Virus record (IMG/VR): IMGVR_UViG_3300027985_000657
Location: 1-59,197 of that record
From: a virus
Taxonomy: Duplodnaviria > Caudoviricetes
Length of the DNA: 59,197 nt
Reading direction: 5' to 3' (one strand)
Shown here: positions 1 through 59,197 of the stretch, piece after piece
How the letters are laid out: the number at the start of each line of letters is the position of its first letter
Position numbering within the stretch: position 1 is the first letter of the stretch
Made by a program: the position numbers and the translations under genes
Notes under the pieces: generated by a model
Databases searched by the model: none
What the model saw: only the letters and a program-made list of their open reading frames with translations
What the model was told of the DNA's origin: nothing

Positions 1-16
1 AAAAAATAAGTTAAAA

Positions 17-287
17 AAAAGTGACACAATTGACATATTTTTAACATGGCCCGTGAAGATTGCGCAAACAACACCTTTTTTTACCCAAAAACTACCCAAA
101 TATCAATAAATTGTATGTCAAATCTTTCCTGAAAAGTGACACAAAAGTGACACAAAAGTGACACAAATTGACATTTTCAATGTTTTTTATGGTATTCGTT
201 AATTATTAATCCAAAAATTAATGGTATATGTATATTTTTGACATACTTTTTGACATAAAATATTAGGCAAACTTTACGGGCAACGTT
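17..287. repeat. Putative replication origin: 11-bp iteron-like repeats in an AT-rich non-coding region
   Basis: AAAAGTGACAC at 17-27 and as three perfect tandem copies at 132-164, plus extra TGACA half-sites. An imperfect inverted pair (17/21 identity) lies at 43-63 and 267-287. No ORFs. Confidence 0.55.
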
Positions 288-321
288 TTTATCATTTTTA
301 GTGTGTTTACCTAAAATTAAA

Positions 322-356
322 AAAAAGAGCCCATGCGTTTTCGACGAGCTCTTTTT
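322..356 (-). terminator. Intrinsic terminator (possibly bidirectional) ending the minus-strand transcription unit
   Basis: AAAAAGAGC...GCTCTTTTT stem flanked by A/T tracts, downstream of the last minus-strand ORF. Confidence 0.7.
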
Positions 357-417
357 ATAATTTAATTTTCATTTAGTTTTTTAAATGCCATATATTAGAA
401 TATAAAATGTATAATTT

Positions 418-597
418 TTAGCGGGCCTGAACCGCACGTCGCTCGTGTCTCGAATGGTTGACACTTGTAACTTTCATACATTTATTCTCTAATACAGGTC
501 TAGACGATCGTTGTGGATATGTGTCTTCGACATATGATCGAATACCATGACGGTTGCCGTAAGAATATCCACCATAGAACCCGTACATTAGATACAT
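418..597 (-). CDS. Small hypothetical protein, 59 aa (MYLMYGFYGGYSYGNRHGIRS...), below the ORF-track cutoff
   Basis: AAGGAG RBS in the end of the upstream ORF, ATG 2 nt after its stop, open to TAA at 418. Confidence 0.55.
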   Translation of the reverse strand: MYLMYGFYGGYSYGNRHGIRSYVEDTYPQRSSRPVLENKCMKVTSVNHSRHERRAVQAR

Positions 598-599
598 TG

Positions 600-815
600 T
601 TATCTCCTTTTTCGTCCGCTATCTTTTCCGCGTGACTTATAATTATTTTTAGAATGTTCTTCTCTCTTATCTTTAAGGTATTCAGAACGATTTCTTTTCA
701 GAGCTTTCATCATATTTTCATATTCTTCTTGACAGTCATCACATAATCTATGATTACCATAAACTTCCCGACCGCATCTTTCACAGTTATTCGTTCTGTT
801 CGTGTACGTTTTCAT
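600..815 (-). CDS. Small Zn-finger-like protein
   Basis: CERC...CDDC; overlaps the upstream ORF. Confidence 0.6.
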   Translation of the reverse strand: MKTYTNRTNNCERCGREVYGNHRLCDDCQEEYENMMKALKRNRSEYLKDKREEHSKNNYKSRGKDSGRKRR

Positions 816-1296
816 TCGGTTTCTCTAGTAATTTTTCGACCACGCGCATATTTTTGAAAGTTCTTGCTTCCTTATTTAACCGCTCGCGTACGATATCTTT
901 TGCATCACGGAAACGGTGTGCTTCAACAATCTCTGTGACATGCTTCCATGAAACTCTTTTGGATGCACCTTTGAATAAAGGTTCTATTCGTAATTCGTAA
1001 GAAACCTCATAAAGTTTTAACGGATGTTCTTCCACTTCTTTTGAAATGTCTGGAATATAAGTAAAGAATTTCTTATTACCCAAACATAGTAGTTCTTCTG
1101 AGTTACAGTCACTCAAGACACAGTCAATAGTTTTTCTAAAGTCATCAATTTTGCTATCATTATAGAGAGCATATGATAATTCCTTAATAAAAATTTCCCT
1201 AGTAACCTTTCTGTCATTTATGATGTAAATCATTAAATCTCTGAAATCTTCTTCAGGTATGCCTAAATCAATAGACATCTGCTTGAAATGACCCAT
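787..1296 (-). CDS. Hypothetical protein
   Basis: 169-aa ORF with AAGGAGAA RBS. Confidence 0.7.
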   Translation of the reverse strand: MGHFKQMSIDLGIPEEDFRDLMIYIINDRKVTREIFIKELSYALYNDSKIDDFRKTIDCVLSDCNSEELLCLGNKKFFTYIPDISKEVEEHPLKLYEVSYELRIEPLFKGASKRVSWKHVTEIVEAHRFRDAKDIVRERLNKEARTFKNMRVVEKLLEKPNENVHEQNE

Positions 1297-1365
1297 GTAC
1301 TTCTCCTTGTCTTTTTTTTAGTTAAACGTTTGGTAAAATAAGTCTGCACTGTTTGCGCAAACAAA

Positions 1366-2448
1366 TTATGGGGTTATCAATAGATTACTTCCATCAGTTA
1401 CAATAGTTGGTAATTGACCATCCCAAATTCCTAGATACTCGAGGTATTTTACATACGATAATAGAGCATCAATTTCTTCTTGAGTATGACCATCGGTATT
1501 GACAACTAAAGAACCATCCGTAGCTTGTGTAATTTCAAATCCCAATGATTGAGCAACAAATGCAATCTTACTTGAATATGCCATAGCTTCTGCTTCAGCG
1601 ATAGCTTTGATTGCATTAGCCTCACCGATAGCTTTGGCTAGAGCTGCATTAGCTTCACCCTCTGCTTTGGTTAAAGCTTCGAGAGCGTTTTGTTCAGCAA
1701 TCAATACTGCATATTCAGCTTCTTGTAATTGTTTTTCGAGTTCAGCCTGTTGTTTCAAAATTTCTTGTTCAGCAAGCTTTGTACTTTGTAATAGAGCTTC
1801 AAATTCTGGAGTATAGACAGTATTTTTCAGTTTTATTTGATATACATTAATAAAGTACTGATTAAAACTGTTAGATAACTCTGTTTGAACATCGCTCACA
1901 TATTGAGCCTTAAGTGTTGTTAGTTCTCTAGCACTGTATGTACTAGCAACTGCCTCTGTAGCAGCCCAAATTGGATTTTGTAGTAGAGTTTCAAGATTTT
2001 CCAATGTGTTGTATCTTAAATATAAATCATTAATTTTGGTAGGGTCTACCTGATACTCGATTGTGAATGTGATTTCTACTGCTTGAAGATCTGAAGTATA
2101 TACTTCTCGTACTACTTCTGTTGTTCTAATTTTCTTATCATATTTGTGATACACTTCAAAGAATCCTTTGGATTGAATACCGGCAGTATTAACCGTATCT
2201 TTAACAACTCCAAATTCAGTTACAACATAAACCGATTGTGCATCCGTGATCTTATAGGTATTGAAACCATAGATAATCATAAATAATGCAACAACAGCAA
2301 GGATTGTGAATAGCGTACCACGCTTATTCAATTTTGATGCTTTCTCTGATGAATTTTCATTGTATGCTTTTGTAAATTTTACAGCTGCAACAATTCCGAA
2401 TACAATGAGTAATACAATACTAATAATTCCTAAAATTAATCCTAACAT
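1366..2448 (-). CDS. SPFH/band 7 (prohibitin/HflK-like) membrane protein
   Basis: Two N-terminal TM helices, VVTEFG...G motif, AEA/AxA-rich coiled coil, C-terminal WDGQLP. Confidence 0.85.
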   Translation of the reverse strand: MLGLILGIISIVLLIVFGIVAAVKFTKAYNENSSEKASKLNKRGTLFTILAVVALFMIIYGFNTYKITDAQSVYVVTEFGVVKDTVNTAGIQSKGFFEVYHKYDKKIRTTEVVREVYTSDLQAVEITFTIEYQVDPTKINDLYLRYNTLENLETLLQNPIWAATEAVASTYSARELTTLKAQYVSDVQTELSNSFNQYFINVYQIKLKNTVYTPEFEALLQSTKLAEQEILKQQAELEKQLQEAEYAVLIAEQNALEALTKAEGEANAALAKAIGEANAIKAIAEAEAMAYSSKIAFVAQSLGFEITQATDGSLVVNTDGHTQEEIDALLSYVKYLEYLGIWDGQLPTIVTDGSNLLITP

Positions 2449-2487
2449 TTTTCTAAATTCTCCTTTTTTATTTTTTTATATTGGATT

Positions 2488-2940
2488 TTATTTTGTTGGT
2501 AATCCTACGTTCCAAGCAGACTCAACCTTTGTACCACAATGTTGACAATAAGGTCGCTCAACTGGAAATACATGCCCAAATGTAATTGGGTCTTCAGCGG
2601 TATACAGTAATGCTCCACATATAGGACAATTTGCCCAGTATATGGTTTTACCATTTTCTGTATGTTTTGTAACATTTACATAATGATGAATTTGTTTGCC
2701 ATTATCGTCGAGTTCTTTAAATATGATTTCTTTTAAATCCTTTACTTCTTTTTGAAGTCTCTCAATAATTGTTTCAACGTATTCAAATAAATATTGATAC
2801 TCTGTCCAACCACCGCCATAGCTGCAAATACACCTTGAATTTAGGATGGCTTTAACTTTATAAATACTTTGTCCAAGTTCAATCTCTTGTCCTTCTTTTA
2901 AAATTGATCGCATCCATCTTTTCGTGAAATTTTGATTCAT
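2488..2940 (-). CDS. Hypothetical protein with C-terminal double Zn-ribbon
   Basis: CPICG...YCQHCG; AAGGAGAACTAA RBS. Confidence 0.75.
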   Translation of the reverse strand: MNQNFTKRWMRSILKEGQEIELGQSIYKVKAILNSRCICSYGGGWTEYQYLFEYVETIIERLQKEVKDLKEIIFKELDDNGKQIHHYVNVTKHTENGKTIYWANCPICGALLYTAEDPITFGHVFPVERPYCQHCGTKVESAWNVGLPTK

Positions 2941-2959
2941 TATTTAGTTCTCCTTCTTA

Positions 2960-3157
2960 TATATATCTGATCCACGGGACCAAGACGCATCAAGGCCCCG
3001 CTTTTATGGCATACTTATACGACTCGTCGGATAGCAGAGGTCAGGATCCTGATAAACTTTGTTTACTAGACTACCATTGTACTAAACGTACGTTGGGGTC
3101 CTAGATTTCGTAGAACCGGTGGCTCGGCGAGGTCGGTTTGTAGGAAGTTGATATATA
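2960..3157 (-). ncRNA. Candidate structured ncRNA (~200 nt)
   Basis: GC-rich intergenic island closed by TATATATC/GATATATA, with several internal hairpins; strand uncertain. Confidence 0.45.
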
Positions 3158-3236
3158 AAAATACAATCGGAGGTTTTTGGGGAGAGGTGATGGTCCCCTT
3201 AGCATTTGGAATAGACATATTCTACTTTTTGTTATC

Positions 3237-3896
3237 CTATGCTTTGTGGCGTTTAGTCTTTTTCTTAGACTTTTTATACGCCGATGCTTTCATATCTTTA
3301 AGGCTCCCAATAGCCAAAAGAATGTCTTTACGTTTTTTTAAATCTTGTATTTCAATAAATCGATTAAGTACTTCTTCATTAATAATTCCAGTACTTGAAG
3401 AAACCGAATTGAAATATAATTTTAGTTCCTTAATGTCCTCATCATAATCTTTGATTACGTCCGCTATCTCTTGTGCGTGTTTCGGGGACATGATTTTAGA
3501 GTACATCTCAAACATTCTCAAAAGAAATTTATCCTTGTCGATTGCCGGATATACTACTAGAAATGCTTCATTAAGATAATATAAAGCACCAAGAATCTCT
3601 TTCTTAGGAACCACAAAACAAATTTTAAAACCATAGATTGTAACCATTTTAATAGCATCTTCTGCATATTTCATAGCCCAATCTTCACTTTCAAGGTTAT
3701 AATCATCTAATGATAATATTTTATAATCGTCATAGATTGACAGGTAAACCTCTTGTCCCATTCCAGGGTATGCTGCAACAATAAAACCGCGAACCTTGTT
3801 TTCCATAAGTTTTTGTACGGCTTCTATTTTTTTGATACTTGCTGGTGCGCCTACTCCGGCAGCAACAACAATTCCTTCTGTTTTATCTTTATCCAT
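3237..3896 (-). CDS. Hypothetical protein, possibly a degenerate P-loop kinase-like fold
   Basis: 219 aa; FIVAAYPGMGQE resembles a Walker A lacking the Lys. Confidence 0.65.
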   Translation of the reverse strand: MDKDKTEGIVVAAGVGAPASIKKIEAVQKLMENKVRGFIVAAYPGMGQEVYLSIYDDYKILSLDDYNLESEDWAMKYAEDAIKMVTIYGFKICFVVPKKEILGALYYLNEAFLVVYPAIDKDKFLLRMFEMYSKIMSPKHAQEIADVIKDYDEDIKELKLYFNSVSSSTGIINEEVLNRFIEIQDLKKRKDILLAIGSLKDMKASAYKKSKKKTKRHKA

Positions 3897-3944
3897 TTGG
3901 ATTCTCCTTGTATAAATATCAAAAGAGAAAGATCATTGCTGATC

Positions 3945-4136
3945 TTAAACTTCTTGTGCATATTCTTCAGGAATATTAATTAATATTGGGTGACTTCTTG
4001 GAACTACATAATTAACCACATATCGAACATAATTGTTCCATTTGTCTGGCTCTTTTTTACGTAGAACATTGAGTACAGTCCCTTCACTAATTGTTATTGT
4101 CCCGTCAGAAAATTCTTTAGTTATTTTAATTTTCAT
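3945..4136 (-). CDS. Hypothetical protein (cassette gene)
   Basis: 63 aa; own promoter motif at 4151-4178, GGAGG RBS, terminator over the stop. Confidence 0.75.
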   Translation of the reverse strand: MKIKITKEFSDGTITISEGTVLNVLRKKEPDKWNNYVRYVVNYVVPRSHPILINIPEEYAQEV

Positions 4137-4150
4137 AATAATGCTTCCTC

Positions 4151-4178
4151 CTATAATAAAGGATGTAAAAACTACGAA
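4151..4178 (-). promoter_or_regulatory. Phage promoter-like motif copy
   Basis: TTCGTAGTTTTTACATCCTTTATTATAG. Confidence 0.7.
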
Positions 4179-4199
4179 TTGTAAAAGAGAAAGCCCATG

Positions 4200-4265
4200 T
4201 TAGGCTTTATTCTTCTTAAATAGATTTGACATAAAATTTTTAAATTTTTCCCAAAATTTTTTCAT
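4200..4265 (-). CDS. 21-aa amphipathic cationic micropeptide MKKFWEKFKNFMSNLFKKNKA
   Basis: Own promoter motif (4284-4311), AAAGGATGG RBS, terminator hairpin overlapping the stop. Confidence 0.65.
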   Translation of the reverse strand: MKKFWEKFKNFMSNLFKKNKA

Positions 4266-4283
4266 CTTATATACCATCCTTTC

Positions 4284-4311
4284 CTATAAAGAGGTATGTA
4301 AAATTTGCGCA
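4284..4311 (-). promoter_or_regulatory. Phage promoter-like motif copy
   Basis: TGCGCAAATTTTACATACCTCTTTATAG. Confidence 0.7.
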
Positions 4312-4313
4312 AA

Positions 4314-4628
4314 CTATGCATCCCAATTATCAATGATTACATTGAAACCACATTGTTGCATTAGCTCTGTAGAACTGATATATTTCAACCCATAAAATGT
4401 GTGTGTTGATAGGTAATGATCTTGGTATGGTATTTGTCGCGCATAACTTTTTCGTTTGCTATATGGTCTTGGATTTTTTGCTCGAAGCCATCCATTATAA
4501 TCTCCAACCTCAAGAATATGACTTTTTGATTCATTTGGAATGACTTTTAACTCTTCCCAATTTTTTATTAATGTTGCTGTTGGATACTTTCTTTTTAAAG
4601 CATCCATAGTATGTACATGATGTGCCAT
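4314..4628 (-). CDS. Hypothetical protein
   Basis: 104 aa, TAATG-coupled to the upstream ORF. Confidence 0.7.
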   Translation of the reverse strand: MAHHVHTMDALKRKYPTATLIKNWEELKVIPNESKSHILEVGDYNGWLRAKNPRPYSKRKSYARQIPYQDHYLSTHTFYGLKYISSTELMQQCGFNVIIDNWDA

Positions 4629-5104
4629 TATTCTTTCACTCGAATGTTTTGTTCTAGGAGTTTTTGTGTGTTTTTTACTGCTTTTTGAAGAATATCATTT
4701 GAAATTTCAATTGGATATACTTCTCCAGTGCGTGCTTTACCAGCACAAACACAATCAACAACCATTTCAAGAACATCTAGAAGATCAACATTTTCTGGAC
4801 ATTTATCATTAAGATGATGTCTTTCTGTTAAATGAATCTGCCACCAAGGTAGCTTTTTAAGATCAACATTTTCTGGATCTTGTTGCTTCTTAGAGAAATC
4901 CTCAAAGAATTGTTCAAAATGTGAAATTTTTGTATGATCGTGGTTATTACCAATTATCTTTAATTCATCTGATAAAGCAAATAGTACAGTTCGAACTGCA
5001 GTGATATGCTTGGTTGTATCAAGAAGAATTAGATCTTTTCTTAATGCTCCGTCAGCAGATCTTGTATCTGCATTTGGAGTTCTTTCTATGTATACTGTAT
5101 TCAT
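4628..5104 (-). CDS. His/Asp-rich conserved phage protein (HD-like metal-binding)
   Basis: HI...HDHTK...H..ERHH...D..EM..D pattern. Start reassigned to MNTVY (AAAGGAGAA RBS) because the longer ORF overlaps the tmRNA. Confidence 0.7.
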   Translation of the reverse strand: MNTVYIERTPNADTRSADGALRKDLILLDTTKHITAVRTVLFALSDELKIIGNNHDHTKISHFEQFFEDFSKKQQDPENVDLKKLPWWQIHLTERHHLNDKCPENVDLLDVLEMVVDCVCAGKARTGEVYPIEISNDILQKAVKNTQKLLEQNIRVKE

Positions 5105-5136
5105 AGATTCTCCTTTTCTTATTAGTAATTTAATAT

Positions 5137-5536
5137 TGGTGGAGGTGAGGGGAGTCGAACCCCTGTCCAAAATATTCAAATACACCAATTTCTACAGGGT
5201 TATTAACTTTTCGAATTTAAAACACTAAAAATATAAAGTATACGAAACTCTTAATAGTGAGTAAAAGGTAGAAGTTGCTTATCCCATCACACCTCTCATA
5301 GATGAGGGCAAGCCGTATTATTTTTGAGAACCAAGACACCTACGACTAAATATCAATGGTTCACCTCTCACTTTTCTTAGTAAGAGAAGACTGTTCTGGA
5401 TTTGAAGCCGGCGATTACGCTTTGGAACCAGCCGACGATTTTTTGGATAAAGTTTCCGTTTATTTTGTGGATTTTAGTTCTCCCGAACCCCTGCTTATGA
5501 TGTTCATCGTATCCTGTCGAATCCTAGAACACCCCC
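5137..5536 (-). ncRNA. ssrA: tmRNA (transfer-messenger RNA)
   Basis: 5' GGGGGTGTTCTAGGATTCGACAGG; 3' GACAGGGGTTCGACTCCCCTCACCTCCACCA; acceptor stem with a G3.U pair, T-arm and encoded CCA; internal tag frame 5457-5377. Confidence 0.93.
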
Positions 5537-5547
5537 ATTAAATTACT

Positions 5548-5967
5548 TTATTCTTCTTCTTTCAGTTTCATTTCTAAGCGATTTATTTTGTATTCTCTTA
5601 TTTGCTGTACCTGATTTGAAATATCAAGTACGTCAACAACTGAGTCGATAACAATAAGCACGTCCGCTATCTCTTCTGCGATGTTTGAATTGTATCCACG
5701 ATTTCGTTTACTTATTGCTTGAATTACTTCTGCACATTCTTCAACGAGCATTCCAAATTGTGATTCCGGACCATATAATTCTACAGCCCTTTTAATCAAT
5801 TCTTTTTCTCGTTGTGTTGGAAGTCGGTAATCATTTACTAATTTTATTTTTGGATTTTCAATTGATACACTGGCAATTGCTTTCTGAAATAATGCTGCAT
5901 CTTCTGGATTTTGGAAAGTTGTAACCATATCACCGATAGATGATTTCCAATGAACACTATAATCCAT
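5548..5967 (-). CDS. MazG-like NTP pyrophosphohydrolase
   Basis: YG...EECAE..QAISK...EEIADV motifs. Confidence 0.8.
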   Translation of the reverse strand: MDYSVHWKSSIGDMVTTFQNPEDAALFQKAIASVSIENPKIKLVNDYRLPTQREKELIKRAVELYGPESQFGMLVEECAEVIQAISKRNRGYNSNIAEEIADVLIVIDSVVDVLDISNQVQQIREYKINRLEMKLKEEE

Positions 5968-6136
5968 TTTTGCGATCCTCTATAAGTTTTTTACGTCTCT
6001 CCATAAAATTTTTAAATTGTTCTGATTGACGAAAAGCTATTTGATCCTCTAATATCTTTATTAATTTATCAGCAAGCTCATTTGCAAGCTCATCAATATC
6101 TTTGATAGAGCGCACTGGCTCATTAACAGCACCCAT
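5957..6136 (-). CDS. Small hypothetical protein, 59 aa (MGAVNEPVRSIKDIDELANE...)
   Basis: Fills the gap exactly and abuts both neighbours; below the track cutoff. Confidence 0.6.
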   Translation of the reverse strand: MGAVNEPVRSIKDIDELANELADKLIKILEDQIAFRQSEQFKNFMERRKKLIEDRKNGL

Positions 6137-6880
6137 TTAACTTACATGCTCCGCAAATGCAAGTGCCATGAGTTTACAATCATCTAATGTTTTAGCAGTA
6201 AACCCAACTGGTAAACTTATATCACGTTCTGGATGTTCTTTTAATCCTTCTTCATTCCATCCAGAAGATGCGGTACAGTCTCCTATCTTAACGACATCAC
6301 CAATTTTAAATCCTTGGATTGCTCGATGAGAATATCCATACCATTTTTGACGTTTACTAGAAAAACCAATGCATGCGGTTCCTCTAGGATTATCAAATGG
6401 AAGATTCTCCAAAGTAAGCATATCAATTTTATACTTCTTAAACAATTTTAATTGATCGATAGTCCCTACATACATTTCTGGACGATCAAAAATTGTTAGA
6501 TTAGGCATTAACAATACACCCGGTTGTTTTTGTTTACTGATGTATCTGCGTGCTCTGAAGTATGCAATTGATTCAAAAATATCCCTGAAAAAACGACGGA
6601 TGTGCCATCTAATTTTTACAAAGATTGTTATTTTTTCTTTTGCTATAGGTGCTTCAATAATTGCAGCACTAGCAGTTGTTTCTGTTGTTTCATTCATTTT
6701 AATAAGTTCTCCTTTATTAATTTTTGTAATGAATTCCATATCCGTTATTGAGGTTTCTAATATAGTCATTGAACCATCTCGTTTAATATGAACAGACGTA
6801 TCACCAATAACTTTTCCTTTGTCATCTTCTAATGGTAGTCGATGTATACCAGGGGTAATATCATACGTATGTTTATTCAT
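6137..6880 (-). CDS. Hypothetical protein
   Basis: Long ORF with C-terminal IGFS...WYGYSHRA..GF.IGD motif; start reassigned to MNKHTY. Confidence 0.7.
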   Translation of the reverse strand: MNKHTYDITPGIHRLPLEDDKGKVIGDTSVHIKRDGSMTILETSITDMEFITKINKGELIKMNETTETTASAAIIEAPIAKEKITIFVKIRWHIRRFFRDIFESIAYFRARRYISKQKQPGVLLMPNLTIFDRPEMYVGTIDQLKLFKKYKIDMLTLENLPFDNPRGTACIGFSSKRQKWYGYSHRAIQGFKIGDVVKIGDCTASSGWNEEGLKEHPERDISLPVGFTAKTLDDCKLMALAFAEHVS

Positions 6881-7127
6881 TTTCAATAACCTTAATAATA
6901 TTGCCATCAATATCTATTGTTATTTTAAAGACTACTGTGCTAGGACATTCTGGGCATGGAAATGCCATTAAATACTCTAATGGATTAGGCTGTAAAACTA
7001 ATACTACCGAATCCGATGAATTCCTTGTTCTTTTAGAAGCCATTTCTTCTATTAAAACTTTTATTTCATCTGAAGTCATCTCTTCTGAATAACCGCAATA
7101 TGGACATTTAATTTCATGTTTTAACAT
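6873..7127 (-). CDS. Zn-ribbon protein
   Basis: CPYCG...CPECP; AAGGAGAA RBS. Confidence 0.7.
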   Translation of the reverse strand: MLKHEIKCPYCGYSEEMTSDEIKVLIEEMASKRTRNSSDSVVLVLQPNPLEYLMAFPCPECPSTVVFKITIDIDGNIIKVIENE

Positions 7128-7461
7128 GATTTTCTCCTTCTAATTTTTCTTTAATTACTTGGTAATAATCATCTAGTATTTTTCTAGTTGGATTCCCAGG
7201 ATTCCACTCATCAATTGCATAACCATAAATGAATTTTAATAAATATAATTCATCTATATTTCGTACAAGAATTCCAATTAGTGGATTCGTCCAATAACCG
7301 TCCCCTGATTTTTCAATACCGCCAATTATAAATTTTTTATTTTCAAACATAATAATATCATTTAGCGAATATTTGATATCTGAATTTTTACGGGTATCGA
7401 CAACATAAACAAGCCCTCGTCCAATAATATTGTGTTTACTTTCAAATACTGTGTTTTCCAT
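7114..7461 (-). CDS. Hypothetical protein
   Basis: ORF coupled to the helicase end; start reassigned to MENTVF. Confidence 0.6.
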   Translation of the reverse strand: MENTVFESKHNIIGRGLVYVVDTRKNSDIKYSLNDIIMFENKKFIIGGIEKSGDGYWTNPLIGILVRNIDELYLLKFIYGYAIDEWNPGNPTRKILDDYYQVIKEKLEGENHVKT

Positions 7462-8776
7462 CTTTTTCACCATTAACAAACACTGGTGCAAAACCAAGTT
7501 CATTAAACTTCTTCTTTCTTTTTTGTGCATCACGTATTGCCAAATCGATTTTACTATTACTTCTAAAATGATAATAATATAAATCGGAAAATGGTGTATT
7601 CATTCTGTCTGTTCTTCCACCAGCTTGTTGAACAACTCTCCATGAATAGTTCTGTGAGTAGAATACAATAGTATCTGTTGTGATGCAGTTCCACCCTTCT
7701 GAACCAGCGGCATATTGAACTAAATATACCCAATAATCCCCCTGCGGAATTTCTTCATGAAGATGCCCATTCCATTCGGCTTTTGCAATACGTTCATCTA
7801 CAAGATGTACCCAAGGAATATCTTCTTGAATAATCTTGTCTTGTTTAAATTCATTCTTCTCTGTAACAGCACGTGCATCACCAAATAGTTTGCGTAAAAG
7901 CTCTAATTCATAATCAAAATTATAGAAAATGATTGCTTTTGGCTTATTTTTTAGAATATCCATTAGCGCATAAAGCCTTGATTTGTCGCTATTAACGATT
8001 TTTCGTAAAATATAACAAAATTCACTCGCATTCTCAATAGGCGCGTCTGTGTACGGATTCCAGCGTTTTGTGGCTGTGTTTGCATACAACACTCTGTCAT
8101 ATTCAACAGTTATATGCTCATGATGCTGAGTTGTTGAACGAACCATCCTCATATCAACTAATATATGATTTCTTAGTCGTATTAGGGTTCCTTCATTAAC
8201 CCATCGTTCGATTTTAGGGTATTTTGTGAATCTAGACCATACTGCATGCTTTCTTTCGAAGTCTGTTTTGTTTTTATACCAACCATTTGCAATAAATACC
8301 GGCATATAGTCAGACCATGTATCACCTGGTGTAGCAGACAACAATATCCATTTATTACTCTTTACAATCTTAAGGAATGATTTTGTCCATGCACCATACC
8401 CAATCACACGTTGTTCATCAAATATAAAGAAAGCATCTTCAACATCAACGTATTTTTTAATATTATTCCAACTGTCAATAAATATATTATGATGATATCT
8501 ACTAAACTGTGGATCTGTACTCATATGAAAATTAGCTAATTCCAATTCCCATTCAAATTTATCTCTCTTTAGGGCTGTTGTAATAATATAAAGGTCCATT
8601 GGTTTGGCCTTCATTTTTACATATGTCTCGGTGTTTACCTCGCCCCCATTGAGAGTATAATAGTAGGCAAGAGATGTTCTACTTTTTCCTGAACCAACAC
8701 CACCATTTAATATACAGCCATTTCTCATTTTCATGAGAGCATCATATTGGTAGTCTCGCAGTTGTACTCCTGCCAT
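7442..8776 (-). CDS. SF2 (SNF2/DEAD-like) DNA helicase
   Basis: LRDYQ Q-motif, GVGSGKS Walker A, FDEQ, LLSATPG, SEGWN, QAGGRTDR. Confidence 0.9.
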   Translation of the reverse strand: MAGVQLRDYQYDALMKMRNGCILNGGVGSGKSRTSLAYYYTLNGGEVNTETYVKMKAKPMDLYIITTALKRDKFEWELELANFHMSTDPQFSRYHHNIFIDSWNNIKKYVDVEDAFFIFDEQRVIGYGAWTKSFLKIVKSNKWILLSATPGDTWSDYMPVFIANGWYKNKTDFERKHAVWSRFTKYPKIERWVNEGTLIRLRNHILVDMRMVRSTTQHHEHITVEYDRVLYANTATKRWNPYTDAPIENASEFCYILRKIVNSDKSRLYALMDILKNKPKAIIFYNFDYELELLRKLFGDARAVTEKNEFKQDKIIQEDIPWVHLVDERIAKAEWNGHLHEEIPQGDYWVYLVQYAAGSEGWNCITTDTIVFYSQNYSWRVVQQAGGRTDRMNTPFSDLYYYHFRSNSKIDLAIRDAQKRKKKFNELGFAPVFVNGEKDGKHSI

Positions 8777-8795
8777 ATTGTTTACTCCTTAGAAA

Positions 8796-9018
8796 AAGTT
8801 AGAGGTATCCCATAGGGATGCTGGAAATCGGATGATCGTTTTACGTGTATACCTGGGCGCTAGCAGTTTTCCCTCTGCCGCAGATGTATTTTTTCAGCCT
8901 CTCGCCAACTAGTTAGCTGTCCATATGATCGAACAATCAGAGCGGCCGGTCTCTAAGAGTTCCATATAGGCGTACACGGGTTTGATCTCCAGCATCACTA
9001 TGAGATACCTCATAACTT
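8796..9018 (-). ncRNA. Candidate structured ncRNA (~220 nt) with a long closing stem
   Basis: GAGGTATC-C-CATAG-G-GATGCTGGA pairs with TCCAGCATC-A-CTATG-A-GATACCTC; inner helix CGTGTATACCT/AGGCGTACACG; GC-rich and non-coding. Confidence 0.6.
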
Positions 9019-9028
9019 ATTTTATTTA

Positions 9029-9616
9029 TTAAATATCATGACGATCGTTGAGTGAACAAGTTCCATTCGCGATACAGTCTTCTTCGTCATCCATCCAGTC
9101 ATCATAACGACCACCGAATTCGATGTCTGGTACTTGAATTGCATTCAATTTTTGCAAATATCCAGTAACTTTTCCAGGAAAATTTTCGGATATATAAGCA
9201 TTGATTATACAACCAACTTCCTGAATATCAATTCGATCAAGCTCACCAATACTTTCAATTTCAAGAGCTCTCTTTGTTCTTTTTCCTCTGAATTCAGAAT
9301 ATAAACTGATGATTGGTGGATTGATGCTATTCATGTTAACTTTAACATTAATGAAATATAATGTGGTCTCTGGTGTTGGATGATCTGGATCAATAGCACG
9401 TTCGCGGACTCTCCATCCACGTTCAAGCAATATCTTTCCAAGTTCTGGTGTAATAGCAAGATTGAAATTTCGTGCAGTATTACCAAAAATATTTGCTTCT
9501 CCTCTAAAGTTTGTCCAGAAAATATAAGCATCTCTTACTTCGAATCCGCCACGATCATTGAATATAAATTTAGTATCTTGAACTTTCTCGATACCATTTT
9601 CAATAACTCTACTCAT
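9029..9616 (-). CDS. Putative single-stranded DNA-binding protein
   Basis: NFRG....GNTARNF motif, acidic C-terminus, located between the replicase and helicase; start reassigned to MSRVIE. Confidence 0.65.
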   Translation of the reverse strand: MSRVIENGIEKVQDTKFIFNDRGGFEVRDAYIFWTNFRGEANIFGNTARNFNLAITPELGKILLERGWRVRERAIDPDHPTPETTLYFINVKVNMNSINPPIISLYSEFRGKRTKRALEIESIGELDRIDIQEVGCIINAYISENFPGKVTGYLQKLNAIQVPDIEFGGRYDDWMDDEEDCIANGTCSLNDRHDI

Positions 9617-9693
9617 GTTTCTTAGTTCTCCTTTTTTATTTTTCAAATATCAATGGGCTAACACCAAAATATCAGTGTCAACCCATCGTTTTA

Positions 9694-12600
9694 TTACATA
9701 TTTAATTCTTCTACATCAAAAACTTCATTATCTGCTGATATAAATATTTCCTCATCAGATTCATGTTGTTCATGATCAACAAACCACTCAAAGTCTCCAT
9801 ACTTATTAATTGTATCAATTGCATTATCAACCATAACATTATAATATGAAGTATCGATTGAATCTCTTAAATCAAGTTCCTCAACCATTTCAGCTTCAAG
9901 CCATCTGTATCCTTTTGATCCAGTTACAGCATCATAACTAACAGTACCATCCTTTTTATTAACAGGTTTAACTAAAAGTCCTCCACCATGTCCTGGTAAA
10001 ATTGGGCAGAAGTTTCCAACACGCCCAATAAATTTCAAGTCATCAACACCGTCTGATTCATTCATGTTTAGGTAAATAGAAGATTTAACTTCTTTAACTT
10101 CACACAGATCATCAAACAATATTTTCTCATGACTAAATAATGTTTTGAAAACATATGGAACTTTAAATTGAGTTCCTGTTGCTGTCCATTTATTTGCTTT
10201 CTTTCCGCCCTTATTTCTGATTCCATGTTTATCAAGTTTACCAACATACACTGCATCATTAACAAGACATATTCTGTCAAAGTTACACTCGTGCGCAAAC
10301 TTATACCCATATTTATGAGCAAATTCATGACAGAATTCAACTATTTCATCAGTAATGTTTGGAATTTTAACGGAGTCTGTTTTTATATGCATCACTTCAA
10401 CACCCTTTTCTGCAAGGGCATCTTGTAATGTTTTCATGAACAATGCTCCACGTAAAGCAACAATATTGTTTTCATTTCTTGGGTCCTTAAATGGATTGCT
10501 AAATGTTGCTGAAGTTAAACCATATACTGAATTGATTGCGATTTTTAATGCAGTTGCAACATCATCAGACATAGTTGGATCATCTAGGAATGGTTTCAAT
10601 ACTCCATTGAATAACTCTTCAGCTAAATCAAGTCTTCCATTTTTAATATAAACTCTTGAATCAACAAGAGCCCTAAATATTGGTGTGTATTCGCCAAAAT
10701 AATTCATGGCTAGTGCTGAATTTGGATGCATACTCTCAATATCAAGCAAACCAACATCTGTATACATACCTGGTTTCGCATATACATACCCACCAAATTT
10801 CAAATCAACACCACGATACATGTTTTTCTTGTCATATTTATTGGTTTCAGGATTCCAGGTTTTTACAAATTCATAACCAGGGAATTCCTCTGCAAGATCA
10901 ACATAATTTAATTTTGGTGCTTTTTCAGTGCCAAATATCAATTTTGTAGATAATGAGTTTGTAGTGTCGTTTACGCAAACATTTAATCCTCTATACCCTT
11001 TGACCATTGCCACTAACATTTGTCTTGCTCTAAAATCTCCAGCTGTATGATTGAATAATGCTTCAGTTGCGATGACATCGTTATCACAATATTCGGCAAC
11101 TTCCAACCATTTTTCTTCAGGAACTGGTTGATCCCATGGAAGACCAAGCTCCTTGTGTTTGATTTTAAGTTTAATTTGCCACTTCTTAAGTGACATCTTT
11201 TCAACCGCATAGTCATAAATATCAGTATAACTGATGTTATATGCTTCTGCAAAGAAACCTTGTTTTTGGTTGATTATTTTACTACTCAATTCGAATAGTT
11301 TTAAATTAGAATATCCAAGAAGTGCTCCATAAATAATATGATTGTCATATCGTCTACAGTTAAACCCAACAAGTCTATATCTCATTAACATTTCAATTTC
11401 GTGTGGGGTTGGATTAATCATCCTTGTTATTGGACGTCCAACACCCTGTAATTTCCAGTTGACAACTAGCAAATTTGGAAATACTTCAACATCATAAAAT
11501 GCTATTGGTTTTTCATCGTTCGCTACATTTTCAGAAGCATCATCCGACTTAAACTTCATTTTTGGTACTAATTTTAAACAATAGTCTGATTGGTTAGTGC
11601 TGCTCGCAGCAAATGCTAATATAATACCATGTAAATCAGATACGTCATATTTAACGCCACTATTGTATGCATCTTCTAAGATTTTAAATATAAAGTCAAC
11701 CGATGGTTTAGTTCCAGCATGATACTCCTTATTTAGATTGTTTTTTATTAAAGACCTAATGGCCTTTTCATTTTTAACACTTTCGAAGTTTATCACGCGT
11801 CCAACCTCCCTCATTGGTAAACCCGAATTAATTTTATTTATGTTTTCGTTGTTACATTTTGTAAGCATTCTTCGAAGAGAACTATCCCCGGTAAATACTT
11901 TGACTTCTATATTATCTGCATATACACGACTAAGTAATGTTGGATCACCATCATAAATATAATGAAGATGAATACCTTTTCCAGACTTACTAACCTCGGC
12001 ATATGTTTTTGGCCATTTACTAGCCTCTTCCAGATTTTTTTGAAAGTCTTTTTCACCATGTTCGTCTTGAATATCAAAGTCAATGACTATATGGTTTAAT
12101 GGAACCTTAAGATAATGTAATCTCTTGGTATCAAGTTCTTTCAATGTTGTAGAGCATTCCGACCACTTACTCATTGGAATACCAGATCTTGTTCCATATT
12201 GAGCTGAACAATCTGCACAATCGACGTCAAGTTTAGAAGGATAATCACCAAATTCAATTAATTCAAATGAATCTTTTTTCTTTCTATTTTTTGGTTTAAT
12301 CACTTCCGTTGGTTGTTCAAAAATATCAGTTCGGAAATCAAAATAGTATGATCGCACGTATTCGCCATTAACCCTGTATCGTTCTTCATAATTTTTGAAA
12401 TAATTTCGCAATTCATTTTTAAAGACTCTCATTGACATTGGATATGGCACTTTTGCCGAATCACAATACATCTTATACATTTCCCAAGCAACTTTCAATG
12501 TTACACTGTTGTCTTTTTTAAATATAGGAAACGCGTCAGATACAAAGTTATAAAAGTCATTAGATTCACTCATCATCAAAATAGGTTTATAGTCATCATA

Positions 12601-13617
12601 TGCATGTTTGTCTTCCTCATATATCTGAAGACAGTGAAATGCAATAGCACCAAGTTCAAATTTTATTTGAGTCATTAAACGGTTGTATCTAGCAAGTGGT
12701 ATTTTATTACCAGATGGGTAAATATCAATCAATCTTCGCATCAAACCTGATTTGGCATTTGTGATTCTTACAGGACTATTTGTGCCCATTAGAAGAAATG
12801 ATATAAATCTCATTTCATATAAGGATTTATGCTTTTCATTCACAATCATCTTCTCGTGAGAAACCAAACTATTAATTTTAGTATTTTTTTCAATTCTTGA
12901 CAAGTCTCCATCATGGCTTATCGCCACTAATGGATTTGCTTTAAATTGTTCAAGCGCAAAAGCGTCCGATGCCGAACCAAGAGATTCAGCATCAAACATT
13001 TTAAAATATCCATTGAATAACTCTTGAATGATGTTCAGGATTGTAGATTTACCACTACCCGGCGGACCATAGAATACACCAAATTTTTGGATTGTTTTTG
13101 AATCACCACTAAGTATAGCACCAATAATCCACTCTATCTTATGACGTTCGTTTTCATTATAAAGGGTCGAAACCATCTCGTTCCAACCCTCCATAGTTCC
13201 TTCCTCGTCTAGAGAATAGGGTAATCTCTTTGTACCATAATCTTCCTTATTGGTTCCTTGATTTTGAAATATCAAGTTTTCATCAAGTTGTTTCCAATTA
13301 GATCGAAGCTGTTTTTGACAATATTTATGCCATACATCGATCATATTTGTTTCCGCATCCCACATATACATGATTCGTATATGATCCTCACCATATCTGT
13401 GTTTGTTCTTTTGCGCAAACTCGTCCAAATATCCATCTATGAGTTGTAATACATCATCCTCATTTGTGGACCATAGTCCAAGTTGTTCAATCCAGACGGC
13501 ATAAAAGTCACCGCCTCGAATCATTAGATCCTTACTCTTACTTGTAATTTTGAATTTCGGATATATTTCTACAACACCTTTACGTGTTCTTGTCGAAATC
13601 ATCAGAAAATCAAGCAT
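9694..13617 (-). CDS. Fused SF3 helicase - AEP-type primase - family B DNA polymerase
   Basis: GPPGSGKST and LMGTN (SF3); IDFD and SKSGKGIHLHY (AEP); FYDVE, GFN...YD, YCDND (3'-5' exonuclease); DIESMHP, KIAINSVYG, KTDS (PolB). Confidence 0.88.
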   Translation of the reverse strand: MLDFLMISTRTRKGVVEIYPKFKITSKSKDLMIRGGDFYAVWIEQLGLWSTNEDDVLQLIDGYLDEFAQKNKHRYGEDHIRIMYMWDAETNMIDVWHKYCQKQLRSNWKQLDENLIFQNQGTNKEDYGTKRLPYSLDEEGTMEGWNEMVSTLYNENERHKIEWIIGAILSGDSKTIQKFGVFYGPPGSGKSTILNIIQELFNGYFKMFDAESLGSASDAFALEQFKANPLVAISHDGDLSRIEKNTKINSLVSHEKMIVNEKHKSLYEMRFISFLLMGTNSPVRITNAKSGLMRRLIDIYPSGNKIPLARYNRLMTQIKFELGAIAFHCLQIYEEDKHAYDDYKPILMMSESNDFYNFVSDAFPIFKKDNSVTLKVAWEMYKMYCDSAKVPYPMSMRVFKNELRNYFKNYEERYRVNGEYVRSYYFDFRTDIFEQPTEVIKPKNRKKKDSFELIEFGDYPSKLDVDCADCSAQYGTRSGIPMSKWSECSTTLKELDTKRLHYLKVPLNHIVIDFDIQDEHGEKDFQKNLEEASKWPKTYAEVSKSGKGIHLHYIYDGDPTLLSRVYADNIEVKVFTGDSSLRRMLTKCNNENINKINSGLPMREVGRVINFESVKNEKAIRSLIKNNLNKEYHAGTKPSVDFIFKILEDAYNSGVKYDVSDLHGIILAFAASSTNQSDYCLKLVPKMKFKSDDASENVANDEKPIAFYDVEVFPNLLVVNWKLQGVGRPITRMINPTPHEIEMLMRYRLVGFNCRRYDNHIIYGALLGYSNLKLFELSSKIINQKQGFFAEAYNISYTDIYDYAVEKMSLKKWQIKLKIKHKELGLPWDQPVPEEKWLEVAEYCDNDVIATEALFNHTAGDFRARQMLVAMVKGYRGLNVCVNDTTNSLSTKLIFGTEKAPKLNYVDLAEEFPGYEFVKTWNPETNKYDKKNMYRGVDLKFGGYVYAKPGMYTDVGLLDIESMHPNSALAMNYFGEYTPIFRALVDSRVYIKNGRLDLAEELFNGVLKPFLDDPTMSDDVATALKIAINSVYGLTSATFSNPFKDPRNENNIVALRGALFMKTLQDALAEKGVEVMHIKTDSVKIPNITDEIVEFCHEFAHKYGYKFAHECNFDRICLVNDAVYVGKLDKHGIRNKGGKKANKWTATGTQFKVPYVFKTLFSHEKILFDDLCEVKEVKSSIYLNMNESDGVDDLKFIGRVGNFCPILPGHGGGLLVKPVNKKDGTVSYDAVTGSKGYRWLEAEMVEELDLRDSIDTSYYNVMVDNAIDTINKYGDFEWFVDHEQHESDEEIFISADNEVFDVEELNM

Positions 13618-13630
13618 ATGTGTTACCTAC

Positions 13631-13858
13631 TTAATTTTCTTTTACTTCAGGTTTAGGATCTACGTCTTTAGGTTCGGCCTCTTTTGGATCTTTTGCAGGC
13701 TTTTCCTCTATAGGGGCTGGTCCGTCAATGATTGCTGTAAGAATGATTACTTTATGACCAATTTTCTTTCTTAAATATCCACCAAGGATACCAATTCCAA
13801 CTACTCCAGTAACCAATCCGGCAATAAACGGACGTCTTTTAATAACATTTTTTAACAT
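13631..13858 (-). CDS. Small membrane protein
   Basis: Gly-rich TM helix, Pro/charged tail, strong RBS. Confidence 0.7.
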   Translation of the reverse strand: MLKNVIKRRPFIAGLVTGVVGIGILGGYLRKKIGHKVIILTAIIDGPAPIEEKPAKDPKEAEPKDVDPKPEVKEN

Positions 13859-13876
13859 GATCTAAATTCTCCTTTT

Positions 13877-14422
13877 TTAATTATTGAATAATCTTTGTAA
13901 AAACCAGTTCATTTGATACCAAATATCAACATGTCTCATATCCTGTCTAGGATTTTCAACAGTAAAAAGCCCACCATTTCCATCATAGTCATAATCATGA
14001 TTTAATAATGCATCAATTCTACTCTCGACATATCGAATATCAATACGTTCATTTGTTTCTGATTTTAATCGTAGTGATTCCAACATTGTATTGAATATAT
14101 AGTCGGTTTTACCACCAGTTTCATAATCATATGCTATATGTTCGTCACCCCTCAATGCAAGTGCAACCATCATTTCAAGCATACTACAACTACGATTATG
14201 ACGAAGGGCAATATCCATTTGTTGATTTGAATAACCCTTTTCATAACCAAATCGGTATCTTAAATCAATACCATCTGTCATTCTATTTTCATCCATAGGG
14301 ATGGAAAAATGGAATATTGACGAATTTAGAATCTCGAGCAGACGACTATATCGGCGTCTGTCATAGATACTTGGAAACGCCAATTCGCTCATCCATTCAA
14401 AATATAATTCTTCTAATTCCAT
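13877..14422 (-). CDS. Conserved hypothetical phage protein
   Basis: YFEW...DENR..DG..LR...CSMLEMM..LA...G.GGLF...IWYQM..W pattern. Confidence 0.75.
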   Translation of the reverse strand: MELEELYFEWMSELAFPSIYDRRRYSRLLEILNSSIFHFSIPMDENRMTDGIDLRYRFGYEKGYSNQQMDIALRHNRSCSMLEMMVALALRGDEHIAYDYETGGKTDYIFNTMLESLRLKSETNERIDIRYVESRIDALLNHDYDYDGNGGLFTVENPRQDMRHVDIWYQMNWFLQRLFNN

Positions 14423-14426
14423 TAGA

Positions 14427-15065
14427 TTAGTCTTCTTCGACTACTCCTATTATACCATTTATTTGATCATATGTTCTTTCTTCTAGAAGAACTTCATATA
14501 CAATGCCCTTTTTCTCATCACAAATGAACAAACAATCAGCATCATAAATTCCCATTTTATCCAGATTAGGATAACCGCCAACGATTCCAATATTATTCAA
14601 TTGATTATAATCGTCATCGGTAAGAACTTTATCAGCAGTGTAATAAAGGGTAACAGTCTCATATTCACTATCCTGAAATTCTTCAGGTGTCATAATATAT
14701 GGTTTAGTCGTGTCTACTTCCTCCTCTTTAATATGTACAAGTTTTTCTTCTCCAGGATCACCAGGAATTCTTTGATCTGATCCTGTTCTGTATTGTTCAC
14801 TGTAGTCAATCTTGCCATTGACTTTTTTAACTACAGGTTTCTTTGGTTCTTCTTTCTTTGGTTCATCAATTGGTTTATTGTCACCTTCTGGTACAACAGC
14901 CTCTTCTTTGACGCCAGAATAACGAGCAAGTAATACTTTTCGAACAGCAGCTACTTCTTCGTCCGCTAAATGCTCATAATATTTTTTGCTACGCATGTAG
15001 CCGATTTTATAACCGGCTACCGCTGCAAGAGATGCTCCAACTAAAAATATCAATACTTTTTTCAT
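14427..15065 (-). CDS. Membrane-anchored conserved phage protein
   Basis: N-terminal TM helix, PYIMTPEEF motif, acidic C-terminal domain. Confidence 0.75.
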   Translation of the reverse strand: MKKVLIFLVGASLAAVAGYKIGYMRSKKYYEHLADEEVAAVRKVLLARYSGVKEEAVVPEGDNKPIDEPKKEEPKKPVVKKVNGKIDYSEQYRTGSDQRIPGDPGEEKLVHIKEEEVDTTKPYIMTPEEFQDSEYETVTLYYTADKVLTDDDYNQLNNIGIVGGYPNLDKMGIYDADCLFICDEKKGIVYEVLLEERTYDQINGIIGVVEED

Positions 15066-16039
15066 TAGATCACCTTTCTGAATTGTGTGAACATTTTATT
15101 ACCGTTCTTACCGGTAAGAATATCACCATCCACGTTGAATTCTAAGAATAATTCTTGTGCGTTACTTCTTAATGAATCCATAGCATATTGGTTTTTATTT
15201 CCAAATCTGTCAAATAGACCCATTGAAATATAAGAATCTCTTGTGTCATCACTAGGATCATAAATCCATCCTAATACTCTAGATGCTTGAAGCTTTTCAT
15301 CACCAAGTGAAGAAATATCAATACCTAATTCCTCATATACTTCATGTAGGAACATTGCCCCAGTATATACTAATTTCATGTTTAGGTATTTTTCTTTCAT
15401 TGCTAATTGATTTAATACCATATTAGTATCTCTGATCCATCCATGGGCAGTTCGATCATACATTACAGTAAAATCACTATCTGCTTTGACGTGTGGCCCT
15501 TTTACAAGTTGTTTTGTTAGATTACCATCTTTATCAACAACTTCTTTTTCTTCTTCACGGACATCTCTGAAAATATCTTTTTCTGCTAGATCTCCAATTT
15601 TTGCAGCAACTCTCTCACGATATGAGCGATAGCCGTTTTCTAATGTCGTATAAGCAGCTGCAAGTGCCATGTTACGACCCTTCATGATTTTGTGTGAACC
15701 AAGAATTCCGGCAACAGTTAAGCCAAATCCGATTGCTGTTGGTAAATATAATCTACCTAGTTCGAGTCCTGTTTTTGCATAGACTTTAGTTAACTCTTTT
15801 TTGCCTAAACTAACAGAGTACTCTTTGTTTGATAATTTATTATCATCATGCATATCTTGTTTGATTTCTTTGATTTTTTTATTAGCATTAGCAACTACAA
15901 GCTCTGCTTTTGGTGTTGCTTTAACGGCTAATACAATACTTCCTGCTGCAGCGATAATAGCTCCAGCTACAAGTAGTTCTGGTGATTTTTGTTTACCCCA
16001 AAAACCAACCTTACTAATAAATCCTGTAAATTTATTCAT
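15065..16039 (-). CDS. Membrane-associated paralog 1 (DUF6353-like, from recall)
   Basis: SPELL...ATPKA...LY.PT...ALAAAYT..E...Y pattern shared with the 17173 and 17936 ORFs. Confidence 0.75.
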   Translation of the reverse strand: MNKFTGFISKVGFWGKQKSPELLVAGAIIAAAGSIVLAVKATPKAELVVANANKKIKEIKQDMHDDNKLSNKEYSVSLGKKELTKVYAKTGLELGRLYLPTAIGFGLTVAGILGSHKIMKGRNMALAAAYTTLENGYRSYRERVAAKIGDLAEKDIFRDVREEEKEVVDKDGNLTKQLVKGPHVKADSDFTVMYDRTAHGWIRDTNMVLNQLAMKEKYLNMKLVYTGAMFLHEVYEELGIDISSLGDEKLQASRVLGWIYDPSDDTRDSYISMGLFDRFGNKNQYAMDSLRSNAQELFLEFNVDGDILTGKNGNKMFTQFRKVI

Positions 16040-16056
16040 AATTTATTCTCCTTCGT

Positions 16057-16668
16057 TTAATCTAGTGGTGTAGCCTTAGGGAAATTAATAGAATATCCAT
16101 CTCTAACCCTGTCGATTGTTACATCAGATAGGTCTCTCCAACCATACTTATTTGCTGTATATGGAGCACTTTGCCCAATCATATCATAGAAATCAGCAAC
16201 AGATACCATCTTGTATCTATCGATTTGATCTCTAAGACTCATTAGTACTTCTTCTGCTTCTCCCCTATCAAACAATACAACTTCGTTAAAATTAAAGAAA
16301 TCTTTTCTTGTTGCTGCTTGCGGGATTCGATCGTAGTTTGTATCTCTATTTCTATCATAAAATGATGTATAACTAATATTTCTACTTCGACTATCCCTTG
16401 GGTCTCTGCTTCGACCGCCATAGATAAGAATATCAATACCGGTTTTGACCATATCAGTAATCAATCTTTGGATACCAGGTATAATGACACTAGTAAAAAC
16501 TTGACCTCTTACCGTTTTTGCATCTTCTGCAAAGAAGTTTCTTTTGAATTTTTTGAATTCTGATTCTTTTCTGACAGATACATTAGTAGTAATCGTGTCT
16601 TTCTTTATACGTTCTGGCTCAGGTTTCTTGCTTGAATCTGAGTTAGTTCCAAAGTCTTTTAGTCCCAT
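16057..16668 (-). CDS. Conserved hypothetical phage protein
   Basis: R.EAEEVL..L...I..Y..VSVADFYD..G...YT.NKYGW motif. Confidence 0.75.
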   Translation of the reverse strand: MGLKDFGTNSDSSKKPEPERIKKDTITTNVSVRKESEFKKFKRNFFAEDAKTVRGQVFTSVIIPGIQRLITDMVKTGIDILIYGGRSRDPRDSRSRNISYTSFYDRNRDTNYDRIPQAATRKDFFNFNEVVLFDRGEAEEVLMSLRDQIDRYKMVSVADFYDMIGQSAPYTANKYGWRDLSDVTIDRVRDGYSINFPKATPLD

Positions 16669-16700
16669 AATTTTTCCTCGATTTTCATAATTTTTTAAAT

Positions 16701-16745
16701 GGAAAAGATAAAGGAGTATGATTCACTCATACCCCTTTGTCATCC
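16701..16745 (-). terminator. Intrinsic terminator
   Basis: GACAAAGGGGTATGAG...TCATACTCCTTTATC hairpin followed by T-rich sequence. Confidence 0.6.
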
Positions 16746-16761
16746 GGGCCCAGCTTGTTAA

Positions 16762-16974
16762 TTATTCTTGATCAGCTGGATTCACTTCAACGGGTTTTTC
16801 TTCCGCTTGTACTGCTGCCTTTTTAGCCGCTCTTTTCTTCCAGAAATATCTAACCGCTAATGCAAGTCCAACCACTACTGCAACTGGTGCAGCGATAGGT
16901 AGAGCTTTCTTAACGATCGGACATACTGATGAAGTAGCAACTTCAGTTGCAACATCGTTTGTCAAATTTTCCAT
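16762..16974 (-). CDS. Small membrane protein (cassette gene)
   Basis: MENLTND start with AAGGAGAA RBS; single TM helix then a basic tail; own promoter motif and terminator. Confidence 0.75.
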   Translation of the reverse strand: MENLTNDVATEVATSSVCPIVKKALPIAAPVAVVVGLALAVRYFWKKRAAKKAAVQAEEKPVEVNPADQE

Positions 16975-17018
16975 TTTCGTTTCTCCTTCTTTATTATTTA
17001 TATAACAAAGGTTTCCCT

Positions 17019-17046
17019 TCATTATACCAGATGTATTTTATGCGAA
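17019..17046 (-). promoter_or_regulatory. Phage promoter-like motif copy
   Basis: TTCGCATAAAATACATCTGGTATAATGA. Confidence 0.75.
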
Positions 17047-17172
17047 TATAATTCCGTGGAATGTACCCATATACATATGCGCATATTTAAAACCTCATCG
17101 GTTAGCGAACTAATACATATATGGGTTATCTATTTTTACATAGTCATCCATTCCATAAGACTAAAACCATAA

Positions 17173-17946
17173 CTAGTAGCTGTATACTTGTTTTGGTCTT
17201 GTGTTATATCTAATTGCACCACATGGTTCATTATCCGGTGTTAAAACAGTATCAATACTAATATCAATGATGCCTTGTTTACCGTCTTGTATTGACCAAC
17301 CCATGGTTTCACCAAGAACAGTTTCTTCTAACCCCAGAATATCAAACCAATCATTCAAAGTAGTTACACCAGACAAATCACCCATTGCTTGAGCATTCAA
17401 TTCGTTCGCTGCCTTTGATATGCGATTCCAATTAGTTTTGAAATATCTTCCAGACAATTCTTCATAAAATAAACTATCGCCGTCTCCAATAAGGGTAACA
17501 TTATTTATTCCATCTTTATATGTCTTTCTGACTTTTTCTTCTGAAATACTTTCCTCAATCTTCTCAAATTTCTTATCGCCGATTAAGGTTTTTGTTGTTT
17601 CTTTATACTCTTGAAGAGCAGTTTCTGACAATGTATATGCAGCTGCCAACATAATATTCCTTTTATTTGCTATGCGATTTCCAGCAATTATACAAGGGAT
17701 TGACATGCCGGTACTTACAACAACAGGTAAATAATCTTTCCAGGATAACTTAAATATTTCTTCAATAGTAAGTTTATCCTTTTTTAATTGTTGTTTTCTT
17801 TGTTCAACCTTCTTTGTTACTTTTGCAGTTGCTTTTATTCCCCATACAACTGAAAATAACATACCAGAGATACCCATTGTCATAAGTATCTCGGGTTCAT
17901 GTTGCGCTAAAAATGGTTTTATTGTTTTTAATATGTTACTCTTCAT
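17173..17946 (-). CDS. Membrane-associated paralog 2 (DUF6353-like)
   Basis: HEPEIL...KATAK...YLPV...LAAAYTLSE..L.EY...FYEELSGRYF...LN.W...LGL...MGW. Confidence 0.75.
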   Translation of the reverse strand: MKSNILKTIKPFLAQHEPEILMTMGISGMLFSVVWGIKATAKVTKKVEQRKQQLKKDKLTIEEIFKLSWKDYLPVVVSTGMSIPCIIAGNRIANKRNIMLAAAYTLSETALQEYKETTKTLIGDKKFEKIEESISEEKVRKTYKDGINNVTLIGDGDSLFYEELSGRYFKTNWNRISKAANELNAQAMGDLSGVTTLNDWFDILGLEETVLGETMGWSIQDGKQGIIDISIDTVLTPDNEPCGAIRYNTRPKQVYSY

Positions 17947-18889
17947 CCTCGTTGACCTCTCCATCATTGTCATTTTTGATTTTTATTAGTTTACCATCAG
18001 GACCTTTAGTATATCCGAACATTTCAAATGTGGCATACTCATGATTTGGATTATCCAGGAATGGGTCAAAATCTAAATCAAGACGTTCTTCATAGTCTTC
18101 GACACCAAGCATAATTGGATCTTCCAACCAAGAAATGACTTTATATGGTATTTGAGGTTCGACATCATCAATTGTAATCTCATCTACTAATTGCATGTGA
18201 ATCCAGATTATATCTTTTGTTTCAGATAAATAATCCATTGTCCATCCCCATGAAGAAAGGTATTCTTTCGTAATTGAAGTATCAATAATATTAGCTTTTG
18301 CTAATTCTACAAATTGTAGCAACGTTACTCCTTCAAAAACTTCATCTGTTGGATATCCATTCAAAGTTCCATTCATCATTTCATTGATTGTAGCATATGC
18401 ATACATAACATCTTCGGGTAGGGCTTGAAAATATCCAATTAGTTCATCATAGTAAAGTTCTCTACGATCCCCTTCATCTCTAGTTATGTGCTGTTTTACT
18501 GCTTTTTGTTCCTTTTGTGATAAACTTTTCAGAATATCATTGTGTGCATCAACACCAAGTACAGATTTTACTTGATGTTTGTATTTTTTCCACCCTTGGT
18601 CGGCAATTACAGCCATTGACATAATAGAAGCCTGCGCTTTATTACTCATAATTGTTGAGCCAACTATTGATGAAATTGTTGCTATTCCAGCTATTCCAGT
18701 TGGAATATAAATCTTGTACAAAGCCATTATCTTTTCTTTTAAAGGTAGTGATTCAAAATTATGAATTTTCTTTCGTACAATTGATTCTTTCATTGCTGCT
18801 TTTCTTGCTAATATTGCCGTCCCTACAGTTCCTATTGCTCCAACCACGGAAAAGCCAACTGCAAGTACTTGTTTTGTTTTTAGATTCAC
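17936..18889 (-). CDS. Membrane-associated paralog 3 (DUF6353-like)
   Basis: GTG start with AAGGAGAACTTAG RBS; two hydrophobic segments, YIPT, YYDELIGYF, WGW. Confidence 0.7.
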   Translation of the reverse strand: MNLKTKQVLAVGFSVVGAIGTVGTAILARKAAMKESIVRKKIHNFESLPLKEKIMALYKIYIPTGIAGIATISSIVGSTIMSNKAQASIMSMAVIADQGWKKYKHQVKSVLGVDAHNDILKSLSQKEQKAVKQHITRDEGDRRELYYDELIGYFQALPEDVMYAYATINEMMNGTLNGYPTDEVFEGVTLLQFVELAKANIIDTSITKEYLSSWGWTMDYLSETKDIIWIHMQLVDEITIDDVEPQIPYKVISWLEDPIMLGVEDYEERLDLDFDPFLDNPNHEYATFEMFGYTKGPDGKLIKIKNDNDGEVNEDEE

Positions 18890-18964
18890 TTTCTAAGTTC
18901 TCCTTCTCTTCTAAAATATAAATGAAGAGCATATGAAATGCTCTTAACATTTAGTGAAATTACA

Positions 18965-19165
18965 TTATTCATTAGGATCTTTTTCTGGATCAACTTTTGG
19001 TTTATTTTGTTCTTCTACAACTGCTGTAGCAATCAACTTAATATCTTCCTTATTGAGTCTCTTCTTGCCTTTTCTAGCATCGTTAATCTCAATTACTCCG
19101 AATACAATTGAAGTTATTGCTGTTACAGCGATTCCTAATAAACCGATTTTTGTTGCTGTTTTCAT
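18965..19165 (-). CDS. Small membrane protein (cassette gene)
   Basis: N-terminal TM helix; promoter motif 19195-19222; AAGAGCAT/ATGCTCTT terminator at about 18924-18945. Confidence 0.75.
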   Translation of the reverse strand: MKTATKIGLLGIAVTAITSIVFGVIEINDARKGKKRLNKEDIKLIATAVVEEQNKPKVDPEKDPNE

Positions 19166-19194
19166 AAAATTTTCTCCTTTTTATTTTATTAACT

Positions 19195-19222
19195 TCATTA
19201 TAGTGAATGTTAATTTTGCGAA
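19195..19222 (-). promoter_or_regulatory. Phage promoter-like motif copy
   Basis: TTCGCAAAATTAACATTCACTATAATGA. Confidence 0.75.
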
Positions 19223-19593
19223 TTAAGCCACTCATTAGCTTCTGTATCTGTTGAGAATGTTTTGGTTTCAATTATTGGTTCTAAAATACTTCCATTATTT
19301 ATTTCCAAGACATACCCAAATGAGTTATAATATTCATCAACAACATTAATTCTTTTTTCTTTATTTACTAATTGGTCTTTTTGTTTTATTACTTTTTTAA
19401 TAGATATATCCCCGCATTCATATGCGGTATTTAATTCATGCATTGTACATAGATTAGAGAATTTGTATCCCAAATGTCTCAAGAAGTGATCTTTATCCTG
19501 TGATTTGCATGAATATCCATTAAGAAATCCCCATGAATCATATTTAGTATTAACTATATACGTGTGTTCTTTTTTAGAATCCATAAATTTCAC
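19210..19593 (-). CDS. Hypothetical protein
   Basis: 127-aa ORF coupled to its neighbours. Confidence 0.65.
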   Translation of the reverse strand: MKFMDSKKEHTYIVNTKYDSWGFLNGYSCKSQDKDHFLRHLGYKFSNLCTMHELNTAYECGDISIKKVIKQKDQLVNKEKRINVVDEYYNSFGYVLEINNGSILEPIIETKTFSTDTEANEWLNSQN

Positions 19594-19879
19594 TTCTCTT
19601 TCTTAAGAATATCAATAATTTTCTAACTACATTTAATTGAAATTTGTATGCATCGCTTTTAAAAGCCTCATGAGTTATAGAATATAATATTTCATATTGT
19701 TCTAACACATCAACCAAGTCATCAAATGGCCTATCCATACAATATTCAAGAACTTCATTCATAGCTAGTTGTTCATATAGCCGTTGTCTAAATTTCTTTT
19801 TAGATTTTCGAATATCATAATCCGGATATTCTTTTACGGCATAAGTTATTAGCTCACTAAGAAGATATCCGTTATACAT
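19574..19879 (-). CDS. Hypothetical protein
   Basis: 101 aa, AGGAGAA RBS. Confidence 0.7.
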   Translation of the reverse strand: MYNGYLLSELITYAVKEYPDYDIRKSKKKFRQRLYEQLAMNEVLEYCMDRPFDDLVDVLEQYEILYSITHEAFKSDAYKFQLNVVRKLLIFLRKRSEIYGF

Positions 19880-19898
19880 TATTCAAAATTCTCCTAAC

Positions 19899-20141
19899 TC
19901 ATTTTTTATCCCCTCTCGTGTGTCTGAGGATATTATTACAAGAATTTACTTGATTTTCGAGTTGTATATTTCTTTCTCGTAAATCCTTAATTTCTTCTTG
20001 TTGACATATACGATGGATTCGTGGAATTGATAGTTGATACTCTTTTGATAGTTCAACAACCATTGCCCCACTTTCACGAGCTTCATAAATATCACGATTT
20101 CTTTTTGACATTTCGTTTTGATTATTATTTAAACGTTTCAT
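19899..20141 (-). CDS. Small HTH (Mor-like) DNA-binding protein
   Basis: RNRDIYEARESG...ELSKEYQLSIPRIHRI. Confidence 0.7.
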   Translation of the reverse strand: MKRLNNNQNEMSKRNRDIYEARESGAMVVELSKEYQLSIPRIHRICQQEEIKDLRERNIQLENQVNSCNNILRHTRGDKK

Positions 20142-20386
20142 TTCTTAACACCTCTTAATACGGAAAGCATTTTCATATTTACCCTTAATTGTGTGTAAGA
20201 AACAAGAATCTGTAATCCCATTGAAGTTATCATAAATCCAGCAATGATTTTAAGACTATTATCACTAGTCTTAACAAGTTCCTCTGTTTTTCCAACAAAT
20301 GATTCAGCTTGCTTTACTAATGATTGTAATTTATTGCTACCATCATCAACAACCTCGTGGATTTTTTTGAATGTTTTTTTAAACAT
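20138..20386 (-). CDS. Small coiled-coil/membrane protein
   Basis: 82 aa, AAGGAGAA RBS, hydrophobic C-terminal segment. Confidence 0.7.
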   Translation of the reverse strand: MFKKTFKKIHEVVDDGSNKLQSLVKQAESFVGKTEELVKTSDNSLKIIAGFMITSMGLQILVSYTQLRVNMKMLSVLRGVKK

Positions 20387-20438
20387 TTTTGTTCTCCTTA
20401 TTTATTATTTTATAAGATTCAAGGGTAAATGAATACCC

Positions 20439-20984
20439 TTATTTTCTCGAAACACCTTTGATGAAGTTCCATGTTTCACTAGGAACTCTAACGTCGTCTT
20501 TATATATGGCTTTCAAAGACAATATCGACAAGCCAGCATAGATAATCAGTGGTAATCCAATTTCTAATCCTTTCATTACACCATTAAATATTTTGTCCGT
20601 CTTAGCCTTGTCTAAATCCATACTAAATTTCTTTTCCTCAAAGACTAGTTTAGAGTCCTCTAACGACATTTTTCGAATATCATTCTCGTTCATCGAATTG
20701 AACTTAATGTGGTCAAAGTCTAGCTTTGCCTTATCAAGAATCATTCGTGCATCTTCGAATTTCAATCGAGCTTTATCGACTTCAAGTTTTTCCTCATCTA
20801 GTTTGAGTCTTTTTCTTTTAATAAGATTTTCAACACTCTGACTTTCAATTTCTTTAATAGTGTTAACTACTTTAATTACACTAACCAGAATTTTACCTTT
20901 ATCTTCTGTACTGCTTGCGGTATTATACTCTTTAACCAAATCTTCGGCAATCGTATATAAGTCCGCTTTTGTTTTCACTTTCAT
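20439..20984 (-). CDS. Heptad-repeat coiled-coil protein with C-terminal TM helix (cassette gene)
   Basis: Repeated K/R-L-x-F/L-E/D heptads; promoter motif 21014-21041; AAGGGTA/TACCCTT terminator over the stop. Confidence 0.75.
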   Translation of the reverse strand: MKVKTKADLYTIAEDLVKEYNTASSTEDKGKILVSVIKVVNTIKEIESQSVENLIKRKRLKLDEEKLEVDKARLKFEDARMILDKAKLDFDHIKFNSMNENDIRKMSLEDSKLVFEEKKFSMDLDKAKTDKIFNGVMKGLEIGLPLIIYAGLSILSLKAIYKDDVRVPSETWNFIKGVSRK

Positions 20985-21013
20985 AAAATCTTCTCCTTTT
21001 TATTTTTATGTTC

Positions 21014-21041
21014 CTATAATAAGAAATGTAAAATATGCTAT
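21014..21041 (-). promoter_or_regulatory. Phage promoter-like motif copy (variant)
   Basis: ATAGCATATTTTACATTTCTTATTATAG, overlapping the upstream stop codon. Confidence 0.6.
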
Positions 21042-21274
21042 TTCAATTTATTTATTCTAAATATAACGTCCGCTGCATTTACTAACTCCTCTGGCGGAAT
21101 TTCAAATGCAACATACATTTGTGTGTCACCTTCTTTAGAATATAAATTGAGAATACCAGCATATACTGTTTTTTTCTCATGAGAAGTTTTTTGAAATTGT
21201 TTTCCCAAAACTACCCCCGCGCCAAAAATTCCAAAACCAACTAATATCTTAGTTATTTTTTTACCAATTTTCAT
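21038..21274 (-). CDS. Small membrane protein
   Basis: N-terminal Gly-rich TM helix. Confidence 0.7.
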   Translation of the reverse strand: MKIGKKITKILVGFGIFGAGVVLGKQFQKTSHEKKTVYAGILNLYSKEGDTQMYVAFEIPPEELVNAADVIFRINKLK

Positions 21275-21277
21275 AGT

Positions 21278-21814
21278 CTACTTACCAATGGGAATATAAC
21301 ATACTTCGTTAAGTAATTCTAACTGCTCAGCTTTTGTTAGAGCATTGGCTATATATTTATACTCTTTTAATAGCTGACTAAACGTATCCCTAAAACGATT
21401 TCTATCAGTATCCCATTTTTGTGATCCAATTTTTGAGAACACAATATCACATAAAGATTTGAACTCAGTAATTTCTGTTAGTATTTTACTGTTATGCATT
21501 TCAACATATTTATTTACATAACTATCCACTCTAGCATCTAAAACTGGAAATTCACTAACCTTTATGGTATCAATTGATCTGTATGATGGGCTAACGTATT
21601 CATGTTCATAGCTAAACAAGTTTTTATTTTCCTTATTAAACACATAAACACGTGCTTCAGTATCATTAATAGTTCCACGACTATTTTCAATTACGATATA
21701 TAATTCAAGATCACTATTATATAAAACTCTACTTATAAAATGGTTTTGATATTGGTCACATCTTTCTGGATACGGTGGTGTGTAGATATCTTTTGAATTA
21801 AGTATTGCATTCAT
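21278..21814 (-). CDS. Hypothetical protein
   Basis: 178 aa, GGAGG RBS. Confidence 0.7.
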   Translation of the reverse strand: MNAILNSKDIYTPPYPERCDQYQNHFISRVLYNSDLELYIVIENSRGTINDTEARVYVFNKENKNLFSYEHEYVSPSYRSIDTIKVSEFPVLDARVDSYVNKYVEMHNSKILTEITEFKSLCDIVFSKIGSQKWDTDRNRFRDTFSQLLKEYKYIANALTKAEQLELLNEVCYIPIGK

Positions 21815-21816
21815 TA

Positions 21817-21951
21817 TTATTTTTCCTCCGCTTTTCTTTTAAGTTTTTCATAACTAGTTCTTCTGACTATAACATAATCGGTGGATAGACCAACAATTAC
21901 CATCCCCATGATTATGCCGGCAAACATATACCTAAATGGTGCAAATATCAT
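21817..21951 (-). CDS. 44-aa membrane peptide (MIFAPFRYMFAGIIMGMVIVGL...)
   Basis: GGAGG RBS, ATGA overlap, fills the gap; below the track cutoff. Confidence 0.6.
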   Translation of the reverse strand: MIFAPFRYMFAGIIMGMVIVGLSTDYVIVRRTSYEKLKRKAEEK

Positions 21952-22244
21952 TTTGGTTCCTCCTTCTTTCTTAATTGAATCATCATCTTAACACTTTCTG
22001 CTAGATATGACTCATAATTGTTTTGGTCTTGCTCAATTGTTACCATGAGCATTTCTTTTGTTGGGTAAACAACTCTTGTGTACATTTTACCCTGTAATTC
22101 TGTGTCATACATAATGAGAACATTCCTACCATAACCACGTAGAGCAAATACTTTTACATCGTGTTTTTTATCCTCATGAATATAACTAGTTCCAATTTTA
22201 TTTTTTAGAACTTTTTCAATACGTTCTTTAATAGAATTATCCAT
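21948..22244 (-). CDS. Hypothetical protein
   Basis: Start reassigned to MDNSIK by GGAGG spacing. Confidence 0.65.
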   Translation of the reverse strand: MDNSIKERIEKVLKNKIGTSYIHEDKKHDVKVFALRGYGRNVLIMYDTELQGKMYTRVVYPTKEMLMVTIEQDQNNYESYLAESVKMMIQLRKKEEPK

Positions 22245-22632
22245 TATTTGATCCTCCATAAATTTTTTGGAATTCTTCGTCAGACATACTTAATCTAGTT
22301 TGTATAGTCAAATCATTCAACTTATTTATTTCTTTTAAATCGAACCATCCATCATACATTATAGACCAAGGTTCATATACTGAATAAAAATATTTTGCAT
22401 CTCCGTCATCAAGTTTAATATTCCTTTTTACTTTTTTAATTACAAATTCAACTGCTTGACCGGTATATACATGAAATCTTGCCAATTCTTCAACACGAAA
22501 TACATCATAATATGGTTGTATTCGAATTATTCGTTCCATACGAAGACGTTTAAGAACTTCGTAAAGATCATATTCCATTATACCGTTAATGGTATAGTAT
22601 CTACATACAACTGTATATAAATATTTACTCAT
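22237..22632 (-). CDS. Hypothetical protein
   Basis: 131 aa, AAGGAGA RBS. Confidence 0.7.
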   Translation of the reverse strand: MSKYLYTVVCRYYTINGIMEYDLYEVLKRLRMERIIRIQPYYDVFRVEELARFHVYTGQAVEFVIKKVKRNIKLDDGDAKYFYSVYEPWSIMYDGWFDLKEINKLNDLTIQTRLSMSDEEFQKIYGGSNNG

Positions 22633-22688
22633 GATTTTAAAACGTCTCCTTATCTTTCTAATTTAGGTAAATTAAGAAAAGGAAGAGC

Positions 22689-22910
22689 CTACGCAAAATA
22701 AGCTCTTACCTTTCTATAAATATTTCTTTCGATTCTAATCCAGTCAATACCAAATATCCATAACGTAAATGTTAGAATTCCTCTGATTATATACCAAGGC
22801 ACCTTAATTGCTATAATTACAATATCTCTGATTGTCTTGGCAGCATCGATTAAATTCCTTACAATATTACCTCTGAATAATACAGTATATCGTTTAAAAA
22901 ATCTTTTCAT
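22689..22910 (-). CDS. Small basic/hydrophobic protein (cassette gene)
   Basis: Promoter motif 22925-22952; AAGAGC/GCTCTT terminator over the stop. Confidence 0.7.
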   Translation of the reverse strand: MKRFFKRYTVLFRGNIVRNLIDAAKTIRDIVIIAIKVPWYIIRGILTFTLWIFGIDWIRIERNIYRKVRAYFA

Positions 22911-22924
22911 AAATATCAATCCTC

Positions 22925-22952
22925 CTATAATAAGAGATGAAATTTATGCGTT
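22925..22952 (-). promoter_or_regulatory. Phage promoter-like motif copy (variant)
   Basis: AACGCATAAATTTCATCTCTTATTATAG. Confidence 0.6.
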
Positions 22953-23201
22953 TACTTTCTTCAGTTCTACATTTCCTGGCTCATTTGAAATAACCTCAAA
23001 ATCTGTTCCAAATATTTTTACAATATCACCAACATCGGGCTTATCCCAATTATCACCAGACCATTTTTTAAGAACGAAGGGTTTATTATCTTTATGTTTT
23101 ACTTTAATAGTTTTTGTTTCGGATTTTTTCTTACATACTGAACAAATCATGTCACCTTCTGGTATTTCTTGACCACACGCCACACAATAATTAGTACACA
23201 T
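22944..23201 (-). CDS. Small Zn-finger protein
   Basis: CVACG...CSVC. Confidence 0.7.
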   Translation of the reverse strand: MCTNYCVACGQEIPEGDMICSVCKKKSETKTIKVKHKDNKPFVLKKWSGDNWDKPDVGDIVKIFGTDFEVISNEPGNVELKKVNA

Positions 23202-23533
23202 TAGTATATCCTCTGAATGATTACACAGTCTGCTGTTGTGCTTTCATCCCTATACTTTCTTCCGGAACTCCATATGAATTCTAAATTCTCAAAACCAGTA
23301 AAACCTTTAATATATTCAATATACAGATTTCTAGCTTTAACAAGAATTGGATTGTCAGAGGACATATAATTTTCAGATAATTTTGGTAATTTGTGTCTTG
23401 TTTTGCTTCGATATACTCGTTCTAGATGAGTCTTAAAATTTTCATAAGATATCAATAAATTACCATAGGTTGTAATAGTTTTAAATCCAGAATTTGTAAA
23501 TAATCCGAACTTTTCTTTTGATTGATCACCCAT
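23201..23533 (-). CDS. Hypothetical protein
   Basis: 110 aa, coupled to its neighbours. Confidence 0.65.
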   Translation of the reverse strand: MGDQSKEKFGLFTNSGFKTITTYGNLLISYENFKTHLERVYRSKTRHKLPKLSENYMSSDNPILVKARNLYIEYIKGFTGFENLEFIWSSGRKYRDESTTADCVIIQRIY

Positions 23534-23535
23534 GA

Positions 23536-24012
23536 TTAATGCACCGTATCGTAGTACTTACCAAGTTCTGTAGCAGAACCTTCAAACCATATTGCATCAT
23601 ATTTTGGTAATTCAGAGTATAACATATGCTTTACTCTAACTTTAATTTCTCTATACCAAAATCTGATTGCACTTGGAATATAAACTAAAAAGGGCATAAA
23701 TGGTCCAAAAATAGCATTCTGAACAGTATGTCCATATTCATGACTCATAAGACCTTTATTTGGACATGGCGCATGGACAAAAAATACAAGACCTATTGAG
23801 AACCCATAACCAATCCGATGTGAATTTTGATTGTATTTTAGTTGTAAATATAAAATTCCATTGTATTTTTTAACCGTACCAAATGGCAGCAACACTAACA
23901 ATAGAATAAAACCTAGAACGGTCATTAATAGTCCCCATGTCAAATTCAAAAACAAATATAAGAATTTGTTTGATATGACTTTTTTACCTAGATAATACGC
24001 AAAACCTTTCAT
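23536..24012 (-). CDS. Membrane protein with HExxH zinc-metallopeptidase motif
   Basis: TM helices, HEYGHTVQ, downstream WFE..A. Confidence 0.75.
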   Translation of the reverse strand: MKGFAYYLGKKVISNKFLYLFLNLTWGLLMTVLGFILLLVLLPFGTVKKYNGILYLQLKYNQNSHRIGYGFSIGLVFFVHAPCPNKGLMSHEYGHTVQNAIFGPFMPFLVYIPSAIRFWYREIKVRVKHMLYSELPKYDAIWFEGSATELGKYYDTVH

Positions 24013-24043
24013 TTTCTAAATTCTCCTTTTTTTTTATTTTTTA

Positions 24044-24412
24044 TTATCCTCTGTTTAAAAAATCAAAGTCATCTTCAAATACGATTTTATCATCTTTTTG
24101 GACTTCTCGTACTTTTATATGACCTGCTGAAAACGACACAACATAGTCTGCATTGAAATCAATTAAACCCTTAAGACGTTTTGCAATTTTTTCTTCGACC
24201 GTCTCATATTTAGGAATGACAACTACGTCCGCTTTCTTTTCTTCCGGTGGTAATAATTCTATTTCACTTTCAGCAAGTGTATATGGAACATTACCATTAT
24301 AGCATGAATAAAACTGTGCTGGTTTGCCATCCATTGCAGCCACGAATGGTGAATCAATAACAAACTTATTTTCTTTAATTCTTACATTATCTCCAAATTC
24401 AAATTTTGCCAT
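24044..24412 (-). CDS. Hypothetical protein (N-terminal KOW/SH3-like KFEFGDNVRI)
   Basis: 122 aa with RBS. Confidence 0.65.
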   Translation of the reverse strand: MAKFEFGDNVRIKENKFVIDSPFVAAMDGKPAQFYSCYNGNVPYTLAESEIELLPPEEKKADVVVIPKYETVEEKIAKRLKGLIDFNADYVVSFSAGHIKVREVQKDDKIVFEDDFDFLNRG

Positions 24413-24663
24413 TAATATCTGTCTCCTTCTGTTACTTTGATGTTTTGAACACCATAATATTTATGCTTTTTACCTCTAATTTTATTATAAGCATCTGTAT
24501 ATGACTTTGCCCACACATGACGCTTAACCTTAGAAACTAACTTATCCTTATAAAAAGTATTTTCTTGAATTATTCTTTCAAAAGTTACTAAATATCTTTT
24601 TCTATGAATAAGTTTGCTTATAAATCTTATGATTTTCTTATGAATTTTTCTTATTTTTTTCAT
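24412..24663 (-). CDS. Basic hypothetical protein
   Basis: 83 aa, TAATG-coupled. Confidence 0.65.
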   Translation of the reverse strand: MKKIRKIHKKIIRFISKLIHRKRYLVTFERIIQENTFYKDKLVSKVKRHVWAKSYTDAYNKIRGKKHKYYGVQNIKVTEGDRY

Positions 24664-24665
24664 GA

Positions 24666-25028
24666 TTATTTACCTGGACTTTCTGGTACTGAATGATAAT
24701 AGATTTTCAAAAACTCATGTAAATCATCTGCAAGTGTTGCTGGTGGAACAGGGTAATCATAAAAACCTACAATTTGAAGTGGGTTAAAACCCGTTCTTGC
24801 TATTCCATCAGAATATTCAAAACCACTTTTCATAATATCACCATCATCCCACACATGTTGAATCATCACCATATGACGTCCATCTGGTAGTGACATATCA
24901 GAAAATATCTTACCATCAAATACAAAATATTTTGTAATATTTGTATCCTTTGGCATAACCTTATTCGGATGTTTTTTTACAAAATATCCATTTCCTACCT
25001 GTACTAGTTCAAATACTTTTCTTTCCAT
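24666..25028 (-). CDS. Hypothetical protein
   Basis: 120 aa, AAGGAGAACTT RBS. Confidence 0.7.
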   Translation of the reverse strand: MERKVFELVQVGNGYFVKKHPNKVMPKDTNITKYFVFDGKIFSDMSLPDGRHMVMIQHVWDDGDIMKSGFEYSDGIARTGFNPLQIVGFYDYPVPPATLADDLHEFLKIYYHSVPESPGK

Positions 25029-25080
25029 TTTTTTAAGTTCTCCTTAGTTTTTTTAGATAAAGAAAAAAAAAGAAGCAGTA

Positions 25081-25299
25081 TTAAGCTTCTTTTGTAGCGG
25101 GTACTTCGCCGGAACCTTTGCCGTCTTTCTTCGCCGCTTTTTTAGCTAATCTTTCTTCTTTTTTTCTTAAAATTTCTTCTTGATAGTTTTCATCTTCGAG
25201 TTTATCTCTTCGAATTCTACTAACCGTATTTACCACGCCGTTTACTACGACACTGGTAACAATACTAGCACCTAAAATCTTCCAAAACATACCTTTCAT
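25081..25299 (-). CDS. Small membrane-anchored protein (cassette gene)
   Basis: N-terminal hydrophobic helix; promoter 25323-25350; AGAAGC/GCTTCT terminator over the stop. Confidence 0.75.
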   Translation of the reverse strand: MKGMFWKILGASIVTSVVVNGVVNTVSRIRRDKLEDENYQEEILRKKEERLAKKAAKKDGKGSGEVPATKEA

Positions 25300-25322
25300 T
25301 ATTAAAAACCTCCTTTAGTTTT

Positions 25323-25350
25323 CTATAAAGTGATATGTAAATTATGCGAA
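25323..25350 (-). promoter_or_regulatory. Phage promoter-like motif copy
   Basis: TTCGCATAATTTACATATCACTTTATAG (identical to 27308-27335). Confidence 0.8.
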
Positions 25351-25351
25351 T

Positions 25352-25483
25352 TTAGGCAAATATAAAATACAAAATAATACCGATTATAGACCATATTAGC
25401 AATGAAAATACTGTTGCCCAAAACATGCCTATAAAGAAATCAACACCAGATCGTTTCTCCATTTTTTCATCTTTGTATTCCAT
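25352..25483 (-). CDS. 43-aa membrane peptide (MEYKDEKMEKRSGVDFFIGMFWATVFSLLIW...)
   Basis: TGATG-coupled to the upstream ORF, long hydrophobic C-terminus; below the track cutoff. Confidence 0.6.
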   Translation of the reverse strand: MEYKDEKMEKRSGVDFFIGMFWATVFSLLIWSIIGIILYFIFA

Positions 25484-26136
25484 CATTTATCACCATGATG
25501 AATTGAAAATATCTTATTTCTTGTATGGTCTTCTACGCGGTATTTTGTTTCATCCCAAACTTCTTCATTACCTTTTTCAAGTTTTGATAATATTGGTCCA
25601 TTTTCATTACATGGAACTGTATATTCATCATATATATGAAAAACCGTTCTTGGTTCTGAAAAATGACTATGATCATCCACGAGTTCATAATACAAAACCT
25701 CATCAAATGGATCATTAATTTTAAATTCCTCATCAAGTTTTGCATAATGTTCTCTAACTTCATGATCACGTATACCAAATAGGTCCGCAATCATTCTTAC
25801 AGGGAATATGTAACCCCTAAAACTAGCCCATATAATTTCATATATATGATGTGTTTGAGGATTAAAGAAATCAGACATATCTCCACCAAATGTTGAATAA
25901 TCTGATAAAAAGATGTTTTGTGTGTAGTGTCTAATTAAAGTACCTAACAATTCTGGGTGCATACTTAAAAAATTAAACATTATTACATTACCAAGATTTC
26001 TTGGTGACATTAATTGTCTAGTATACTCATCTGACAATTTACCAATGGCATAATTTTTAACATAATAATCAATTTCTCTATGTCTGTTTACTGCCCAAAA
26101 CCACCCAATATTTGAAATATCAATCGTTTGTTTCAT
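25483..26136 (-). CDS. Hypothetical protein
   Basis: Start reassigned to MKQTID (AAGGAGAATTTAG RBS). Confidence 0.7.
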   Translation of the reverse strand: MKQTIDISNIGWFWAVNRHREIDYYVKNYAIGKLSDEYTRQLMSPRNLGNVIMFNFLSMHPELLGTLIRHYTQNIFLSDYSTFGGDMSDFFNPQTHHIYEIIWASFRGYIFPVRMIADLFGIRDHEVREHYAKLDEEFKINDPFDEVLYYELVDDHSHFSEPRTVFHIYDEYTVPCNENGPILSKLEKGNEEVWDETKYRVEDHTRNKIFSIHHGDK

Positions 26137-26161
26137 TTCTAAATTCTCCTTCTTTTTTTTA

Positions 26162-26680
26162 TTATTTTTTCTTATAAACGTATTCATAACTGTCAGTTAA
26201 CCAAGGCATTACTTTACTATCTCTAATAAAGAAGTGCTCTTGACCATCTGGTCGTCCAATTTTAATACTTGGACTTAATGTAACATTACCATTTGGCGAT
26301 TTTATAAATCCCCAATTATCACCATTTGGTTGTGATAGCCAGTGTTTGACTGGTATCTGTGTAAGATCATCAAATCCCGGCGATCTAAATACAACATAGT
26401 CATTAAATACTAACATTACATCTCTGTCAATATCTCCTAATTTTGAAAAATCAAAGTTCTTATTAACGAATTGTGTTTTATATACCGTAACTTTCGGTAA
26501 TAATTTAATCTGAACTTTGCGATATTCAATTGCTGAATCATCAACCACTTCAACATCACTATGCATAACTCCTCGATACTTATATGATGTTCTAACAGAT
26601 TCAAATATCAATGGTATTACTACACCATGGCTATATGTGTCGACAACATCATATACTTCACCTTTAAATTTTACTTTCAC
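26162..26680 (-). CDS. Hypothetical protein
   Basis: GTG start; C-terminal W.....TLSPSI...HFFIRD motif. Confidence 0.65.
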   Translation of the reverse strand: MKVKFKGEVYDVVDTYSHGVVIPLIFESVRTSYKYRGVMHSDVEVVDDSAIEYRKVQIKLLPKVTVYKTQFVNKNFDFSKLGDIDRDVMLVFNDYVVFRSPGFDDLTQIPVKHWLSQPNGDNWGFIKSPNGNVTLSPSIKIGRPDGQEHFFIRDSKVMPWLTDSYEYVYKKK

Positions 26681-26685
26681 GTCCG

Positions 26686-26883
26686 CTATCTCCCTAAAAT
26701 ATGTTTTTCGTAATACTCTTTTACATCCTCAAGTTTCATTTCCTGAAGACTTCCAGCATTGTAAATATCCATCATATGGATAAGTTTATTTCCATACCTA
26801 TCTCCGGCTTCACTTACTTGTCGAATATACCAGTCTTTAGTATTTGATTCTGATGATGCTGTTGTTTCAATAATTGTACTCAT
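26686..26883 (-). CDS. Hypothetical protein
   Basis: 65-aa ORF. Confidence 0.55.
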   Translation of the reverse strand: MSTIIETTASSESNTKDWYIRQVSEAGDRYGNKLIHMMDIYNAGSLQEMKLEDVKEYYEKHILGR

Positions 26884-26925
26884 TTTAATACACTTTTAGC
26901 ACAAAATAAAAGAGAATAGCATTTG

Positions 26926-27183
26926 CTATTCTTGTGCCAAGATGAGTTCTATTTCAGTAACTTTACCATCAATCATTTTGTAACTTTTGATAACATTACC
27001 ATCTTCATCTTGAAGCTGTGCTATTTCTCCTTCTTTCAAAGTTTTCTTTAATTCTCTTTTAAATCTTGCAATGTGTATCTGCTGTGCAGCAAATGTAACA
27101 CCCTTTCTTAATACAAAGGTAGTGGTGTTAACAATCGCTAGTACTGCTAAAACACGAATGCTCGTTTCTAAAATTCTTTTCAT
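26926..27183 (-). CDS. Small membrane-anchored protein (cassette gene)
   Basis: Promoter 27206-27233, AAGGAGG RBS, AGAATAGCA/TGCTATTCT terminator over the stop. Confidence 0.75.
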   Translation of the reverse strand: MKRILETSIRVLAVLAIVNTTTFVLRKGVTFAAQQIHIARFKRELKKTLKEGEIAQLQDEDGNVIKSYKMIDGKVTEIELILAQE

Positions 27184-27205
27184 TTTTAAAAACCTCCTTA
27201 GTTTT

Positions 27206-27233
27206 CTATAAAGTGATATGTATTTTTTGCGTA
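27206..27233 (-). promoter_or_regulatory. Phage promoter-like motif copy
   Basis: TACGCAAAAAATACATATCACTTTATAG. Confidence 0.75.
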
Positions 27234-27305
27234 AAAAATAAAAGATAAGAATACAAAAATTCGTCTACTACACTAAGTACGTCCGAGATTTTCCTTATCT
27301 TTCTT
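27233..27305 (-). ncRNA. Candidate ~70-nt hairpin small RNA with its own promoter
   Basis: Lies between two promoter motifs, has no ATG-initiated ORF, has an AAAGATAAG/CTTATCTTT closing stem and ends in a U-tract. Confidence 0.55.
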
Positions 27306-27307
27306 TC

Positions 27308-27335
27308 CTATAAAGTGATATGTAAATTATGCGAA
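27308..27335 (-). promoter_or_regulatory. Phage promoter-like motif copy
   Basis: TTCGCATAATTTACATATCACTTTATAG. Confidence 0.8.
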
Positions 27336-27348
27336 TTTGCGCAAATAG

Positions 27349-27392
27349 AAAAAACCAAGTCCGTGTGCAATAAATGCGTTAACTTGGTTTTT
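27349..27392 (-). terminator. Terminator closing the late (structural) operon
   Basis: AAAAAACCAAGT...ACTTGGTTTTTT. Confidence 0.75.
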
Positions 27393-27406
27393 ATTAGTTT
27401 ATGTTA

Positions 27407-27664
27407 TTATACGATAAGTGTCCAGGTAGGAACTCCACCAAGCATTACCAATTTGTAATCTCCATCAGCTAATTGTGATGGATCAGGGATTGGATTAGCT
27501 ACAATTGTTACTTCTCCACCAACAACTTGCAGCATATATAATCCATCTGCTAATTCAGCTGGGTCTGATGGTAATTCATTCAATGAATCAAACACCAGTG
27601 TTGCTTCCGTTGGAACTGCTGAAGGATCAGAGTTCTGAAACTTAATTTTAATTTTCTTTTCCAT
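27407..27664 (-). CDS. Hypothetical protein with an internal DP..LADG.Y.L...GG repeat (two copies)
   Basis: SDPAELADGLYMLQVVGG / PDPSQLADGDYKLVMLGG. Confidence 0.7.
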   Translation of the reverse strand: MEKKIKIKFQNSDPSAVPTEATLVFDSLNELPSDPAELADGLYMLQVVGGEVTIVANPIPDPSQLADGDYKLVMLGGVPTWTLIV

Positions 27665-27677
27665 TTTGAATTTCTCC

Positions 27678-28100
27678 TTAGTTTAATTTTTGATTTTTTA
27701 TTACAAGATTGTAGATTGCTACTACTGATTCAATCATTTCTCCGACACGTTCTGCGTCGAATTCAATACCACGAGATTCACATACTTCTTTTATAGAATC
27801 AAGGGCTTTCTGTTTCTTTTCAGGTCCTGTAAGTCCATTGAGATCTTCAACAGCATACACAATATCTTTTACAATACCCAAAAGTTCTCTTGTGTTCTTA
27901 TCTTTGACTAAAGAATATAACATCGGAGCAAACTGAATAATTGCACCAATAATCACACCCAAACCAAATATAATATTATTAATGTCAGCTTGATTTACTG
28001 TAACATTAACACCGAACAACCCAAGTATTGCAAATACAATACCTGTTAGGAACACAAGAAATGCAACAATTTTTTGAATTAATGCATTAGTTATTTTCAT
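27678..28100 (-). CDS. Holin-like protein (LL-H type C-terminus)
   Basis: Two TM helices then V.AVE....G.EKK..A.....IESVV pattern; post-tail position. Confidence 0.7.
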   Translation of the reverse strand: MKITNALIQKIVAFLVFLTGIVFAILGLFGVNVTVNQADINNIIFGLGVIIGAIIQFAPMLYSLVKDKNTRELLGIVKDIVYAVEDLNGLTGPEKKQKALDSIKEVCESRGIEFDAERVGEMIESVVAIYNLVIKNQKLN

Positions 28101-28656
28101 TCTCGCTTTCCTCCTTATTCTTACGAGTCTTTCCCAATGTTATTTCAACACGAGCAGCTTGAACAAGTTCGTCCATTCTCTTAATATCACTATTACCACC
28201 TAAGGATGTATAGTCTGAAAACCATTTATCCCAGTTGGTTTGATCTGTTTTATTAAAGACGCCCTTTTTATCAAACTTATCATGGAAAAGGTGATTCAAT
28301 TTGATTTGAAGATCTGTCATCTGTGAGTGGTGAAGCTTACCTATTGTATCTTTAATTTCACCAATATCTTTTAAAATTGGTTTTAACTCACTTTTAATTT
28401 CACTAATGATTGCATCTTTTGTTAGTTTTAATTCCATTTCACGTGCTTTATGATCACGTTCAATATTCAATAACCACGGACAACTTACTTTTCGATCTTC
28501 CTGTACTGCACTTATTACTTTATCATTAAATGATTTCCTTACAGATTTTTTACCTTTCTTTAAGTATCTAAATCCTCTAATAGCGGAATCTAAAACACTT
28601 ATGGTAAATATAAGTCCACCACCAATGATAAGAAACCATCTCCAAAACTCTGACAT
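28087..28656 (-). CDS. Lysis-region membrane protein (N-terminal TM helix plus coiled coil)
   Basis: N-terminal TM helix and Y..LGGN motif typical of holin-adjacent genes. Confidence 0.65.
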   Translation of the reverse strand: MSEFWRWFLIIGGGLIFTISVLDSAIRGFRYLKKGKKSVRKSFNDKVISAVQEDRKVSCPWLLNIERDHKAREMELKLTKDAIISEIKSELKPILKDIGEIKDTIGKLHHSQMTDLQIKLNHLFHDKFDKKGVFNKTDQTNWDKWFSDYTSLGGNSDIKRMDELVQAARVEITLGKTRKNKEESENENN

Positions 28657-28674
28657 ATTTCTTCCTCCTATATA

Positions 28675-29268
28675 CTATTTTATATGTAATTCTTTTTCTA
28701 TCCAATCTATTAATTGCCCAACATTACCATTTGATGTATATAGGGTAATAATATCTTTTGTCATTTCATCAGTTATAACAGTAGACTTATTTGTTAATAT
28801 TTTTAAAATAACATAGAAATGAACCCATCCCTTTGTTAGTTTTTCTCTTTTATAACGTTTGCCAACTGTTTGTATGTATTTTGTTCTCATGTATTCACGA
28901 TATTGTTCATCATATTGAAATATATTCCAAGTATAGTCCCAATTTCCGTAAATTACATCTCTTAAACAATAAAAATAATTATGTAATAATACTTGATTAA
29001 ATCCTTCATTTTTTCCATTTGTATTAAATGATAGTAAATCATTAATTACTGTCTCGTCTCGTATTACTAAATCATAATCAATACCATCAATTTTAATAAA
29101 TTTTCTAAAATATCCTTTTGGATAATTAGAACATATCGCAACAAAATCTAGGTCATTTGGATTATCGTGAAATATCTGTGACCCTGTCTTAAATATTTCA
29201 ATAATTTTTGTATTAGGAAATCCCTGTTCTTCAAGGATGTCATCAAATAATTGCTTAATATCTATCAT
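28675..29268 (-). CDS. Pol-beta-superfamily nucleotidyltransferase-like protein
   Basis: hGS...DxD signature (FKTGSQIF...NDLDFV) and a candidate third Asp in DYDLV. Confidence 0.6.
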   Translation of the reverse strand: MIDIKQLFDDILEEQGFPNTKIIEIFKTGSQIFHDNPNDLDFVAICSNYPKGYFRKFIKIDGIDYDLVIRDETVINDLLSFNTNGKNEGFNQVLLHNYFYCLRDVIYGNWDYTWNIFQYDEQYREYMRTKYIQTVGKRYKREKLTKGWVHFYVILKILTNKSTVITDEMTKDIITLYTSNGNVGQLIDWIEKELHIK

Positions 29269-29531
29269 TCTTGTTGTACCTCATACTGCATATATATGAG
29301 ATTCATATCAAGAACAACACCCAAGTCACCCAAACCCATTGATTCTGCTGGATAATATGATTCAAGCCAAGCTAAACCTTCTGCTATACCATCAACATCT
29401 TGACTTGCATCTAAAAATACATCATAATCCAAACCGGATGAAGATGAATATGTAATATATACCCAAACTTGTACTGGGGTAGATCCACCAGCAGCTTGAC
29501 TTTGTATGATACCATTTGTTCTATTTAACAT
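29265..29531 (-). CDS. Small tail-fibre-associated protein
   Basis: Homologous to an inserted domain in the 32421 tail protein. Confidence 0.7.
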   Translation of the reverse strand: MLNRTNGIIQSQAAGGSTPVQVWVYITYSSSSGLDYDVFLDASQDVDGIAEGLAWLESYYPAESMGLGDLGVVLDMNLIYMQYEVQQE

Positions 29532-29532
29532 A

Positions 29533-30837
29533 TTAATTCACCGCTGTTGAGCTAAGTAAGCCAATTGCCATCCACTGACTCGCACCAATCTTAATAAATG
29601 TAACCCCCATATATCGTCCGCCAACATAACAACTTCCAGAACCGGCAGTCCCATCTATATTTCTATAGATTGTTGCTCCACTAGCATTAATATAAACAGC
29701 ACCAGTTCCCATTTTAAGAATAGTAAAGCTGTCTCCAATTTCAAAAGATCCACCCTCATTATCAGCATCCATATACATATACAGAGTTGATGTGCTATTG
29801 AACATTATTGTTTGATTTTTCTTAATATCATAGGAGTGTTGATGTGTTGATACAGATACAAAATCTGATTTTAAATCTATCTCATATGGTAATGGTGAAT
29901 ATAAATGGAATGTTCCATTCGTAAACTGATATGCACTATGATCTTCACCTAAAACTAGCGTATTTCCTGTGTCATGCATATGACCCAAGTATATATATAC
30001 AAAACCATCATCTGATGTTGGTATTGTTTGTGTAAGCCATGATGTATATGTTGTATTATCTAGAACAAAATATCCATTTGCATCAATCGTTCCTTTTAAA
30101 TACATCGGTTTATAGGCAGTCCATCCGCCGGATTGATTAGCCGTATAATTTAGAGTTGATATTGTATCTCTTGGATACCAATAGTATCTACTTACAGCAT
30201 CTGCTGCTAGATCTGTTGTTGATCCATACCAGAATATCTTACCATCAATTAGAAATGGTTGTTGTGATACTGTTTTAGTTGTCCCTGTGCCATTTTCAAG
30301 TGTTAATGGATACATTTTTCCATCGGAACCTTCCATAACTATTTTATAATCATAAATTGTTGCTCCTGCTTGAAAATATCCATCACTTCTATCATGATAT
30401 GTTTCATTACTATCATACGGATCACCAGCAACAACCCAACAACCACCGTTTAAAACACTATCATACACTAGCGGTATAATATAATTTGTGGTGAAATGCG
30501 TTGTTAATAGTGAATTACTATAACGATATATTGTTTTAGCACCCAGACCATTAATATTTAGTGTACATGATGATGCACCACTAGATGGTAATTTGAAATG
30601 AACAAATAATCCATCATAATATGAGTCAATTCCAGTTACAGTTGCCGCCCATACACCAGATGATCCAGTTGCATTGTTAATAAAATAAACCTTTGTTTTG
30701 TCATCAATATCACTTTGCATATTTGCGAGTGATGTATTTAGGGATATTACTTGATCCATTGTAGTTTGGGGGTATAGAATATCCCAAATACTACCAGATG
30801 ACTTCCATTTTTTAATTGTTCCTTTGTAAGTAGACAT
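29533..30837 (-). CDS. Tail fibre / receptor-binding protein
   Basis: TLNINGLGAKTI motif, G/S/T-rich beta composition, N-terminus shared with the 30862 ORF. Confidence 0.8.
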   Translation of the reverse strand: MSTYKGTIKKWKSSGSIWDILYPQTTMDQVISLNTSLANMQSDIDDKTKVYFINNATGSSGVWAATVTGIDSYYDGLFVHFKLPSSGASSCTLNINGLGAKTIYRYSNSLLTTHFTTNYIIPLVYDSVLNGGCWVVAGDPYDSNETYHDRSDGYFQAGATIYDYKIVMEGSDGKMYPLTLENGTGTTKTVSQQPFLIDGKIFWYGSTTDLAADAVSRYYWYPRDTISTLNYTANQSGGWTAYKPMYLKGTIDANGYFVLDNTTYTSWLTQTIPTSDDGFVYIYLGHMHDTGNTLVLGEDHSAYQFTNGTFHLYSPLPYEIDLKSDFVSVSTHQHSYDIKKNQTIMFNSTSTLYMYMDADNEGGSFEIGDSFTILKMGTGAVYINASGATIYRNIDGTAGSGSCYVGGRYMGVTFIKIGASQWMAIGLLSSTAVN

Positions 30838-30861
30838 GTACTATACCCCTTTCACTTAATT

Positions 30862-31770
30862 TTAATATTCAAACCCCATTTGACCATCAATCAAATCTGT
30901 TGTTGGTAAGGCGTCAGATAACATAAGTTGATGTCCATCAACATAGTTTTTTGTAGCTGCATCTTGGGCAGATACCGGGTCTGTAACATTTATTAGTCTT
31001 TTATTCTTCATGTTATGTGCTAGACCTGTATCATTAATTACCATTACAAGTGAATTATCAGAATAAACGTTAACAACCTGACCTGTAAATTCAAGATAGT
31101 TAAATGCATCAGCACCCATTTTACCAAGAGTACCGCCAGTATATAAATCAGTAATACCATACCCAGATATTGTTGTCGGTTTAGATGATAGGTTAGCAAA
31201 TGGAATAGAAATATTTGCTGAACCATCAAATGAAACACCCGCAATTGTTCTAGGTGTTGTTAATTTAGTTGCACTTAATACATTTTTAGCAGCATCTGCA
31301 GTATTATCAACACTACCCAATCCAACATCACCTTTAACCAATGTAACCACACCTGTTTTTCCAGCAACACTTGCAACAGCAGCCGTTGGTGTTGATAGTA
31401 ATGTAAAGTCTGCTGATGTTCCAGCTGATCCGCCATTATGAATGTACGTCTTATTATCTGTAGTTAAGATTAAGACATCCCCTTCTTGCATTTGAGTTGG
31501 ATCTGCTGCATAAATAGTTAAATATGCAGACATTGTTGTTGACACAACGGTATTTGTTAATGCAATTGCTGGCATTCTAGCAACATCAAACACGCCTGTT
31601 GTAATTTTAGATGCATCTAATACTGGAATTCTGCCAGCATCAAGAGTAGGAATTCTAGCTAAAGCTAAAACACCAGATATAATATTGTCTGCGACTGTTT
31701 TTGGATAGAGAATATCCCACACACTACCAGTAGCATTCCATTTTTTTAGTGTACCATTATATGTACTCAT
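30862..31770 (-). CDS. Tail fibre protein
   Basis: LDASKITTG, VASVAGKTGVVTL..GDVGL, ATKLTTPRTIAGVSFDGSANI, DPVSAQDAATKNYVD motifs. Confidence 0.85.
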   Translation of the reverse strand: MSTYNGTLKKWNATGSVWDILYPKTVADNIISGVLALARIPTLDAGRIPVLDASKITTGVFDVARMPAIALTNTVVSTTMSAYLTIYAADPTQMQEGDVLILTTDNKTYIHNGGSAGTSADFTLLSTPTAAVASVAGKTGVVTLVKGDVGLGSVDNTADAAKNVLSATKLTTPRTIAGVSFDGSANISIPFANLSSKPTTISGYGITDLYTGGTLGKMGADAFNYLEFTGQVVNVYSDNSLVMVINDTGLAHNMKNKRLINVTDPVSAQDAATKNYVDGHQLMLSDALPTTDLIDGQMGFEY

Positions 31771-31791
31771 ATTTTACTTCCTCCTTGTTGT

Positions 31792-32244
31792 TTATTCAGC
31801 AGGTGGTTGTGGTACCTCTTCTGCTGGTTGTGGTGGGTTCATATTAACGAAAATACTCTTAAACTTAGTATAGTAAAAGATTTGTTGGTTAATTGAATTA
31901 TCCATCATTTCAAATAATGTTAAAATTGTTTGATTTTGTTCAGCAATATTGCCTTGTAATTCTCCAAGTTGTGTCCTAAATGTTAATATCATTTCCTGTT
32001 CTTTTTGTTGATGAATTTTTATAGTTTCATTTGCGAGGCGAACAGTCTCAAGGTCTTCTTGTCTAGCGCCTTTTATGATATCATATTTGCTTTTCATTTT
32101 GTCATAATTTGCAATCTTACCTGCGTTCAAAGCAATTACCTGATCTGCTGCTTCTAATTTTTCAATTAAAGCATTTTTTGTTAATTTTAAATATGGGCTT
32201 TTCAATTCTGTACTCACATTATTCATTTGCTGACACAACTCCAT
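31792..32244 (-). CDS. Coiled-coil hypothetical protein
   Basis: Helical, Q/E-rich; exact start uncertain. Confidence 0.65.
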   Translation of the reverse strand: MELCQQMNNVSTELKSPYLKLTKNALIEKLEAADQVIALNAGKIANYDKMKSKYDIIKGARQEDLETVRLANETIKIHQQKEQEMILTFRTQLGELQGNIAEQNQTILTLFEMMDNSINQQIFYYTKFKSIFVNMNPPQPAEEVPQPPAE

Positions 32245-32398
32245 GTTCTTCTAGAGTTACTTTTGATCCAACTATTGCTGTTACAATATATGTTTGACCA
32301 TTAGCAAAATCAATCAATTGACCAATTGAATATAATTCTTCTCCGTTAATGTTAGCCCATCTTCCATTAACTATTTTTTTTGCGATAATAATAATCAT
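32219..32398 (-). CDS. Small hypothetical tail-region protein
   Basis: AAGGAGAACTAA RBS before MIIIIAKK. Confidence 0.6.
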   Translation of the reverse strand: MIIIIAKKIVNGRWANINGEELYSIGQLIDFANGQTYIVTAIVGSKVTLEEHGVVSANE

Positions 32399-32420
32399 TT
32401 TTTTAGTTCTCCTTCTTTTT

Positions 32421-35400
32421 TTAATCAATATCAAACCACAGACTTTGGTCTGCTAAATTTGTTGTATCTGGTGCATCTTCACTTGCAATAAATGATAGTA
32501 CTCCACCCATAGAAATTCCGGTTACAATATCATATGTTTCAGTATATATATGCAATACCACTTTATTTGTTACTCCTCCGGTAATTCTAGATTCAGTATA
32601 TCTAGCTGGAAAAGCAGTTGCTAAATTATCTACTGAATATTGTTGCATTCCACTAACTGGAATAACATCTCCAGCACTTCCAGAAGATTCGCCAGCAACA
32701 ATCGTAATTGTCAATTCATAAGTATATATATTGTTATACATATCTCTGTATTTTACTGTTACTAAAAAATTTTTTGTTTCAAATAGAGCATAATTGGTTG
32801 TAACTTGCGCTGATATATAAAGTTGATTTCCATCTTGGAACCCTAGTGCTCCTGCTGTTGCAACTACTACTTGAGATTCTGATTGGGTATCATCTTCGGT
32901 TACACGTTCAATATATACATTTCTATCATTTAAAAGATATAATCTATCAACAATAACATCATTTGATTTTACTTCATCTGAATCTATTTTTTCTGCATAA
33001 ACTTCTTCGATAGTTACAGATTTTGCTTCGACATTTCCTGCAGCATCAACTTTAAATTTATCTTGTATACTTATTTCACCATCGATTACTTTTACGCCTT
33101 TTGCTGTTAGAATACCATCATTATTTACATAAAAATTGTCTCCGATCTGTATTGAACCACCAGTTATTGTTAATGAGTTAGCAATTACATTACCATCTTT
33201 ATCAACAGTAAATACATATGTGCTTACTAATTTATATGTGTTTAATGTAAAATTCCATTTGTATCTTTTATCGTAGTAATAACCCTCTGATGCAATTTTA
33301 AATATAGTTCCTTCAGGATATGCAGTTGGATCAAGTGGTTCTCCACCAACCGGTTGACATTCAAATTGAATATATACTCCATTTGAATCTAGTATAACAA
33401 GAGTATCTCCATATCCATATCCATTCGCTGGATAGTTTGAGTCGATGTACGCTTGTGCTTCTTCTAATCCATCAACAAGTAAACTTCCATCAACATTTTC
33501 ATCACCAATTAGTTCGCTTGATGAATATGAAATATAAACCCAACCAGGAACCGGTATACCGTTTAATGATAACCAATCTTTACCCATAAATGGATTATTT
33601 TCCAAAACATATGCTAATGTATATTCTGTGCTAGCAACTTTATTTATAGTTATAGATCCACTATCCATAGTGAAATCACCTTTAACTCTAATTGTGCCAG
33701 CGAGAAGTGCATCCGCTATTGCTGCATTATCTGCTGTAAACATTTTTGCGACAAGTTGATCTATTGATCCAGACGATGCCTCGAGTAAACCCGAAACATT
33801 AATCTTTGAAACTTCTAGTGTCTTAATTATTGCATTTTGAATTTCTGCATTAATAATATTTGCATTCTCAGCAATTAATTCAACAATATATTGCCTATTT
33901 GCATAATCAGCATCATTTTTCAATGATGAAATATTATCTCCTGTTGACACTATATTACTTGTTATTGTATTTGTTTTATCGCCGAGTTCAATTTCTGAAT
34001 ATGAATTGGTTAATACATCATATTCCGTATATATTACTCGTCTCTTTGTATTAACTCCAAGACTTTCATAAATGACTGTTATTTCATCACCAAGTTGAAC
34101 AACTTCTAAATCTTTAAATTGTTCATATTCTGGACTATTTGACAGCTGTATAAATGATACAGTTATTGATTCTTTGATCAACGTGAAATCATTATCTTTT
34201 AGATACTGTTCTGCCTTATTAAACAATGTTTCTTGTGTCATATCTGTTGGTTGAAGTCCACCAATTGCATCTAAATCCGATGTCATATCCAACGTTAATA
34301 TGTTTTGTATTTCTTTATCTTTTAATTCTTGATTTATGTAAAGTACCCCAGTTGCATTATCGAATATGATAGATTCCCCTTCTTCAATTGTATTAATACA
34401 GTCTAGAAGATCTAAATATACATATTTATCTACGGATACAGTACTTACATCAGGTTTTATTGGATATACATAGATATGGCCATTAATATCATCTTCTTCC
34501 CATTCAACGCCATTCCAACTTATTTTATATGTTGGTAAAATTGTAGTTGTTGTTAGTGGAACTTGGTATTGTGTAAATGGTTGTGTGTCTTCAACAGTTC
34601 TAGCATCAATTACCTCAACATAAAATCCGTCACGTTCATATACAACAAAAAGTTCATTGTCATATATTATTTTTTTATTGTAAAAATCCGAGTCTTCATC
34701 TTTTATAACATAAATATTTCCAAAAGATGGAACAATTGGGTTTCCACCATCTAATGTATCCTTTAATCCTGTAATATTACCTTCTTCATCAACAGAATCA
34801 ATGTATGCATCAAATAAATTGCCTGCAGCAACTGTGTTTTTTCTAAAAATATAAACCTTATCCAAATAAGATTCATATCCTTCTGCATCAGTCTTAACAA
34901 TAACTGGTACATAATATGTTGCAAGACTTCCTAATGCATCCACTATTAAATTAACAGTTTCAACAACAGGGTTTAATGGTGTTCCACCAAGTAATGATGA
35001 TGTGTCAATATATTCTATAGATAACCAATCTGCTCTTAATGGAGTTATATCTGCTATGATGTATGCTGGCTGAAATATTGGTTTTGTATTCGTTACTGAT
35101 TCAGAATATCTTTTTGAATAGAACGGAAAAATACCAGTATATAGTTTTGATCCTTCCGATTCATGTTCAAGATCTGTTAGATTCTTTCCGTATCTTATTG
35201 TTATTCCTCTATCGGAACCTCTCTTATTTCTAAGATAAATATCAAACTTATCAAACTCATACTCACCCTTATATTGATCTAAAATAGATCCGTCAGATCC
35301 ACCAAGCATTGATCTTAAATTCATTGGTTGTGGTATAGAATATCCATCTTCTTTTAATACATTTTCTTTATCTATACCTTTATGAAGTGTGAATCTATTT

Positions 35401-35819
35401 ATTAATACAGAAGATCCGTTAATATCTGCCAACACTGAATCTAACAAATATCCTTGTTCAACTTCACTAAATTCACCAAACGAAACTATTTCATTTGTTT
35501 CTAAATTTCTTTTTGGTTTTATTACTATTCCGCTTGCATCATATGATATATGTGCTGCATTAACAGTTACTCTACCATCGATTGGTTTTGTTACTGAATA
35601 AATTCTAAAAGGTTGCTCCGCTGAATACATATTTGGTTTACAAAATATAATATTTCTTATTTGTAATTTATCAAAGTGTCTTCCTGTTATCGGGTATTCC
35701 AGCTCTAATTCATAAGAACCATTCAATTCTTCTGCAACGACTGCGGCAGTTGCTTCATCAAGACTTCCTAATCCAAGACTTGTAAATTCTAATTCGTCTT
35801 GAGCGTATATTCTAATCAT
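32421..35819 (-). CDS. Tail tip / Tal-like minor structural protein with insertions
   Basis: GLGSL...EELNGSYELELEYP..G, QPFRIY, AAHISYD, YGKNL, LGDEITV motifs; follows Dit. Confidence 0.85.
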   Translation of the reverse strand: MIRIYAQDELEFTSLGLGSLDEATAAVVAEELNGSYELELEYPITGRHFDKLQIRNIIFCKPNMYSAEQPFRIYSVTKPIDGRVTVNAAHISYDASGIVIKPKRNLETNEIVSFGEFSEVEQGYLLDSVLADINGSSVLINRFTLHKGIDKENVLKEDGYSIPQPMNLRSMLGGSDGSILDQYKGEYEFDKFDIYLRNKRGSDRGITIRYGKNLTDLEHESEGSKLYTGIFPFYSKRYSESVTNTKPIFQPAYIIADITPLRADWLSIEYIDTSSLLGGTPLNPVVETVNLIVDALGSLATYYVPVIVKTDAEGYESYLDKVYIFRKNTVAAGNLFDAYIDSVDEEGNITGLKDTLDGGNPIVPSFGNIYVIKDEDSDFYNKKIIYDNELFVVYERDGFYVEVIDARTVEDTQPFTQYQVPLTTTTILPTYKISWNGVEWEEDDINGHIYVYPIKPDVSTVSVDKYVYLDLLDCINTIEEGESIIFDNATGVLYINQELKDKEIQNILTLDMTSDLDAIGGLQPTDMTQETLFNKAEQYLKDNDFTLIKESITVSFIQLSNSPEYEQFKDLEVVQLGDEITVIYESLGVNTKRRVIYTEYDVLTNSYSEIELGDKTNTITSNIVSTGDNISSLKNDADYANRQYIVELIAENANIINAEIQNAIIKTLEVSKINVSGLLEASSGSIDQLVAKMFTADNAAIADALLAGTIRVKGDFTMDSGSITINKVASTEYTLAYVLENNPFMGKDWLSLNGIPVPGWVYISYSSSELIGDENVDGSLLVDGLEEAQAYIDSNYPANGYGYGDTLVILDSNGVYIQFECQPVGGEPLDPTAYPEGTIFKIASEGYYYDKRYKWNFTLNTYKLVSTYVFTVDKDGNVIANSLTITGGSIQIGDNFYVNNDGILTAKGVKVIDGEISIQDKFKVDAAGNVEAKSVTIEEVYAEKIDSDEVKSNDVIVDRLYLLNDRNVYIERVTEDDTQSESQVVVATAGALGFQDGNQLYISAQVTTNYALFETKNFLVTVKYRDMYNNIYTYELTITIVAGESSGSAGDVIPVSGMQQYSVDNLATAFPARYTESRITGGVTNKVVLHIYTETYDIVTGISMGGVLSFIASEDAPDTTNLADQSLWFDID

Positions 35820-36589
35820 TATAACACCCACCATCTAGGTTTTAGTGAAGCACCAGAACCTCCAGTTATTGTAATTTGACTTGTTCCTGGATACAATTTA
35901 ATGAATCCATTTGTTGCACTTATTTTATTGTTAACATATTCTGTTGCTGTATATGCATCTTGTAATTCTGAATCAAGAATTATATCATCAACCAAAGTTT
36001 GATCATTAAGGGTAATGATTGTATTACCATTTGGATTTGTTATTTCAATTGTAGTAAATCCTCCTGAAATTACTATCTCTGGTAATGCAACATAATTTGT
36101 ATTGTTTACTATTTCATGTGGTAAACCATCTGCTGCTATTTCAATTGGTGTCTCACCACTTTTCAAAAATCGTTGTGGTTTACATTCAAATTTTAATGCA
36201 ATTGCGGTTGCTTTATCATAAAAATTCGGTAATTGCCCTCCCGCTCTATACATTGCTAGGCGAAAGTAATCAGGCTCATATGAATCTTCTAATCTTGCAT
36301 AACCATTTGCAGATGTTAACCAATCAACTAACTCACGAACTTTGGCTATAAATTCAGAAGCATTACCAAATACTGCTGCAATATTATACTGTCTTGCAAC
36401 ATTATTATATGAATTTTTGTCAATTATAATGTCACCATTTCGTCCTTGAATTTGTATTACATCCATCTTTTTTGTTGGAAATTCATAGACTGGAGGGGTC
36501 TGAATTACGACCCCTACAATCTTAGATTCATACAAATTATTAGGATCAGTATCAATGATGGTCACACCGTTAAATTTTAGGTTGCCCAT
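35819..36589 (-). CDS. Distal tail protein (Dit)
   Basis: GRNGD...YNN, WL....GY.RLEDSY.PD, F.CKPQRF, L.PG...PRWW. Confidence 0.85.
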   Translation of the reverse strand: MGNLKFNGVTIIDTDPNNLYESKIVGVVIQTPPVYEFPTKKMDVIQIQGRNGDIIIDKNSYNNVARQYNIAAVFGNASEFIAKVRELVDWLTSANGYARLEDSYEPDYFRLAMYRAGGQLPNFYDKATAIALKFECKPQRFLKSGETPIEIAADGLPHEIVNNTNYVALPEIVISGGFTTIEITNPNGNTIITLNDQTLVDDIILDSELQDAYTATEYVNNKISATNGFIKLYPGTSQITITGGSGASLKPRWWVL

Positions 36590-39500
36590 TTTGCTTTTCT
36601 CCTATCGATTTGAATTTGTAAAACTCTCGAAACTTCATCAGCAATTGCTTTTGGATCTGATCCAGTAATATTGAAAGTATTATTCATAACTTCCACCGGA
36701 GCATTTTCATCATTTGCATTTGCAACTTTCGAGTCTTTTGTTACTGTTTGTTTGCTGTTTATTTCATCTCTTGTCCGCTTTGCAAGATTATTTGATCCTG
36801 TAATGCTATAAGATTCCATATCATCCATCATACTATATAGTTGATCTTTTCCATTTTGAATTTCTGACAAATCTAATACTGGTCTTAATACAACCTCACC
36901 ATCAAAGTCAGATTCTAATGAACTATTTAAATCACTCAATACTTTAGATAATCCTGCTTTTTCGAAACCATCTGCTGTATCATCTGCCAATCCTTCGGCA
37001 GCATCTGCTGCCTTATCGGAATGGTCATCAATACCTTTTGCAAGACCTAGATCAAGATACATACCCATTTCTGCAAATACTCTAGATGGTGACTTGATTC
37101 CAAAAATATTTTTGAACCAATCAACAACATTTCCAGCTACAGTTTCAACTGCTTCTCTTATGTTTTCGCCACCAGTTTCAAGACCTTCTTTTAATCCGGC
37201 AATTAATTGACCACCGGCTGTTTTTACGTTGTTTACTTTTTCAGAGAAGTATCCAACAATATCAGATGCTCTTGCTTTAAGCCAGTCTCTAACTCCAGAT
37301 GTTTTTTCCCAAATATTTTTTGCGCCTTCTTTTAGCTTATTAAAAATATTTTCACCAGCGGTTTTTATACTTGATCCTATTCCAGAAAAGAATCCAGATA
37401 TATCATCTGCTCTGTTACTAAACCAGGTTTTTGTTGCTGACCAAACATTGTTTGCTCCATTTTTAATGTTGTTGACAAGATCTTTACCTTTTTGCCATGC
37501 ATCTTCAAAGAAGCCACCAATACTTTTCATTATATCCCCAGCCCATTTTCCAATATTAGTGGTTAAACCAGAAAGTCCATCCCACAAACCTTTCAATAAA
37601 CCGGCAATTAAATTCTTAGCTACTTCCATCATTTTTGTTGATGGTGAATTGATACCAAAGAATGATAATATAGCTTGCCAAATATTTTCACAGAATGTTA
37701 TTATAGCTTGACGTAATTCCGGTGCTCGTTCAACAATTGCTGTACCAAGACCATCTAATAAACCAATGATCAAATTAAATCCGGCATTTACCATAACAGG
37801 TATCATTGTTATTACTGCATTTACTGCACCATTTACAAGTGCGGTCATATAATTTGTTAGTTCAATCATTATTTCTGGTAATCTTGCTGTCAATCCTCTG
37901 ATCAAACCTAAGAATAAATCTACTAACTTATTTACTAACTCTGGAATATTTTCAATTAAAGTGTCTAACAATGTTAAAAGCATTGTCATCAATGTTGCTG
38001 TTACTTCTGGGAAAATATTTACAATGGCTTTCAATAGTTCTTGAAGCATTCCAATTAAAGATTCAATAATTGTCGGGAATATTTCTGCTATTTTTGTTAC
38101 AATTCCAACAAGCAAATTTCCAACAGTGTCAAGTAATACTGGAAATACTTCATTTATACCTTTAAGTAATTCTAAGATGAGTGTTTTTAAAGCTTCCACT
38201 ATTTTTGGTGTAACTTTAATAAATATATCGATTACTCCCTCAATTAATGCTAAAAGAGCTTTCATTATTAAAGGAGCTGCAATTACTATTGCTCCTGCAA
38301 TTGCCATTAAACCTGCTGCAAATACTGCTGCTCCAACTGTTGCTATACTAGCCAACATTGTAAGAGATACAACCAGTAAAAATACACCAACTGCAAACAC
38401 TGCGAATGTTGCTGCTAATGCAATTAATATCGGAATAAGAGGTTGTAATACCAAACCTGCTATGCCCAATATAACAAATACTGCCACAATTGCTAATAAT
38501 CCTTTACCTATTGTTGCTAATGGCAGTGATCCAAGTGCTAATAATGCAACACTAAATATCAATAAACCACCAGCTAATATTACAATAGATCCACTTAAAC
38601 TAAGTAATGTTAGACCACTAACTCCTGCTGAAGTCATTAATTTTGTCATAGTAAATACAATTCCTAATACAGCAACTATAGTCCCAAGACCAAATAAAAT
38701 ATTTTTCCAAGGTATTGAACCAATTAAAGAGATTGCTGAACCAAAAGCGGTTAATCCAATTGACATAACAACTAAAGACCACATCATACTAGTCATATTT
38801 TTTATTCTTGCTTTTGTCAACTTCTTGTCAAGAAGTAAATTAAGACCAATTAGCATTCCAAATACAGCCAATGTTTCACCAAGACCAATTAATATATTTG
38901 TCCATGGTAATCCACCTATTGTTGATAATGCTAATCCTACTGCTGTCAAACCAATAGCCATAGGAATAAGTGACCACATCATTCTTGTCAAATTTTCCAT
39001 TCTAGCCTTTGTTAATTTCTTTTCTAATAATTTATTAATACCTATGATCAATCCAAATATAACAGTAATTGTTCCTAGAGCAGTTGCAATATGCCCTATT
39101 TTCATGGATCCAATTACTTTTAATGGAATTAACATTAGATTTAATGCTATGGCAATATTCATCATACCAATAATAGGTCTTTGAGATTGATCTATCGCTT
39201 TTGAAAATCTAGAAAAACCAACCATAATTGCCATTATCGCTGCTATACCTATTAGACCTTTTATACCAGTTGTTGTATCAATACTACCAATGGTTTTTAA
39301 TGGTCTTGCTAATAATGCTATAGAAATAGCTGCTTTTACCATTGATTTTACTGCTTTGTTTGTTCCCTTTTCAGATTCCCCAACTAGTTTCATAACAGCA
39401 ACCATCATACCAAGCATAATTGCTAAAATTCCAAGACTATAAATCATTTTTTCTGGATTTATAGAACTAATTGTTTTTAATGCAAAGGCTAGTATCAACA

Positions 39501-42192
39501 CAGCTGCACCAATACCAATGAATGCTGTTCCAAGTTCTGCAAGATTCGATCTTGTTATTATCATGTCTTTTATAGAACCTTTTATTTGAACCATTGCCAT
39601 TTTTTTCATAATTAGCATTACACCAACCAAGAAGCCAACTAGAGCAGATAGAGCTATCATACTTTTAGTTAGAACTGCTGTATCCATTGCGCCTAGTATT
39701 AATAATGCACCAACCATCATAAGAATACTAACAGCCATTGTTTTGATTGCTTCCATATACTGTAACATTGCTTTTGAGTTAAGAAAATCAAACATACTGT
39801 CGAATGCATCTCTAAATACTTGTGTTACTGATCTAAGCATTTCTGCAAATCTAACTATACCAACTGCAACTACAGCCCAAAATCCAACTGTAAAAATTCT
39901 AGCCAGATTAAGATCACCATTACCTGTCATAAATATAGCTTTTAATTTATCACCAACCCATGTTAAAGCTTTACCTATCAATGCAAATAATGCACCTACT
40001 ACTGGTACAATAGCTTTGATAACACTCCATAGACCTGAGAATAAATCAGCTAACCCCTTAACAAATGTTTGAAGAGGGGTAAGTTTTTCAACTACCTGAT
40101 TAGGATAGTTATCAATATCTTCTGTATTCTTTTTAGAGAACGACAAGAAGAAATTTCTTATAAATTCAGTTACTTTTTTAAATGCACTTCCTATTGATAC
40201 AAATGCTTTCTTTAAGAAGTTTAAACCATTTTGAAATTTTTCATTATTCTTTGCCCACTCAATGAATGCTGTTCCAAGTTCTTTTATTTTAACAACAAAT
40301 AGAACAATTTTTCCAACAACCCAACCTAGTCCTCTTGCCAAACTATCAAATAATTTAGGCAAAATTGGAACTACGTATGTATTGAGTAAATTTCCAAGCC
40401 ATTTAAATGCTTTTGCAATTCCATATACAATAGCATACAGAACATTCAATGGTTTAATGGATTTTCCAGTTTCACCAACAGTTTCACTCAACGATTCCTT
40501 GAATGTATTAATGAATTTTGTTATACCATCAACCAAATGTAAACTTTTTACAAAGTCGATTATTGTATTGAAGAATGCTTGAAGATTTTTTGTAATCGCT
40601 TCAAAAACAGTTGTTTTTTCAGAAAAATCAGTAACTTTTTTGCCAAGAATACCAAGCATACCAAGTACATAAACTGCTAAACTTTTTAATACGTCAAATA
40701 CTGGATAAAATCCTTTAAATATTGCTATGACTGTTTTACCAATCATTTTTAATATTGAAAATAATCCAGTAAAAATATTTGTAAGCGAGCTTGTAGCTTC
40801 ACTTGATAAGAATAAACCACTAGTCCACTCTTTTAAATTTGATGTTAAATTCTTTAATTTTGTTGCAATGTCATTTATTCTAGCATCGTAATCTTCTAAA
40901 TCAGAGAATCCAAATACTTTAGACCATGCACCACCAATTAAATCTTTTATGGCAACAATTGCATCAAATAAATTCCAAAATGCACCTGTATTTTCTTCTG
41001 TATGTGCCCATAGATCATCTCTTCCAGCATTATCTGCCCAAATACCAAGTATGTCAATTTTAGTCCACATACCATCCATAAATACATCATATAATTCTCC
41101 AGCTAAGTCACTCCATAATACTTTTGCTTCTGCAACTTGACCAAAAATATTTTTGAATACATTCATCCATCCAGAAGATACAGCATCTTTTACTGCTACG
41201 ATTGCGTCTTTAAATGTTCTTGCTTCTTGTGCTGCCAAGAATGCCTTTAATTCAAAGTCATCTAAGTCATCGCCATATTTATCGATTGCTTCGGCTGCAG
41301 TATTTATGGAATCATCTTGTAATATATTTTCATATAGTTTATCTGCACCGGATGAATATTTTTCTAGTGTACTCATTAAAACATCTGATGTAAACCATAA
41401 TTCATCAAGTTCTGTTGTAAATTGATCTATACTGAAAGATTTTCCAGTAAGTGTTGTATACGTTCCATCAATGTTTTGTGTTAATTGTCCCATCGCAACT
41501 GCTGTTGCTAATGCCGTTTCTCTAAATTCTCTAGTGTCCATATTAGCATTCTGAATTGATTTCCAATCCATTAGTCTAATATAACCAGCACCCATAGCTT
41601 GTGATAGTTGATACATTGCTCTTGATGCTGTAGACGAGTTTTGACCAGCAAGTGCTGCCCAGTTTGCAATACCAATCATTGCTTGAGATGATTCTTCTAA
41701 CCCTTGTCCTGTTGCTGTAAATTTTGACATGTTATCGACCATATCAGTAAAGGAATAAGAGGTTTCATCAGAATACCAAGCAAGCTTTTCTAATATAGAT
41801 GTTATACTTTCTTGGTCAAATCCTTGGGCAAGAAGTGTAAATTCACTAATAGATGATTCTGCAAACTTACTCCAACCAGCAGCTATTTGATCGGTGCTTA
41901 GAGATTGCACCATCTGAATACCAAGGTCAATAATTCTATTTGTAATATTTGCTATTGCTGCTATTGCTGCTATTTCAAACGTTGTAAAACTATTTTTTGC
42001 ACTTAATATTGCACCAGATAGTCCACTGGTATTTATACCGCCTAATTCACCATTAATTTTATTAGCAGTTCCGGAGAAGTCCAGACTATTTTTAAGATCA
42101 TTAATGGTATTCATACTAGTTTTTACATTAGATTCAAATCGTTTGTTGTCAAATGACATTTCTACAACGCGTTCATCTACAAATCTACTCAT
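36577..42192 (-). CDS. Tape measure protein
   Basis: About 1870 aa, helical/hydrophobic repeats, two FGI.SPS motifs; start MSRFVDERVVEM. Confidence 0.92.
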   Translation of the reverse strand: MSRFVDERVVEMSFDNKRFESNVKTSMNTINDLKNSLDFSGTANKINGELGGINTSGLSGAILSAKNSFTTFEIAAIAAIANITNRIIDLGIQMVQSLSTDQIAAGWSKFAESSISEFTLLAQGFDQESITSILEKLAWYSDETSYSFTDMVDNMSKFTATGQGLEESSQAMIGIANWAALAGQNSSTASRAMYQLSQAMGAGYIRLMDWKSIQNANMDTREFRETALATAVAMGQLTQNIDGTYTTLTGKSFSIDQFTTELDELWFTSDVLMSTLEKYSSGADKLYENILQDDSINTAAEAIDKYGDDLDDFELKAFLAAQEARTFKDAIVAVKDAVSSGWMNVFKNIFGQVAEAKVLWSDLAGELYDVFMDGMWTKIDILGIWADNAGRDDLWAHTEENTGAFWNLFDAIVAIKDLIGGAWSKVFGFSDLEDYDARINDIATKLKNLTSNLKEWTSGLFLSSEATSSLTNIFTGLFSILKMIGKTVIAIFKGFYPVFDVLKSLAVYVLGMLGILGKKVTDFSEKTTVFEAITKNLQAFFNTIIDFVKSLHLVDGITKFINTFKESLSETVGETGKSIKPLNVLYAIVYGIAKAFKWLGNLLNTYVVPILPKLFDSLARGLGWVVGKIVLFVVKIKELGTAFIEWAKNNEKFQNGLNFLKKAFVSIGSAFKKVTEFIRNFFLSFSKKNTEDIDNYPNQVVEKLTPLQTFVKGLADLFSGLWSVIKAIVPVVGALFALIGKALTWVGDKLKAIFMTGNGDLNLARIFTVGFWAVVAVGIVRFAEMLRSVTQVFRDAFDSMFDFLNSKAMLQYMEAIKTMAVSILMMVGALLILGAMDTAVLTKSMIALSALVGFLVGVMLIMKKMAMVQIKGSIKDMIITRSNLAELGTAFIGIGAAVLILAFALKTISSINPEKMIYSLGILAIMLGMMVAVMKLVGESEKGTNKAVKSMVKAAISIALLARPLKTIGSIDTTTGIKGLIGIAAIMAIMVGFSRFSKAIDQSQRPIIGMMNIAIALNLMLIPLKVIGSMKIGHIATALGTITVIFGLIIGINKLLEKKLTKARMENLTRMMWSLIPMAIGLTAVGLALSTIGGLPWTNILIGLGETLAVFGMLIGLNLLLDKKLTKARIKNMTSMMWSLVVMSIGLTAFGSAISLIGSIPWKNILFGLGTIVAVLGIVFTMTKLMTSAGVSGLTLLSLSGSIVILAGGLLIFSVALLALGSLPLATIGKGLLAIVAVFVILGIAGLVLQPLIPILIALAATFAVFAVGVFLLVVSLTMLASIATVGAAVFAAGLMAIAGAIVIAAPLIMKALLALIEGVIDIFIKVTPKIVEALKTLILELLKGINEVFPVLLDTVGNLLVGIVTKIAEIFPTIIESLIGMLQELLKAIVNIFPEVTATLMTMLLTLLDTLIENIPELVNKLVDLFLGLIRGLTARLPEIMIELTNYMTALVNGAVNAVITMIPVMVNAGFNLIIGLLDGLGTAIVERAPELRQAIITFCENIWQAILSFFGINSPSTKMMEVAKNLIAGLLKGLWDGLSGLTTNIGKWAGDIMKSIGGFFEDAWQKGKDLVNNIKNGANNVWSATKTWFSNRADDISGFFSGIGSSIKTAGENIFNKLKEGAKNIWEKTSGVRDWLKARASDIVGYFSEKVNNVKTAGGQLIAGLKEGLETGGENIREAVETVAGNVVDWFKNIFGIKSPSRVFAEMGMYLDLGLAKGIDDHSDKAADAAEGLADDTADGFEKAGLSKVLSDLNSSLESDFDGEVVLRPVLDLSEIQNGKDQLYSMMDDMESYSITGSNNLAKRTRDEINSKQTVTKDSKVANANDENAPVEVMNNTFNITGSDPKAIADEVSRVLQIQIDRRKAKWAT

Positions 42193-42566
42193 AGTCTTTT
42201 CAACTCCTTCCACGCATCATTTAAAATCTGATTATATGCATCTTGTGTAGCTTGTCCAACAAAATGTTTTCCTTCAACCCAAGATCCACTTGCCGTTGCA
42301 TGACCAAATTCAAGTAATAGTACAATTTTAGTACCATTTTGAATATTAGTGTTGTATATATTTAATACATTTTTATTCTTTGTTTCAGTTATTTCATAGC
42401 CCCATGATTCTGCAGTTATTCCAGAATCTTTTGGAGTTACTTCTATTAAACGCTCTATGCAGGCGTCTGCAAATTGCGAAATTTTCTTAAATTTAGTTAT
42501 TTTTATGGACTTCTTAAAAAAATTATCGGTCCTATCCCAATTGCCTTTGCTTTTTATTTTCAACAT
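42189..42566 (-). CDS. HK97 gp10-like tail completion protein
   Basis: TPKDSG.TA.SW...LEFGH. Confidence 0.75.
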   Translation of the reverse strand: MLKIKSKGNWDRTDNFFKKSIKITKFKKISQFADACIERLIEVTPKDSGITAESWGYEITETKNKNVLNIYNTNIQNGTKIVLLLEFGHATASGSWVEGKHFVGQATQDAYNQILNDAWKELKRL

Positions 42567-42591
42567 ATCGCGAAGTCCCCTTTACTATTTT

Positions 42592-43167
42592 TTATCCAGA
42601 AGTTCCAAGTGCCTTCTTTCTTGCTGCATTTATTTGTGCTCTATTTGTTAATGCTGCTGCTGAAGGCTTTTTAGAAGGCTTTTTATTTGCTTCTTTTGCC
42701 TTAATATTACAAACCTTTATTAGTGTTAGCAATCTATTTAGATGCCATTTTTGAGCTTCAAATGGTATTTCTAAAGCTATCATCCAATAGTATATTAATT
42801 CGCTTGTAATAATCTCTTTTTTCTTTGGAGCACCTTTTTTTTCAGCTGGTTCACTGAACCATGTCGCTGTCATCTTGTTTTCAACATATTCACTTACATG
42901 TTTTAAATTGTCTTTTGTTAAAACAAGGTAAACATTTGGGTCTACGTTTTGTGTTAGTGTCATATGTCTAACATAATCAATTGTTTGTTCATTTGTTTTT
43001 TTGTCATCACCAATAAATGGTATATGCCATTTTGCTTCCCACTTTGAAATAGAGACTAGGGAATGCTCTAATGCCAAAACAGTTTCTTTAGTGCTGACAA
43101 ATTCACCATTGCCATCATTTTTTCTGGCATCCCACAATTTTCCTGCAGGTACGGTTATTATAAGCAT
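42592..43167 (-). CDS. Tail assembly chaperone-like protein
   Basis: LEHSLVSISKWE...TSELIYYWM...WHLNRLL; located between MTP and TMP. Confidence 0.7.
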   Translation of the reverse strand: MLIITVPAGKLWDARKNDGNGEFVSTKETVLALEHSLVSISKWEAKWHIPFIGDDKKTNEQTIDYVRHMTLTQNVDPNVYLVLTKDNLKHVSEYVENKMTATWFSEPAEKKGAPKKKEIITSELIYYWMIALEIPFEAQKWHLNRLLTLIKVCNIKAKEANKKPSKKPSAAALTNRAQINAARKKALGTSG

Positions 43168-43197
43168 TCCCTTATTCTCCTTTTTTTATTTAAAAAT

Positions 43198-43584
43198 TTA
43201 TTTAGCTGCAGCAGCTGGTTTCTTTTCTACTTGAGGAATGATTCCATTTACGAATGCAGATGCTGCATCAGCATCGGATGCCAATTCCATGAATAAATCA
43301 GAATATACTTCTGTTTGAGCAAATTCTTCTCTTAGTTGATCATTTTTGATGAATCGTTTTCCATCATCAGAAACGACACCATAAGATTTCAGAATCAAAT
43401 CTTTGAATAGAGAAATAATTTGAGCTCCGTCTTGTGCAGATACGATTTTCTTAATGTGTTCTGAAAGACCACCACTATGGCTAAGTTCCATTTCGGCAAC
43501 TTCAGCCTTTGTCAAATTGAAATATAAATCTTCTGTTCTTTTTACACCTTTATAATCAGTGTAAGTCATTGTCTTTTGTAACAT
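43198..43584 (-). CDS. Tail assembly chaperone
   Basis: Directly after the major tail gene; YTDY.G..R.E..YFNL motif. Confidence 0.7.
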   Translation of the reverse strand: MLQKTMTYTDYKGVKRTEDLYFNLTKAEVAEMELSHSGGLSEHIKKIVSAQDGAQIISLFKDLILKSYGVVSDDGKRFIKNDQLREEFAQTEVYSDLFMELASDADAASAFVNGIIPQVEKKPAAAAK

Positions 43585-43632
43585 TTTCTTAGTTCTCCTT
43601 AGTTTTTTTTTAGATTTTTTGTTAAAAAAAAT

Positions 43633-43665
43633 AAAAGGGACTGCAATATCTTAACAGCCCCTCTT
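43633..43665 (-). terminator. Terminator after the major tail gene
   Basis: GGGGCTG...CAGTCCC followed by a T-tract on the minus strand. Confidence 0.65.
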
Positions 43666-43699
43666 ATCTTATACATTAAAATAGATTTTTAGGTAAATC

Positions 43700-44368
43700 T
43701 TATACTGCTTCAAGAATTGCAATGATTTCAGATGGCATCAACAGAGTAGGCTCTGCGTCTGGTTCATCTGTACCATACAATGATGCTTCAATCAATGCCA
43801 ACTTAGCAGCATCGACTTTTGTTGAGTCAATCTCAATTGAAGCTGTAGGTTTGAACCCATTGACATCAACTGGAGTAGTTGTAACATCCCAGCTGAATGT
43901 CATTGCTTCTGGACTGTCATTAACAGTGTCGTGTGATTTCTCACTTGGACCTGCTAAACAGCCATAGATAATGTGAATCTTGTAACCAAGATCCGGATTT
44001 TGGTCATTACCAATCTTAGATTGGTAAACCAATGCAAATGTCTTACGTGATTGTTGACCGATGAAAACACCAGATCCAGCTCCACCAATTTCTGCAGTTC
44101 CATCGCATTCAGCGAATTCATCTGGATATGTGTAAGCTTCAATTGATGCTTCAAGTTCTTCAACGGACATAAGGCTCAAGTACTTGATGTTGTCCGCATA
44201 GATTGCAGATGCTTCTGCACCAGTAGGACTTTGTGTAACATTAGTCAAACCATTCCAAACGACACCATTTCCGTATACGCCTGGGGTTGCACTCATAGGA
44301 AATAAAACGCCTTTAGAAACGCCTGTTTCAAAGTATTTTTCTCCGGATTTATCCCATTGTAGTTTCAT
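43700..44368 (-). CDS. Major tail protein (phi13-like)
   Basis: ETGV..GV, WNGL..V..SP.G, YADNIKY, EAYTYP, T.NDSPE...FSW. Confidence 0.88.
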   Translation of the reverse strand: MKLQWDKSGEKYFETGVSKGVLFPMSATPGVYGNGVVWNGLTNVTQSPTGAEASAIYADNIKYLSLMSVEELEASIEAYTYPDEFAECDGTAEIGGAGSGVFIGQQSRKTFALVYQSKIGNDQNPDLGYKIHIIYGCLAGPSEKSHDTVNDSPEAMTFSWDVTTTPVDVNGFKPTASIEIDSTKVDAAKLALIEASLYGTDEPDAEPTLLMPSEIIAILEAV

Positions 44369-44389
44369 ATGTTATTTCTCCTTATATTT

Positions 44390-44707
44390 TTATTTGTTAA
44401 AAGCTACTGTGAATTGATCATGGTTCAATCCATTCGCTGCATAATGACGATCAAATACAGCATATTTAAATTGAGCCATTTTTTCTACAATTTCACTGTC
44501 TGGTTTTTTGTCAATAACAGTTACGTTGTATATTACTTTCTGATTGTATATTTCATCACTAGCATGTACATTATCAATGTCCACTCTAGAATATACTATT
44601 GCAGGGTAAGTCATTTTTATTGACTCAGGGGGTTGAAAATAGACGTATCGAGATCCAAGGATTGCACAAAGCTCCTCATGCAGTATAAGCCTGCCGGCAT
44701 TAATCAT
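44390..44707 (-). CDS. Tail terminator / tail completion protein
   Basis: VYFQPP....YPAIVY; position before MTP. Confidence 0.75.
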   Translation of the reverse strand: MINAGRLILHEELCAILGSRYVYFQPPESIKMTYPAIVYSRVDIDNVHASDEIYNQKVIYNVTVIDKKPDSEIVEKMAQFKYAVFDRHYAANGLNHDQFTVAFNK

Positions 44708-45017
44708 TATACACACCCCCTAAAGTCAATACTAGTCGAGGGAACTCAACAGCTACACTAGTAACTTTCCATCGAGTTCCCCTATAGCTAGCATATTTAA
44801 TTAGAGGAAAATTTTCGTTTGCGTACGAATCTGCCAAAAAACTTATGATCATATTAATCGAAATGTTATCATTAACATTTTCGGTTTTTTCTGTTCGTAG
44901 TGTATCCTTGTAAATATCCCCAAATACTTGTTTCTCAACATTTGTTGATTCCCATACTCCAGGACTAGTCTCCACTGTCTGCTCGCCAAACCCAATTACG
45001 CCACTATATTTTCCCAT
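44700..45017 (-). CDS. Head-tail adaptor/stopper
   Basis: E..PGVW...W.V..V....PRL.L..GG; follows the capsid gene. Confidence 0.7.
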   Translation of the reverse strand: MGKYSGVIGFGEQTVETSPGVWESTNVEKQVFGDIYKDTLRTEKTENVNDNISINMIISFLADSYANENFPLIKYASYRGTRWKVTSVAVEFPRLVLTLGGVYND

Positions 45018-45043
45018 TTTGATTAAATCCTAATTAGTTAGGA

Positions 45044-46972
45044 TTAACCAGCGACTACAGCGCCTTTGTTTTCGAAGACGATTGCACTGTATGGTTTCTT
45101 CAATGCGCCAGAGCAACGAGTTTCGATTAGATACTCATATTTGTTGAAGTTCAAGTCGAAGTCATCGAACATTGATACTTCTCCGCCTCTGTCTGCACCG
45201 ACTGCATAGTCAGTAAGGTTGACAAGGATACCAATCAAATCAAATTGATCATCACCTACAACACGATTAACACCTTCCATTACTGGAACAGTTACGATAT
45301 TGCTGACGCGAAGTGCTGTTTGAAGTTTAACAACCGTGTCATAGATTACTCTACCGTTTGTATCTTCAAGAAGCAACATTTCAACTAATTGGTCTTCAGT
45401 CGTATATAGTACAGGGTTTCCAGAACCTTTGTACAATTTGCGAGATCTTACGATATCTTGGATGAAAGCTTTTGCCTTTTGAGCAGCAGTTGCATCCGCA
45501 GCTGGAGTAAGAGTTCTTACGATTGTGTAAACAGGGTCATCCCCGTAAACTGGACGAATGTTAAGAGGGTTGATTTTGTCAGTGCTCGCACCAGAACGTC
45601 CATCACCGATCAAGAATGCGCGAGCCAATTCCTCGTTAAGCATTACTCTCATTTCGGCTTTCATGTAAACGACTACATCGAAATCAGTGATATCGATTAC
45701 ATCGTCACGGTCGATTTTTTGTAATTTGTATACAGTTGTAGGTGTAGTCACACGTTTCAAAGCGGTGATAACTTCTTCAACTTTTTGAGCACCCTTAACA
45801 TAACCTTTTGCTCTTGCTTCATCAGCGGTAATGTTGGTTGCTGTAGATTTAATTCTTGAGAATGGTGATCTTGAAACAGCTGCCATAACACCGGCAACCC
45901 ATTCCATATCTCTGGAGATTTGTTCAGGACCTCCAACAGCTTGTGCTTCAGGGAATAATGTATCAATGTCAGTGATACCATGGGCCAAGAATGCGTCTTT
46001 CAACGATCCGCTTTTCTTAGCGTCTTTTACAGCTTCTTCAAATTCTGCGTGCGTAAGAACTTTGTCTTCGCCGGTTTCAAGGTCTTTGCCTTCAAATGCG
46101 TTTTGTTTCATAGTATTTTCTCCTTCTTGTTGTGCTGCGGCTACTAGCGCATACACCATTAATTTTTGTTCTTCATTTAGTGTATCGAATACTTCTTGGA
46201 CAGTTTTATCCATCTTTGGTTCCTCCTTGGAATGTTTAAACTCTACACCATTAATAGTCTTAATATTTTCTTTTGTAATATCAGCACTATGAAGTAATTG
46301 TGAAATTGCCTCTTCTTCTGATGTAGCCTCATGTGTTTGAGTTGTTTCTTGACCGTCTTGACCAGTAAATACAAATAAGAATTGCTCCTTATGTTCTACA
46401 TCGTCTTTATTTTCCGGGTCTTTGTTTTCAGGATCTTGATTTTCCGGATCTTTGTTTTCAGGATCTTGATTTTCCGGATTTGGATTTTCCGGATTTGGAT
46501 TTGGATCTGAGTCAGAATGTTCTAACTCAATTTCACCATTATTCCAAATGACAGCTTCTTCTTTGGATGCTTCACCATGTACTAACACTGCTTCAATGTA
46601 TGCCCCAGGATTTGCACCCGCAAGGACAAGGCTAACCTCTCTGATATTACCGTGAATAACATCTTTGTTGTTTTCCTTTAATTGATTAGCGTAGATGGAT
46701 AATGCAGTAATATCACCATTGTGTACCAATTCTTTAGCATTTTGGCCTTGACTGGTGTTGTTGAATTTACCATATGCATATACCCCTTCTTTTCGATACT
46801 CTAATAGTGCATGACCTAGCACATTGTCAGCATCTGTATGATTATGGTTCCAAACCAAAGGAACTGTCTGATTGTTGTTGTGTTGGAAAGCGCCCTCTTT
46901 AATAGTTCGTCCATCACTACATTTCACGTTGTGACGTGTAGCCCAACCTTTAAAGTCCCATGTTTTATCCAT
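45044..46972 (-). CDS. Prohead protease - major capsid protein fusion (HK97 fold)
   Basis: N-terminal HK97-type protease (PLVWNH, LSIYA, EVSLVLAGANPGA), acidic linker, C-terminal capsid domain (EELARAFLIGDG, ETRCSGAL); start MDKTWDF. Confidence 0.9.
   Translation of the reverse strand: MDKTWDFKGWATRHNVKCSDGRTIKEGAFQHNNNQTVPLVWNHNHTDADNVLGHALLEYRKEGVYAYGKFNNTSQGQNAKELVHNGDITALSIYANQLKENNKDVIHGNIREVSLVLAGANPGAYIEAVLVHGEASKEEAVIWNNGEIELEHSDSDPNPNPENPNPENQDPENKDPENQDPENKDPENKDDVEHKEQFLFVFTGQDGQETTQTHEATSEEEAISQLLHSADITKENIKTINGVEFKHSKEEPKMDKTVQEVFDTLNEEQKLMVYALVAAAQQEGENTMKQNAFEGKDLETGEDKVLTHAEFEEAVKDAKKSGSLKDAFLAHGITDIDTLFPEAQAVGGPEQISRDMEWVAGVMAAVSRSPFSRIKSTATNITADEARAKGYVKGAQKVEEVITALKRVTTPTTVYKLQKIDRDDVIDITDFDVVVYMKAEMRVMLNEELARAFLIGDGRSGASTDKINPLNIRPVYGDDPVYTIVRTLTPAADATAAQKAKAFIQDIVRSRKLYKGSGNPVLYTTEDQLVEMLLLEDTNGRVIYDTVVKLQTALRVSNIVTVPVMEGVNRVVGDDQFDLIGILVNLTDYAVGADRGGEVSMFDDFDLNFNKYEYLIETRCSGALKKPYSAIVFENKGAVVAG
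46405..46507 (-). repeat. Coding tandem repeats (PENQD/PENKD) in the capsid precursor linker
   Basis: 15/30-bp periodic repeats encoding NPNPENPNPENQDPENKDPENQDPENKDPENKD. Confidence 0.85.
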
Positions 46973-48239
46973 TTTGATTTTCTCCATCTTCTGCATCAGA
47001 CTTGCTAGGGCCCGGTGCTTTTTCTTCTTTTTTAACTTCAACAGGTTTTTGTTCTTCAACCTTTTCGTTAAGATTCTTGTTTCTAAGCTCATCAGCTCTT
47101 GGATCTTTACTTGGTTTCATACCAATAATCTGTCTAATTTCATTAGAAGACATGATTTCATTCCGAGTAAATTTGTCTGCAATCTCAGCTAACTTCGATA
47201 CAGTAACTAAACGGAATGGGTCATTGAAATACGTAACCACGTGACCCTGTGTTCTAGCAGTTTTAGTAAGAAATTTTCTACTAAATTCCAAGGTAATCGC
47301 AGCAACAATTGGTTCAATTGTTCGGTTCATGTAATTTAACATTACTTCTTCGCTTGCAGATCCATCTAAAATTGCATCATTAATACCTAACTGGCCATAT
47401 AGCATACTCGTCAAATATTCAATCTGTTTTAATAGATTGTTCTCTACAGAACGATTGAGTTGCGTTATCTTTTCGGATCCATCAGTATAAGCAATACCGA
47501 ATTTAGAACCGGCTAATTGTGTTTCAATGTCTTTTCTTCTATTTTCAGCTTGTAATCTTCTTGCTTCTGTTTTAATAATGTAAGGAAGCTGAATAATTAA
47601 ATCTAATTTACCAGAGCCAGATTGTTCATCTATTACATCCAGTATATTTAGCTTGCTAATTAGTCTTTGCAATACTGAATTTTTCTCATTCATTACTGCA
47701 TAATACGGATTTTCAATGATAGCTGTTGACTTTTTAGGAACAATAATTGTTTCCTTTATGCCTTTTTTATCATTATATGCCTCTACTTCAATGTTATCAG
47801 GGAACCATCGTAGAATTTTTGCAGTTCTCATTGAATATATGTTAAATGTTCCTTCTGAAATGTTTACATCTGTGTCAATTGGCACAACTGCTACAACACC
47901 TTCATCAAATAAAGACATTACAATATCTTGGACAAATGCTCTTGCTTGTTGATCCTTGTTTGCTGCGTTTCGCAAGCATTCACCAAGTGAACTGTTAATT
48001 TCTTCAACAAAACGTTTGTTTTCATCAAGTTTTACGTGATTTAATTGAATAGTTGAACAGTCAATAGCGATTTTGTTATAAATTGCGGTAACAATCGACT
48101 TTTCATTACCTCTTGAAAATCTTACCCTATCAGGTCTGTACGTTGAAGAGTAACCTAAACTGTAATCTCTGACTATGGGTTTGGTACTATCAGAACGAAA
48201 CGCATCCCATGCATGCATAAGTTTGTCTAATACGCTCAT
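46965..48239 (-). CDS. Portal protein (HK97-like)
   Basis: IYNKIAID, N..Q...F, TIEPI, NEIRQIIG..P; located between TerL and the capsid; start MSVLDK. Confidence 0.9.
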   Translation of the reverse strand: MSVLDKLMHAWDAFRSDSTKPIVRDYSLGYSSTYRPDRVRFSRGNEKSIVTAIYNKIAIDCSTIQLNHVKLDENKRFVEEINSSLGECLRNAANKDQQARAFVQDIVMSLFDEGVVAVVPIDTDVNISEGTFNIYSMRTAKILRWFPDNIEVEAYNDKKGIKETIIVPKKSTAIIENPYYAVMNEKNSVLQRLISKLNILDVIDEQSGSGKLDLIIQLPYIIKTEARRLQAENRRKDIETQLAGSKFGIAYTDGSEKITQLNRSVENNLLKQIEYLTSMLYGQLGINDAILDGSASEEVMLNYMNRTIEPIVAAITLEFSRKFLTKTARTQGHVVTYFNDPFRLVTVSKLAEIADKFTRNEIMSSNEIRQIIGMKPSKDPRADELRNKNLNEKVEEQKPVEVKKEEKAPGPSKSDAEDGENQNG

Positions 48240-48240
48240 A

Positions 48241-48726
48241 CTAGTTACCTCCCTTTCCAGAATCTTGCATGTCAACCTTGTTAGTTTTATATGCTACTCT
48301 ACCATTTTCCCATACACCATTTTTAAGCTGATTAATGTCATATCCTTGATCAGCTAATGCCATATGGACACCGATTTGGCCCCTCTTTGCAACCCATTCT
48401 ACTATTTTACCTGACGGTGACCTAATATCCTTGGTTTTTGTTCGAAGTACTTCAGCCAAATGTTTATTGTACGTATTAATAAGAGTTCGTTTACCCATTT
48501 GTTGACCTGATTTTTGTAATTCTTTAATGTATTCCTTCATTTCAGGCTTGGATTCTTTTAGTGCTTTTTCATACACCTTATCGGATTTTCGTTTAACCCA
48601 TTTTTCATCCAATTTTTGATATCGTCTAACTCCAGCAGGCGTTAGAGATCCATCATCATTCTGGTAACGTCTTATTCCCCATCGTTGACCTTTAATACCA
48701 TGATGGACTAGATATGTTTTTATCAT
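48241..48726 (-). CDS. HHGIKGQRWG-motif small basic head-region protein 3
   Basis: YLVHHGIKGQRWGIRRYQNDDGSLTPAG.RRY. Confidence 0.8.
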   Translation of the reverse strand: MIKTYLVHHGIKGQRWGIRRYQNDDGSLTPAGVRRYQKLDEKWVKRKSDKVYEKALKESKPEMKEYIKELQKSGQQMGKRTLINTYNKHLAEVLRTKTKDIRSPSGKIVEWVAKRGQIGVHMALADQGYDINQLKNGVWENGRVAYKTNKVDMQDSGKGGN

Positions 48727-48727
48727 T

Positions 48728-50473
48728 TCATTCGAACGCCTCCTTATTTTGTTTAAAGGCAATAAAAGCATCCATTAAGGCTGCTACATTGTCAATTTTT
48801 GCTTCATGACGTTTCTTGTAAAGTTTTCTATTACCATTTGTATCTTCAAGAGTAATAGAATTACCCATTGCGAATGTCATTAATTCTTCATCATGCAAAA
48901 GTTTTCTTTCTTCTGCAAGTTTTTTCAATTCCCCTAGAGGAACTGATTCTGTTTTAGAACCTTGAATAACTTTTACTATTCCGAATGGACCATTTTCAGT
49001 TTGCCATCTTTCAACAAACTCTTTTGCATTATAAGGGTCAAATCCAAGGGCTCTCACATCATAATTTGCTTCGGCGATGTGATTGTCAATGTCCTCATAT
49101 ACTAACATCATGTCTAGAATAGTTCCATCCATGACCATTAATGATCCTTCTTTCATAAACTCCTCATACTTAAACCTCATTGCTGTAGGCAATCGTTGAA
49201 GAGTAAATTCACTAATATAACTTCGTGTTTTAACCCCAAATTCACCATTAGATAATGGGAAAAGGAATGTAAATGCACAAAAGTCATCTCCTTGAGACAA
49301 GTCAACACCAAGTGCACATGGTAATCCCCAAAAAGTTTTCTTTGAATGAGGTAATGTTTCTTCATACGTAAAATAGTATGTAAACCCCTCCATTGGTATA
49401 CCAAATCTCTTTGCAAGTATGTCATTTCGGACTGCTGGGGCTTTTTCAGCTCTTTCCACATCTAGTAAATATGTTTCATATGAAACTGTTTTACCTAAAT
49501 TAGGATTTGCTTTGATCCACATATCTGGATCGGCAACCTCATCAATATTATCTAAACGATAGTACCAGATTGATACATGCGGATTCACATATTCACCTTT
49601 TAAGATGTCTAATAATTCCATTTTGATTGTATCACCTGATCCATTACGAACAGTACCTTCTGAAGAGACTGCAACAATTAAATAATCATCGACTTTCGAA
49701 GCTCCTTGTTCAATTGCACCAACTACATCTTCTCTAACATCCCCGGACAACCACTCATCAATAGTTGCTATCTTACATCTTAAACCTTGAAGTTTATCGA
49801 TTCTCATCGGTCTGATTTCAAGTAAAGATCCAGTTAAGAAATTCTCAATTCCCTTTTTTGTAGATGCTAATTTTACTCTATTTGCTTTTGAACCAGTTGT
49901 GTTTTGTAAAGATCCTTCTGTTAAGAACTTAAACAACGGCCCTTTTGAACGAATAATTGAAGTTTTTATTGGTGACATTACTTCATCTGCTTGTTTCATG
50001 GTTGGGGCAGTAGTAATCTGATAAGTTGTTGTAGGATCAATATTAAGAAAATAGCTTTGTATTTCAGATGCATACATTGATTTTGCAGCACCACGAGAAA
50101 CTATTAAATATTGTTTATTTACGAGTCTTTTTTTAATCATTTTCTTTTCATAATGACCATGTTTATCGTTTATACCTTTAACATAGATACTTCGTTCTAC
50201 GAAATAGTACCAACCAAATATTTGTTCTGCCCATAGTTTAAATGAATCCAACATTTTTAAATCAGATCCATCTGTTAGTGTTGTTTCTTTTTCACAATAC
50301 TCAATAAACCCGTTTATTGCCAGGTCATCATAGTAAATCCCCGGATTTGCAATAAGCTCGTCAATCCGATTCATTTCTAGAGAGATCTCCCTACATACAG
50401 GCATATCGCCTCTAAGCACGGCATCTCTGAATTCACCATAATACTTAGGCGTTGCTGTATTAGATAGTCCCAT
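48728..50473 (-). CDS. terL: Terminase large subunit
   Basis: VSRGAAKS Walker A variant, IDEW Walker B, GVDLS..DD RNase H-like motif, FDPYN, KIDNVAA.MDA. Confidence 0.92.
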   Translation of the reverse strand: MGLSNTATPKYYGEFRDAVLRGDMPVCREISLEMNRIDELIANPGIYYDDLAINGFIEYCEKETTLTDGSDLKMLDSFKLWAEQIFGWYYFVERSIYVKGINDKHGHYEKKMIKKRLVNKQYLIVSRGAAKSMYASEIQSYFLNIDPTTTYQITTAPTMKQADEVMSPIKTSIIRSKGPLFKFLTEGSLQNTTGSKANRVKLASTKKGIENFLTGSLLEIRPMRIDKLQGLRCKIATIDEWLSGDVREDVVGAIEQGASKVDDYLIVAVSSEGTVRNGSGDTIKMELLDILKGEYVNPHVSIWYYRLDNIDEVADPDMWIKANPNLGKTVSYETYLLDVERAEKAPAVRNDILAKRFGIPMEGFTYYFTYEETLPHSKKTFWGLPCALGVDLSQGDDFCAFTFLFPLSNGEFGVKTRSYISEFTLQRLPTAMRFKYEEFMKEGSLMVMDGTILDMMLVYEDIDNHIAEANYDVRALGFDPYNAKEFVERWQTENGPFGIVKVIQGSKTESVPLGELKKLAEERKLLHDEELMTFAMGNSITLEDTNGNRKLYKKRHEAKIDNVAALMDAFIAFKQNKEAFE

Positions 50474-50484
50474 ATTATTTCACA

Positions 50485-50955
50485 CTACTTACCGGATCTA
50501 TTTTGTTTTGCGATTACTTGTTTTCTTGTTTGTGGCTTACCAGTAAATGTTTCTGGAGTAGGTCCCATACCAGTTGAATTAAATGTTCTATTACTATTTG
50601 CTATAACGAAACTTTTTGCTCCTGAAGCAACTATAACAGAGCCAATAAGTGTTGATAAAATTGCATCATTTAACAATTTTTTACCACTTTTTGTTGATAG
50701 ATTTGTTTTATTAATTTTGGCTTTTACAATAGCAGTAACACCTTTTGCCACAACGGCTGTTCCGGCAATAGTTTTTAATGTACCTCTATTAATTCTACTT
50801 CTTCTATAACTTTCTTTCATATTTACAGTTCCGTCTTCATTTACGTCATAGCGTTTTTTACCAAGAGGAGTAAGACTTCCATCTTCGTTTTGGAAACGTC
50901 TAATTCCCCAACGTTGGCCTTTAATACCATGATGGACCAAATATGTTTTATGCAT
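50485..50955 (-). CDS. HHGIKGQRWG-motif small basic head-region protein 2
   Basis: YLVHHGIKGQRWGIRRFQNEDGSLTPLGKKRY; two hydrophobic segments. Confidence 0.8.
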   Translation of the reverse strand: MHKTYLVHHGIKGQRWGIRRFQNEDGSLTPLGKKRYDVNEDGTVNMKESYRRSRINRGTLKTIAGTAVVAKGVTAIVKAKINKTNLSTKSGKKLLNDAILSTLIGSVIVASGAKSFVIANSNRTFNSTGMGPTPETFTGKPQTRKQVIAKQNRSGK

Positions 50956-50956
50956 A

Positions 50957-51481
50957 TTATTTCCCTCCTTTATTGCCAAGTTTTATTTTGTTAATTTCAC
51001 CTACGGTGATAGCAATACTTGCACCAATTGCAACAGCGGCGCCAACTGTTTGTAAAATTTCACGGGTCCAATCAGCTCCGGATCGAATTCTTTTTGTATC
51101 ACCAGTTAATTCGCCGTAACTACGTTCCATGCTTAAGCGGTTGATTCTTTGTCTAATTTCAGCATCAGATAATTTGCTATAATCGGCGTTGTTAACAATT
51201 TTTGATTTGTTTTTTCCGACATTACCAATCGCAGTATCTAATGTATTTATAGATTTTGATGTTCCTTCAAGAATAGCTTTTGCAGCATCCGCATCTGCTT
51301 TACGATAATCGGCTTCAAGTTGTTTTTTACCTGTCTGATTGACTATTGAATTCCCATGTTCATTTGAATTCCCATAGCGTTTTTTTCCAAGATCTGTTAG
51401 TGTGCCATCAGGGTTTTGGTAACGTCTGACACCCCATCGTTGACCTTTAATCCCGCTATGAAATAAGTATAATTTAATCAT
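50957..51481 (-). CDS. HSGIKGQRWG-motif small head-region protein 1
   Basis: YLFHSGIKGQRWGVRRYQNPDGTLT..GKKRY; LSD.E....I.RL..E..Y repeat unit; C-terminal hydrophobic helix. Confidence 0.8.
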   Translation of the reverse strand: MIKLYLFHSGIKGQRWGVRRYQNPDGTLTDLGKKRYGNSNEHGNSIVNQTGKKQLEADYRKADADAAKAILEGTSKSINTLDTAIGNVGKNKSKIVNNADYSKLSDAEIRQRINRLSMERSYGELTGDTKRIRSGADWTREILQTVGAAVAIGASIAITVGEINKIKLGNKGGK

Positions 51482-51485
51482 TGCA

Positions 51486-51884
51486 TTATTCCTCCTCATC
51501 CACAACGAGCGTTGCTAAATATGCTTGATATGCGGCAATGTCTTCTTCTGTAAATAATCTATATTCCATCTCTTCTATAGATCTCTTCATAGCATCTAAA
51601 ACATTACCATTGCTCGGCGGATCAAAAATCATTTTGACTTTAAGAGCAACATATGATTTAATTTGTTGAGATTTCATGGGATCAGTAAGTGTGTAACTAT
51701 CCCATGTTTCATCATAACCAGTTATTACAAATCCGGCAAGTGGACCTATGCCCATTTGCGTAAGATTGCTAAAAACAGTATTGATATGAATCAATATGTC
51801 TTGGTCAAATGAGTCATATTCTTTTGACAATCCTAATATTTTTTTCACACTTTCTAGGATTGATGCAATTACCAGATCAGCCAT
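51486..51884 (-). CDS. Putative head-tail connector (gp6/gp15-like)
   Basis: SIL.SVKK.LG....FD.DI..HIN...L.Q.G...FDPP...E.EYRL. Confidence 0.65.
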   Translation of the reverse strand: MADLVIASILESVKKILGLSKEYDSFDQDILIHINTVFSNLTQMGIGPLAGFVITGYDETWDSYTLTDPMKSQQIKSYVALKVKMIFDPPSNGNVLDAMKRSIEEMEYRLFTEEDIAAYQAYLATLVVDEEE

Positions 51885-51890
51885 GATCTA

Positions 51891-52316
51891 TTACCCGATT
51901 TTGATGTAGTCTTTTAAACAATAACCAACCAAATCATGAGATCCATTATTAAATGATACCTCATAAAATGACTCTGTTGAATTGTCTAGGTTAATTACAA
52001 CTTCTGTTCCGGCAGGAATTTGAGCAAGTTCTCTTGTTCTGATGTTTGCACCTTCACGAAGACGTAATGCATTGCAATTTGCAATTACACCTTTGGTTGT
52101 TCCGAGTTTTTTCTTTCGAGATGGTTTTTCTGGAGCAACAACATGCGGAGGTGTTTCTTCTACAGGAGTTTCCACTTCTGGAGTTTCTTCTACCGGAGTT
52201 TCAACTACTTCTGGAGTTTCTTCTACAGGAGTTTCAACAACTTCTGGAGTTTCTTCTACCGGAGTTTCAACTACTGGTGCATCTTCTTTAGAAGCACTTG
52301 TGTTTTGTTTAGCCAT
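51891..52316 (-). CDS. Acidic repeat protein with C-terminal SH3b-like domain
   Basis: PVEETPEVVET repeats, then LRLREGA...IPAGTEV...FYEV...GYC...YI. Confidence 0.75.
   Translation of the reverse strand: MAKQNTSASKEDAPVVETPVEETPEVVETPVEETPEVVETPVEETPEVETPVEETPPHVVAPEKPSRKKKLGTTKGVIANCNALRLREGANIRTRELAQIPAGTEVVINLDNSTESFYEVSFNNGSHDLVGYCLKDYIKIG
52150..52277 (-). repeat. Coding ~33-bp tandem repeats (VETPVEETPEV)
   Basis: About 4 copies of GAAACTCC(G/T)GTAGAAGAAAC-type units. Confidence 0.85.
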
Positions 52317-52337
52317 TTTAAATTCTCCTTCTTTAGT

Positions 52338-52760
52338 TTATTTTTTCCACGGACAATGATCATTATGTGTTCTTGTAACTATTCGTCTACTGTCAACATA
52401 ACTTTTAGATCCGTAATGGATAGCATTATGAGTATCTAATGAAACACATATAAGATACTCGGGATTTAATAAATCATTATCAGAATTTAATATGTCTTCT
52501 GGTGATATTGGATTCATATGATGCACATGAATTGTTCCAAAAATATCCTCACCATCTAAACCCATGTCACACCCATTATCTCTGAGTATAACTAAGTCTC
52601 TGACACGTTTCCATTCTTGTGATTTGTATAGTTGTTGATTTAAATATCTGTCAAAACCAAATGTGTCGGCTCCAACTTTTCCAGATAAGGATAAATAATC
52701 AAATCGTTCTTCATACGTTTCTAACTGACACAGTTCGGTATATGATCTAATATTCTTCAT
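52338..52760 (-). CDS. HNH endonuclease (packaging-associated)
   Basis: W..VRD.V..RD..C...HVHHMNP....L.....H..IH; next to the TerS-like gene. Confidence 0.85.
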   Translation of the reverse strand: MKNIRSYTELCQLETYEERFDYLSLSGKVGADTFGFDRYLNQQLYKSQEWKRVRDLVILRDNGCDMGLDGEDIFGTIHVHHMNPISPEDILNSDNDLLNPEYLICVSLDTHNAIHYGSKSYVDSRRIVTRTHNDHCPWKK

Positions 52761-53106
52761 TGTCATCATTCCCCTCACTACCAGCATATATACGCATTGC
52801 TTTAATTGCCTCTCCATAAAGTTCTTCAATTCTCTTAGTAGAACGAATTGACTCTGTCTTGGCAATTAATAATTCTTTTTCTAGCTCCTTAATCTCACTA
52901 TCTTGTTTCTTTTTACTAGAACCGAGCATTAAATAGTGAGTGATTACTTGAGAAGAGGCGGTACCGTCCAACAATTGCTTTCTAGCTAAATCAACTGCTA
53001 GAGAAATCATCTGTTGCTCGTCAGCCTCTGGTGTTAACGCTGGTCGGATTGTCTTAACAGGCTTACTATTAGCAGACGTCCGAGCTTGTCCAGTACTTCG
53101 AGGCAT
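52747..53106 (-). CDS. Putative terminase small subunit-like protein
   Basis: First gene after the GC-rich cos-like site; PALTPE..E.Q.I.LA..LA..QL..GTASSQVI pattern; function inferred from position. Confidence 0.5.
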   Translation of the reverse strand: MPRSTGQARTSANSKPVKTIRPALTPEADEQQMISLAVDLARKQLLDGTASSQVITHYLMLGSSKKKQDSEIKELEKELLIAKTESIRSTKRIEELYGEAIKAMRIYAGSEGNDDNEEY

Positions 53107-53133
53107 GATACCCCTCCTTTCGGTGTAGTTTGT

Positions 53134-53260
53134 TTAAGTATCTAAGCAGATATATAGTATATCCGAACACTTGTATTGTGGTTTTTAGAAGGAAAGGAGA
53201 ACTTAGAAAGAAGAATATCCCTTGAATGTCAGATTCCTATATACCTGACTAGATACTTAA
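53134..53260 (-). ncRNA. Long hairpin whose loop is antisense to the phage's extended RBS
   Basis: Perfect 11-bp TTAAGTATCTA/TAGATACTTAA stem plus further helices; minus-strand loop reads CTTTCTAAGTTCTCCTTTCCTTCTAAAA. Confidence 0.55.
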
Positions 53261-53283
53261 GGTTAAAAACATGTCTCCAAAAA

Positions 53284-53360
53284 CCCCCCCCGGGGAAATT
53301 TTGAAGGGCGGGGCGATGCCGGAGGGGGGTGTAATTTCCGAAGACCCCCCGTCGGTGCCC
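53284..53360. other. GC-rich island, probable cos/packaging site
   Basis: Extreme GC island with C/G runs in an AT-rich genome, upstream of the TerS-like and HNH genes; minus strand reads CGCCCCGCCCT at 53315-53305. Confidence 0.6.
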
Positions 53361-53477
53361 ACAAAGTGGTGAAAGTACTTGAATAATTGTTATTAATGGC
53401 AATTTTTAAGTTCAGTCAAGAACACCTAACATTATTCTATTCAATTTTGATGTAAAAACATACACCTTATTTTACAA

Positions 53478-53762
53478 TTAATTTTTATTTTTAGTTTCTT
53501 TAATAACTTTTTTAAATTCTATGATTTCACCTTGTTTATTTATGGCGCCCGTCTTAATTAGTTGGTCTATGCCATGGTTAACAGACTCATAGATTTCTTC
53601 ATCAGTCATTGAATCACTAAGAAATGTTATACTTGCTAATCTACCACATGTATTATAGCCAGCATTGGTATCAAATAATAGCCATTGTTCCCAGTGTGTG
53701 AAAGGATTATATGGATTGTCTGCTGTTGTTACACGTAGTTCTTTATTGTTATATGCGGACAT
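53478..53762 (-). CDS. Small conserved protein following the RNA polymerase-like gene
   Basis: TT.DNPYNPF...W..FD...GY.T...LA; strong RBS, starts 2 nt after the upstream stop. Confidence 0.75.
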   Translation of the reverse strand: MSAYNNKELRVTTADNPYNPFTHWEQWLLFDTNAGYNTCGRLASITFLSDSMTDEEIYESVNHGIDQLIKTGAINKQGEIIEFKKVIKETKNKN

Positions 53763-53764
53763 AA

Positions 53765-56740
53765 TTACTCTCCTTTCAATGTGTTAGTAACTGTTGTTAC
53801 AGACACACCAATAGCTCTAGCTATCTCTGATGTAGTATAGCCGGATCTAGCCATGTTTTCTATTCTTCTTATTTTGGCAGGACTTAAAACAACACTAGTT
53901 CTAGGCATAGCAAACTTTCTTAGAATCTCTATGTTAGCATTAGCCATTATTTGTTCTAACTTATGGGTACTTATAGCACCAGCTTGTATTGCATCCCATT
54001 CTCTTTGTGTTATTTCTATTTCATGTCTAGCGGCACCTACCTTAGCCCTAGCCTTACTTAATTCTTGTTGTCTAAGCTTTCTTTCCTCTTCTGCAGTCAT
54101 TCTAGGATTGTCTTGTTTTTTAATTCTTATGTTAGATGCAGCAATTGTTTGGGCCTGTCTTTCTCTAGGAGCATTGAGTAGAGCTTGATTAATTTTGTAA
54201 TCTAAAGAAATGACCTCCTCATTGTATGCATTTCTAGCCGATGCAGAATAAGGGGTATTAATAATTGTAAGCGTTTCTTTTCTTGCTTCGTTGGCTAATG
54301 TTTTTAACGCATTAGCATATGTGGCATAGGCTTCCTCCTGTGGTGTACCAGATGATAGTGTTCTAGCATCATTTGTTTCAGCCATTTTAGTGGAGTATGT
54401 TGTTGCTTTAGTTGTTTTAATATTTTCATTAGTTACTTTTACATAATCACCGGTCTCATCTTTATAGTATAGATTACCATCTTTTACAATAACAGAAACT
54501 TTTTTATTGTCACCAGAAGATGTCTTATATGTAGTGGTCATGTATTCTCTGTTTGTATACGTATACAGTTTTTCACCAGTTTCTGGATCAAAGTATCTAG
54601 TTTTCTTATCTTTTTCACCATAATATTTACCAGTTTGTTCATCATAGTAAATCTTATTTTCTGGATCAATCAATGTAATTTGATTTCCTGTATCTTTTGC
54701 AAAGTAAGCTCCAAGTTTTCGCTCACCAACAACTTGTGTAGATTTTGATTTTGAAATTAATGTAGCTGCACCCATGTGCGATCTTCCAGTTTCTGGATCA
54801 ATCTGTGTTTGGTACTTTTTATGAAGTGCTTTTACACCATTGTCAACTTCAGACTGTTTATAATCCAATTTATGTTTGTTTGCATCGATGATAACCATTG
54901 AATGTTTAACAGCTCTTGCTAATTCTTCATTTGTTGCACCTTTCAATGTCATGTCTGTAATAAGGTTAGAAATAGTACCCATTTCATTTTGGGTTCTTGT
55001 TTCTGGGAGAATTGTAAATTCTTTTCCTCCTCTATAATACCTTTCTTCGCCATTAATAGTTTTTATTTCGTCTGGACCATACGAAAACTTTGTATCAAAG
55101 CCTTCCAAAGCCTTTAAAGGTGGTGATGAAGAAATCTTAATCTTGTCGGTAATAGGTATAACCATTACTGTGTCACCATCAAAATCTGCACCGGATAGTC
55201 TTGCTGCAACTTTTGCATTTATTCCTATTGCATCTGTTGGATTTTTTGTCATGATAGAAATCGCTTCTTTATTCCTATTATTTACATTTAAAACTGGAAT
55301 TTCAAAAGTTCCACCATGTGGATATCTAACCAATGCTATTTGAGATCCATCATCCATATGTGGTGCAAATGCTTCATTATCTTTTAATGATGGAACAGCT
55401 AAAATTACTTTGTATTTTGCTCCCGGTAATCCTGCAGCTTTTAAATTTACAGCTGAAGCATCACAATCATCAGCAAATGACAATAATAATGATTTTTTAA
55501 CTGTTGGATTAGTTAGAGAATTTATTTCGTCAAATTCATCAACTTTTTCTTGCATAGAAATTTCCAATTGTTTATTAATTAATTTCTGAGGCTGTTTAGA
55601 TAAAAATTGTGCGGATATTTCTTTAGACCAATCTCCCCAATCACCTTCATCTGAACGTTTATTTATTACAGATAGATGCTCATTTCCATCAGAATCATAC
55701 CAAACTGATTGTCCGCCTGTTTCTTTTATTGTTGAACCAAATGGATTATCTGGATCGTTTTTGATTGGTTTCATAGCATCTAATTTTGATTCGGTTTTGT
55801 TTTTATTTGTATTGAAAACAACATCTATTCCATCTGGCATATTATCAGAATATACTGCCATTCCTTTTAAATAGTGTGTTCCATCAACTAGAATACGAAC
55901 TTGAGAATAATTAGATGTTCCTAGTGAAATATCATCAACACCTCTTCTAAGTTCAATAATTCCATCTTTTTCACCGCCACCTTCATTGCCATATCTAACT
56001 TCAATTCTATCAGAACTCAAACTTTCTGGATATTGAAATGACGGTTTAAATGTTTTTCCATCATCATAAGATGTTAAGTCTTCTACAGAATGAATTTGAT
56101 CATAATTATAAATTGCTTTATGTGGTGTTCCAGGCGAACAAAGAACTTTTAATGTAGTTAACATTCCTTTATTAGTGGCTTGAGGAACTCTGTTACCATG
56201 AACAACATAACCTTCCATTTTTAAGATTTCAATTGCTTGATCCATCTTTTCTTTGGAAACTTTTAATTGTCTAGGTACGCCAGCACCAATATCAATCATA
56301 CCTTTTTCATCAACTAATTGTCTAAGATTGTCTGCCAAATCAGTTGCTAGATTCATTCTTGCTTTTGCATCTTTATTTAATAATGATCTTACACTTGATT
56401 CACCTTTCAAACCAAGCATTTCTGCAATTTTTACTCTACTGTATCCTTCTTCACTTAACGTGTTAGCTTTAGAATATAAGTCGTTTTTTCTTTCTCTTTT
56501 TGCTAGTGATACTAATGCTCTTAAACGAGTACTTGAAATATCACCCATGGCTTTTGCTATTTCTGCTTCTGTTAGACCTTGCTTTTTTAGTTCGTCAACT
56601 CTACTTAAAAAGTCTCCACTATGCTGATATGGTGATTCGCCACTTCCCCATGGATATCTACCAGAATGTCTAGGAGTACCATAGTGAAGTAGATATTCAT
56701 CATCAGTCATTGAATTGTCTAGTAATTCTTTATCACTCAT
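53765..56740 (-). CDS. Putative single-chain two-barrel (DFDGD) RNA polymerase with fused HTH domains
   Basis: LSGADFDGD (55172-55192 for GADFDGD), LVRYPH, SQVR...YLKGM, GTISN, HSMVIIDANK; HTH-like segments at both termini. Confidence 0.8.
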   Translation of the reverse strand: MSDKELLDNSMTDDEYLLHYGTPRHSGRYPWGSGESPYQHSGDFLSRVDELKKQGLTEAEIAKAMGDISSTRLRALVSLAKRERKNDLYSKANTLSEEGYSRVKIAEMLGLKGESSVRSLLNKDAKARMNLATDLADNLRQLVDEKGMIDIGAGVPRQLKVSKEKMDQAIEILKMEGYVVHGNRVPQATNKGMLTTLKVLCSPGTPHKAIYNYDQIHSVEDLTSYDDGKTFKPSFQYPESLSSDRIEVRYGNEGGGEKDGIIELRRGVDDISLGTSNYSQVRILVDGTHYLKGMAVYSDNMPDGIDVVFNTNKNKTESKLDAMKPIKNDPDNPFGSTIKETGGQSVWYDSDGNEHLSVINKRSDEGDWGDWSKEISAQFLSKQPQKLINKQLEISMQEKVDEFDEINSLTNPTVKKSLLLSFADDCDASAVNLKAAGLPGAKYKVILAVPSLKDNEAFAPHMDDGSQIALVRYPHGGTFEIPVLNVNNRNKEAISIMTKNPTDAIGINAKVAARLSGADFDGDTVMVIPITDKIKISSSPPLKALEGFDTKFSYGPDEIKTINGEERYYRGGKEFTILPETRTQNEMGTISNLITDMTLKGATNEELARAVKHSMVIIDANKHKLDYKQSEVDNGVKALHKKYQTQIDPETGRSHMGAATLISKSKSTQVVGERKLGAYFAKDTGNQITLIDPENKIYYDEQTGKYYGEKDKKTRYFDPETGEKLYTYTNREYMTTTYKTSSGDNKKVSVIVKDGNLYYKDETGDYVKVTNENIKTTKATTYSTKMAETNDARTLSSGTPQEEAYATYANALKTLANEARKETLTIINTPYSASARNAYNEEVISLDYKINQALLNAPRERQAQTIAASNIRIKKQDNPRMTAEEERKLRQQELSKARAKVGAARHEIEITQREWDAIQAGAISTHKLEQIMANANIEILRKFAMPRTSVVLSPAKIRRIENMARSGYTTSEIARAIGVSVTTVTNTLKGE

Positions 56741-57378
56741 CTCTTATACTCCCTTTCAAAATATTTTTTAATAGTTTTATCTTTTGATGTAATCAAATGC
56801 ATTATTCCTTGAATTTCTGTAGGTTCTGCAACAAGAGTTTGAATTTCTCCTTCTTGATAAATACGTAATTCCGTTGTAAAATCAAACGGGTCTTTTTTAT
56901 ACTCTAAACAAAATAACGCAGCATATATCAATAGTTGTTCCATTTTTGTTGGTGTTATACCACTTTTTAAATCATGAATTCTTAATATTTTATTAAATTC
57001 ATCAAAAACTATTGTGTCTGCCGTTCCGAAAGCATTCATTGAATAATATAAAATTACTTCTGGATACATTCTAAAACCAATAGCATCATTTACAAAAGGT
57101 AAAAGATTCAATAAAATTTGCTCAGAATCATATGCACCTTTTGGAATACCTAGTTTGGCTAAGAAAATATCAATTACTTTTTTGTCTGATCTAGCTAATT
57201 TAATTCTATGTGAAATTAAATCTCTAGCTAATTCATGTAATGCTGTTCCTATGGTTTGGGCGAATTGACCATAATATCTTTTTTCAAGTGTCTCATCATC
57301 CCAATTTAACCAGTGATACTTACTTGCTCCTAAAAAGGCATGTAGCCCTTCAAGTTTTGAGTGATCATTAAATATCAT
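56737..57378 (-). CDS. PD-(D/E)XK Cas4/RecB-like exonuclease (DUF2800-like)
   Basis: HAFL.AS...W, GTALH, PE..L, FGTAD, IHDLKSG, QLLIYA. Confidence 0.8.
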   Translation of the reverse strand: MIFNDHSKLEGLHAFLGASKYHWLNWDDETLEKRYYGQFAQTIGTALHELARDLISHRIKLARSDKKVIDIFLAKLGIPKGAYDSEQILLNLLPFVNDAIGFRMYPEVILYYSMNAFGTADTIVFDEFNKILRIHDLKSGITPTKMEQLLIYAALFCLEYKKDPFDFTTELRIYQEGEIQTLVAEPTEIQGIMHLITSKDKTIKKYFEREYKR

Positions 57379-57701
57379 TTTCCTAAGTTCTCCTTTTTCT
57401 TGAAATTATTAACATGATTATGCAATCTGTCAAAAACCTCATTTTCATTTTCAGGATTTATAAAACTTGAGAAACTCATATCATTATGCTTATTTACATA
57501 ATATTCTTGATTGGGTTGTTTGTTAGCTTTTTTATTTTTTTTAACTTCAAGTGTTCCCCATGTTAATGGACATAATACAACTAAATCTGGACTACCTTGA
57601 ATTTCAGTAGGATCTAGTTTATGAACTTCACATTGAGGAAACTCTTTTTTCAATCGATCTTTTACAATTGATTGAAACCCATTTTTACCAGTCTCTCTCA
57701 T
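57375..57701 (-). CDS. VRR-NUC family nuclease / resolvase
   Basis: E..FQ...QGSPDL...LEVK...QPNQ; start reassigned to MRETGK. Confidence 0.8.
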   Translation of the reverse strand: MRETGKNGFQSIVKDRLKKEFPQCEVHKLDPTEIQGSPDLVVLCPLTWGTLEVKKNKKANKQPNQEYYVNKHNDMSFSSFINPENENEVFDRLHNHVNNFKKKENLGK

Positions 57702-57782
57702 AAATATAAGTCCTTCCTTCTTTATTAGGTAAAATGCAAAACAGAATGTAATATGCTTTTTTCGCAATTTACCCTCTTCTCT

Positions 57783-57810
57783 CCATAAAAGTCTATGTAT
57801 TATCTGCGAA
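57783..57810 (-). promoter_or_regulatory. Phage promoter-like motif copy heading the nuclease-RNAP operon
   Basis: TTCGCAGATAATACATAGACTTTTATGG. Confidence 0.75.
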
Positions 57811-57812
57811 TA

Positions 57813-59024
57813 TTAATAATCATTTTCTAAGAACTTATATTGTTTAATATATTCTGGAATTAAACTAACGATTGTTCCTTCTTCATCAACCTTAAGTTTA
57901 ATAAACCATGCTCCAGATTCATTTGCAATTCTCTTTCTCTTCATCCAAGAAGATTGTTGTGTCATAGATGGCGCTTCAAAATAATGAATATTTCTATAAA
58001 GAAAATACATTGCTTTGTGATGATGTCCTACAAATAAAATGTTAGGCTTATCACCACCAGAAATAGAGTCCATATATTTTTGACCAGAATATGATACGGC
58101 ATATGCAGAACCATCAAGAGGATGGAATAAATCCATTCTACAATTTGGAGTTAACATAATTTTTGCATGGCCAATTCCTAAATAATTTATGTCTTTTCTT
58201 TCTTTTGCAATTGCAGCTCCAATATTAAAGCCACCATTCTTAATATGTGTTTCATCATGATTGCCAATAATTAGATGTGTAGTAATTCCAGGATAACGTG
58301 GCCAATTCGCAACTACATAATCTTTTTGTTCGTCTGCACCAATTGCAATTAGCTCATAAATTTGTTCTGGTCTTGATTTATAATACCCATCAACTATATC
58401 ACCAACATGATAAACATTTGTGATTCCTCTTCTGTTTGCTTCTGCATAAATAAAATCTACAAAAGATTTTTGTTGAATCTTTGTACACCAATGTGAATCA
58501 CTTATTACTAAAAATTCAATTTCTGTTACTTTACCGATAGAATGAACATATGTTTGTGGAACTACAGCTAGTGTTTTTTCCAAACTATATTGTTCTGTGC
58601 TCTTATTGTAAGATATGATATAGTTGTCTACTTTCAATGCATGAATTAATCCCATTGCAGTTATTTCATCAACTTTCAAATATTTTACAATTTCATCTAA
58701 CGTCTTTGGTTTAGCTAAATATTTCCTTAACTTAATTTTTTGATCAGATAATGTGATCTGTACTTCTTCTTGAACCTTTTTATTATTAAGTACATCGTTA
58801 ACTCTACCAAGATTTGTAGTTTGTGCTGCTGAACCTGTTCTTAATAATCTTGCCTTACCTGTTTCATATTGATTTTTCCACTGACGCTTTGTTAATGTAA
58901 CACCAAAATGTTCATTTAGAGTTTTTGAGATTTCATCCCAGTTTCTAAACGGTTGACCATCTGGTAATGGTGCGTCAATAATATCAAATACTTTCTGTAA
59001 ATCATCAGCTGTTTTACTATACAT
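57813..59024 (-). CDS. HTH-fused calcineurin-like metallophosphoesterase
   Basis: ISDSH, HVGDIVDG, IGNHD, FHP, GHHH; N-terminal HTH-like segments; start MYSKTA (AGGAGG RBS). Confidence 0.85.
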   Translation of the reverse strand: MYSKTADDLQKVFDIIDAPLPDGQPFRNWDEISKTLNEHFGVTLTKRQWKNQYETGKARLLRTGSAAQTTNLGRVNDVLNNKKVQEEVQITLSDQKIKLRKYLAKPKTLDEIVKYLKVDEITAMGLIHALKVDNYIISYNKSTEQYSLEKTLAVVPQTYVHSIGKVTEIEFLVISDSHWCTKIQQKSFVDFIYAEANRRGITNVYHVGDIVDGYYKSRPEQIYELIAIGADEQKDYVVANWPRYPGITTHLIIGNHDETHIKNGGFNIGAAIAKERKDINYLGIGHAKIMLTPNCRMDLFHPLDGSAYAVSYSGQKYMDSISGGDKPNILFVGHHHKAMYFLYRNIHYFEAPSMTQQSSWMKRKRIANESGAWFIKLKVDEEGTIVSLIPEYIKQYKFLENDY

Positions 59025-59098
59025 GTAAACCCTCCTGTGCTCTTTGTTATTGACCTTAGTCAAAATCTAAAGTAGAATGTAAATACTATGCATTCTCT

Positions 59099-59126
59099 CC
59101 ATAAAAGTCAATGTTTAATCTGCGAA
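59099..59126 (-). promoter_or_regulatory. Phage promoter-like motif copy
   Basis: TTCGCAGATTAAACATTGACTTTTATGG. Confidence 0.75.
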
Positions 59127-59197
59127 TGGACTTATGTGTCAAATGTCAAAAAATTTTCTAATATTATTTTAAATTTTTATTTTATTTTAAAAAATAA

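Follow-up and report, generated by a model that had tools for sequence, protein, structure and literature searches.

Eleven copies of a 28-nt motif lie on the minus (coding) strand of a 59,197-nt stretch of viral DNA (IMGVR_UViG_3300027985_000657; the whole stretch is referred to here as the window). The balance of the sequence evidence tips slightly towards these sites being lineage-specific promoters that are read by a 991-aa polymerase of the phage itself, and not by the host sigma-A holoenzyme. The motif is probably the promoter of this enzyme because hundreds of gene-strand copies occur in related phages carrying the same polymerase.

Distribution and gene context of the motif

A sequence-only reading of the window had listed eleven copies, all on the minus strand, and scans with the consensus, with up to two mismatches and with a matrix built from relatives, each compared with shuffled sequence, recover exactly this set. 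The exact IUPAC consensus occurs at six sites (17019, 19195, 25323, 27308, 57783 and 59099), all on the minus strand, against 0.00 expected (100 shuffles). Allowing up to two mismatches adds four sites (4151, 4284, 21014 and 27206), for a total of 10 where 0.15 are expected. The eleventh site, 22925 (AACGCATAAATTTCATCTCTTATTATAG), has three mismatches to the consensus and was therefore missed by this search, but was recovered by the relatives' matrix, which yields 11 minus-strand matches of 23.4-38.6 bits, the next best scoring 5.5. On the plus strand of the window the matrix found no matches (maximum 9.5 bits), and 200 window shuffles gave 9 matches above 16 bits altogether, with a maximum of 19.4. 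As the same reading had proposed, neither consensus nor matrix scans place a copy within the structural region (27.4-53.4 kb), the 28-mers at 25323 and 27308 are identical, and the copies at 57783 and 59099 form a subclass with TTTTATGGAGAGAA in common.

Ten of the eleven copies precede a Shine-Dalgarno (SD) sequence and a start codon, which lies 16-46 nt from motif position 27 for eight copies and 76 nt from it for the one at 59099; the copy at 27308 had correctly been singled out as the exception. The first copy in the direction of transcription (59099..59126, minus strand like all features below unless stated) lies upstream of a calcineurin-like metallophosphatase gene (57813..59063). The second (57783..57810) heads the polymerase's own operon, as had been claimed. 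This operon comprises genes for an endonuclease (phrog_93; 57375..57767), an exonuclease (phrog_3953; 56737..57378), the predicted single-chain two-barrel RNA polymerase of 991 aa (53765..56740) and a 94-aa protein, p94 (phrog_4303; 53478..53762), the first three of which overlap by 4 nt. The endonuclease gene adjoins the polymerase gene in relatives too, and p94, possibly a cofactor of the polymerase, is always encoded directly after it. A GC-rich block (53280..53385, not assigned to a strand) that separates the polymerase module from the structural genes is kept in relatives, holds no motif copy and is probably a cos-like genome end.

The remaining sites precede small genes just past the tail genes, and those in one-gene cassettes lie directly after terminator-like hairpins. 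The copy at 27308..27335 has no ORF before the next copy (27206..27233), which itself lies 24 nt (from position 27) before an 85-aa ORF (26926-27183). The copies at 25323..25350, 21014..21041 and 19195..19222 precede ORFs of 72 aa (25081-25299), 181 aa (20439-20984) and 66 aa (18965-19165), respectively; at 22925..22952, GGAGG begins immediately after the motif, and the copy at 17019..17046 heads a block reaching the primase-polymerase gene (9694-13617). Of the last two copies, that at 4284..4311 precedes a short ORF (about 4200-4265, 21 codons), after which comes a terminator-like hairpin (4190-4208), and in the copy at 4151..4178 the sequence AGGAGGA begins at motif position 27, with a 63-aa ORF (3945-4136) next.

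Motif architecture

The motif consists of three conserved boxes, CGC (positions 3-5), ACA (13-15) and T-W-A-T (23-26), spaced about 10 bp apart and followed by purines; it contains no inverted repeat. The sequence-only reading had taken TTCGCA and ACAT as the conserved elements: CGC, ACA and T-x-AT are invariant among the copies, while TTCGCA and ACAT are not invariant as whole blocks. Across the sites of relatives, the CGC and ACA boxes are 94-100% conserved, T23, A25 and T26 are present in 97%, 87% and 99% of 170 unique sites, and the purine run at positions 27-31 is invariant, although repeated training of the matrix on its own matches has partly inflated these percentages.

In the window, the hexamer at positions 21-26 reads TATAAT or TATTAT at five of the 11 sites, as it does in most actinophage copies, and purines come next. 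Where TATAAT itself is present (17019 and 19195), it begins only 14 nt after TTCGCA, a spacing that, as had been pointed out, does not suit sigma-A: the spacer from TTCGCA to the hexamer is 14 nt, and no -35-like hexamer lies at 16-18 nt. Nor is there an extended -10 TG, position 18 being T in 25% and position 19 G in 15% of sites, with TG in place at a single window copy (17019). The -10 elements of sigma-70/sigma-A promoters have a near-invariant A at the second position and a T at the sixth. Here the sixth-position T is kept (99%), whereas position 22, the would-be -11, varies: among the 170 unique sites, 59% have A and 36% have T, and in the window five copies have A and six have T. The conserved copy that precedes the polymerase module has T, and shifting the hexamer register does not restore the A. 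The joint conservation of T23, A25 and T26 is likewise unlike that of sigma-70 -10 elements. Furthermore, a sigma-type start 7 nt past the '-10' would cut off the SD sequence at 4151 and 22925, since the SD begins at position 27-29.

A sigma-70 scan calls one of the eleven sites, 59099, through a different, overlapping hexamer pair (TTGACT-17-TAGTAT, 9/12; 59083..59111, minus strand), the sole sigma-70-like match found at any copy. This match is possibly a host-read entry promoter. Sigma-70-like matches show no excess over shuffles (79 vs 79.3, 117 vs 117.1, 72 vs 95.2). Judged by its sequence, the motif does not fit sigma-70 promoter architecture. The proposal that the copies are phage-specific promoters thus stands as regards their promoter-like character (strand-specific, 5' of SD and ORF) and non-sigma-70 architecture, with the polymerase as their candidate reader and with the proposed early/middle timing and positive feedback as possible features.

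The 991-aa polymerase

The protein carries ADFDGD at residues 518-523, conforming to the DxDGD metal-binding loop and invariant in 24 of 24 aligned relatives. Its AF2 model (pLDDT 78.4) has a two-barrel (double-psi beta-barrel), QDE-1-like fold: Foldseek matches in the PDB include QDE-1 (E 4e-7, probability 1.00, TM only 0.23-0.29), RDR2 and the phage proteins P74-26 gp62 (E 9e-6) and P23-45 gp96 (E 1.8e-3). DNA-dependent RNA synthesis is the predicted activity. The relation to SPbeta YonO is at the level of motif and fold, with no significant pairwise similarity (best BLASTP E 4.2). Helix-turn-helix (HTH) units are found at both ends, two N-terminal (about residues 44-128) and one C-terminal (947-991). 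The latter matches HTH_23 in Pfam (30.5 bits, above cut-off) and, below the cut-off of 25.7, Sigma70_r4_2 (21.5); in a fold search it retrieves the HTHs of GcrA, Tc3, resolvase and Hin (Z 7.7-5.7) as well as a SigF chain (Z 5.8), all generic matches with Z below 8, the tool's meaningful level. A disordered, invariant peptide, LxHYGxPRxSGRYxWGSG, lies at the N-terminus of the polymerase; three small proteins whose genes neighbour those of the terminase and portal begin with a peptide of this kind, and in other phages it is fused to ADP-ribosyltransferase-like and amidase domains. The polymerase family is present in at least 250 sequenced phages, and the available text of the literature calls it a putative polymerase or an 'HTH DNA-binding protein' and assigns no promoter to it.

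Conservation and co-occurrence

In 57 sequences (899,177 nt per strand), 211 sites lie on the gene strand and none on the opposite one, and 209 of them have an SD-preceded start no more than 400 nt further on, the median distance from position 27 being 32 nt. The same motif is found in phages of Arthrobacter, Streptomyces, Gordonia and Lactococcus and in metagenomic relatives. The hosts of carriers such as Mudcat, Qui, Kardashian, Vardy and 1706 belong to two phyla, and the genomes range from 33 to 60% GC; conservation of the CGC and ACA boxes over this range points to a phage-encoded reader.

Co-occurrence of motif and polymerase gene, which the sequence-only reading had put forward as a check, is strongly positive. 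The pattern occurs in 80 IMG/VR records, 54 of which encode the polymerase; among the records at least 90% complete, it was tallied in 31 of 31 and is full-length in 30. The exception is a 92%-complete contig, in which the match is only a 154-aa protein with the polymerase's N-terminal motif, adjoining a terminase-like ORF truncated by the locus edge. Three phage sequences without this polymerase family (sk1, phiC31 and 50 kb of SPbeta) gave 0 matches with the matrix. However, all motif carriers form one phage lineage with at least seven non-structural genes in common, two of them of unknown function (p94 and phrog_4079), so that co-occurrence does not single out the polymerase, and the co-variation of motif and enzyme may reflect common descent. 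The most divergent polymerases (37-39% identity) pair with the most divergent motif versions, namely CACA...TATAGTAG in 1706 and CGTA...CCAC...TATATGG in L042/L048. Among sequence runs listed as RNA, none holds the window's sequence, and our literature search found no start-site, RNA or binding reports for this phage or its relatives.

Comparison with known systems

T7-type promoters are likewise contiguous (about 23-30 bp), strand-specific, present once per transcription unit and terminated by TATA-purines, and some Qui and 1706 copies, reading CACTATAG, resemble them. T7-type polymerases have a fold unrelated to that of two-barrel enzymes. None was seen among the window's four ORFs of at least 900 aa, which encode the primase-polymerase (DUF5906), the two-barrel enzyme and tail-region proteins of 1137 and 1878 aa, the last matching tape-measure regions of relatives.

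The element has been encountered before. The announcement of Gordonia phage Vardy (cluster DJ) describes a 50-bp intergenic motif with five copies in one genome and reads its TATAAT as a sigma-70 -10; in its available text, neither 'RNA polymerase' nor conservation in other hosts is mentioned (PMC9671010). This is the same element as that of the window (for example, CTCGCATATATTACACGTCCTATAATGAGACCCCTA): the nine sites that the matrix detects in Vardy are all on its gene strand, and eight fall within the published gene 37-55 region.

Single-chain two-barrel polymerases with promoters of their own are known from Thermus phage P23-45 (gp96, virion; gp64, non-virion), where a motif was likewise assigned partly because phages lacking the enzyme lack it (10.1101/2022.12.01.518664). 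There, start sites were obtained by ONT-cappable-seq and occupancy by ChIP-seq, whereas the window is known from sequence alone; the P23-45 motifs, one AT-rich and one GC-rich, are unrelated to ours and, unlike for the window polymerase, HTH ends are not reported in the available text (10.1101/2022.12.01.518664). YonO of SPbeta, the single-chain relative studied in most detail and likewise an enzyme with a DFDGD-type loop from a phage of a Gram-positive host, transcribes late genes (one operon) from one promoter of undefined sequence (PMC5467207). The SPbeta piece with yonO and the yonN-yonK gap contains no motif match (best 10.3 bits overall, -9.6 in the gap). The sigma-70-independent non-virion polymerase of phiKZ, another two-barrel enzyme, uses the late promoter (-3)TATG(+1), which overlaps the start site and which T-W-A-T-G at positions 23-27 of our motif resembles by analogy only; the phiKZ enzyme is multisubunit and its consensus spans only 4-5 bp without upstream boxes, in contrast to the single chain and three boxes of the window (PMC7618050).

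Candidate readers of the motif

Spaced about 10 bp apart, the boxes would lie on one face of the DNA, where the built-in HTH units of the polymerase could contact all three in sigma's stead. RNA would start within the purine run (27-31), probably at G/A27, and the resulting leaders, about 16-35 nt long, would include the SD sequence. Copies beyond the tail genes would drive small-gene cassettes and replication genes. Transcription from the TTTTATGGAGAGAA subclass would cover the polymerase operon and perhaps, by running on past the cos-like site when the DNA is circular or concatemeric, the structural genes as well. The first polymerase might be supplied from a host-read promoter or be carried in the virion; the need for such a starting supply, in an enzyme reading the promoter of its own operon, counts against transcription by the polymerase. 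So do the resemblance of the TATAAT-like hexamers and purines to a sigma-A -10 plus discriminator, and the fact that YonO serves late genes whereas the structural genes here carry no copy.

A bolder version, which we consider rather doubtful, makes the polymerase a self-contained, sigma-independent machine that is packed in the capsid and injected, its three HTH units reading the three boxes and transcription starting at G27. The other fusions of its N-terminal peptide are as expected of a cargo-loading signal.

It is unlikely that the copies are middle-type promoters at which a phage DNA-binding factor redirects the host sigma-A RNA polymerase, comparable to sigma appropriation by T4 MotA/AsiA. 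T4 middle promoters combine a box closer than a -35 with a TAnnnT-like hexamer, the MotA box lying about 30 bp upstream of the start. The window motif likewise joins an upstream box (TTCGCA, at about -32 to -27 from the notional start) to a hexamer, but has no conserved -11 A and an extra central ACA. Sigma region 2 would use the TATAAT-like hexamer with its following purines, the factor (p94 or phrog_4079 could be candidates) would bind CGC and ACA in place of the -35 contact, no starting supply of phage polymerase would be needed, and the latter would serve another gene class, such as structural genes, much as YonO transcribes late genes (PMC5467207). Crass-like phage phi14:2 is a cautionary precedent: it encodes a two-barrel polymerase, yet its conserved tripartite motif is read by the host sigma-70 enzyme (10.1101/2020.03.07.982082). 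The T at the would-be -11, found also in the conserved polymerase-module copy, the conservation pattern of T23/A25/T26 and the SD sequences lost under a sigma-type start all argue against sigma contact. Moreover, scans against PHROGs (39 non-structural ORFs) and Pfam (14) detected neither a sigma factor nor any further DNA-binding protein, and no gene resembling MotA, AsiA, an activator or an anti-sigma factor; nor are there obvious early promoters from which such a factor could be expressed, sigma-70-like matches being at chance level.

There is only a slight chance that the sites are not promoters at all. They would then be bound by the HTH domains, or by some other protein of the phage, as operators or for roadblocking, antitermination or replication, or would act in RNA as a leader element. 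Three boxes at such spacing would suit any HTH protein, and the leader downstream of the motif (GAGACCCCTACGAAAGGA) is conserved between a Gordonia and a Streptomyces phage. The strict orientation, the fixed short distance to SD and start codon and the placement just after terminator-like hairpins nevertheless speak for promoters, and these genes would otherwise have no visible promoter class; the lack of an inverted repeat and the ORF-less unit at 27308, which folds no better than shuffles (z -1.25), fit an operator or leader poorly. Slighter still is the chance that host RNA polymerase reads the sites unaided, as strong early promoters of the ordinary kind, with the extra boxes as lineage baggage or UP-like enhancers: the Vardy announcement took TATAAT as a -10 (PMC9671010) and sites before small genes right after tail genes are typical of an early region, but there is no -35 at 16-18 nt and no TG extension, T22 rules out a sigma-A -10 in the subclass that carries it, sk1 and phiC31, which infect the same host genera but lack the polymerase, give no match, and a host-only reader leaves unexplained why CGC and ACA are better conserved than the '-10' over two host phyla.

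Implications

Phage polymerases with their own promoters are of a known kind; the present family is uncharacterised, compact and single-chain, with built-in HTH units. Should the host polymerase read the motif, the finding would shrink to an unusual lineage-specific promoter class. With the phage polymerase as reader, an element of about 30 bp with hundreds of copies in phages of two host phyla would make sigma-free promoter finding by a minimal relative of cellular polymerases, a question left open by the 2017 YonO paper (PMC5467207), directly testable. With the motif, transcription units could also be annotated better in the Lactococcus 1706 group and several clusters of actinophages, and the enzyme and its element are a potential small orthogonal polymerase-promoter pair for Gram-positive hosts. 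If the polymerase is packaged, these phages would possess early promoters that do not depend on the host and that are conserved all the way from phages of Actinobacteria to those of Firmicutes.

Motif copies in the window

A sequence-only reading of the window had recorded eleven copies of a 28-nt motif with the consensus TTCGCA-N5-WACAT-N4-YWTWATRR. Its three conserved boxes are CGC (positions 3-5), ACA (13-15) and T-W-A-T (23-26). The motif is real: on the minus strand, to which every match is confined, the consensus has 6 exact matches (0.00 expected) and 10 when up to two mismatches are allowed (0.15 expected), and the eleventh copy (22925; copies are named by their start coordinate) also holds, with 3 mismatches. 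A matrix trained on these 11 copies scores them at 28.7-42.5 bits, the next site at -0.4 and the best plus-strand site at 4.9, a test that is circular. A matrix derived mostly from relatives recovered these 11 sites again (23.4-38.6 bits; next-best score 5.5) and had no plus-strand hit; 200 shuffles of the window together yielded 9 matches exceeding 16 bits, the highest at 19.4.

The placement of the copies is likewise as originally described. The matrix scan gave none in the structural region, and a Shine-Dalgarno (SD) sequence and a start codon follow 10 of the 11. Copy 27308 has only the next copy downstream of it, and the RNA hairpin of this ORF-less unit (27234-27307, minus strand) is no better than those of shuffled sequences (z -1.25). 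Copy 4284 is followed by a short ORF and a terminator-like hairpin. This ORF (about 4200-4265, minus strand) has 21 codons (MKKFWEKFKNF...) and possesses its own motif copy, SD and terminator-like hairpin (4190-4208). Copy 57783 stands, as claimed, at the head of the operon of the phage polymerase, a 991-aa single-chain two-barrel protein with an ADFDGD motif (53765-56740, minus strand), which is the third of four genes joined by overlaps of 4 and 4 nt and a gap of 2 nt.

Genome map

The window, an entire IMG/VR virus record (59,197 bp, GC 33%, 98% complete according to CheckV and classed as linear), carries essentially all of its long ORFs on the minus strand. In the order of transcription, the upstream end of the map, at high coordinates, encodes a metallophosphatase, an endonuclease, an exonuclease, the polymerase and a 94-aa protein (phrog_4303); the structural genes (terminase, portal, capsid-protease and tail) extend from a GC-rich block down to about 27.4 kb, below which lie many small ORFs and the replication genes, which encode the primase-polymerase (9694-13617), an annealing protein and a helicase. 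The same map is found in the cultured phages Mudcat (Arthrobacter), Kardashian (Streptomyces), Vardy (Gordonia), 1706 (Lactococcus) and Qui, whose genomes physically end just past the small gene downstream of the polymerase gene, so that the window represents a rotation of their map. The GC-rich block (53280-53385; GGGGGGTCT...CACCCCCC...CATCGCC...TCCGGGGGG-TTTT), which separates the polymerase module from the structural genes and is kept in 8 of 8 relatives examined, is probably a cos site or genome end.

In the interval from the polymerase module to the first structural gene, neither a motif copy nor another conserved promoter was found in the window and 8 relatives (best matrix score -2.6). 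Within the leader of the structural operon lies a CT-rich stretch (about 53185-53215, minus strand) with TCTCCTTTC, the complement of an SD sequence, and the similar CTCCTTTC occurs in at least 5 relatives. Several other genes on the minus strand deserve mention. A tmRNA gene (5137-5536; ARAGORN; tag peptide AGFKSRTVFSY) occupies an inter-ORF gap of the replication region, and a 257-aa protein (6137-6910) has in its C-terminal half a match (E 4e-34) to Pfam Tad6, which inhibits type I Thoeris. Three paralogous DUF6353/phrog_2152 proteins (17173-17973, 17936-18889 and 15065-16039) are encoded upstream of the primase-polymerase gene; for these, tblastn found matches in the compared actinophages and none in 1706.

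Conservation of the motif among relatives

Relatives of the 991-aa protein, all below 60% identity, are present in 250 GenBank phage records (95 from Arthrobacter, 55 from Gordonia, 54 from Streptomyces, 13 from Lactococcus and others from further hosts) and at 51 further loci in IMG/VR. The window-trained matrix located the motif at most of these 51 loci, exclusively on the polymerase strand, and one of the copies precedes the polymerase gene by about 1 kb. Mudcat (GC 45%), Kardashian (GC 60%; GTCGCATATTTTACAAGCCCTATGATGAGACCCCTA), Qui (34 sites) and Vardy (9 sites) possess this element in an unchanged register, and so does phage 1706, with at least 10 copies of a variant in which position 25 is G (TCCACATGTTTTACATACACTATAGTAGAAAG). 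In all five phages the copies start directly past the final tail or lysis gene. The matrix, refined in four rounds of which the first two had one opposite-strand match each, identified 211 sites in 57 sequences (899,177 nt per strand), all of them on the gene strand; 209 of the 211 are followed within 400 nt by an SD-preceded start. Kardashian and Vardy, a Streptomyces and a Gordonia phage, respectively, have at many copies almost the same leader behind the motif, GAGACCCCTA(C/T)GAAAGGA, indicating that the conserved unit reaches the ribosome-binding site.

The co-occurrence of motif and polymerase, which the sequence-only reading had put forward as a check, was borne out. Scanning IMG/VR for the exact pattern returned at least 113 stretches; among the matches listed were 80 loci, and at none of them do sites occur on both strands. 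Of these 80 records, 54 encode the polymerase; the tally at 90% completeness or above is 31 of 31, with the full-length gene in 30. In the remaining one (G003; 92% complete, 9 motif sites) the match is a 154-aa protein with the polymerase's N-terminal peptide only; as its neighbour is a terminase-like ORF truncated by the edge of the locus, close to the contig end, the contig probably stops short of the polymerase module. The 26 listed records without a polymerase match are 4-85% complete, and 25 of them contain matrix sites (two or more in 23); the sole one without any, L074, is probably a chance match to the pattern. The matrix found no match in Lactococcus sk1, Streptomyces phiC31 or 50 kb of SPbeta, all of which lack this polymerase family. 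Co-occurrence alone cannot name the polymerase as the reader, since every motif carrier belongs to one lineage: the window and all four GenBank genomes compared share the polymerase, endonuclease, exonuclease, 94-aa protein, phrog_4079, primase-polymerase and helicase.

Motif anatomy and comparison with sigma-70 promoters

A pooled set of 170 unique sites, combining the window with relatives, revealed strong conservation of C3 (96%), G4 (95%) and C5 (94%), followed by A or G at position 6, in the first box, of A13 (93%), C14 (100%) and A15 (98%) in the second, and of T21 (91%), T23 (97%), A25 (87%) and T26 (99%) in the third, percentages that are somewhat inflated because the matrix was trained on its own hits. 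Position 27 is G (79%) or A (21%), and from there to position 31 nearly all bases are purines. With centres at about 4, 14 and 24.5, the three boxes follow one another at intervals of roughly 10 bp and so lie on one face of the helix.

That a conserved tripartite motif can be a host sigma-70 promoter is illustrated by the crAss-like phage phi14:2 (10.1101/2020.03.07.982082), a weak point for assigning the present motif to the polymerase. The spacing in the present motif is unlike that of sigma-70 promoters, as had been pointed out: the TATAAT-like hexamer begins 14 nt after TTCGCA. The -10 positions A-11 and T-7 are near-invariant in sigma-70 promoters. At the would-be -11 position, the 170 sites have A in 59% and T in 36% (5 A and 6 T among the 11 in the window), and the T-bearing form is the version kept upstream of the polymerase module in relatives; the motif has no TG extension. 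A start about 7 nt past the hexamer would, moreover, remove the SD at copies 4151 and 22925, where it begins at position 27-29. Scanning for sigma-70 promoters gave no excess over shuffles (79 vs 79.3, 117 vs 117.1, 72 vs 95.2) and, of the eleven copies, reported only 59099, via an overlapping TTGACT-17-TAGTAT.

The polymerase as candidate reader

Conservation of the boxes across two host phyla and a near-doubling of GC content makes it very likely, on comparative sequence grounds, that the CGC and ACA boxes are read by a phage-encoded protein. Several observations point to the polymerase. It is the only conserved core gene product with recognisable DNA-binding domains, namely a pair of helix-turn-helix (HTH) units near the N-terminus (about residues 44-128) and a third at 947-991; its ADFDGD motif is intact and invariant in 24 of 24 aligned relatives; and its two-barrel fold matches QDE-1 (E 4e-7), RDR2, P74-26 gp62 and P23-45 gp96, with low TM-scores (0.23-0.29). 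Furthermore, the most divergent polymerases (1706, 37%; L042 and L048, 39%) are paired with the most divergent versions of the motif. The alternative of a separate specificity factor was addressed with PHROGs and Pfam, which identified no sigma factor or activator among the non-structural ORFs; such a factor may nevertheless be encoded, as most small ORFs match no family. A sigma-like C-terminal domain was also looked for, and the folded residues 796-991 gave only generic three-helix HTH matches in the PDB (Z below 8).

That the motif is the cognate promoter of the phage polymerase is thus the best available interpretation, unproven and in our judgement somewhat better than an even bet. In this proposal the HTH units of the polymerase would contact the three boxes, and RNA would start at purine 27 or 28, giving leaders of about 16-35 nt; a start at G27 would resemble the phiKZ promoter (-3)TATG(+1) (PMC7618050). 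Of the sequencing runs listed as containing the window sequence, none was of RNA; they are DNA runs that may represent the source sample, and the lack of RNA data is a weak point. A sequence-level relationship with YonO was rejected (E 4.2), and the SPbeta segment with yonO and the yonN-yonK gap contains no motif match, so that the mapped YonO start site is of no help. YonO serves late genes (PMC5467207), a further weak point; in the window, by contrast, the late genes are devoid of motif copies.

First supply of the polymerase

A polymerase reading its own promoter would require a first supply, which is also a weak point, and two leads can be considered. The first is host-type promoters: besides the TTGACT-17-TAGTAT overlapping copy 59099, a TTGACA-17-AATAAT (11/12; 57405-57433, minus strand) within the endonuclease ORF, a short way ahead of the exonuclease and polymerase genes, could be read by the host and provide the first polymerase.

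The second, offered as a lead only, is delivery in the virion. The N-terminal 41 residues of the polymerase are disordered in the model, yet contain invariant G21, S26-Y29 and G32-G34, and residues 14-38 form an invariant peptide akin to the N-termini of three small proteins encoded beside the terminase and portal genes (50957-51481, 50485-50955 and 48241-48726, minus strand), which open with YL(V/F)H(H/S)GIKGQRWG. Such a peptide may be a capsid cargo signal. The three proteins score 19-20 bits on Pfam DUF7211, under the cut-off of 27, and the polymerase N-terminus has no match to this Pfam family; some DUF7211 clusters in the ESM Atlas contain fusions to toxin-like enzyme domains (ADP-ribosyltransferase-like and amidase). 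The 154-aa terminase-side protein of G003 bears the polymerase-type version of the peptide. No virion proteomics for the relatives was found in the literature.

Relation to earlier work

Earlier work on the family called it a putative polymerase whose ends carry HTH domains and treated its gene as a signature of an actinophage-Firmicute phage supercluster (10.1101/842583); the word 'promoter' is absent from that text. The 1706 protein has been listed among YonO-like proteins (PMC2919709). The single earlier report of the motif that we found concerns Gordonia phage Vardy, with five copies of a 50-bp motif containing a 'sigma-70 -10' (PMC9671010); our matrix scan of Vardy identified it as the same element. 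In the literature covered, where subscription journals are thinly represented, no promoter is assigned to this polymerase family, the motif is not linked to the polymerase and its conservation across phyla is not reported. The closest worked-out system is that of P23-45, in which motif, start sites and ChIP were combined. What appears to be new here, from sequence comparison, is a candidate cognate promoter for an uncharacterised and widespread family of HTH-fused single-chain two-barrel polymerases.

Follow-up and report, generated by a model that had tools for sequence, protein, structure and literature searches.

A probably functional one-piece tmRNA in a 59 kb phage and its long hydrophobic tag without the canonical ending

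The locus described here raises the question of what a tmRNA carried by a phage adds to the products of stalled ribosomes, and whether its tag serves an end other than that of a canonical degron. A sequence-only reading had proposed that the tag is an amphipathic helix taking the place of such a degron. The record that holds the tmRNA is an uncultured IMG/VR phage of 59 kb, 98% complete; the window is the whole stretch of DNA analysed (59,197 nucleotides), and a scan of the whole record gave the same tmRNA result as the window. That a phage here carries a tmRNA was borne out by the ARAGORN call together with a full-length match to Rfam RF00023 inside this record (114.2 bits against a gathering score of 47, model positions 1-374 of 374, E 6.5e-44). 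Judging from these features the gene is a genuine one-piece tmRNA and probably functional (Table 1).

The tRNA-like domain is intact, comprising a seven-pair acceptor stem, G3-U, the T-arm GGGGUUCGACUCCCC, the discriminator and CCA, and is accepted by ARAGORN. The G3-U in the acceptor stem is the alanine identity pair. The terminal 32-mer has at least 120 exact matches and is identical in many tmRNAs of Clostridia, Erysipelotrichaceae and Verrucomicrobia. The Rfam alignment covers the pseudoknot regions, of which RF00023 tmRNAs have four, with low posterior, several non-standard pairs and a single sequence. For comparison, the model gives 115.8 and 133.4 bits for two tmRNAs from bacterial genomes of the candidate host branch, and most bacterial tmRNAs compared score higher than the phage tmRNA (116.9-185 bits for primary copies against 114).

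This lower score and the divergent middle of the molecule would suit an inactive passenger, or a decoy that ties up the SmpB of the host and so stops its trans-translation, as would the occurrence of the tmRNA in this phage alone among its relatives; the TLD-only RNA of mycobacteriophage DS6A, reported to act as such a decoy, offers a precedent (PMC4131195, PMC11915505). We consider either very unlikely. The match is full-length, with acceptor stem, G3-U, T-arm, CCA, resume context, open frame and canonical stop all intact; the mRNA part would be superfluous in a decoy; and the gene is packed tightly between two same-strand genes, as expected of a gene in use.

Table 1. Features of the tmRNA gene and of the phage, with positions in the window
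Feature	Position	Strand	Basis
One-piece tmRNA gene, CCA end encoded, 400 nt	5137..5536	(-)	ARAGORN; Rfam RF00023; whole-record scan agrees
Acceptor stem, 5' strand GGGGGUG	5530..5536	(-)	Sequence and bracketed pairs of Rfam alignment
Acceptor stem, 3' strand CACCUCC	5141-5147	(-)	Sequence; Rfam alignment
ACCA	5137-5140	(-)	Sequence; Rfam alignment
T-arm and 3' acceptor end, 32-mer	5137..5168	(-)	Exact-match search
Frame-setting UAAAC (U at -5, A at -4), ~12 nt past pseudoknot 1	5458..5462	(-)	Sequence; Rfam alignment, high posterior
Resume codon GGA (Gly), best supported	5455..5457	(-)	Rfam alignment, ruler, lineage context
Tag frame, 26 codons, GNFIQKIVGWFQSVIAGFKSRTVFSY	5380..5457	(-)	Translation; frame same as ARAGORN's tag
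Stop UAA, junction of helix 5 5' strand and loop	5377..5379	(-)	Rfam alignment, predicted fold
Alternative in-frame start GCC, ARAGORN's choice, 11-residue tag	5410..5412	(-)	ARAGORN, coding part 125-160 of gene
G+C-rich hairpin, ~10 pairs, inside tag frame	5407..5436	(-)	MFE and centroid structures
Helix 5, 8-pair hairpin with last two codons and stop	5365..5386	(-)	Rfam alignment, predicted fold
Phage-specific accessory block, five ORFs and tmRNA	5137..7533	(-)	Comparison with related loci
MazG-like nucleoside triphosphate pyrophosphohydrolase	5548..5967	(-)	phrog_2245, E 9.6e-25
Tad6-like protein, type I Thoeris inhibitor family	6137..6910	(-)	PF25188, 118.1 bits, E 4.3e-34
DUF5662 protein	4628..5104	(-)	PF18907, 28.7 bits
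Terminator-like hairpin after last ORF of block	4190..4208	(-)	
Holin	27678-28100		PF09682

The frame that the sequence-only reading gave after AAAAUAAAC, GNFIQKIVGWFQSVIAGFKSRTVFSY followed by a stop (26 residues), was reproduced exactly: GGA directly follows ...AAAAUAAAC, the stop is UAA, and 5377-5457 comprises the tag frame and its stop. The tag frame of tmRNA is set four nucleotides down from a conserved A (PMC2481249), and U(-5) and A(-4) before GGA fit the U-A-x-x-C ruler of that paper. The consensus resume codon falls on GGA with high posterior in the Rfam alignment, the GGA site is unpaired in the predicted fold, and the stop occupies its canonical place in helix 5 by both alignment and fold. 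A genome search with the pattern TTCGACAGG-N35-65-ATAAACGGAAAC gave 24 matches, 18 of them tmRNAs and the other six not. All 18 bacterial tmRNAs recovered with the 12-nt context AUAAAC-GGA-AAC have tags that start Gly-Asn, and all 18 are named Erysipelotrichaceae, Traorella, Mollicutes, Tenericutes, Spiroplasma, Acholeplasmataceae or unspecified Firmicutes/Bacillota. A variant of the pattern admitting C or U at -1 yielded 16 large-phage tmRNAs, again all with Gly-Asn tags, from IMG/VR contigs of 28-135 kb (L335-L351 without L348), and also the second tmRNA of one MAG (L316). At this base composition a frame that stays open for 26 codons is not in itself unusual (about 0.13 by a rough hand estimate). 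On this sequence evidence, GGA at 5457-5455 and its frame are the best-supported choice.

ARAGORN and Infernal had been suggested as checks on the resume codon, and they agreed on the frame and parted on the start: the Rfam alignment supports GGA, whereas ARAGORN begins 15 codons downstream in the same frame, at a GCC. Were translation to resume there, the real tag would be the 11-residue AGFKSRTVFSY, with no long helix. Its preceding UAAUC also fits U(-5) A(-4) x x C, and its length is near the usual one (10 residues is commonest according to PMC11915505, and the median of the tags that we collected is 9). We nevertheless think a GCC start improbable. It is buried in the 3' strand of the predicted 10-pair hairpin (gene positions 121-130 paired); the Rfam placement of the resume codon and the intact lineage context at its canonical distance from pseudoknot 1 both favor GGA; and among the 16 large-phage tags, which have conserved full-length frames, ARAGORN cut two short as well. 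MAFFT aligned an out-of-frame GCG-UAA in the hairpin with the last Ala codon and stop of host tags, and we considered whether a shorter ancestral frame had been lost through a single-base change in the A-run. This idea was judged too weak and was dropped because the hypothetical peptide would also be without a canonical ending.

The 26-residue tag holds four Phe, one Trp, one Tyr, three Ile and three Val, has a net charge of +3 and ends in -VFSY. The hydrophobic residues listed beforehand at positions 3, 4, 7, 8, 10, 11, 14, 15 and 18, and the lack of Asp or Glu, were both confirmed on the translated tag, which has further hydrophobic residues at 23, 24 and 26. Its mean hydrophobicity is 0.26; the collected tags average 0.105 and reach 0.32 at most. 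The amphipathic helix drawn from these positions fared less well: the positions stand as described, but their periodicity is not clearly above chance. The hydrophobic moment of the whole tag (at 100 degrees) is 0.248, a value that 25.5% of 5000 shuffles reach. Among 18-residue stretches, residues 2-19 have the highest moment, 0.497, matched by 405 of 10000 shuffles, a figure of ~4% that is uncorrected and belongs to the best of several stretches; the best 14-residue and 11-residue stretches were equalled by 516 and 1679 of 10000 shuffles, respectively. The amphipathic-helix signal of the tag is marginal.

A helix built for a purpose, be it membrane routing, shielding from proteolysis or an activity of its own, would accord with the moment of residues 2-19, with the basic and acid-free composition, with an ending not known for ClpXP recognition and with a gene sharing its block with Tad6-like and MazG-like genes. 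Its chances are nonetheless slim. The whole-tag moment is ordinary, the 4% is that of a selected stretch, no homologue was found to conserve the tag, and the long hydrophobic tags of the likely host branch are already explained by Lon (PMC8403727).

That a canonical degron ending is missing, by contrast with the helix, was upheld: the tag has no (L/F)AA, and -SY ends none of the 126 tags collected, of which 93 end in -AA and nearly all in Ala or Cys (the collection includes a few tmRNAs fetched twice or ARAGORN miscalls). At 26 residues, or 11 from the ARAGORN start, the phage tag is not of the canonical ClpXP type, with its ~8-14 residues and hydrophobic-Ala-Ala end. It does have the length and composition of a Mollicutes-type tag (at least 20 residues, hydrophobic and aromatic) but not the C-terminus (aromatic-Ala or Ala-Phe-Ala), ending instead in -Phe-Ser-Tyr.

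The tmRNAs that share the resume context include aromatic/hydrophobic tags of 18-28 residues bearing Phe, Ile or Met. Tags in the order of an Acholeplasmataceae MAG end in -AFAC, -AFC, -SFAF and, once, -AFAY, and it is this -Ala-Phe-Ala-Tyr, in one Acholeplasmataceae MAG, that comes nearest to -FSY among the endings found. The sequence-only reading had held that a host lineage with the same tag type would speak against a distinctive phage tag. This proved true in part: the same-context tmRNAs (18/18) are from Erysipelotrichaceae, Mollicutes and Acholeplasmataceae, and these long tags are among theirs. The long hydrophobic tags of mycoplasmas are Lon degrons, and that of M. pneumoniae is degraded mainly by Lon (PMC8403727, in which Gur and Sauer 2008 is cited). 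By analogy, the phage tag may be a Lon-type degron or a relaxed tag, which is more economical than a new targeting function because long hydrophobic tags of this kind are already known as Lon degrons. Recognition would, on the same analogy, most likely be by Lon and perhaps by FtsH.

A further explanation is that rescue alone is needed and that the tag is accidental, a G+C-rich structured segment having been inserted or duplicated in frame and the resulting peptide being unselected. Both the hairpin and the 45 nt (15 codons) separating the two candidate starts belong to a stretch that the Rfam model treats as insertion (lower-case), the hairpin is ~60% G+C against 40% for the tmRNA, and a second UAAUC-GCC site lies in frame exactly 15 codons downstream. 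The in-frame hairpin and the second site suggest an insertion, of which the extra length of the tag may be an accidental by-product; no further copy of the hairpin, as a mobile element might have left, occurs elsewhere in the window. Moreover, no homologue shows conservation, the amphipathic signal is marginal, and in E. coli phage assays tag function was not critical for phage growth (PMC2481249). Set against this, no stop interrupts the frame within the insert, and the frame closes precisely where the stop in helix 5 is canonically placed. The large-phage tmRNAs, too, keep a long tag: theirs is a conserved one of 23 residues, mostly ending -VAFA, with dS greater than dN in 55/55 pairs, and this purifying selection indicates that long tags can matter to phages. 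We regard an accidental tag as a possible but, on the whole, doubtful account.

Relatives of the tmRNA were sought with patterns based on its 5' end, on its resume region and on a back-translation of the tag. Three exact or degenerate patterns gave no match in viral contigs, a search that diverged relatives would escape; two gave none in metagenome contigs, and the 5' 24-mer had no exact match in genome contigs. BLAST against GenBank phages returned only matches of 34-36 nt at the tmRNA 3' end (9 records). Thus no homologue of the tag was found by exact-pattern or BLAST searches, and the tmRNA database behind PMC11915505, which extends to viral genomes, may already list this tag or similar ones. 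With no second copy found, there is neither covariation nor a comparison for selection on the peptide. Among bacteria, the match in 80 loci with the 3' 32-mer was confined to the 3' end. In the order of an Erysipelotrichaceae MAG, 254 of 401 genomes matched when the two best candidates per genome were scored, and among the stronger matches listed, which leave aside 121 weaker ones, none extended beyond the last 61 nt.

The host itself is not named by the polymerase relatives, four genome loci in MAGs labelled Clostridia (two), Lachnospiraceae and unclassified bacterium, because their identity of 50-55% is too distant. As a further host clue, peptidoglycan hydrolases were sought with Pfam and/or PHROGs, and none was recognised among 11 ORFs of 25483-35834 and 2 at 17173-18889. 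Phage DNA was present only in two equal-sized runs, possibly the source, with a small share in a third, and no RNA run among the sequencing runs searched held it. One DNA-holding run is labelled "hydrothermal vent metagenome", a label that we do not count as independent habitat evidence.

The phage is a lytic-looking siphophage of ~59 kb related to Faecalibacterium phage FP_oengus, in which ARAGORN found no tRNA genes. Each of the five ORFs in the accessory block has matches in 0/32 related loci, and the window from ~7500 to 4314 has no DNA counterpart in the complete relative L082. The MazG-like gene stops 11 nt upstream of the tmRNA, and the DUF5662 gene (start read from sequence, with AGGAG 6 nt before ATG) follows ~20 nt past the tmRNA 3' end. 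No tmRNA was found in the 32 related phage loci (~10 kb either side of the polymerase gene, contig permitting) or in five whole related records, and PADLOC returned nothing meaningful for eight neighboring proteins. The expectation that the phage encodes no smpB and would need that of its host agrees with the absence of PF01668 matches at E <= 1 in the record. The DUF5662 neighbor was considered as an SmpB substitute and set aside, there being no support for such a role in a viral family of unknown function; its atlas clusters are viral, and the relative L084 has a homologue at 45.5%.

Such an isolated tmRNA might instead be an artefact, a bacterial gene misjoined via the shared 33-nt 3' end, or it might mark a prophage boundary. 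At 5136-5172 the Logan contigs branch, the sequence there being common to other tmRNAs that are more abundant in the sample (the branch pieces are short, with depths of 22-164 against ~15 for the phage), and tmRNA genes are common integration sites (PMC11915505). In the source runs an AT-rich tmRNA contig with a depth close to that of the phage (~17) also has this 3' end. A single Logan contig, however, spans 5139-5536 and continues as far as 9000, taking in the MazG-like and helicase genes, and depth is equal on the two sides, at 14.7 and 15.4. Both flanks of the tmRNA are syntenic with phage relatives, and the DNA beyond its 3' end is so with, among others, a complete relative with terminal repeats. 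For integration into the 3' end, moreover, the phage genes on the 5' side of the tmRNA would be on the wrong side. The spanning contig, the equal depth and the synteny of both flanks led us to reject misassembly and a prophage boundary, which we take to be extremely improbable.

Taken as a whole, the evidence leads us to a reading to which we would give roughly even odds (about 0.5): a functional tmRNA derived from a host, acting in rescue during infection, with a Mollicutes-style tag that serves as a Lon-type degron or is relaxed. The tmRNA would most likely have been acquired from a host in the Erysipelotrichales/Mollicutes branch of the low-G+C Bacillota, and would now form part of the accessory block beside the Tad6-like and MazG-like genes. 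A consensus promoter scan found no promoter of its own adjoining the gene, so in the infected cell the tmRNA would presumably be cut from a longer transcript. It could then be charged with alanine through the G3-U pair, be bound by host SmpB and enter ribosomes stalled on broken mRNAs. Translation would resume at GGA, adding Ala and 26 residues, and release would occur at the helix 5 UAA. The phage would gain a supply of free ribosomes at times when mRNAs, its own or those of the host, are being cleaved or when the host expresses less ssrA. The tag may be a diverged form of the long hydrophobic/aromatic tags of the host branch, most likely marking products for Lon, perhaps for FtsH, and not for ClpXP; alternatively, it may be under relaxed constraint. 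What was observed is the gene with its intact tRNA-like domain, the frame and its context, and the absence of relatives; that the RNA is charged, uses SmpB and rescues ribosomes, and what becomes of tagged products, is inferred from established tmRNA biology.

It is tempting to speculate that this tmRNA serves in counter-defence, freeing ribosomes under attack by host nucleases (toxins, anticodon or mRNA nucleases, or an assault on host tmRNA) while adding a basic, hydrophobic, non-ClpXP tag that alters the fate of the products. Tagged products could, for example, pass to another protease or to the membrane, or truncated phage proteins could be spared. We think this unlikely, and it gains some context from the Tad6-like and MazG-like genes in the same phage-specific block. 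Phage tRNAs defeat defence nucleases of PARIS, Septu and retron systems (PMC13728456), and tmRNA is nowhere mentioned in that review (0 occurrences). If counter-defence were true, the 16 large-phage tmRNAs with their selected 23-residue tag would be a second case of the same strategy. A small-phage tmRNA beside Tad6-like and MazG-like genes is a convenient test case for tmRNA as a counter-defence tool, and its tag, lacking an ending of the usual kind, could reveal if rescue is all that matters to phages or if the fate of tagged proteins counts as well. Phage tmRNAs and long hydrophobic tags are already known. The sequence is a single, unreplicated one from one sample, and our finding adds an example and not a principle.

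Comparison with known systems places the phage tmRNA closest to those of the Erysipelotrichaceae, Mollicutes and Acholeplasmataceae, with which it shares the full-length RF00023 match, AUAAAC-GGA-AAC, the Gly-Asn tag start and the helix 5 stop; several Erysipelotrichaceae tmRNAs have an identical 3' end of 35-36 nt. It differs from the bacterial tmRNAs of the Bacillota branch in being phage-borne and in a 26-residue tag that ends in -FSY, where theirs end in -(L/F)AA, -AFA or -AFAC, and its middle matches no bacterial tmRNA compared (80 loci, 401 genomes, 24 loci and 55 loci). The mycoplasma Lon tags (M. pneumoniae, 27 residues; Mesoplasma florum) resemble its tag in length, in hydrophobic and aromatic richness and in the broad branch of origin (PMC8403727). 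They differ in ending in Ala after an aromatic residue and in belonging to hosts without ClpXP, many of which read UGA as Trp; in this phage, by contrast, UGA is a stop (11 of 79 ORFs).

The large-phage family shares the resume context save for C/U at the last base, a variation built into the search pattern, as well as the first two residues and a long, basic, hydrophobic tag with hydrophobic residues at 3, 4, 7, 11, 14 and 15. Homology of the tags is unproven, the global score being 12 against a shuffle mean of 8.6 (sd 5.4), with 1393 of 5000 shuffles as high, and BLAST matched the phage tmRNA to this family only at both tRNA-like ends and the resume region. That family, unlike our phage, keeps an Ala terminus, allows purifying selection to be shown, as a single tag does not, and has tmRNA genes that, where looked at, adjoin tRNA genes.

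Phage tmRNAs in print come from the mycobacteriophage Bxz1 group and Bacillus phage G (PMC4131195), from huge phages of >200 kb (PMC7162821) and from Streptomyces BE-cluster phages, Amabiko being ~131 kb (PMC11237712). As described there, they too are complete ssrA genes on phages, for which an SmpB of the phage's own is not needed, with a presumed role in sustaining translation; in the portions of these three papers available, tag sequences are not discussed. Where these sources give a size, the carriers are large phages, whereas here a phage of 59 kb, without tRNA genes, carries the tmRNA in a small accessory block. DS6A, in turn, keeps little beyond the tRNA-like domain and inhibits tmRNA (PMC4131195, PMC11915505). 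Its relic and our gene are alike as phage-borne ssrA derivatives relying on host SmpB and differ in that this phage retains the whole mRNA part.

ARAGORN identified a single tmRNA gene and no tRNA genes in the window, and the Rfam model RF00023 matches it over its full length of 400 bases (E 6.5e-44; 114.2 bits, with a gathering score of 47). The 59,197-bp IMG/VR record, in which no end repeats were found, has an estimated completeness of 98% and a G+C content of approximately 33%; 76 of the 80 ORFs of a greedy call lie on the minus strand, and translation table 11 gives a coding density of 91%, with TGA as the stop of 11 of 79 ORFs. The nearest named phage is Faecalibacterium phage FP_oengus, at 55.6% polymerase identity. 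No consensus promoter adjoins the tmRNA gene, and a terminator-like hairpin follows the last ORF of its block. As a previous reading made from the sequence alone had stated, the record encodes no SmpB.

Coordinates and properties of features in the phage genome
Feature	Position (strand)	Size	Properties
tmRNA gene	5137-5536 (-)	400 bases
Resume codon GGA	5457-5455
Tad6-like protein	6137-6910 (-)	257 residues	C-terminal half matches PF25188 (type I Thoeris inhibitor family), 118 bits
MazG-like pyrophosphohydrolase			inside accessory block with the tmRNA
Helicase
Capsid-protease protein
Large terminase	48728-50473 (-)
Primase-polymerase		1307 residues
Polymerase ORF	53765-56740 (-)	991 residues	phrog_4291, 1174 bits
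SPFH/Band 7 ORF	1366-2448 (-)		PF01145, 78 bits; N-terminal hydrophobic segment
27-nt motif	4149-4175, 4282-4308, 21012-21038, 22923-22949, 25321-25347, 27306-27332	six copies	mostly intergenic
21-nt repeat	612-632, 3457-3477, 5660-5680	three copies	common to three ORFs, one the MazG-like gene
Left-end repeats	8-166		short direct repeats of ~11 nt
Tandem repeats	46389-46508, 52141-52288	15 nt x6, 33 nt x4	in frame

In the RF00023 alignment, GGA occupies the place of the consensus resume codon with high posterior probability and is immediately preceded by AAAAUAAAC; the frame from GGA gives exactly the 26 residues read previously, followed by UAA. In E. coli, a nearly invariant A within UAGUC sets the frame four bases further on (PMC2481249); the UAAAC of the window has U and A at the matching places, and its GGA site lies approximately 12 nt past pseudoknot 1, as in E. 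coli tmRNA. Furthermore, a search of the genome collection for the 12-mer AUAAACGGAAAC at 35-65 nt from a preceding tRNA-like 5′ motif returned 24 matches, 18 of which are tmRNAs by ARAGORN; the remaining six have no RF00023 match and are due to chance. All 18 tags start with Gly-Asn, and all 18 genomes are named within one Bacillota branch (Erysipelotrichaceae, Traorella, "Mollicutes bacterium", Tenericutes, Spiroplasma endosymbiont, Acholeplasmataceae, and unspecified Firmicutes/Bacillota). ARAGORN itself reports a tag of 11 residues in the same frame, starting at a GCC 15 codons downstream. This GCC is likewise preceded by U-A-x-x-C; in the predicted fold it lies within the 3′ strand of a 10-pair hairpin, whereas the GGA site is open. 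We put the probability that translation resumes at GGA at about 0.85. Both starts share the same C-terminal eleven residues, so the odd ending is unchanged by the choice. An 8-pair hairpin contains the last two tag codons in its 5′ strand, and UAA spans the final pair of the stem and the first part of the loop, as is usual for helix 5.

When C or U was allowed just before GGA, the same pattern matched 17 IMG/VR contigs, of which 16 are tmRNAs by ARAGORN or Rfam; the sole exception, L348, was rejected. These 16 large-phage tmRNAs (L335-L347, L349-L351) occupy contigs of 28-135 kb, adjoin tRNA genes in those contigs looked at (several in tRNA arrays), and without exception encode a tag of 23 residues beginning with Gly-Asn and ending mostly in Val-Ala-Phe-Ala. 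ARAGORN shortened two of the 16 in the manner seen in the window. The second tmRNA of one MAG (L316:5001-5438), which lies in a tRNA array with a polynucleotide-kinase-like gene nearby, belongs to the same family. Among 11 distinct coding sequences of the family, dS is greater than dN in all 55 pairs (means 0.566 and 0.195). This shows that phages whose hosts lie in or near the Erysipelotrichales/Mollicutes branch can maintain long Gly-Asn tags under selection. Homology between these tags and that of the window is not demonstrable.

The amphipathic helix proposed in the sequence-only reading fared less well. The helical moment of the whole tag (0.248) is ordinary, being equalled or exceeded in 25.5% of 5000 shuffles, and that of residues 2-19 (0.497), matched by 405 of 10000 shuffles, is suggestive at best. 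Codons 8 to 17 are predicted to fold into a G+C-rich hairpin (~60% by our count), which falls within a stretch that the RF00023 model treats as an insertion. Given this position and the spacing of exactly 15 codons between the two candidate starts, it is plausible that an insertion or local duplication lengthened the tag, and this is our main reason to doubt that the peptide sequence is selected.

In the source runs, the Logan contigs are interrupted at 5136-5172, where a 33-nt stretch also occurs in other tmRNAs that are more abundant in the sample. From 5139, a single Logan contig covers the entire tmRNA and reaches the MazG-like and helicase genes; the two sides have depths of 14.7 and 15.4, and the DNA past the 3′ end of the tmRNA is homologous to that of three related phage loci (L082-L084), of which the L082 record is complete with terminal repeats. 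Thus, contig, depth and 3′ flank tie the tmRNA to the phage. A prophage lodged within a host ssrA gene is ruled out by the phage genes, which lie 5′ of the tmRNA. The window DNA is present only in sequencing runs that are possibly its source.

At least 120 genome contigs, from many Clostridia, Erysipelotrichaceae, Verrucomicrobia and others, share the last 32 nt of the tmRNA unchanged, and being so widespread these bases carry little information on origin. In 80 loci retained from these matches, alignment to the window tmRNA is confined to the 3′ end, and in 401 genomes from the order of an Erysipelotrichaceae MAG nothing extends past the last 61 nt among the stronger matches listed (121 weaker ones are outside the listing). 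Exact searches found the 5′ 24-mer in neither genome nor metagenome contigs; three tmRNA patterns had no match in IMG/VR, and a degenerate tag pattern none in metagenomes. The tmRNA is thus an orphan within these searches, which are insensitive because they require exact matches. Its resume context and Gly-Asn start suggest that it probably originated in the Erysipelotrichales/Mollicutes branch; a Gly-Asn-Phe start also occurs in the tags of two genomes named "Mollicutes bacterium".

ARAGORN found no tmRNA in 32 related IMG/VR loci (~10 kb either side of the polymerase gene, contig permitting), nor was one present in the six of these run through Rfam or in the five whole records behind L082-L084 (polymerase identity to the window 78-83%) and L103 and L107 (62-63%). 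The 32 loci likewise lack homologues of the five ORFs between helicase and tmRNA; for the DUF5662 gene immediately downstream of the tmRNA, L084 has a homologue. These absences place the tmRNA at the edge of a ~2.4-kb block exclusive to the window phage. The block also holds Tad6-like and MazG-like genes, and a counter-defence role for the tmRNA is for this reason worth testing. Tad6 reportedly binds the type I Thoeris protein ThsB (PMC13728456). The 21-nt repeat hints at two more small MazG-like paralogues, at 600-815 and 3237-3896.

Elsewhere in the genome, the 27-nt motif bears no resemblance to a sigma-70 promoter and may serve the phage's own polymerase as a promoter or be a regulator site. 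PHROGs labels that polymerase 'RNA-dependent RNA polymerase'; in a DNA phage it is more likely a phage-encoded transcription enzyme. The left-end region is a candidate packaging or replication site, with stretches of 25-36 nt in 132-170 that are 100% identical in L082-L084, genomes ~75% alike elsewhere. The 15-nt tandem repeat sits inside the capsid-protease ORF. The large terminase, 77-78% identical at the protein level to those of many Streptomyces phages, to which the rest of the genome is unrelated at the DNA level, appears to be a very conserved type.

Taken together, the facts of the sequence-only reading stand and its interpretation holds only in part. Ordinary trans-translation by a phage-supplied tmRNA with host factors is most likely, with a tag that would be either a hydrophobic degron that has diverged or a peptide under relaxed constraint. 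Phage tmRNAs (PMC4131195, PMC7162821) and long hydrophobic tags (PMC8403727) are already in print; in the literature available to our search, outside which the tmRNA database lay, we found no paper dealing specifically with the tag sequences of phage tmRNAs.

The ending of the tag is indeed non-canonical, as had been claimed. The C-terminal residue of a tag is normally hydrophobic (PMC4131195). Among 126 ARAGORN tags from fetched bacterial loci (at least five tmRNAs duplicated, a few evident miscalls), median length is nine residues and endings are -AA (93), -AC (13), -FC (7), -FA (5) and -AY (2, one tmRNA counted twice), with -SY in none. In the order of an Acholeplasmataceae MAG, 50 of 61 genomes have a tmRNA, with endings that include -AFAA, -AFAC, -AFC, -SFAF and one -AFAY. 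Cys endings (-AFAC or -AFC; 20 of the 126 pooled tags) are frequent in that order (loci L285-L334), and these and the single -AFAY and -SFAF C-termini are unlike the textbook Ala-Ala. The branch with the same resume context also has tags of 18, 20 and 28 residues that contain several Phe, Ile or Met. Long tags rich in hydrophobic and aromatic residues are a known mycoplasma type, degraded in M. pneumoniae mainly by Lon (PMC8403727). The length and composition of the window tag agree with this type; its last residues do not.

What the first reader, a model, noticed from the sequence alone, without database searches (positions are those of the whole stretch)
53134..53260. Hairpin RNA at the start of the late operon displays a loop antisense to the phage's own extended ribosome-binding sites
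Seen: a ~125-nt imperfect hairpin (perfect 11-bp base; two A.C mismatches on the + strand become G.U pairs on the minus strand). Its loop on the + strand reads TTTTAGAAGGAAAGGAGAACTTAGAAAG (53183-53210). This matches 26 of 28 nt of the mRNA leader of the 17936-18889 gene (TTTTAGAAGAGAAGGAGAACTTAGAAAG) but in the opposite orientation, with no correctly spaced start codon on +. The minus-strand transcript would therefore expose CUUUCUAAGUUCUCCUUU, complementary to the AAGGAGAAYTWAG leader found on about a dozen phage genes. Inference: a trans-acting multi-target antisense RNA (translational switch), or a guide/decoy for ribosome or protein recruitment.
Basis: partly seen in the sequence, partly recalled or inferred. 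Interest (0 to 1): 0.78.

Follow-up and report, generated by a model that had tools for sequence, protein, structure and literature searches.

The report
Phage late-leader hairpin mirroring ribosome sites
At the start of this phage's late genes lies a conserved folded RNA whose tip is the mirror image of the ribosome-landing sequence used by a dozen of the phage's other genes, so it may be a viral RNA switch that turns those genes off, although no RNA has yet been observed.

Summary
Window 53134-53260 is a 127-nt imperfect hairpin. It folds well only as minus (coding) strand RNA (z -5.5, against -1.2 for plus). It lies 47-173 nt inside the left cohesive end of a 1706-like siphophage and 27 nt upstream of the first late gene. 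Nine close relatives keep the stem through compensatory and G.U changes and keep a 38-nt apex unchanged. Unrelated-sequence hairpins occupy the same place in 16 of 29 related loci and 4 of 7 named relatives. In all seven whole genomes tested, the hairpin interior is the reverse complement of that phage's own extended ribosome-binding motif. That motif occurs 3-8 times forward, mostly on non-structural genes, and exactly once reversed, in the hairpin. The same layout occurs in Cluster K mycobacteriophages. There the single reversed start-associated sequence, whose role is unexplained in print, forms the loop of a hairpin in the gap where late transcription starts. Best reading (about 0.5): a late-leader antisense RNA that pairs with early-gene translation starts. 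No expression data exist. Rivals are a cis-acting leader structure, a plus-strand ribosome site and a DNA-level site. The papers I could search do not describe it. Earlier reports of this scan found the same thing on other DNA.

The parts
53134..53260 (-). Whole hairpin, read as RNA of the coding strand
   Evidence: The fold is -36.9 kcal/mol, z -5.5. In 9 sequences, 95.1% of cells are paired and 5 pairs show compensatory changes.
53237..53260 (-). 5' arm of the outer stem (as RNA)
   Evidence: It is unique in the window apart from its partner arm.
53134..53157 (-). 3' arm of the outer stem (as RNA)
53226..53234 (-). Inner variable helix, 5' side, pairing with 53161-53170
   Evidence: This is helix 2: 9 pairs, none invariant, 3 with changes on both sides.
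53161..53170 (-). Inner variable helix, 3' side
53183..53221 (-). Apical motif, almost invariant in 9 relatives. It is the reverse complement of the phage's extended ribosome-binding motif (anti-TIR).
   Evidence: The exact 24-nt core was found in 7 virus contigs.
53192..53199 (-). CUCCUUUC core, the complement of the Shine-Dalgarno GAAAGGAG
   Evidence: CTCCTT occurs only 3 times on the coding strand of the whole window, against 50 AAGGAG.
53107..53133 (-). Linker from the hairpin base to gene 1, holding the gene's own Shine-Dalgarno (53111-53119)
   Evidence: The spacing from hairpin base to gene is 21-39 nt in most lineages.
52747..53106 (-). Gene 1 of the late/packaging operon (119 aa, phrog_4259, function unknown), followed by the HNH endonuclease gene
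   Evidence: The AF2 model is two helices with no PDB fold match.
53276..53362 (.). G+C-rich cohesive-end (cos) region. The mature left end starts at 53306, reading the minus strand.
   Evidence: Contigs L003, L005, L006 and L017 begin at the homologous base, as do the deposited genomes of 1706 and other relatives. Published 3' overhangs are. A 12-nt inverted repeat flanks the cut (I5).
18889..18916 (-). Leader of the DUF6353 gene (17936-18889). It is the best complementary site, 26 of 28.
   Evidence: The predicted duplex is -39.4 kcal/mol.
57383..57395 (-). One of 12 further translation-start sites with the same extended motif. The others are at 2453, 2943, 6702, 9621, 13862, 24016, 25033, 26139, 32402, 43588 and 52318.
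   Evidence: Ten of the 13 lie in the non-structural part of the genome.

Best explanation
The hairpin is a structured part of the 5' leader RNA of the late (packaging and virion) operon, made from the minus strand. A long basal stem holds up an apex that carries the reverse complement of the phage's own extended ribosome-binding motif. The motif consists of the Shine-Dalgarno sequence and the spacer, and in some relatives the start codon as well. I infer that when late transcription begins, this leader pairs with the translation-initiation regions of the dozen or so genes that carry the motif. It may first be cut out of the message, since the 24-35-bp stem has the size of an RNase III substrate. 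The genes carrying the motif are mostly non-structural. Pairing would block ribosome binding and so help switch the infection from early to late. Shown here: the fold, its strand preference, its conservation and covariation, its position, and the lineage-specific complementarity. Inferred: that it is transcribed, that it is processed, that it acts in trans, and the direction of the effect. The reverse direction is not excluded, in which early messages would act on the late leader.
For: (1) The structure is real and favours the coding strand. In the window z is -5.5 against -1.2. In 15 hairpins from different lineages z is -5.0 to -13.9 on the coding strand, and more negative than on the reverse strand in 14 of 15. 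In the 9-sequence alignment 95.1% of cells pair, 5 of 43 pairs have compensatory changes, and 1 of 500 shuffles reaches the observed covariation score. There are 38 G.U cells against 8 A.C cells. (2) The position is conserved: 21-39 nt before the first gene of the operon in most lineages. In Mudcat and Camille the hairpin stays with that gene although it lies 0.5 and 2.1 kb from the genome end. (3) CTCCTTTC is present in 17 of 21 hairpins, or 9 of the 13 outside the window's own clade. It is the only coding-strand copy in the whole Mudcat genome and the only one in the whole Camille genome, against 11 reverse copies each. In most lineages the predicted fold leaves it unpaired, in loops. (4) The match is lineage-specific. 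Exact antisense matches of 12 nt or more between a hairpin interior and its own genome total 33 in seven genomes, against 5 same-sense matches. Unrelated pairs give 0-3. All 33 lie 37-93% of the genome length downstream, and nearly all lie directly before start codons. Each lineage's motif occurs 3-8 times forward and exactly once reversed. (5) Phages 1706, P078 and G003 carry two or three different anti-start modules in one hairpin, each matching a different class of gene starts. One reverse-strand gene would not need that. (6) There is an independent parallel in Cluster K mycobacteriophages. They have 14-18 forward start-associated sequences and one reversed copy in 5 of 5 genomes. In Adephagia the reversed copy is the 10-nt loop of a hairpin of about 20 bp (z -6.2), with 4 of 29 pairs compensatory in 6 phages. 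The hairpin lies in the gap where RNA-seq places the start of late transcription (PMC11373665, passages).
Against: There is no expression evidence of any kind. No RNA holder was listed, no promoter was recognised upstream, and it is unknown whether the late start site lies before the hairpin. In the window's clade the predicted fold pairs six bases of the anti-SD with an invariant AAGGGA (helix 3), so its accessibility is uncertain and cannot be tested by covariation. Three of the 13 motif-bearing genes lie in the structural arm. The best-matching gene differs between close relatives. The hairpin was not seen in 13 of 29 related loci or in 3 of 7 named relatives: Bing, Secretariat and ReqiPepy6. 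In Amohnition the loop differs at two positions while its start-associated sequences do not. The own-versus-cross matching would also arise if the reversed motif were, or once was, a real translation start. A coding-strand C-to-T mutation bias could produce some of the G.U excess. One RNA silencing a dozen messages needs high abundance.
Confidence: 0.5

Rival explanations
1. It is a purely cis-acting leader structure. It could be an RNase III processing site or a 5' stabiliser of the late message, or a cis brake on translation of gene 1. In this reading the pyrimidine-rich apex pairs only with the nearby Shine-Dalgarno of gene 1 or has no pairing role.
For: The spacing of 21-39 nt to the first gene's start is constant. 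The stem is long and near-perfect, the length class that RNase III cuts. The CUCCUUUC core can pair with gene 1's GAAAGGAGG.
Against: This does not explain why the apex follows each phage's own spacer and start-codon context well beyond the Shine-Dalgarno core. It does not explain why 1706 carries three different modules. In Mudcat and Camille gene 1's own site (ACGGAGGTG) pairs poorly with the loop. Gene 1 is not among the 8 best predicted partners in the window, and it ranks sixth in G003.
Confidence: 0.2
2. The functional strand is the + strand. The apex would then be a real ribosome-binding site for a tiny divergent ORF, or a ribosome landing pad on a + strand transcript that runs towards the genome end.
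For: The reverse strand carries a full consensus ribosome site. An ATG lies 6-10 nt after it in 6 of the 14 lineages (the three window-clade rows counted as one), more than the roughly 1 in 12 expected by chance. Mudcat annotators called a 65-codon reverse gene that starts there.
Against: There is no start codon in the window's clade, where the sequence is invariant in 9 of 9, nor in L017, L023, L026, L027 or L033. ORF lengths range from 2 to 65 codons with no conserved peptide. The Mudcat reverse ORF is found only in near-identical Arthrobacter phages (31 records), and several annotators omit it. Folding z-scores favour the other strand in 14 of 15 hairpins. Several tandem start-like modules in different frames make no sense for a single gene.
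Confidence: 0.1
3. It is a DNA-level element. It could be an inverted copy of a protein-binding site shared with the gene starts (stoperator-like). It could be a cruciform or single-stranded-loop promoter for the phage's own two-barrel RNA polymerase. It could be part of the terminase recognition region next to cos.
For: It lies 47 nt from the cohesive end in the window, between the RNA polymerase gene and the packaging genes. Inverted repeats flanking a conserved centre resemble protein-binding architectures.
Against: The stem is kept by G.U-type changes that destroy the symmetry of DNA half-sites. In L037 the arm pair GGTGCATGG/CTGTGTATC pairs 9 of 9 as RNA. The hairpin is separated from cos in Mudcat and Camille. 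A different motif, conserved across the whole supercluster, sits right at the end and is the better terminase-site candidate. Cluster K phages have the same layout without this polymerase. The repeated motif always keeps ribosome-site spacing to start codons.
Confidence: 0.12

Closest known systems
Start-associated sequences (SAS) of Cluster K mycobacteriophages (Pope et al. 2011, PMC3203893, passages read)
   Same: Both have an asymmetric extended motif around the Shine-Dalgarno core, a few bases before the start codons of about 13-19 genes. [quoted passage not shown] I found that this lone copy is also a hairpin loop at the head of the late operon.
   Different: The motif sequence differs (GGGATAGGAGCCC there, AAGGAGAAYTWAG here), as do the phage lineage and host phylum. 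There the hairpin is short (about 20 bp, 10-nt loop) and lies about 1 kb before the right end. The papers I read give no role for the SAS and do not mention the hairpin.
c4 antisense RNA of phages P1 and P7 (Rfam RF01695) and the CI RNA of P4 (mechanisms recalled from my own knowledge)
   Same: Both are encoded in the leader of an operon on the same strand as the targets. Both have a stable stem with exposed loops complementary to ribosome-binding sites further along. The known RNAs act after being processed out of the leader.
   Different: There is no Rfam match here. The known RNAs serve immunity in temperate phages and have one target site in their own transcript. Here a dozen dispersed targets are implied, at the head of a late operon, in a lineage that includes virulent phages.
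C/U-rich-loop regulatory RNAs of Gram-positive bacteria (RNAIII hairpins, RsaE, RoxS; recalled)
   Same: Pyrimidine-rich loops that pair with Shine-Dalgarno sequences of several messages.
   Different: Those are stand-alone chromosomal genes with short seeds. Here the complementarity extends to 13-28 nt and follows the phage's own spacer.
T4 RegA and RegB (review PMC3014915 seen in a search listing only; mechanism recalled)
   Same: The proposed outcome is the same: shut-off of early-gene translation by acting on their ribosome-binding regions.
   Different: Those are proteins, a repressor and a GGAG-cutting nuclease. Here an RNA would do it by pairing.

Membership tests
c4 antisense RNA (Rfam RF01695) | Match to the family's covariance model | tested here: not met
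   searched all 4227 Rfam models at E up to 10 over 52000-54500. There was no c4 match. The only hit on the hairpin is a chance plant microRNA model at 19.7 bits, against a threshold of 140.
c4 antisense RNA (Rfam RF01695) | Lies in the operon leader, on the same strand as its targets, with loops complementary to a ribosome-binding site | tested here: met
   Position and strand. Complementarity.
c4 antisense RNA (Rfam RF01695) | Processed out of the leader and active as a repressor | not testable with these tools
   No RNA data are available.
SAS system of Cluster K mycobacteriophages | Asymmetric motif containing the SD core, a few bases before many start codons, in one orientation | tested here: met
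   13 minus-strand copies, each 2-5 nt before ATG or GTG.
SAS system of Cluster K mycobacteriophages | Restricted to the non-structural half of the genome | tested here: inconclusive
   10 of 13 sites in the window lie there. In seven genomes, 33 of 33 exact matches of 12 nt or more lie there.
SAS system of Cluster K mycobacteriophages | Single opposite-orientation copy not at a gene start | tested here: met
   1 of 14 in the window. There is 1 reversed copy each in G001 and G002, and 1 in each of 5 Cluster K genomes.
SAS system of Cluster K mycobacteriophages | Consensus GGGATAGGAGCCC | tested here: not met
   The window's motif is different. This is an analogue, not a member.
Intrinsic terminator | G+C-rich stem followed directly by a U run | tested here: not met
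   One search reports no terminator-like site at the hairpin. The 3' arm is followed by AACAAACUACACC.
Terminase recognition site (cosB-like) | Fixed position next to the cohesive end across relatives | tested here: not met
   It lies next to the end in the window, 1706 and P078. In Mudcat and Camille it is 0.5 and 2.1 kb away and stays with the gene instead.
Protein-coding start on the + strand | Start codon at working distance from the ribosome site and a conserved ORF | tested here: not met
   There is none in the window's clade. Elsewhere ORFs are 2-65 codons and not conserved.

The most novel reading that the evidence does not exclude
Many tailed phages, in at least two bacterial phyla, mark a set of mostly early genes with a private extended ribosome-binding tag. 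They place one hairpin RNA at the head of the late operon whose loop is the exact mirror of that tag. Late transcription would then itself deliver a single RNA that silences the tagged early genes. This would also explain the start-associated sequences of Cluster K mycobacteriophages, whose role has been open since 2011.
Probability: 0.4. Interest if true: 0.85.

Novelty: new variant of a known kind. Interest (0 to 1): 0.8.

Why it matters
If the reading holds, it gives a simple RNA-only way for a virus to time its gene expression. It supplies a candidate partner for start-associated sequences, which the papers I read still call ill-defined in 2024 and 2025. It defines an unannotated RNA family at a predictable place, the head of the packaging operon, which would improve phage genome annotation. 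Private ribosome-binding tags with a matching antisense loop would also be a compact, orthogonal translation switch for engineered phages and synthetic circuits. The hypothesis can be tested directly in harmless laboratory systems that already exist: Lactococcus lactis with 1706 or P078, Arthrobacter with Mudcat, and M. smegmatis with Adephagia.

Tried and rejected
Rfam at a permissive threshold gave only chance hits.

DNA similarity to deposited phages found no close relative.

A search for sequencing runs listed no RNA holder.

The consensus promoter scan found nothing usable upstream of the hairpin.

I considered a link to the neighbouring YonO-like RNA polymerase. SPbeta has a hairpin with a pyrimidine-rich loop about 38 nt before yonK, the first gene of its YonO-dependent late operon. 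The fold is not significant (z -1.6), I could not map the published start site onto it, and Cluster K phages show the same layout without such a polymerase. I dropped the link and keep it only as a lead.

I tried to name gene 1. Pfam, NCBIfam, PDB sequences, the ESM Atlas, an AF2 model (pLDDT 77.7, two helices) and Foldseek against the PDB all gave nothing.

The idea that the DUF6353 gene is the one conserved target was rejected.

The comparison of own and foreign loops by duplex energy favours the own phage, but it cannot separate an antisense RNA from a reverse-strand start site.

Searches for prior description returned nothing that links a reversed SAS or such a hairpin to an antisense RNA. 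One search used anti-Shine-Dalgarno, phage, hairpin, leader and late genes. One search used start-associated sequences and mycobacteriophage, and found 7 papers, of which I read passages in 3. One search used start-associated, phage and antisense, and found 1 paper in which the word is unrelated. One search also found nothing. The ZoeJ paper (Dedrick 2019) is not held.

Full report
THE OBJECT. Window 53134-53260 holds a 24-nt inverted repeat, 21 of 24 complementary, with 79 nt between the arms. Its outer 11 bp are perfect. As RNA the minus strand folds to -36.9 kcal/mol (z -5.47; 0 of 200 shuffles as good). The plus strand folds to -28.5 (z -1.23; 24 of 200). The extended ribosome-binding motif AAGGAGAAYTWAG occurs 14 times with up to one mismatch, against 0.6 expected. 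Thirteen copies are on the minus strand, directly before start codons. The only + strand copy is the loop.

CONTEXT. The window is a complete-looking (98%) virus record in which every gene is on the minus strand. Upstream of the hairpin lie a 991-aa YonO-like two-barrel RNA polymerase with a C-terminal HTH (phrog_4291) and a 94-aa gene. Downstream lie a 119-aa gene (phrog_4259), an HNH endonuclease, a connector protein and the large terminase. In deposited relatives the polymerase gene is the last large gene at the right end. The 119-aa gene is first at the left end in Streptomyces phages. The phage belongs to the 1706/Mudcat supercluster described in bioRxiv 10.1101/842583 (passages). Four metagenomic contigs begin at the same homologous base, and so does the deposited genome of phage 1706. 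Published 3' overhangs of these lactococcal phages resemble the bases just before that point (PMC4110766, passages). The mature left end is therefore window 53306 read on the minus strand. The hairpin occupies nt 47-173 of the genome, 27 nt before gene 1.

CONSERVATION AND STRAND. The search found 32 related loci, and a pattern scan added one more. Eight close relatives align with the window (A1). RNAalifold predicts 43 pairs, 5 of them with compensatory changes. 95.1% of cells pair, and 1 of 500 shuffles reaches the observed covariation score. There are 38 G.U cells against 8 A.C cells, so the stem is better as coding-strand RNA (95.1% paired) than on the other strand (about 87%). The 38-nt apex is almost invariant, while the inner helix and its flanks vary.

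Of the 32 loci, 29 have at least 100 nt upstream. Sixteen of these show a long hairpin carrying a CUCCU or CCUCC tract. In nine of the sixteen the stem sequence is unrelated to the window's. Thirteen show none. Among seven named relatives, 1706, P078, Mudcat and Camille have the hairpin, and Bing, Secretariat and ReqiPepy6 do not. For 15 hairpins the coding-strand z-scores are -5.0 to -13.9, and they are more negative than the reverse-strand z-scores in 14 of 15. Raw energies favour the coding strand in 15 of 19. In Mudcat and Camille the hairpin lies far from the genome end but directly before the homologue of gene 1. It therefore belongs to the operon start and not to cos.

THE APEX. CTCCTTTC is present in 17 of 21 hairpins, or 9 of the 13 outside the window's clade. 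It is the sole coding-strand copy in each of the whole Mudcat and Camille genomes, against 11 reverse copies each. In the window's coding strand CTCCTT occurs 3 times against 50 AAGGAG. The match goes beyond the Shine-Dalgarno core. Each hairpin interior is the reverse complement of its own phage's extended start motif:
- Window and G001: AAAGGAGAACTTAGAAAG.
- Mudcat and Camille: CTCTTGAAAGGAG.
- 1706: two or three different modules, one of them a 26-nt match with 1 mismatch.
- P078: GTCTTAAGGAGGACTATAA.
- G003: GGAG-ATACGTA-ATG.

Exact antisense matches of 12 nt or more to the phage's own genome total 33 in seven genomes, against 5 same-sense matches. Unrelated pairs give 0-3. All 33 lie 37-93% of the genome length downstream, almost always directly before start codons. 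Each lineage's motif occurs 3-8 times forward and once reversed. In Mudcat the matching genes are small genes after the tail module.

A + STRAND GENE? An ATG lies 6-10 nt after the reversed ribosome site in 6 of the 14 lineages, counting its three window-clade rows as one. There is none in the window's clade or in five others. ORFs range from 2 to 65 codons. The one annotated case, Mudcat gp2, is confined to near-identical phages and is not always called. Tandem modules in different frames also argue against a gene. The excess of ATG fits an antisense that extends across the start codon equally well.

AN INDEPENDENT PARALLEL. Pope et al. [quoted passage not shown] These are 13-bp asymmetric motifs 3-7 bp before start codons, confined to the non-structural half and of unknown role. 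The authors also noted a single opposite-orientation copy in subcluster K1 phages (PMC3203893, passages). I located that copy. Adephagia and Anaya each have 16 forward copies and 1 reversed. Amohnition has 15 and 1, SgtBeansprout 14 and 1, and Niklas 18 and 1. In Adephagia the reversed copy is the 10-nt loop of a hairpin of about 20 bp (coding strand -33.7, z -6.2; reverse strand z -3.6). The hairpin lies in the 432-nt gap between genes 92 and 93. RNA-seq places the start of late transcription in that gap, running through cos (PMC11373665, passages). The region is held by 140 Cluster K records. In a six-phage alignment 4 of 29 predicted pairs show compensatory changes. One counter-example exists: Amohnition's loop differs at two positions while its forward copies do not. 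The 2024 and 2025 papers still call the role of these sequences unknown and do not mention the hairpin.

INTERPRETATION. The best-supported reading is a structured late-leader RNA that displays an antisense copy of the phage's private translation-start tag. It is most likely to pair with, and silence, the tagged and mostly early genes once late transcription begins. It works like the processed leader antisense RNAs c4 of P1 and CI of P4 (recalled). Its proposed effect resembles that of T4 RegA and RegB (recalled). It is not a member of any Rfam family. I give this reading about 0.5. The rivals are a cis-only leader structure (0.2), a DNA-level site (0.12) and a + strand ribosome site (0.1). 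The main weakness is the complete lack of expression data.

EARLIER SCAN REPORTS. Earlier reports of this scan reached the same reading on other phage DNA. One of them also noted the Cluster K parallel. I found that parallel before reading those notes. They are not independent evidence.

Noticed in passing
window 53276-53362: This is the cohesive-end site. A 12-nt G+C-rich inverted repeat flanks the inferred cut at 53306/53307. The first ~27 nt of the left end (C-Y-T-N-AAAA-W-T-Y-C-Y-CCGGGGG...) are conserved from lactococcal to Arthrobacter, Streptomyces, Gordonia and Rhodococcus phages. That makes this motif a better terminase-site candidate than the hairpin.
   Followed up: partly
window 3165-3200 (minus strand): This is a second candidate of the same kind: a small hairpin followed by AAAAACCUCC. 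It is the only reversed copy of GGAGGTTTTT, which occurs forward at the starts of two cassette genes (27197, 25313). The match is only 10 nt.
   Followed up: partly
window 25323-25338, 27206-27221, 27308-27323 (minus strand): There are three exact copies of a 16-nt promoter-like motif before small early genes, and a fourth copy with 2 mismatches at 4284-4299. None lies near the hairpin.
   Followed up: partly
window 53765-56740 (minus strand): A 991-aa YonO-like single-chain two-barrel RNA polymerase with a C-terminal HTH. It is the last large gene before the right genome end in about 250 deposited phages.
   Followed up: partly
window 52747-53106 (minus strand): Gene 1 (phrog_4259) is conserved next to the HNH endonuclease across the supercluster. 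It has no Pfam, NCBIfam or PDB relative. The model has a disordered basic N-terminus and two helices, one of them 56 residues long. No small terminase subunit is recognisable in the window, so this protein is a candidate for that role (my guess).
   Followed up: partly
L068 19150-19420 (SPbeta, minus strand): About 38 nt before yonK, the first gene of the YonO-dependent late operon, a 15-bp stem encloses an unpaired 30-nt pyrimidine-rich loop with CUCCUU tracts. The fold z-score is only -1.6. A published start site and an unannotated RNA lie somewhere upstream (PMC5467207).
   Followed up: partly
L090 848-960 (Adephagia 58447-58560): The gap that holds the Cluster K hairpin begins with a terminator-like hairpin followed by four tandem copies of a 10-nt G+C-rich unit. 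These might mark the late promoter or an activator site.
   Followed up: no
window 16690-16740 (minus strand): One of only three CTCCTT copies on the coding strand forms the descending arm of an intrinsic-terminator-like hairpin between two genes.
   Followed up: no

Follow-up and report, generated by a model that had tools for sequence, protein, structure and literature searches.

A predicted phage two-barrel RNA polymerase with HTH modules at both ends and a conserved promoter-like motif that accompanies its gene

Introduction

A tailed-phage sequence of 59,197 nt (Caudoviricetes; IMG/VR record IMGVR_UViG_3300027985_000657; the whole stretch is hereafter called the window) contains a 991-aa open reading frame that an earlier note, made from the letters alone, had read as a compact single-chain RNA polymerase with built-in HTH domains. 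Does this phage carry a transcriptase of its own, and where in the genome would such an enzyme start? Taken as a whole, the explanation that we consider probable is a phage two-barrel RNA polymerase of the PHROG 4291 family, working with motif promoters and a small partner protein as proposed below.

Results and discussion

Family assignment and previous literature

The protein matched PHROG 4291 ("RNA-dependent RNA polymerase") over residues 11–990, covering positions 6–907 of the 909 in the profile (E = 0, 1174.5 bits). Judged by its sequence, it is a member of the Lactococcus phage 1706 and actinophage family represented by this PHROG, which is a distant sister of YonO and the eukaryotic QDE-1/RDR enzymes. 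Orf75 of phage 1706, the actinophage "HTH DNA-binding domain protein" and the "putative RNA polymerase" of FP_oengus belong to the same family, with PHROG 4291 matched over the full length, and phage 1706 orf75 and the actinophage homologs are 37–47% identical to the polymerase over the full length (tblastn). The best phage record was 47% identical to the polymerase, and the best viral contig 80% identical. Copies were also found inside bacterial chromosomes, including those of Clostridia; one copy, in a Hungatella scaffold of 3.5 Mb, lies ~27 kb from an integrase.

The earlier note treated the polymerase as new, but the same reading had already been printed. Lactococcus phage 1706 was placed among YonO-like families in 2010, with 1706 and SPbeta assigned to separate families (Ruprich-Robert & Thuriaux), and the available text of Koert et al. 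2021 describes for the family a core resembling RdRP, with DxDGD and with HTHs at either end, and an HHpred probability of 95.7% to RdRP from the family alignment. In the literature we found no biochemistry, template, activity or promoters for the PHROG 4291 family; supplements may hold reports on motifs or virion proteomics. The family is known and predicted in print and, as far as the literature found goes, uncharacterised experimentally. The expectation that such a protein could easily be annotated only as an HTH protein proved right: the usual record label is "HTH DNA-binding domain protein", and among 60 records spread over the 250 phage records with the polymerase, 10 were labelled RNA-dependent RNA polymerase.

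Invariant residues of the polymerase

The gene and the conserved blocks of its product are located as follows.

53765..56740, minus strand: gene P0001, predicted single-chain two-barrel RNA polymerase, 991 aa (ORF list and translation)
55856..55906, minus strand: SQVR...YLKGMA block, residues 279–295, first barrel; Q280, R282, K292 and G293 invariant
55316..55333, minus strand: LVRYPH (R472-x-P474), second barrel; R472 and P474 invariant
55172..55186, minus strand: DFDGD metal-binding loop (D519, D521, D523), invariant in 150 sequences
54875..54979, minus strand: GTISN ... AVKHSMVIIDANK(H) helices, residues 588–622; G588, N592, D619, K622 and H623 invariant
54389..54808, minus strand: beta-hairpin repeat insertion of variable length, residues 645–784, all-beta in the model

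All motifs quoted in the earlier note were present in the order given there, and every string could be located by residue: SQVR at 279–282, YLKGMA at 290–295, LVRYPH at 470–475, AARLSGADFDGDTVMV at 512–527 with DFDGD within it at 519–523, GTISN at 588–592, and AVKHSMVIIDANK at 610–622. At E ≤ 1e-3 the polymerase had 2494 relatives, and the best 150 (the query plus 149 representatives at 43–57% identity) were aligned. Conservation of the DFDGD loop in homologs had been suggested as a check, and D519, D521, G522 and D523 were indeed invariant in this alignment, together with Q280, R282, K292, G293, R472, P474, G588, N592, D619, K622 and H623; in the first barrel, D306 was invariant besides K292 and R282. 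The same catalytic-core residues were again invariant in a 67-row subset. The occurrence of these motifs is beyond chance.

Eight residues are universally invariant in two-barrel polymerases, namely R, P and three D in the beta'-like part and D, K and K in the beta-like part (PMC2919709). By order and motif, R472 and P474 probably correspond to the R/P pair; both residues and the three Asp are present and invariant, and for the beta-like residues (D837, K979 and K987 in Rpb2) the first barrel offers the invariant K292, R282 and D306 as candidates. The insertion at residues 645–784 gave a weak choline-binding-repeat-like match, and many homologs align in two stretches with a break at about residue 700.

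Predicted fold of the core

54263..56035, minus strand: predicted catalytic core, two double-psi beta-barrels and connecting helices, residues ~236–826 (VIA-align on the model)

The AlphaFold model of the polymerase had a pLDDT of 87.6 and a pTM of 0.80. In VIA-align comparisons, the model matched QDE-1 (7y7t_B; Z 14.1, rmsd 4.8, 379 aligned, residues 236..824), maize RDR2 (Z 13.7), Thermus phage P23-45 gp64 (PDB 8f72; Z 12.5) and the ASFV RNAP large subunit (Z 11.8, rmsd 2.2, 95 aligned, residues 435..540). PDB entry 8f72 was titled "Phage P32 gp64" in the search table. Foldseek ranked QDE-1 first (E 2e-8), followed by RDR2, P74-26 gp62 and P23-45 gp64, P23-45 gp96, and then beta'/Rpb1. A beta'-type barrel carrying the D-x-D-G-D loop was found in the predicted model by alignment to ASFV RNAP, with DFDGD inside the stretch aligning to the Rpb1-type barrel, and a beta-type barrel was likewise found in the model, as the QDE-1, RDR2 and 8f72 alignments begin at 236–240 and span both barrels. 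The first barrel region consists of strands at 246–364, its basic residues being judged by conservation (Q280, R282, K292). Structure prediction with structural comparison, another of the checks proposed, matched both double-psi beta-barrels, and the reading as a compact single-chain two-barrel polymerase of the QDE-1/YonO-like branch agrees with the predicted model. By sequence, Pfam RdRP (PF05183) stayed under its cut-off (14.9 vs 23.8 bits, E 0.011, residues 510–624 only), and a whole-protein search of the PDB returned nothing relevant.

QDE-1 (Neurospora) and RDR2 share ~360–380 aligned residues and the D-x-D-G-D loop with the polymerase, but they are eukaryotic silencing enzymes without HTHs and are only 12–16% identical to it. 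The Thermus phage enzymes P23-45 gp64 and P74-26 gp62 (non-virion) and gp96 (virion) are also single-chain two-barrel proteins (Z 12.4–12.5); however, they are ~590 aa long without HTH extensions, their GC-rich or AT-rich promoters are unlike the motif described below, and gp96 is fused to a tape-measure protein. According to the available text on them, P23-45 gp64 and gp96 start at promoter motifs of their own. The crAss-like phi14:2 gp66 virion RNAP has a single-chain two-barrel fold as well; gp66 is much larger than the polymerase and virion-borne, and in BFVD Foldseek matched a phi14:2 "structural protein" only weakly (E 0.12). Since the RNA-dependent QDE-1 and RDR2 score only ~1.6 Z above the phage DNA-dependent enzymes, the fold leaves the template unsettled, and PDB entry titles list QDE-1 structures with DNA templates.

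HTH modules and N-terminal peptide

56621..56686, minus strand: conserved N-terminal peptide HYG..SGRYPWGSG..PYQH, residues 19–40, predicted to be disordered
56360..56611, minus strand: N-terminal helical region with two HTH-like units, residues 44–127 (Terminase_5 match and model helices)
53774..53881, minus strand: C-terminal HTH, residues 954–989 (HTH_23 above cut-off)

HTH-like segments had been proposed at both ends of the protein, at what are now residues 55–66 (GLTEAEIAKAMG), 99–110 (GYSRVKIAEMLG) and 967–984 (GYTTSEIARAIGVSVTTV). This held for residues 92–127, which matched the Pfam Terminase_5 HTH (26.1 bits, cut-off 20.3), and for residues 964–989, which matched HTH_23 (30.5 vs 24.6 bits), but the unit at 55–66 reached sub-threshold support only (HTH_3, E 0.32). 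Helices span residues 44 to 129 in the AlphaFold model. Small terminase subunits (phrog_7067, phrog_309, Terminase_5) have HTHs similar to those of the polymerase. On the C-terminus, Sigma70_r4_2 scored under its cut-off (21.5 vs 25.7 bits, Pfam), TIGR02937 gave an E of 0.086 on the polymerase, and NCBIfam returned sub-threshold HTH matches only. A profile of the last 210 residues found generic LuxR-, Cbp1- and XRE-type HTH proteins in the PDB, with sigma factors absent, and the reading of the C-terminus as a built-in sigma was dropped for this reason.

In the N-terminal peptide, conservation is complete or at least 90% at H19, G21, S26, G27, R28, Y29, G32, S33, G34, P37 and Q39, and the pLDDT is below 50 over residues 1–41. 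A regex search for an H-x-G...WG...YQ N-terminus found only three other ORFs in the window, all among head/packaging genes. Against DUF7211 these three ORFs score below threshold (E 3e-4 to 1e-3). For the polymerase N-terminus itself, no link to DUF7211 was established: Pfam was blank on the 55-residue N-terminus, and hhalign aligned 11 columns at a probability of 34%.

Operon, 94-aa protein and cos end

53478..53762, minus strand: 94-aa ORF, phrog_4303, coupled to the polymerase gene; homolog directly downstream in 39/39 loci
56737..57767, minus strand: upstream operon genes, 130-aa endonuclease-like (phrog_93) and 213-aa Cas4-like exonuclease (phrog_3953)
53281..53350, minus strand: conserved cos element with a G6/C6 hairpin, GCAT, CGCCCCGCCC, and a second hairpin with T-run

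The endonuclease, Cas4-like exonuclease, polymerase and 94-aa protein genes form a fixed four-gene operon that ends a cos genome. The order endonuclease, exonuclease, polymerase was found in 47 of 51 loci, the other four starting within the gene for the polymerase. The operon is ordered in the same way in phages Mudcat, Tanis and Psst4. The 94-aa ORF starts 2 nt past the polymerase stop codon, and its homolog lies directly downstream of the polymerase in all 39 related loci that hold downstream DNA. These are the last two genes before the conserved cos end. The cos element, ~160 nt after the 94-aa ORF, was kept in 12/12 intergenic regions compared and marks the physical right end; the Mudcat, 1706 and Tanis records and many metagenomic contigs terminate inside it. 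Phage 1706 and the actinophages share the penultimate position of the polymerase gene, the 94-aa neighbour and the cos element with this phage. Phage 1706 differs in that the nucleases have moved away, while the 94-aa gene is still paired with the polymerase.

The earlier suggestion that the 94-aa protein is an accessory subunit gains from its very strong co-inheritance (249 phage records vs 250 for the polymerase, with identical taxon counts), but less from the predicted complex. For polymerase residues 42–945 with the 94-aa protein, the complex score was 0.34 vs 0.00 for the best control, a weak pass. The score mark was reached by 58/80 solved complexes and 2/110 mismatched pairs, and at scores ≤0.60 by 7/80 solved complexes and both mismatches, counts that apply only roughly here, as the alignments supplied were our own. 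The runs agreed in at least 70% of contacts, with a partner pLDDT of at least 71. The model of the 94-aa protein itself had a pLDDT of 89.9, and its fold was left without assignment because the best matches were Foldseek E 0.44 and VIA-align Z 3.9. That it is a bound partner of the polymerase is put forward tentatively.

A conserved promoter-like motif

57783..57808, minus strand: motif copy directly upstream of the polymerase operon
59099..59124, minus strand: motif copy upstream of a 416-aa metallophosphoesterase gene
4284–4309, 17019–17044, 19195–19220, 25323–25348, 27206–27231 and 27308–27333, minus strand: six further motif copies, 15–40 nt before a ribosome-binding site and start codon

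The 26-nt pattern CGCR-N6-ACAW-N7-WATRR occurs 8 times in the window vs 0.04 expected, but it was derived from these very copies, and only the counts from other genomes are independent, many of those loci being close relatives. All 8 copies lie on the minus (coding) strand, in intergenic gaps outside the structural module, and the motif is absent before structural genes. With ≤1 mismatch, it was found within 400 nt upstream of the endonuclease gene in 42 of 46 relatives. Across 51 related loci there were 76 copies upstream of the polymerase gene and none inside, downstream or on the opposite strand, and five whole relatives held 39 on the coding strand and none opposite (2 for the reversed-pattern control). 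Forward/reverse counts at ≤1 mismatch were 6/0, 14/0 and 10/0 in the actinophages Mudcat, Tanis and Psst4, and 2/0 in phage 1706, in which the motif is nearly absent genome-wide; the backward pattern gave 1/0 in Mudcat, 1/2 in Tanis, 4/1 in Psst4 and 0/1 in 1706. In bacterial genomes, 63 of 80 polymerase copies had the motif (81 forward vs 1 reverse). The motif recurs among Bacillota phages and Actinomycetota phages, and one of its places there is directly ahead of the polymerase operon. In phage 1706, the TATCACGAAAAAAC repeat was rejected as a genome-wide signal because it has 3 copies only, each of them shortly before orf75.

Six of the 8 window copies lack an A at position 2 of the -10 hexamer, and none has a TTGACA-like hexamer 16–18 nt upstream. 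In the actinophages the downstream block is a perfect TATAAT, so host sigma-A could read the motif there. Sigma70-like sites were not enriched in positions 52000–59197 (40 vs 33.5 ± 5.8 in shuffles), and neither a sigma factor nor another regulator family was detected in the 30 non-structural ORFs scanned, a set restricted to ORFs of about 100 aa or more. Between cos and the first structural gene (53107–53280), no late promoter conserved beyond close relatives was found; the one recurrent feature there is a pyrimidine-rich stretch like TTCTCCTTTC. From its sequence pattern the motif is conserved, strand-specific, non-sigma70 and promoter-like, and it travels with the polymerase gene across two phyla. 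The motif and the regulator scan are consistent with sigma-free promoter reading by the polymerase HTHs, a link between motif and enzyme that we infer.

Proposed mechanism and alternative explanations

The polymerase is likely to be an active DNA-dependent RNA polymerase whose transcription of phage genes does not depend on the host enzyme. Its promoters may be the copies of the 26-nt element, a reading to which we give slightly less than even weight. The element stands ahead of each cluster of non-structural genes and of the polymerase operon itself; as promoters, its copies would be read by the HTH modules of the polymerase, in which case a sigma factor would be unneeded. Because the polymerase operon lies behind the same motif, another polymerase would be needed to start expression; the host RNA polymerase would supply the first molecules, as suggested by the existence of integrated prophage copies, after which the phage enzyme would boost expression of its own operon and of the replication genes. 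Transcripts of the ~25-kb structural operon would come from read-through over the joined cos site or start at some other promoter. Counting against this proposal, YonO, the one relative that is characterised, is a late-gene enzyme, yet the motif is absent ahead of the structural genes. More tentatively, the enzyme could be a sigma-independent, promoter-specific machine of the multi-subunit RNAP lineage whose HTHs read a promoter of ~26–35 bp. Such a promoter would, equally tentatively, comprise the motif and a purine-rich start region, kept with the enzyme and its 94-aa partner in two phyla.

The best-surviving alternative, which we nevertheless regard as unlikely, is a YonO-like division of labour in which the host RNA polymerase, perhaps with a phage factor, reads the motif for all non-structural genes, that of the polymerase included, and the phage polymerase transcribes the structural operon only, from a separate putative start located in 53107–53280. 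Like the polymerase, YonO of SPbeta is a phage single-chain two-barrel enzyme (839 vs 991 aa) with its gene just upstream of the structural/packaging operon, although our 67-sequence profile gave no match to the single YonO sequence (hhalign probability 0.2). According to the available text of the YonO paper, the enzyme is a DNA-dependent RNAP, is processive and transcribes the late operon of SPbeta; that text leaves its promoter recognition open and contains no occurrence of the term HTH. The late operon is transcribed as one unit with yonO just upstream; here the polymerase operon likewise adjoins the structural genes on their upstream side, and the motif stands before that operon and is missing from the structural module. 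The TATAAT of the actinophage copies, and the integrated Clostridia copies, whose induction must begin with the host polymerase, point the same way. Against such a division, phages of both Bacillota and Actinomycetota keep the CGCR and ACAW blocks, which are unlike a -35 element, the -10 is poor in six of the 8 window copies, and downstream of cos no late promoter candidate with conservation beyond close relatives was found.

It is quite improbable that the protein is no transcriptase and instead serves replication or recombination together with the operon nucleases, by making primers or R-loops or by copying RNA. The conserved two-nuclease operon would suit such a role, the solved structures closest in fold belong to RNA-dependent polymerases able to use single-stranded DNA as well, and public records and PHROGs give the label RNA-dependent RNA polymerase. 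However, a 1307-aa primase-polymerase fusion and a helicase are already present in the phage genome, the nucleases of phage 1706 are separate from the polymerase while the 94-aa gene stays, and three HTH modules, with a motif oriented alike throughout the genome, are more in keeping with promoters than with a single origin.

Delivery in the virion, with the polymerase packaged via its disordered N-terminal peptide and firing the motif promoters first, as in N4 and crAss-like phages, appears less credible still. It would explain why a single promoter class covers all non-structural genes including the polymerase operon, and the peptide is nearly invariant, with its pattern shared by three head/packaging-gene ORFs. 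Yet those N-terminal motif profiles align over 11 columns only and Pfam is blank on the polymerase N-terminus alone, the phage 1706 record labels orf71 and not orf75 a structural protein, and there are copies in bacterial chromosomes such as the Hungatella scaffold, where a prophage cannot rely on an injected enzyme.

A catalytically dead fold serving as an HTH DNA-binding regulator or as a packaging factor near cos, as the usual record label, the terminase-like HTHs and the adjoining cos might suggest, is extremely improbable, because invariance of all metal- and nucleotide-binding residues across 150 sequences at 43–57% identity is unexpected in a dead enzyme.

Significance

To the published prediction, our analysis adds the operon position with the 94-aa co-occurrence and cos, the 26-nt motif, and its recurrence across two phyla. 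For annotation, ~250 deposited phage genomes and several hundred bacterial loci carry the polymerase, mostly as an "HTH DNA-binding protein". A ~110-kDa polymerase with DNA-binding modules of its own, a defined candidate promoter and a small candidate partner provide the pieces for a direct test, and cultivable members exist among the Arthrobacter, Gordonia, Streptomyces and Lactococcus phages. If the proposal is true, this would be the first two-barrel polymerase with promoter recognition built into the catalytic chain, and would provide a portable, orthogonal means of expression that could be used much as T7 polymerase is. If the link between motif and enzyme holds, the family would offer a compact orthogonal transcription tool for Gram-positive hosts and would show that promoter specificity in the cellular RNA polymerase lineage can be reached in a second way, free of sigma.

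The polymerase and its family

The window, a 59,197-bp virus record with a completeness rating of 98%, carried every long ORF on its minus strand, including the proposed two-barrel RNA polymerase. Features outside the polymerase locus included a fusion gene, a paralog group and a tmRNA gene.
53765..56740 (-), polymerase ORF, 991 aa
9694-13617 (-), 1307-aa protein in which a primase-like N-terminal part (residues 78-441 match primase PHROGs) is fused to a DNA polymerase (phrog_4210, E=0)
15065-16039, 17173-17973 and 17936-18889 (-), three phrog_2152 paralogs (unknown function) in the replication region
5137-5536 (-), full-length phage tmRNA gene (Rfam RF00023, 114.2 bits vs a cut-off of 47), with an unusual tag peptide according to ARAGORN, AGFKSRTVFSY

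The polymerase strings quoted in the earlier note, which a model had made from the sequence alone, were all located in the translated ORF and in the order stated.
Residues 279-282, SQVR
Residues 290-295, YLKGMA
Residues 470-475, LVRYPH
Residues 519-523, DFDGD
Residues 588-592, GTISN
Residues 610-622, AVKHSMVIIDANK
Residues 55-66, 99-110 and 967-984, three HTH-like strings

Searched exhaustively with HMMER, a set of 1.84 billion cluster representatives gave 2494 relatives at E ≤ 1e-3, with 901 of them reaching E ≤ 1e-30. When the query was aligned with the best 149 of the 2494 relatives (43–57% identity), residues Q280, R282, K292, G293, D306, R472, P474, D519, D521, G522, D523, G588, N592, D619, K622 and H623 were invariant, so that DFDGD, on whose conservation the polymerase reading depended, was kept in these homologs. 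The same residues were invariant again in a 67-row alignment subset, and the catalytic motifs are thus under strict selection.

The AlphaFold2 model built on the 67-row alignment had a mean pLDDT of 87.6 and a pTM of 0.80, with disorder limited to residues 1-41. The top Foldseek match in the PDB was QDE-1 (E 2.1e-8, probability 1.00, with a whole-chain TM of only 0.22–0.26), followed by plant RDR2, Thermus phage P74-26 gp62 and 8f72 (P23-45 gp64, given in the table of matches as 'Phage P32 gp64'), P23-45 gp96, and then beta'/Rpb1 chains. The best BFVD matches were phage proteins named RNA-dependent RNA polymerase. On this predicted model, the structural part of the earlier interpretation, a two-barrel polymerase fold, was right.

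VIA-align superpositions of the polymerase model.
QDE-1: Z 14.1, rmsd 4.8 Å, 379 aligned residues, model 236..824
RDR2: Z 13.7, rmsd 4.2 Å, 361 aligned residues, model 238..814
Thermus phage polymerase 8f72: Z 12.5, rmsd 4.5 Å, 349 aligned residues, model 238..823
ASFV RNAP large subunit: Z 11.8, rmsd 2.2 Å, 95 aligned residues, model 435..540, which contains DFDGD

The polymerase matched phrog_4291 ('RNA-dependent RNA polymerase') over its full length (E=0), and tblastn located it in 250 phage records, full length in 249 (Arthrobacter 95, Gordonia 55, Streptomyces 54, Lactococcus 13, Faecalibacterium 2, plus others). Such a protein had been expected to pass easily as an HTH protein; in a spread sample of 60 of the 250 records, 10 were labelled RNA-dependent RNA polymerase and most others HTH DNA-binding protein or hypothetical. 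Phage 1706 was listed as one of five YonO-like families by Ruprich-Robert & Thuriaux (2010). Koert et al. (2021) described the same protein in FP_oengus, an actinophage supercluster and the 1706 group, reporting an RdRP HHpred match, the DxDGD motif and HTHs at either terminus, and suggested polymerase activity. The window polymerase is thus a new member of a family predicted in print and uncharacterised; the literature searched contained no biochemical or transcriptomic work on the PHROG 4291 family. Since a profile-to-sequence comparison of the family with YonO detected nothing, it appears to form a separate family within the YonO-like branch.

Among species-representative bacterial genomes, 311 stretches also contained the family, most of them from Lachnospiraceae, Oscillospiraceae and Ruminococcus. 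Isolates are among these genomes (Ruminococcus torques ATCC 27756, Hungatella hathewayi WAL-18680 and, with two copies, Cuneatibacter caecimuris), and some members are therefore probably temperate. One chromosomal copy lay on a Hungatella scaffold of 3.5 Mb, about 27 kb from an integrase.

Modules flanking the catalytic core

Built-in HTHs passed the Pfam cut-offs at residues 92-127 (Terminase_5 HTH) and 964-989 (HTH_23), while Sigma70_r4_2 and RdRP fell below them. Searched against the PDB, a profile built from the C-terminal 210 residues returned generic HTH proteins only and no sigma factor. The HTH modules themselves were therefore supported; that they read promoters without a sigma factor, the mechanistic part of the earlier note, we can at present only infer. 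Residues 645-784 formed an insertion of beta-hairpin repeats whose length varies.

Residues 19-40 were nearly invariant, yet predicted to be disordered. A DUF7211-like N-terminus (sub-threshold) was seen in three small paralogs among the head and packaging genes.
48241-48771, 50485-50979 and 50957-51505 (-), DUF7211-like paralogs (DUF7211 sub-threshold; phrog_32444) flanking the large terminase gene
51891-52316 (-), 141-aa protein among the packaging genes, with tandem ETPVEETPEVV repeats and then an SH3_3-like domain (sub-threshold)

The three paralogs share the N-terminal motif HxGxKGQRWGxRRYQNxDGSLT, the 5' ends of their genes are covered by a 114-nt DNA repeat family, and relatives carry one to three copies. 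Within the window, a loose pattern of our own making matched only these three proteins and the polymerase, and a profile comparison of the two kinds of N-terminus aligned 11 columns only. A packaging signal in the polymerase N-terminal peptide is possible but unsupported.

A small co-inherited gene and the genome end

Across 51 related viral loci, the gene order was endonuclease-like, Cas4-like exonuclease, polymerase, 94-aa gene, gap and packaging genes. Both nuclease genes were present in 47 loci, the remaining four starting within the polymerase gene. A 94-aa homolog was found in all 39 loci with downstream DNA (the other 12 break off inside the polymerase gene or where it ends), and in 34 of these 39 its ORF started no more than about 11 nt from the end of the polymerase match.
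53478..53762 (-), 94-aa ORF (phrog_4303), starting 2 nt past the polymerase stop codon
53281-53350 (-), cos region, also at the ends of compared sequences L053, L054 (Lactococcus phage 1706) and L055: G-run/C-run hairpin, GCAT, GC-rich 9-10 nt stretch, second hairpin with T-run

The 94-aa protein was present in 249 phage records, with taxon counts equal to those of the polymerase. In cultivable relatives the polymerase and its small neighbor correspond to gp94/gp95 of Arthrobacter phage Mudcat, gp92/gp93 of Gordonia phage Tanis and orf75/orf76 of Lactococcus phage 1706. In Lactococcus phage 1706 it still adjoins the polymerase, and the nucleases are relocated. That genome also has three TATCACGAAAAAAC copies in a 448-nt gap upstream of orf75 (L054 3523-3970), two of them followed by TTCGGGA repeats, and none elsewhere.

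An accessory role for this protein had been proposed. The near-perfect co-inheritance gives a fair prior for partnership, and a complex prediction with polymerase residues 42-945 scored 0.34 vs 0.00 for the best control, weak support at a level where, for pairings that were not already likely, most passes turn out to be wrong. The protein's own model was confident (pLDDT 89.9) and matched no known fold. We consider it possible, with some doubt, that the 94-aa protein is a physical partner of the polymerase.

The gap past the 94-aa gene contained a GC-rich element kept in each of the 12 regions compared; Lactococcus phage 1706 shares it with Arthrobacter and Gordonia phages. This element is the cos site, because it contains the ends of the Mudcat, 1706 and Tanis records as deposited, and those of many metagenomic contigs, three with adapter sequence attached and several ending exactly at its GCAT. 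The physical end in the window lies near 53306-53320, and the linear genome therefore finishes on its right with the polymerase gene followed by the 94-aa gene.

A promoter-like motif

Repeat finding and inspection of the window yielded the motif CGCR-N6-ACAW-N7-WATRR, for which counts in other sequences served as an independent test. The window held eight matches vs 0.04 expected, all on the coding strand and all intergenic, 15–40 nt before a ribosome-binding site and start codon. Two copies lay ahead of the metallophosphoesterase gene and of the endonuclease-exonuclease-polymerase-94-aa operon. A pattern search placed no copy between 27334 and 57782, a stretch with terminase, portal and head protease genes and long ORFs of 1878 and 1137 aa.

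Motif matches in other sequences (counts overstate independence, as many loci are close relatives; the spread across two phyla does not).
51 viral loci, exact: coding 76, all upstream of the polymerase gene (219 kb), 0 inside (133 kb), 0 downstream (94 kb); opposite 0
Five whole relatives, exact: coding 10, 10, 7, 7, 5; opposite 0 each; backwards-pattern control 2 in all
Arthrobacter phage Mudcat, ≤1 mismatch: coding 6; opposite 0; backwards-pattern control 1/0
Gordonia phage Tanis, ≤1 mismatch: coding 14; opposite 0; backwards-pattern control 1/2
Streptomyces phage Psst4, ≤1 mismatch: coding 10; opposite 0; backwards-pattern control 4/1
Lactococcus phage 1706, ≤1 mismatch: coding 2; opposite 0; backwards-pattern control 0/1
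80 bacterial-genome loci, exact: coding 81; opposite 1; at least one copy in 63 of 80 loci

Every copy in the five whole relatives lay in the non-structural half of the genome. In 42 of 46 loci at ≤1 mismatch (29 of 46 exact), a copy stood no more than 400 nt ahead of the endonuclease gene; in the bacterial-genome loci the copy typically preceded the polymerase gene by about 930 nt.

The motif varies between CGCA and CGCG in its first block and among TATAG, TATGA and TATAAT in its last. The actinophage consensus was CGCr-N3-AwTACAyG-N2-CCTATAATGA. In Tanis and Psst4 (L058, L060) the motif was followed by a conserved GAGACCCCTA, and several actinophage copies were preceded by the complementary TAGGGGTC; the motif therefore sits between inverted repeats in these copies. 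At 59125-59150 (-) a duplicated TTGACATTTGACAC element precedes the motif copy at 59099-59124 by about 11 nt, as it does a copy in the four closest relatives (L002-L005). The TTGACATTTGACAC-preceded copy stands ahead of the metallophosphoesterase gene in the window and L003/L004.

Which polymerase reads the motif

Several observations favored the phage enzyme as the reader. The CGCR and ACAW blocks were kept across hosts of very different GC content and are unlike a -35 element, and six of the eight window copies had T at the key A of the sigma-70 -10. Sigma70-like sites showed no enrichment around the polymerase locus, and a scan of 30 further non-structural ORFs detected no sigma or regulator family. 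Promoter motifs of their own are also described for other phage polymerases of the single-chain two-barrel type. Against the phage enzyme, a perfect TATAAT closes the actinophage copies, the polymerase operon itself stands behind the motif, and the family lies inside bacterial chromosomes, so that host polymerase must be capable of initiating its expression. We regard it as plausible, if just short of an even call, that the motif is the polymerase's promoter in a system primed by the host polymerase. Nor do the structural genes stand behind the motif, in contrast to the role of YonO as a late-gene enzyme, with its own gene likewise just upstream of the late operon; this also counted against the phage enzyme as reader. 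We consider a YonO-like alternative less likely.

The observation of the earlier note was real. Neither the candidate promoter nor the constant small companion nor the genome-end position appeared in the literature examined, and together they make it possible to ask at the bench how minimal two-barrel polymerases recognize promoters.
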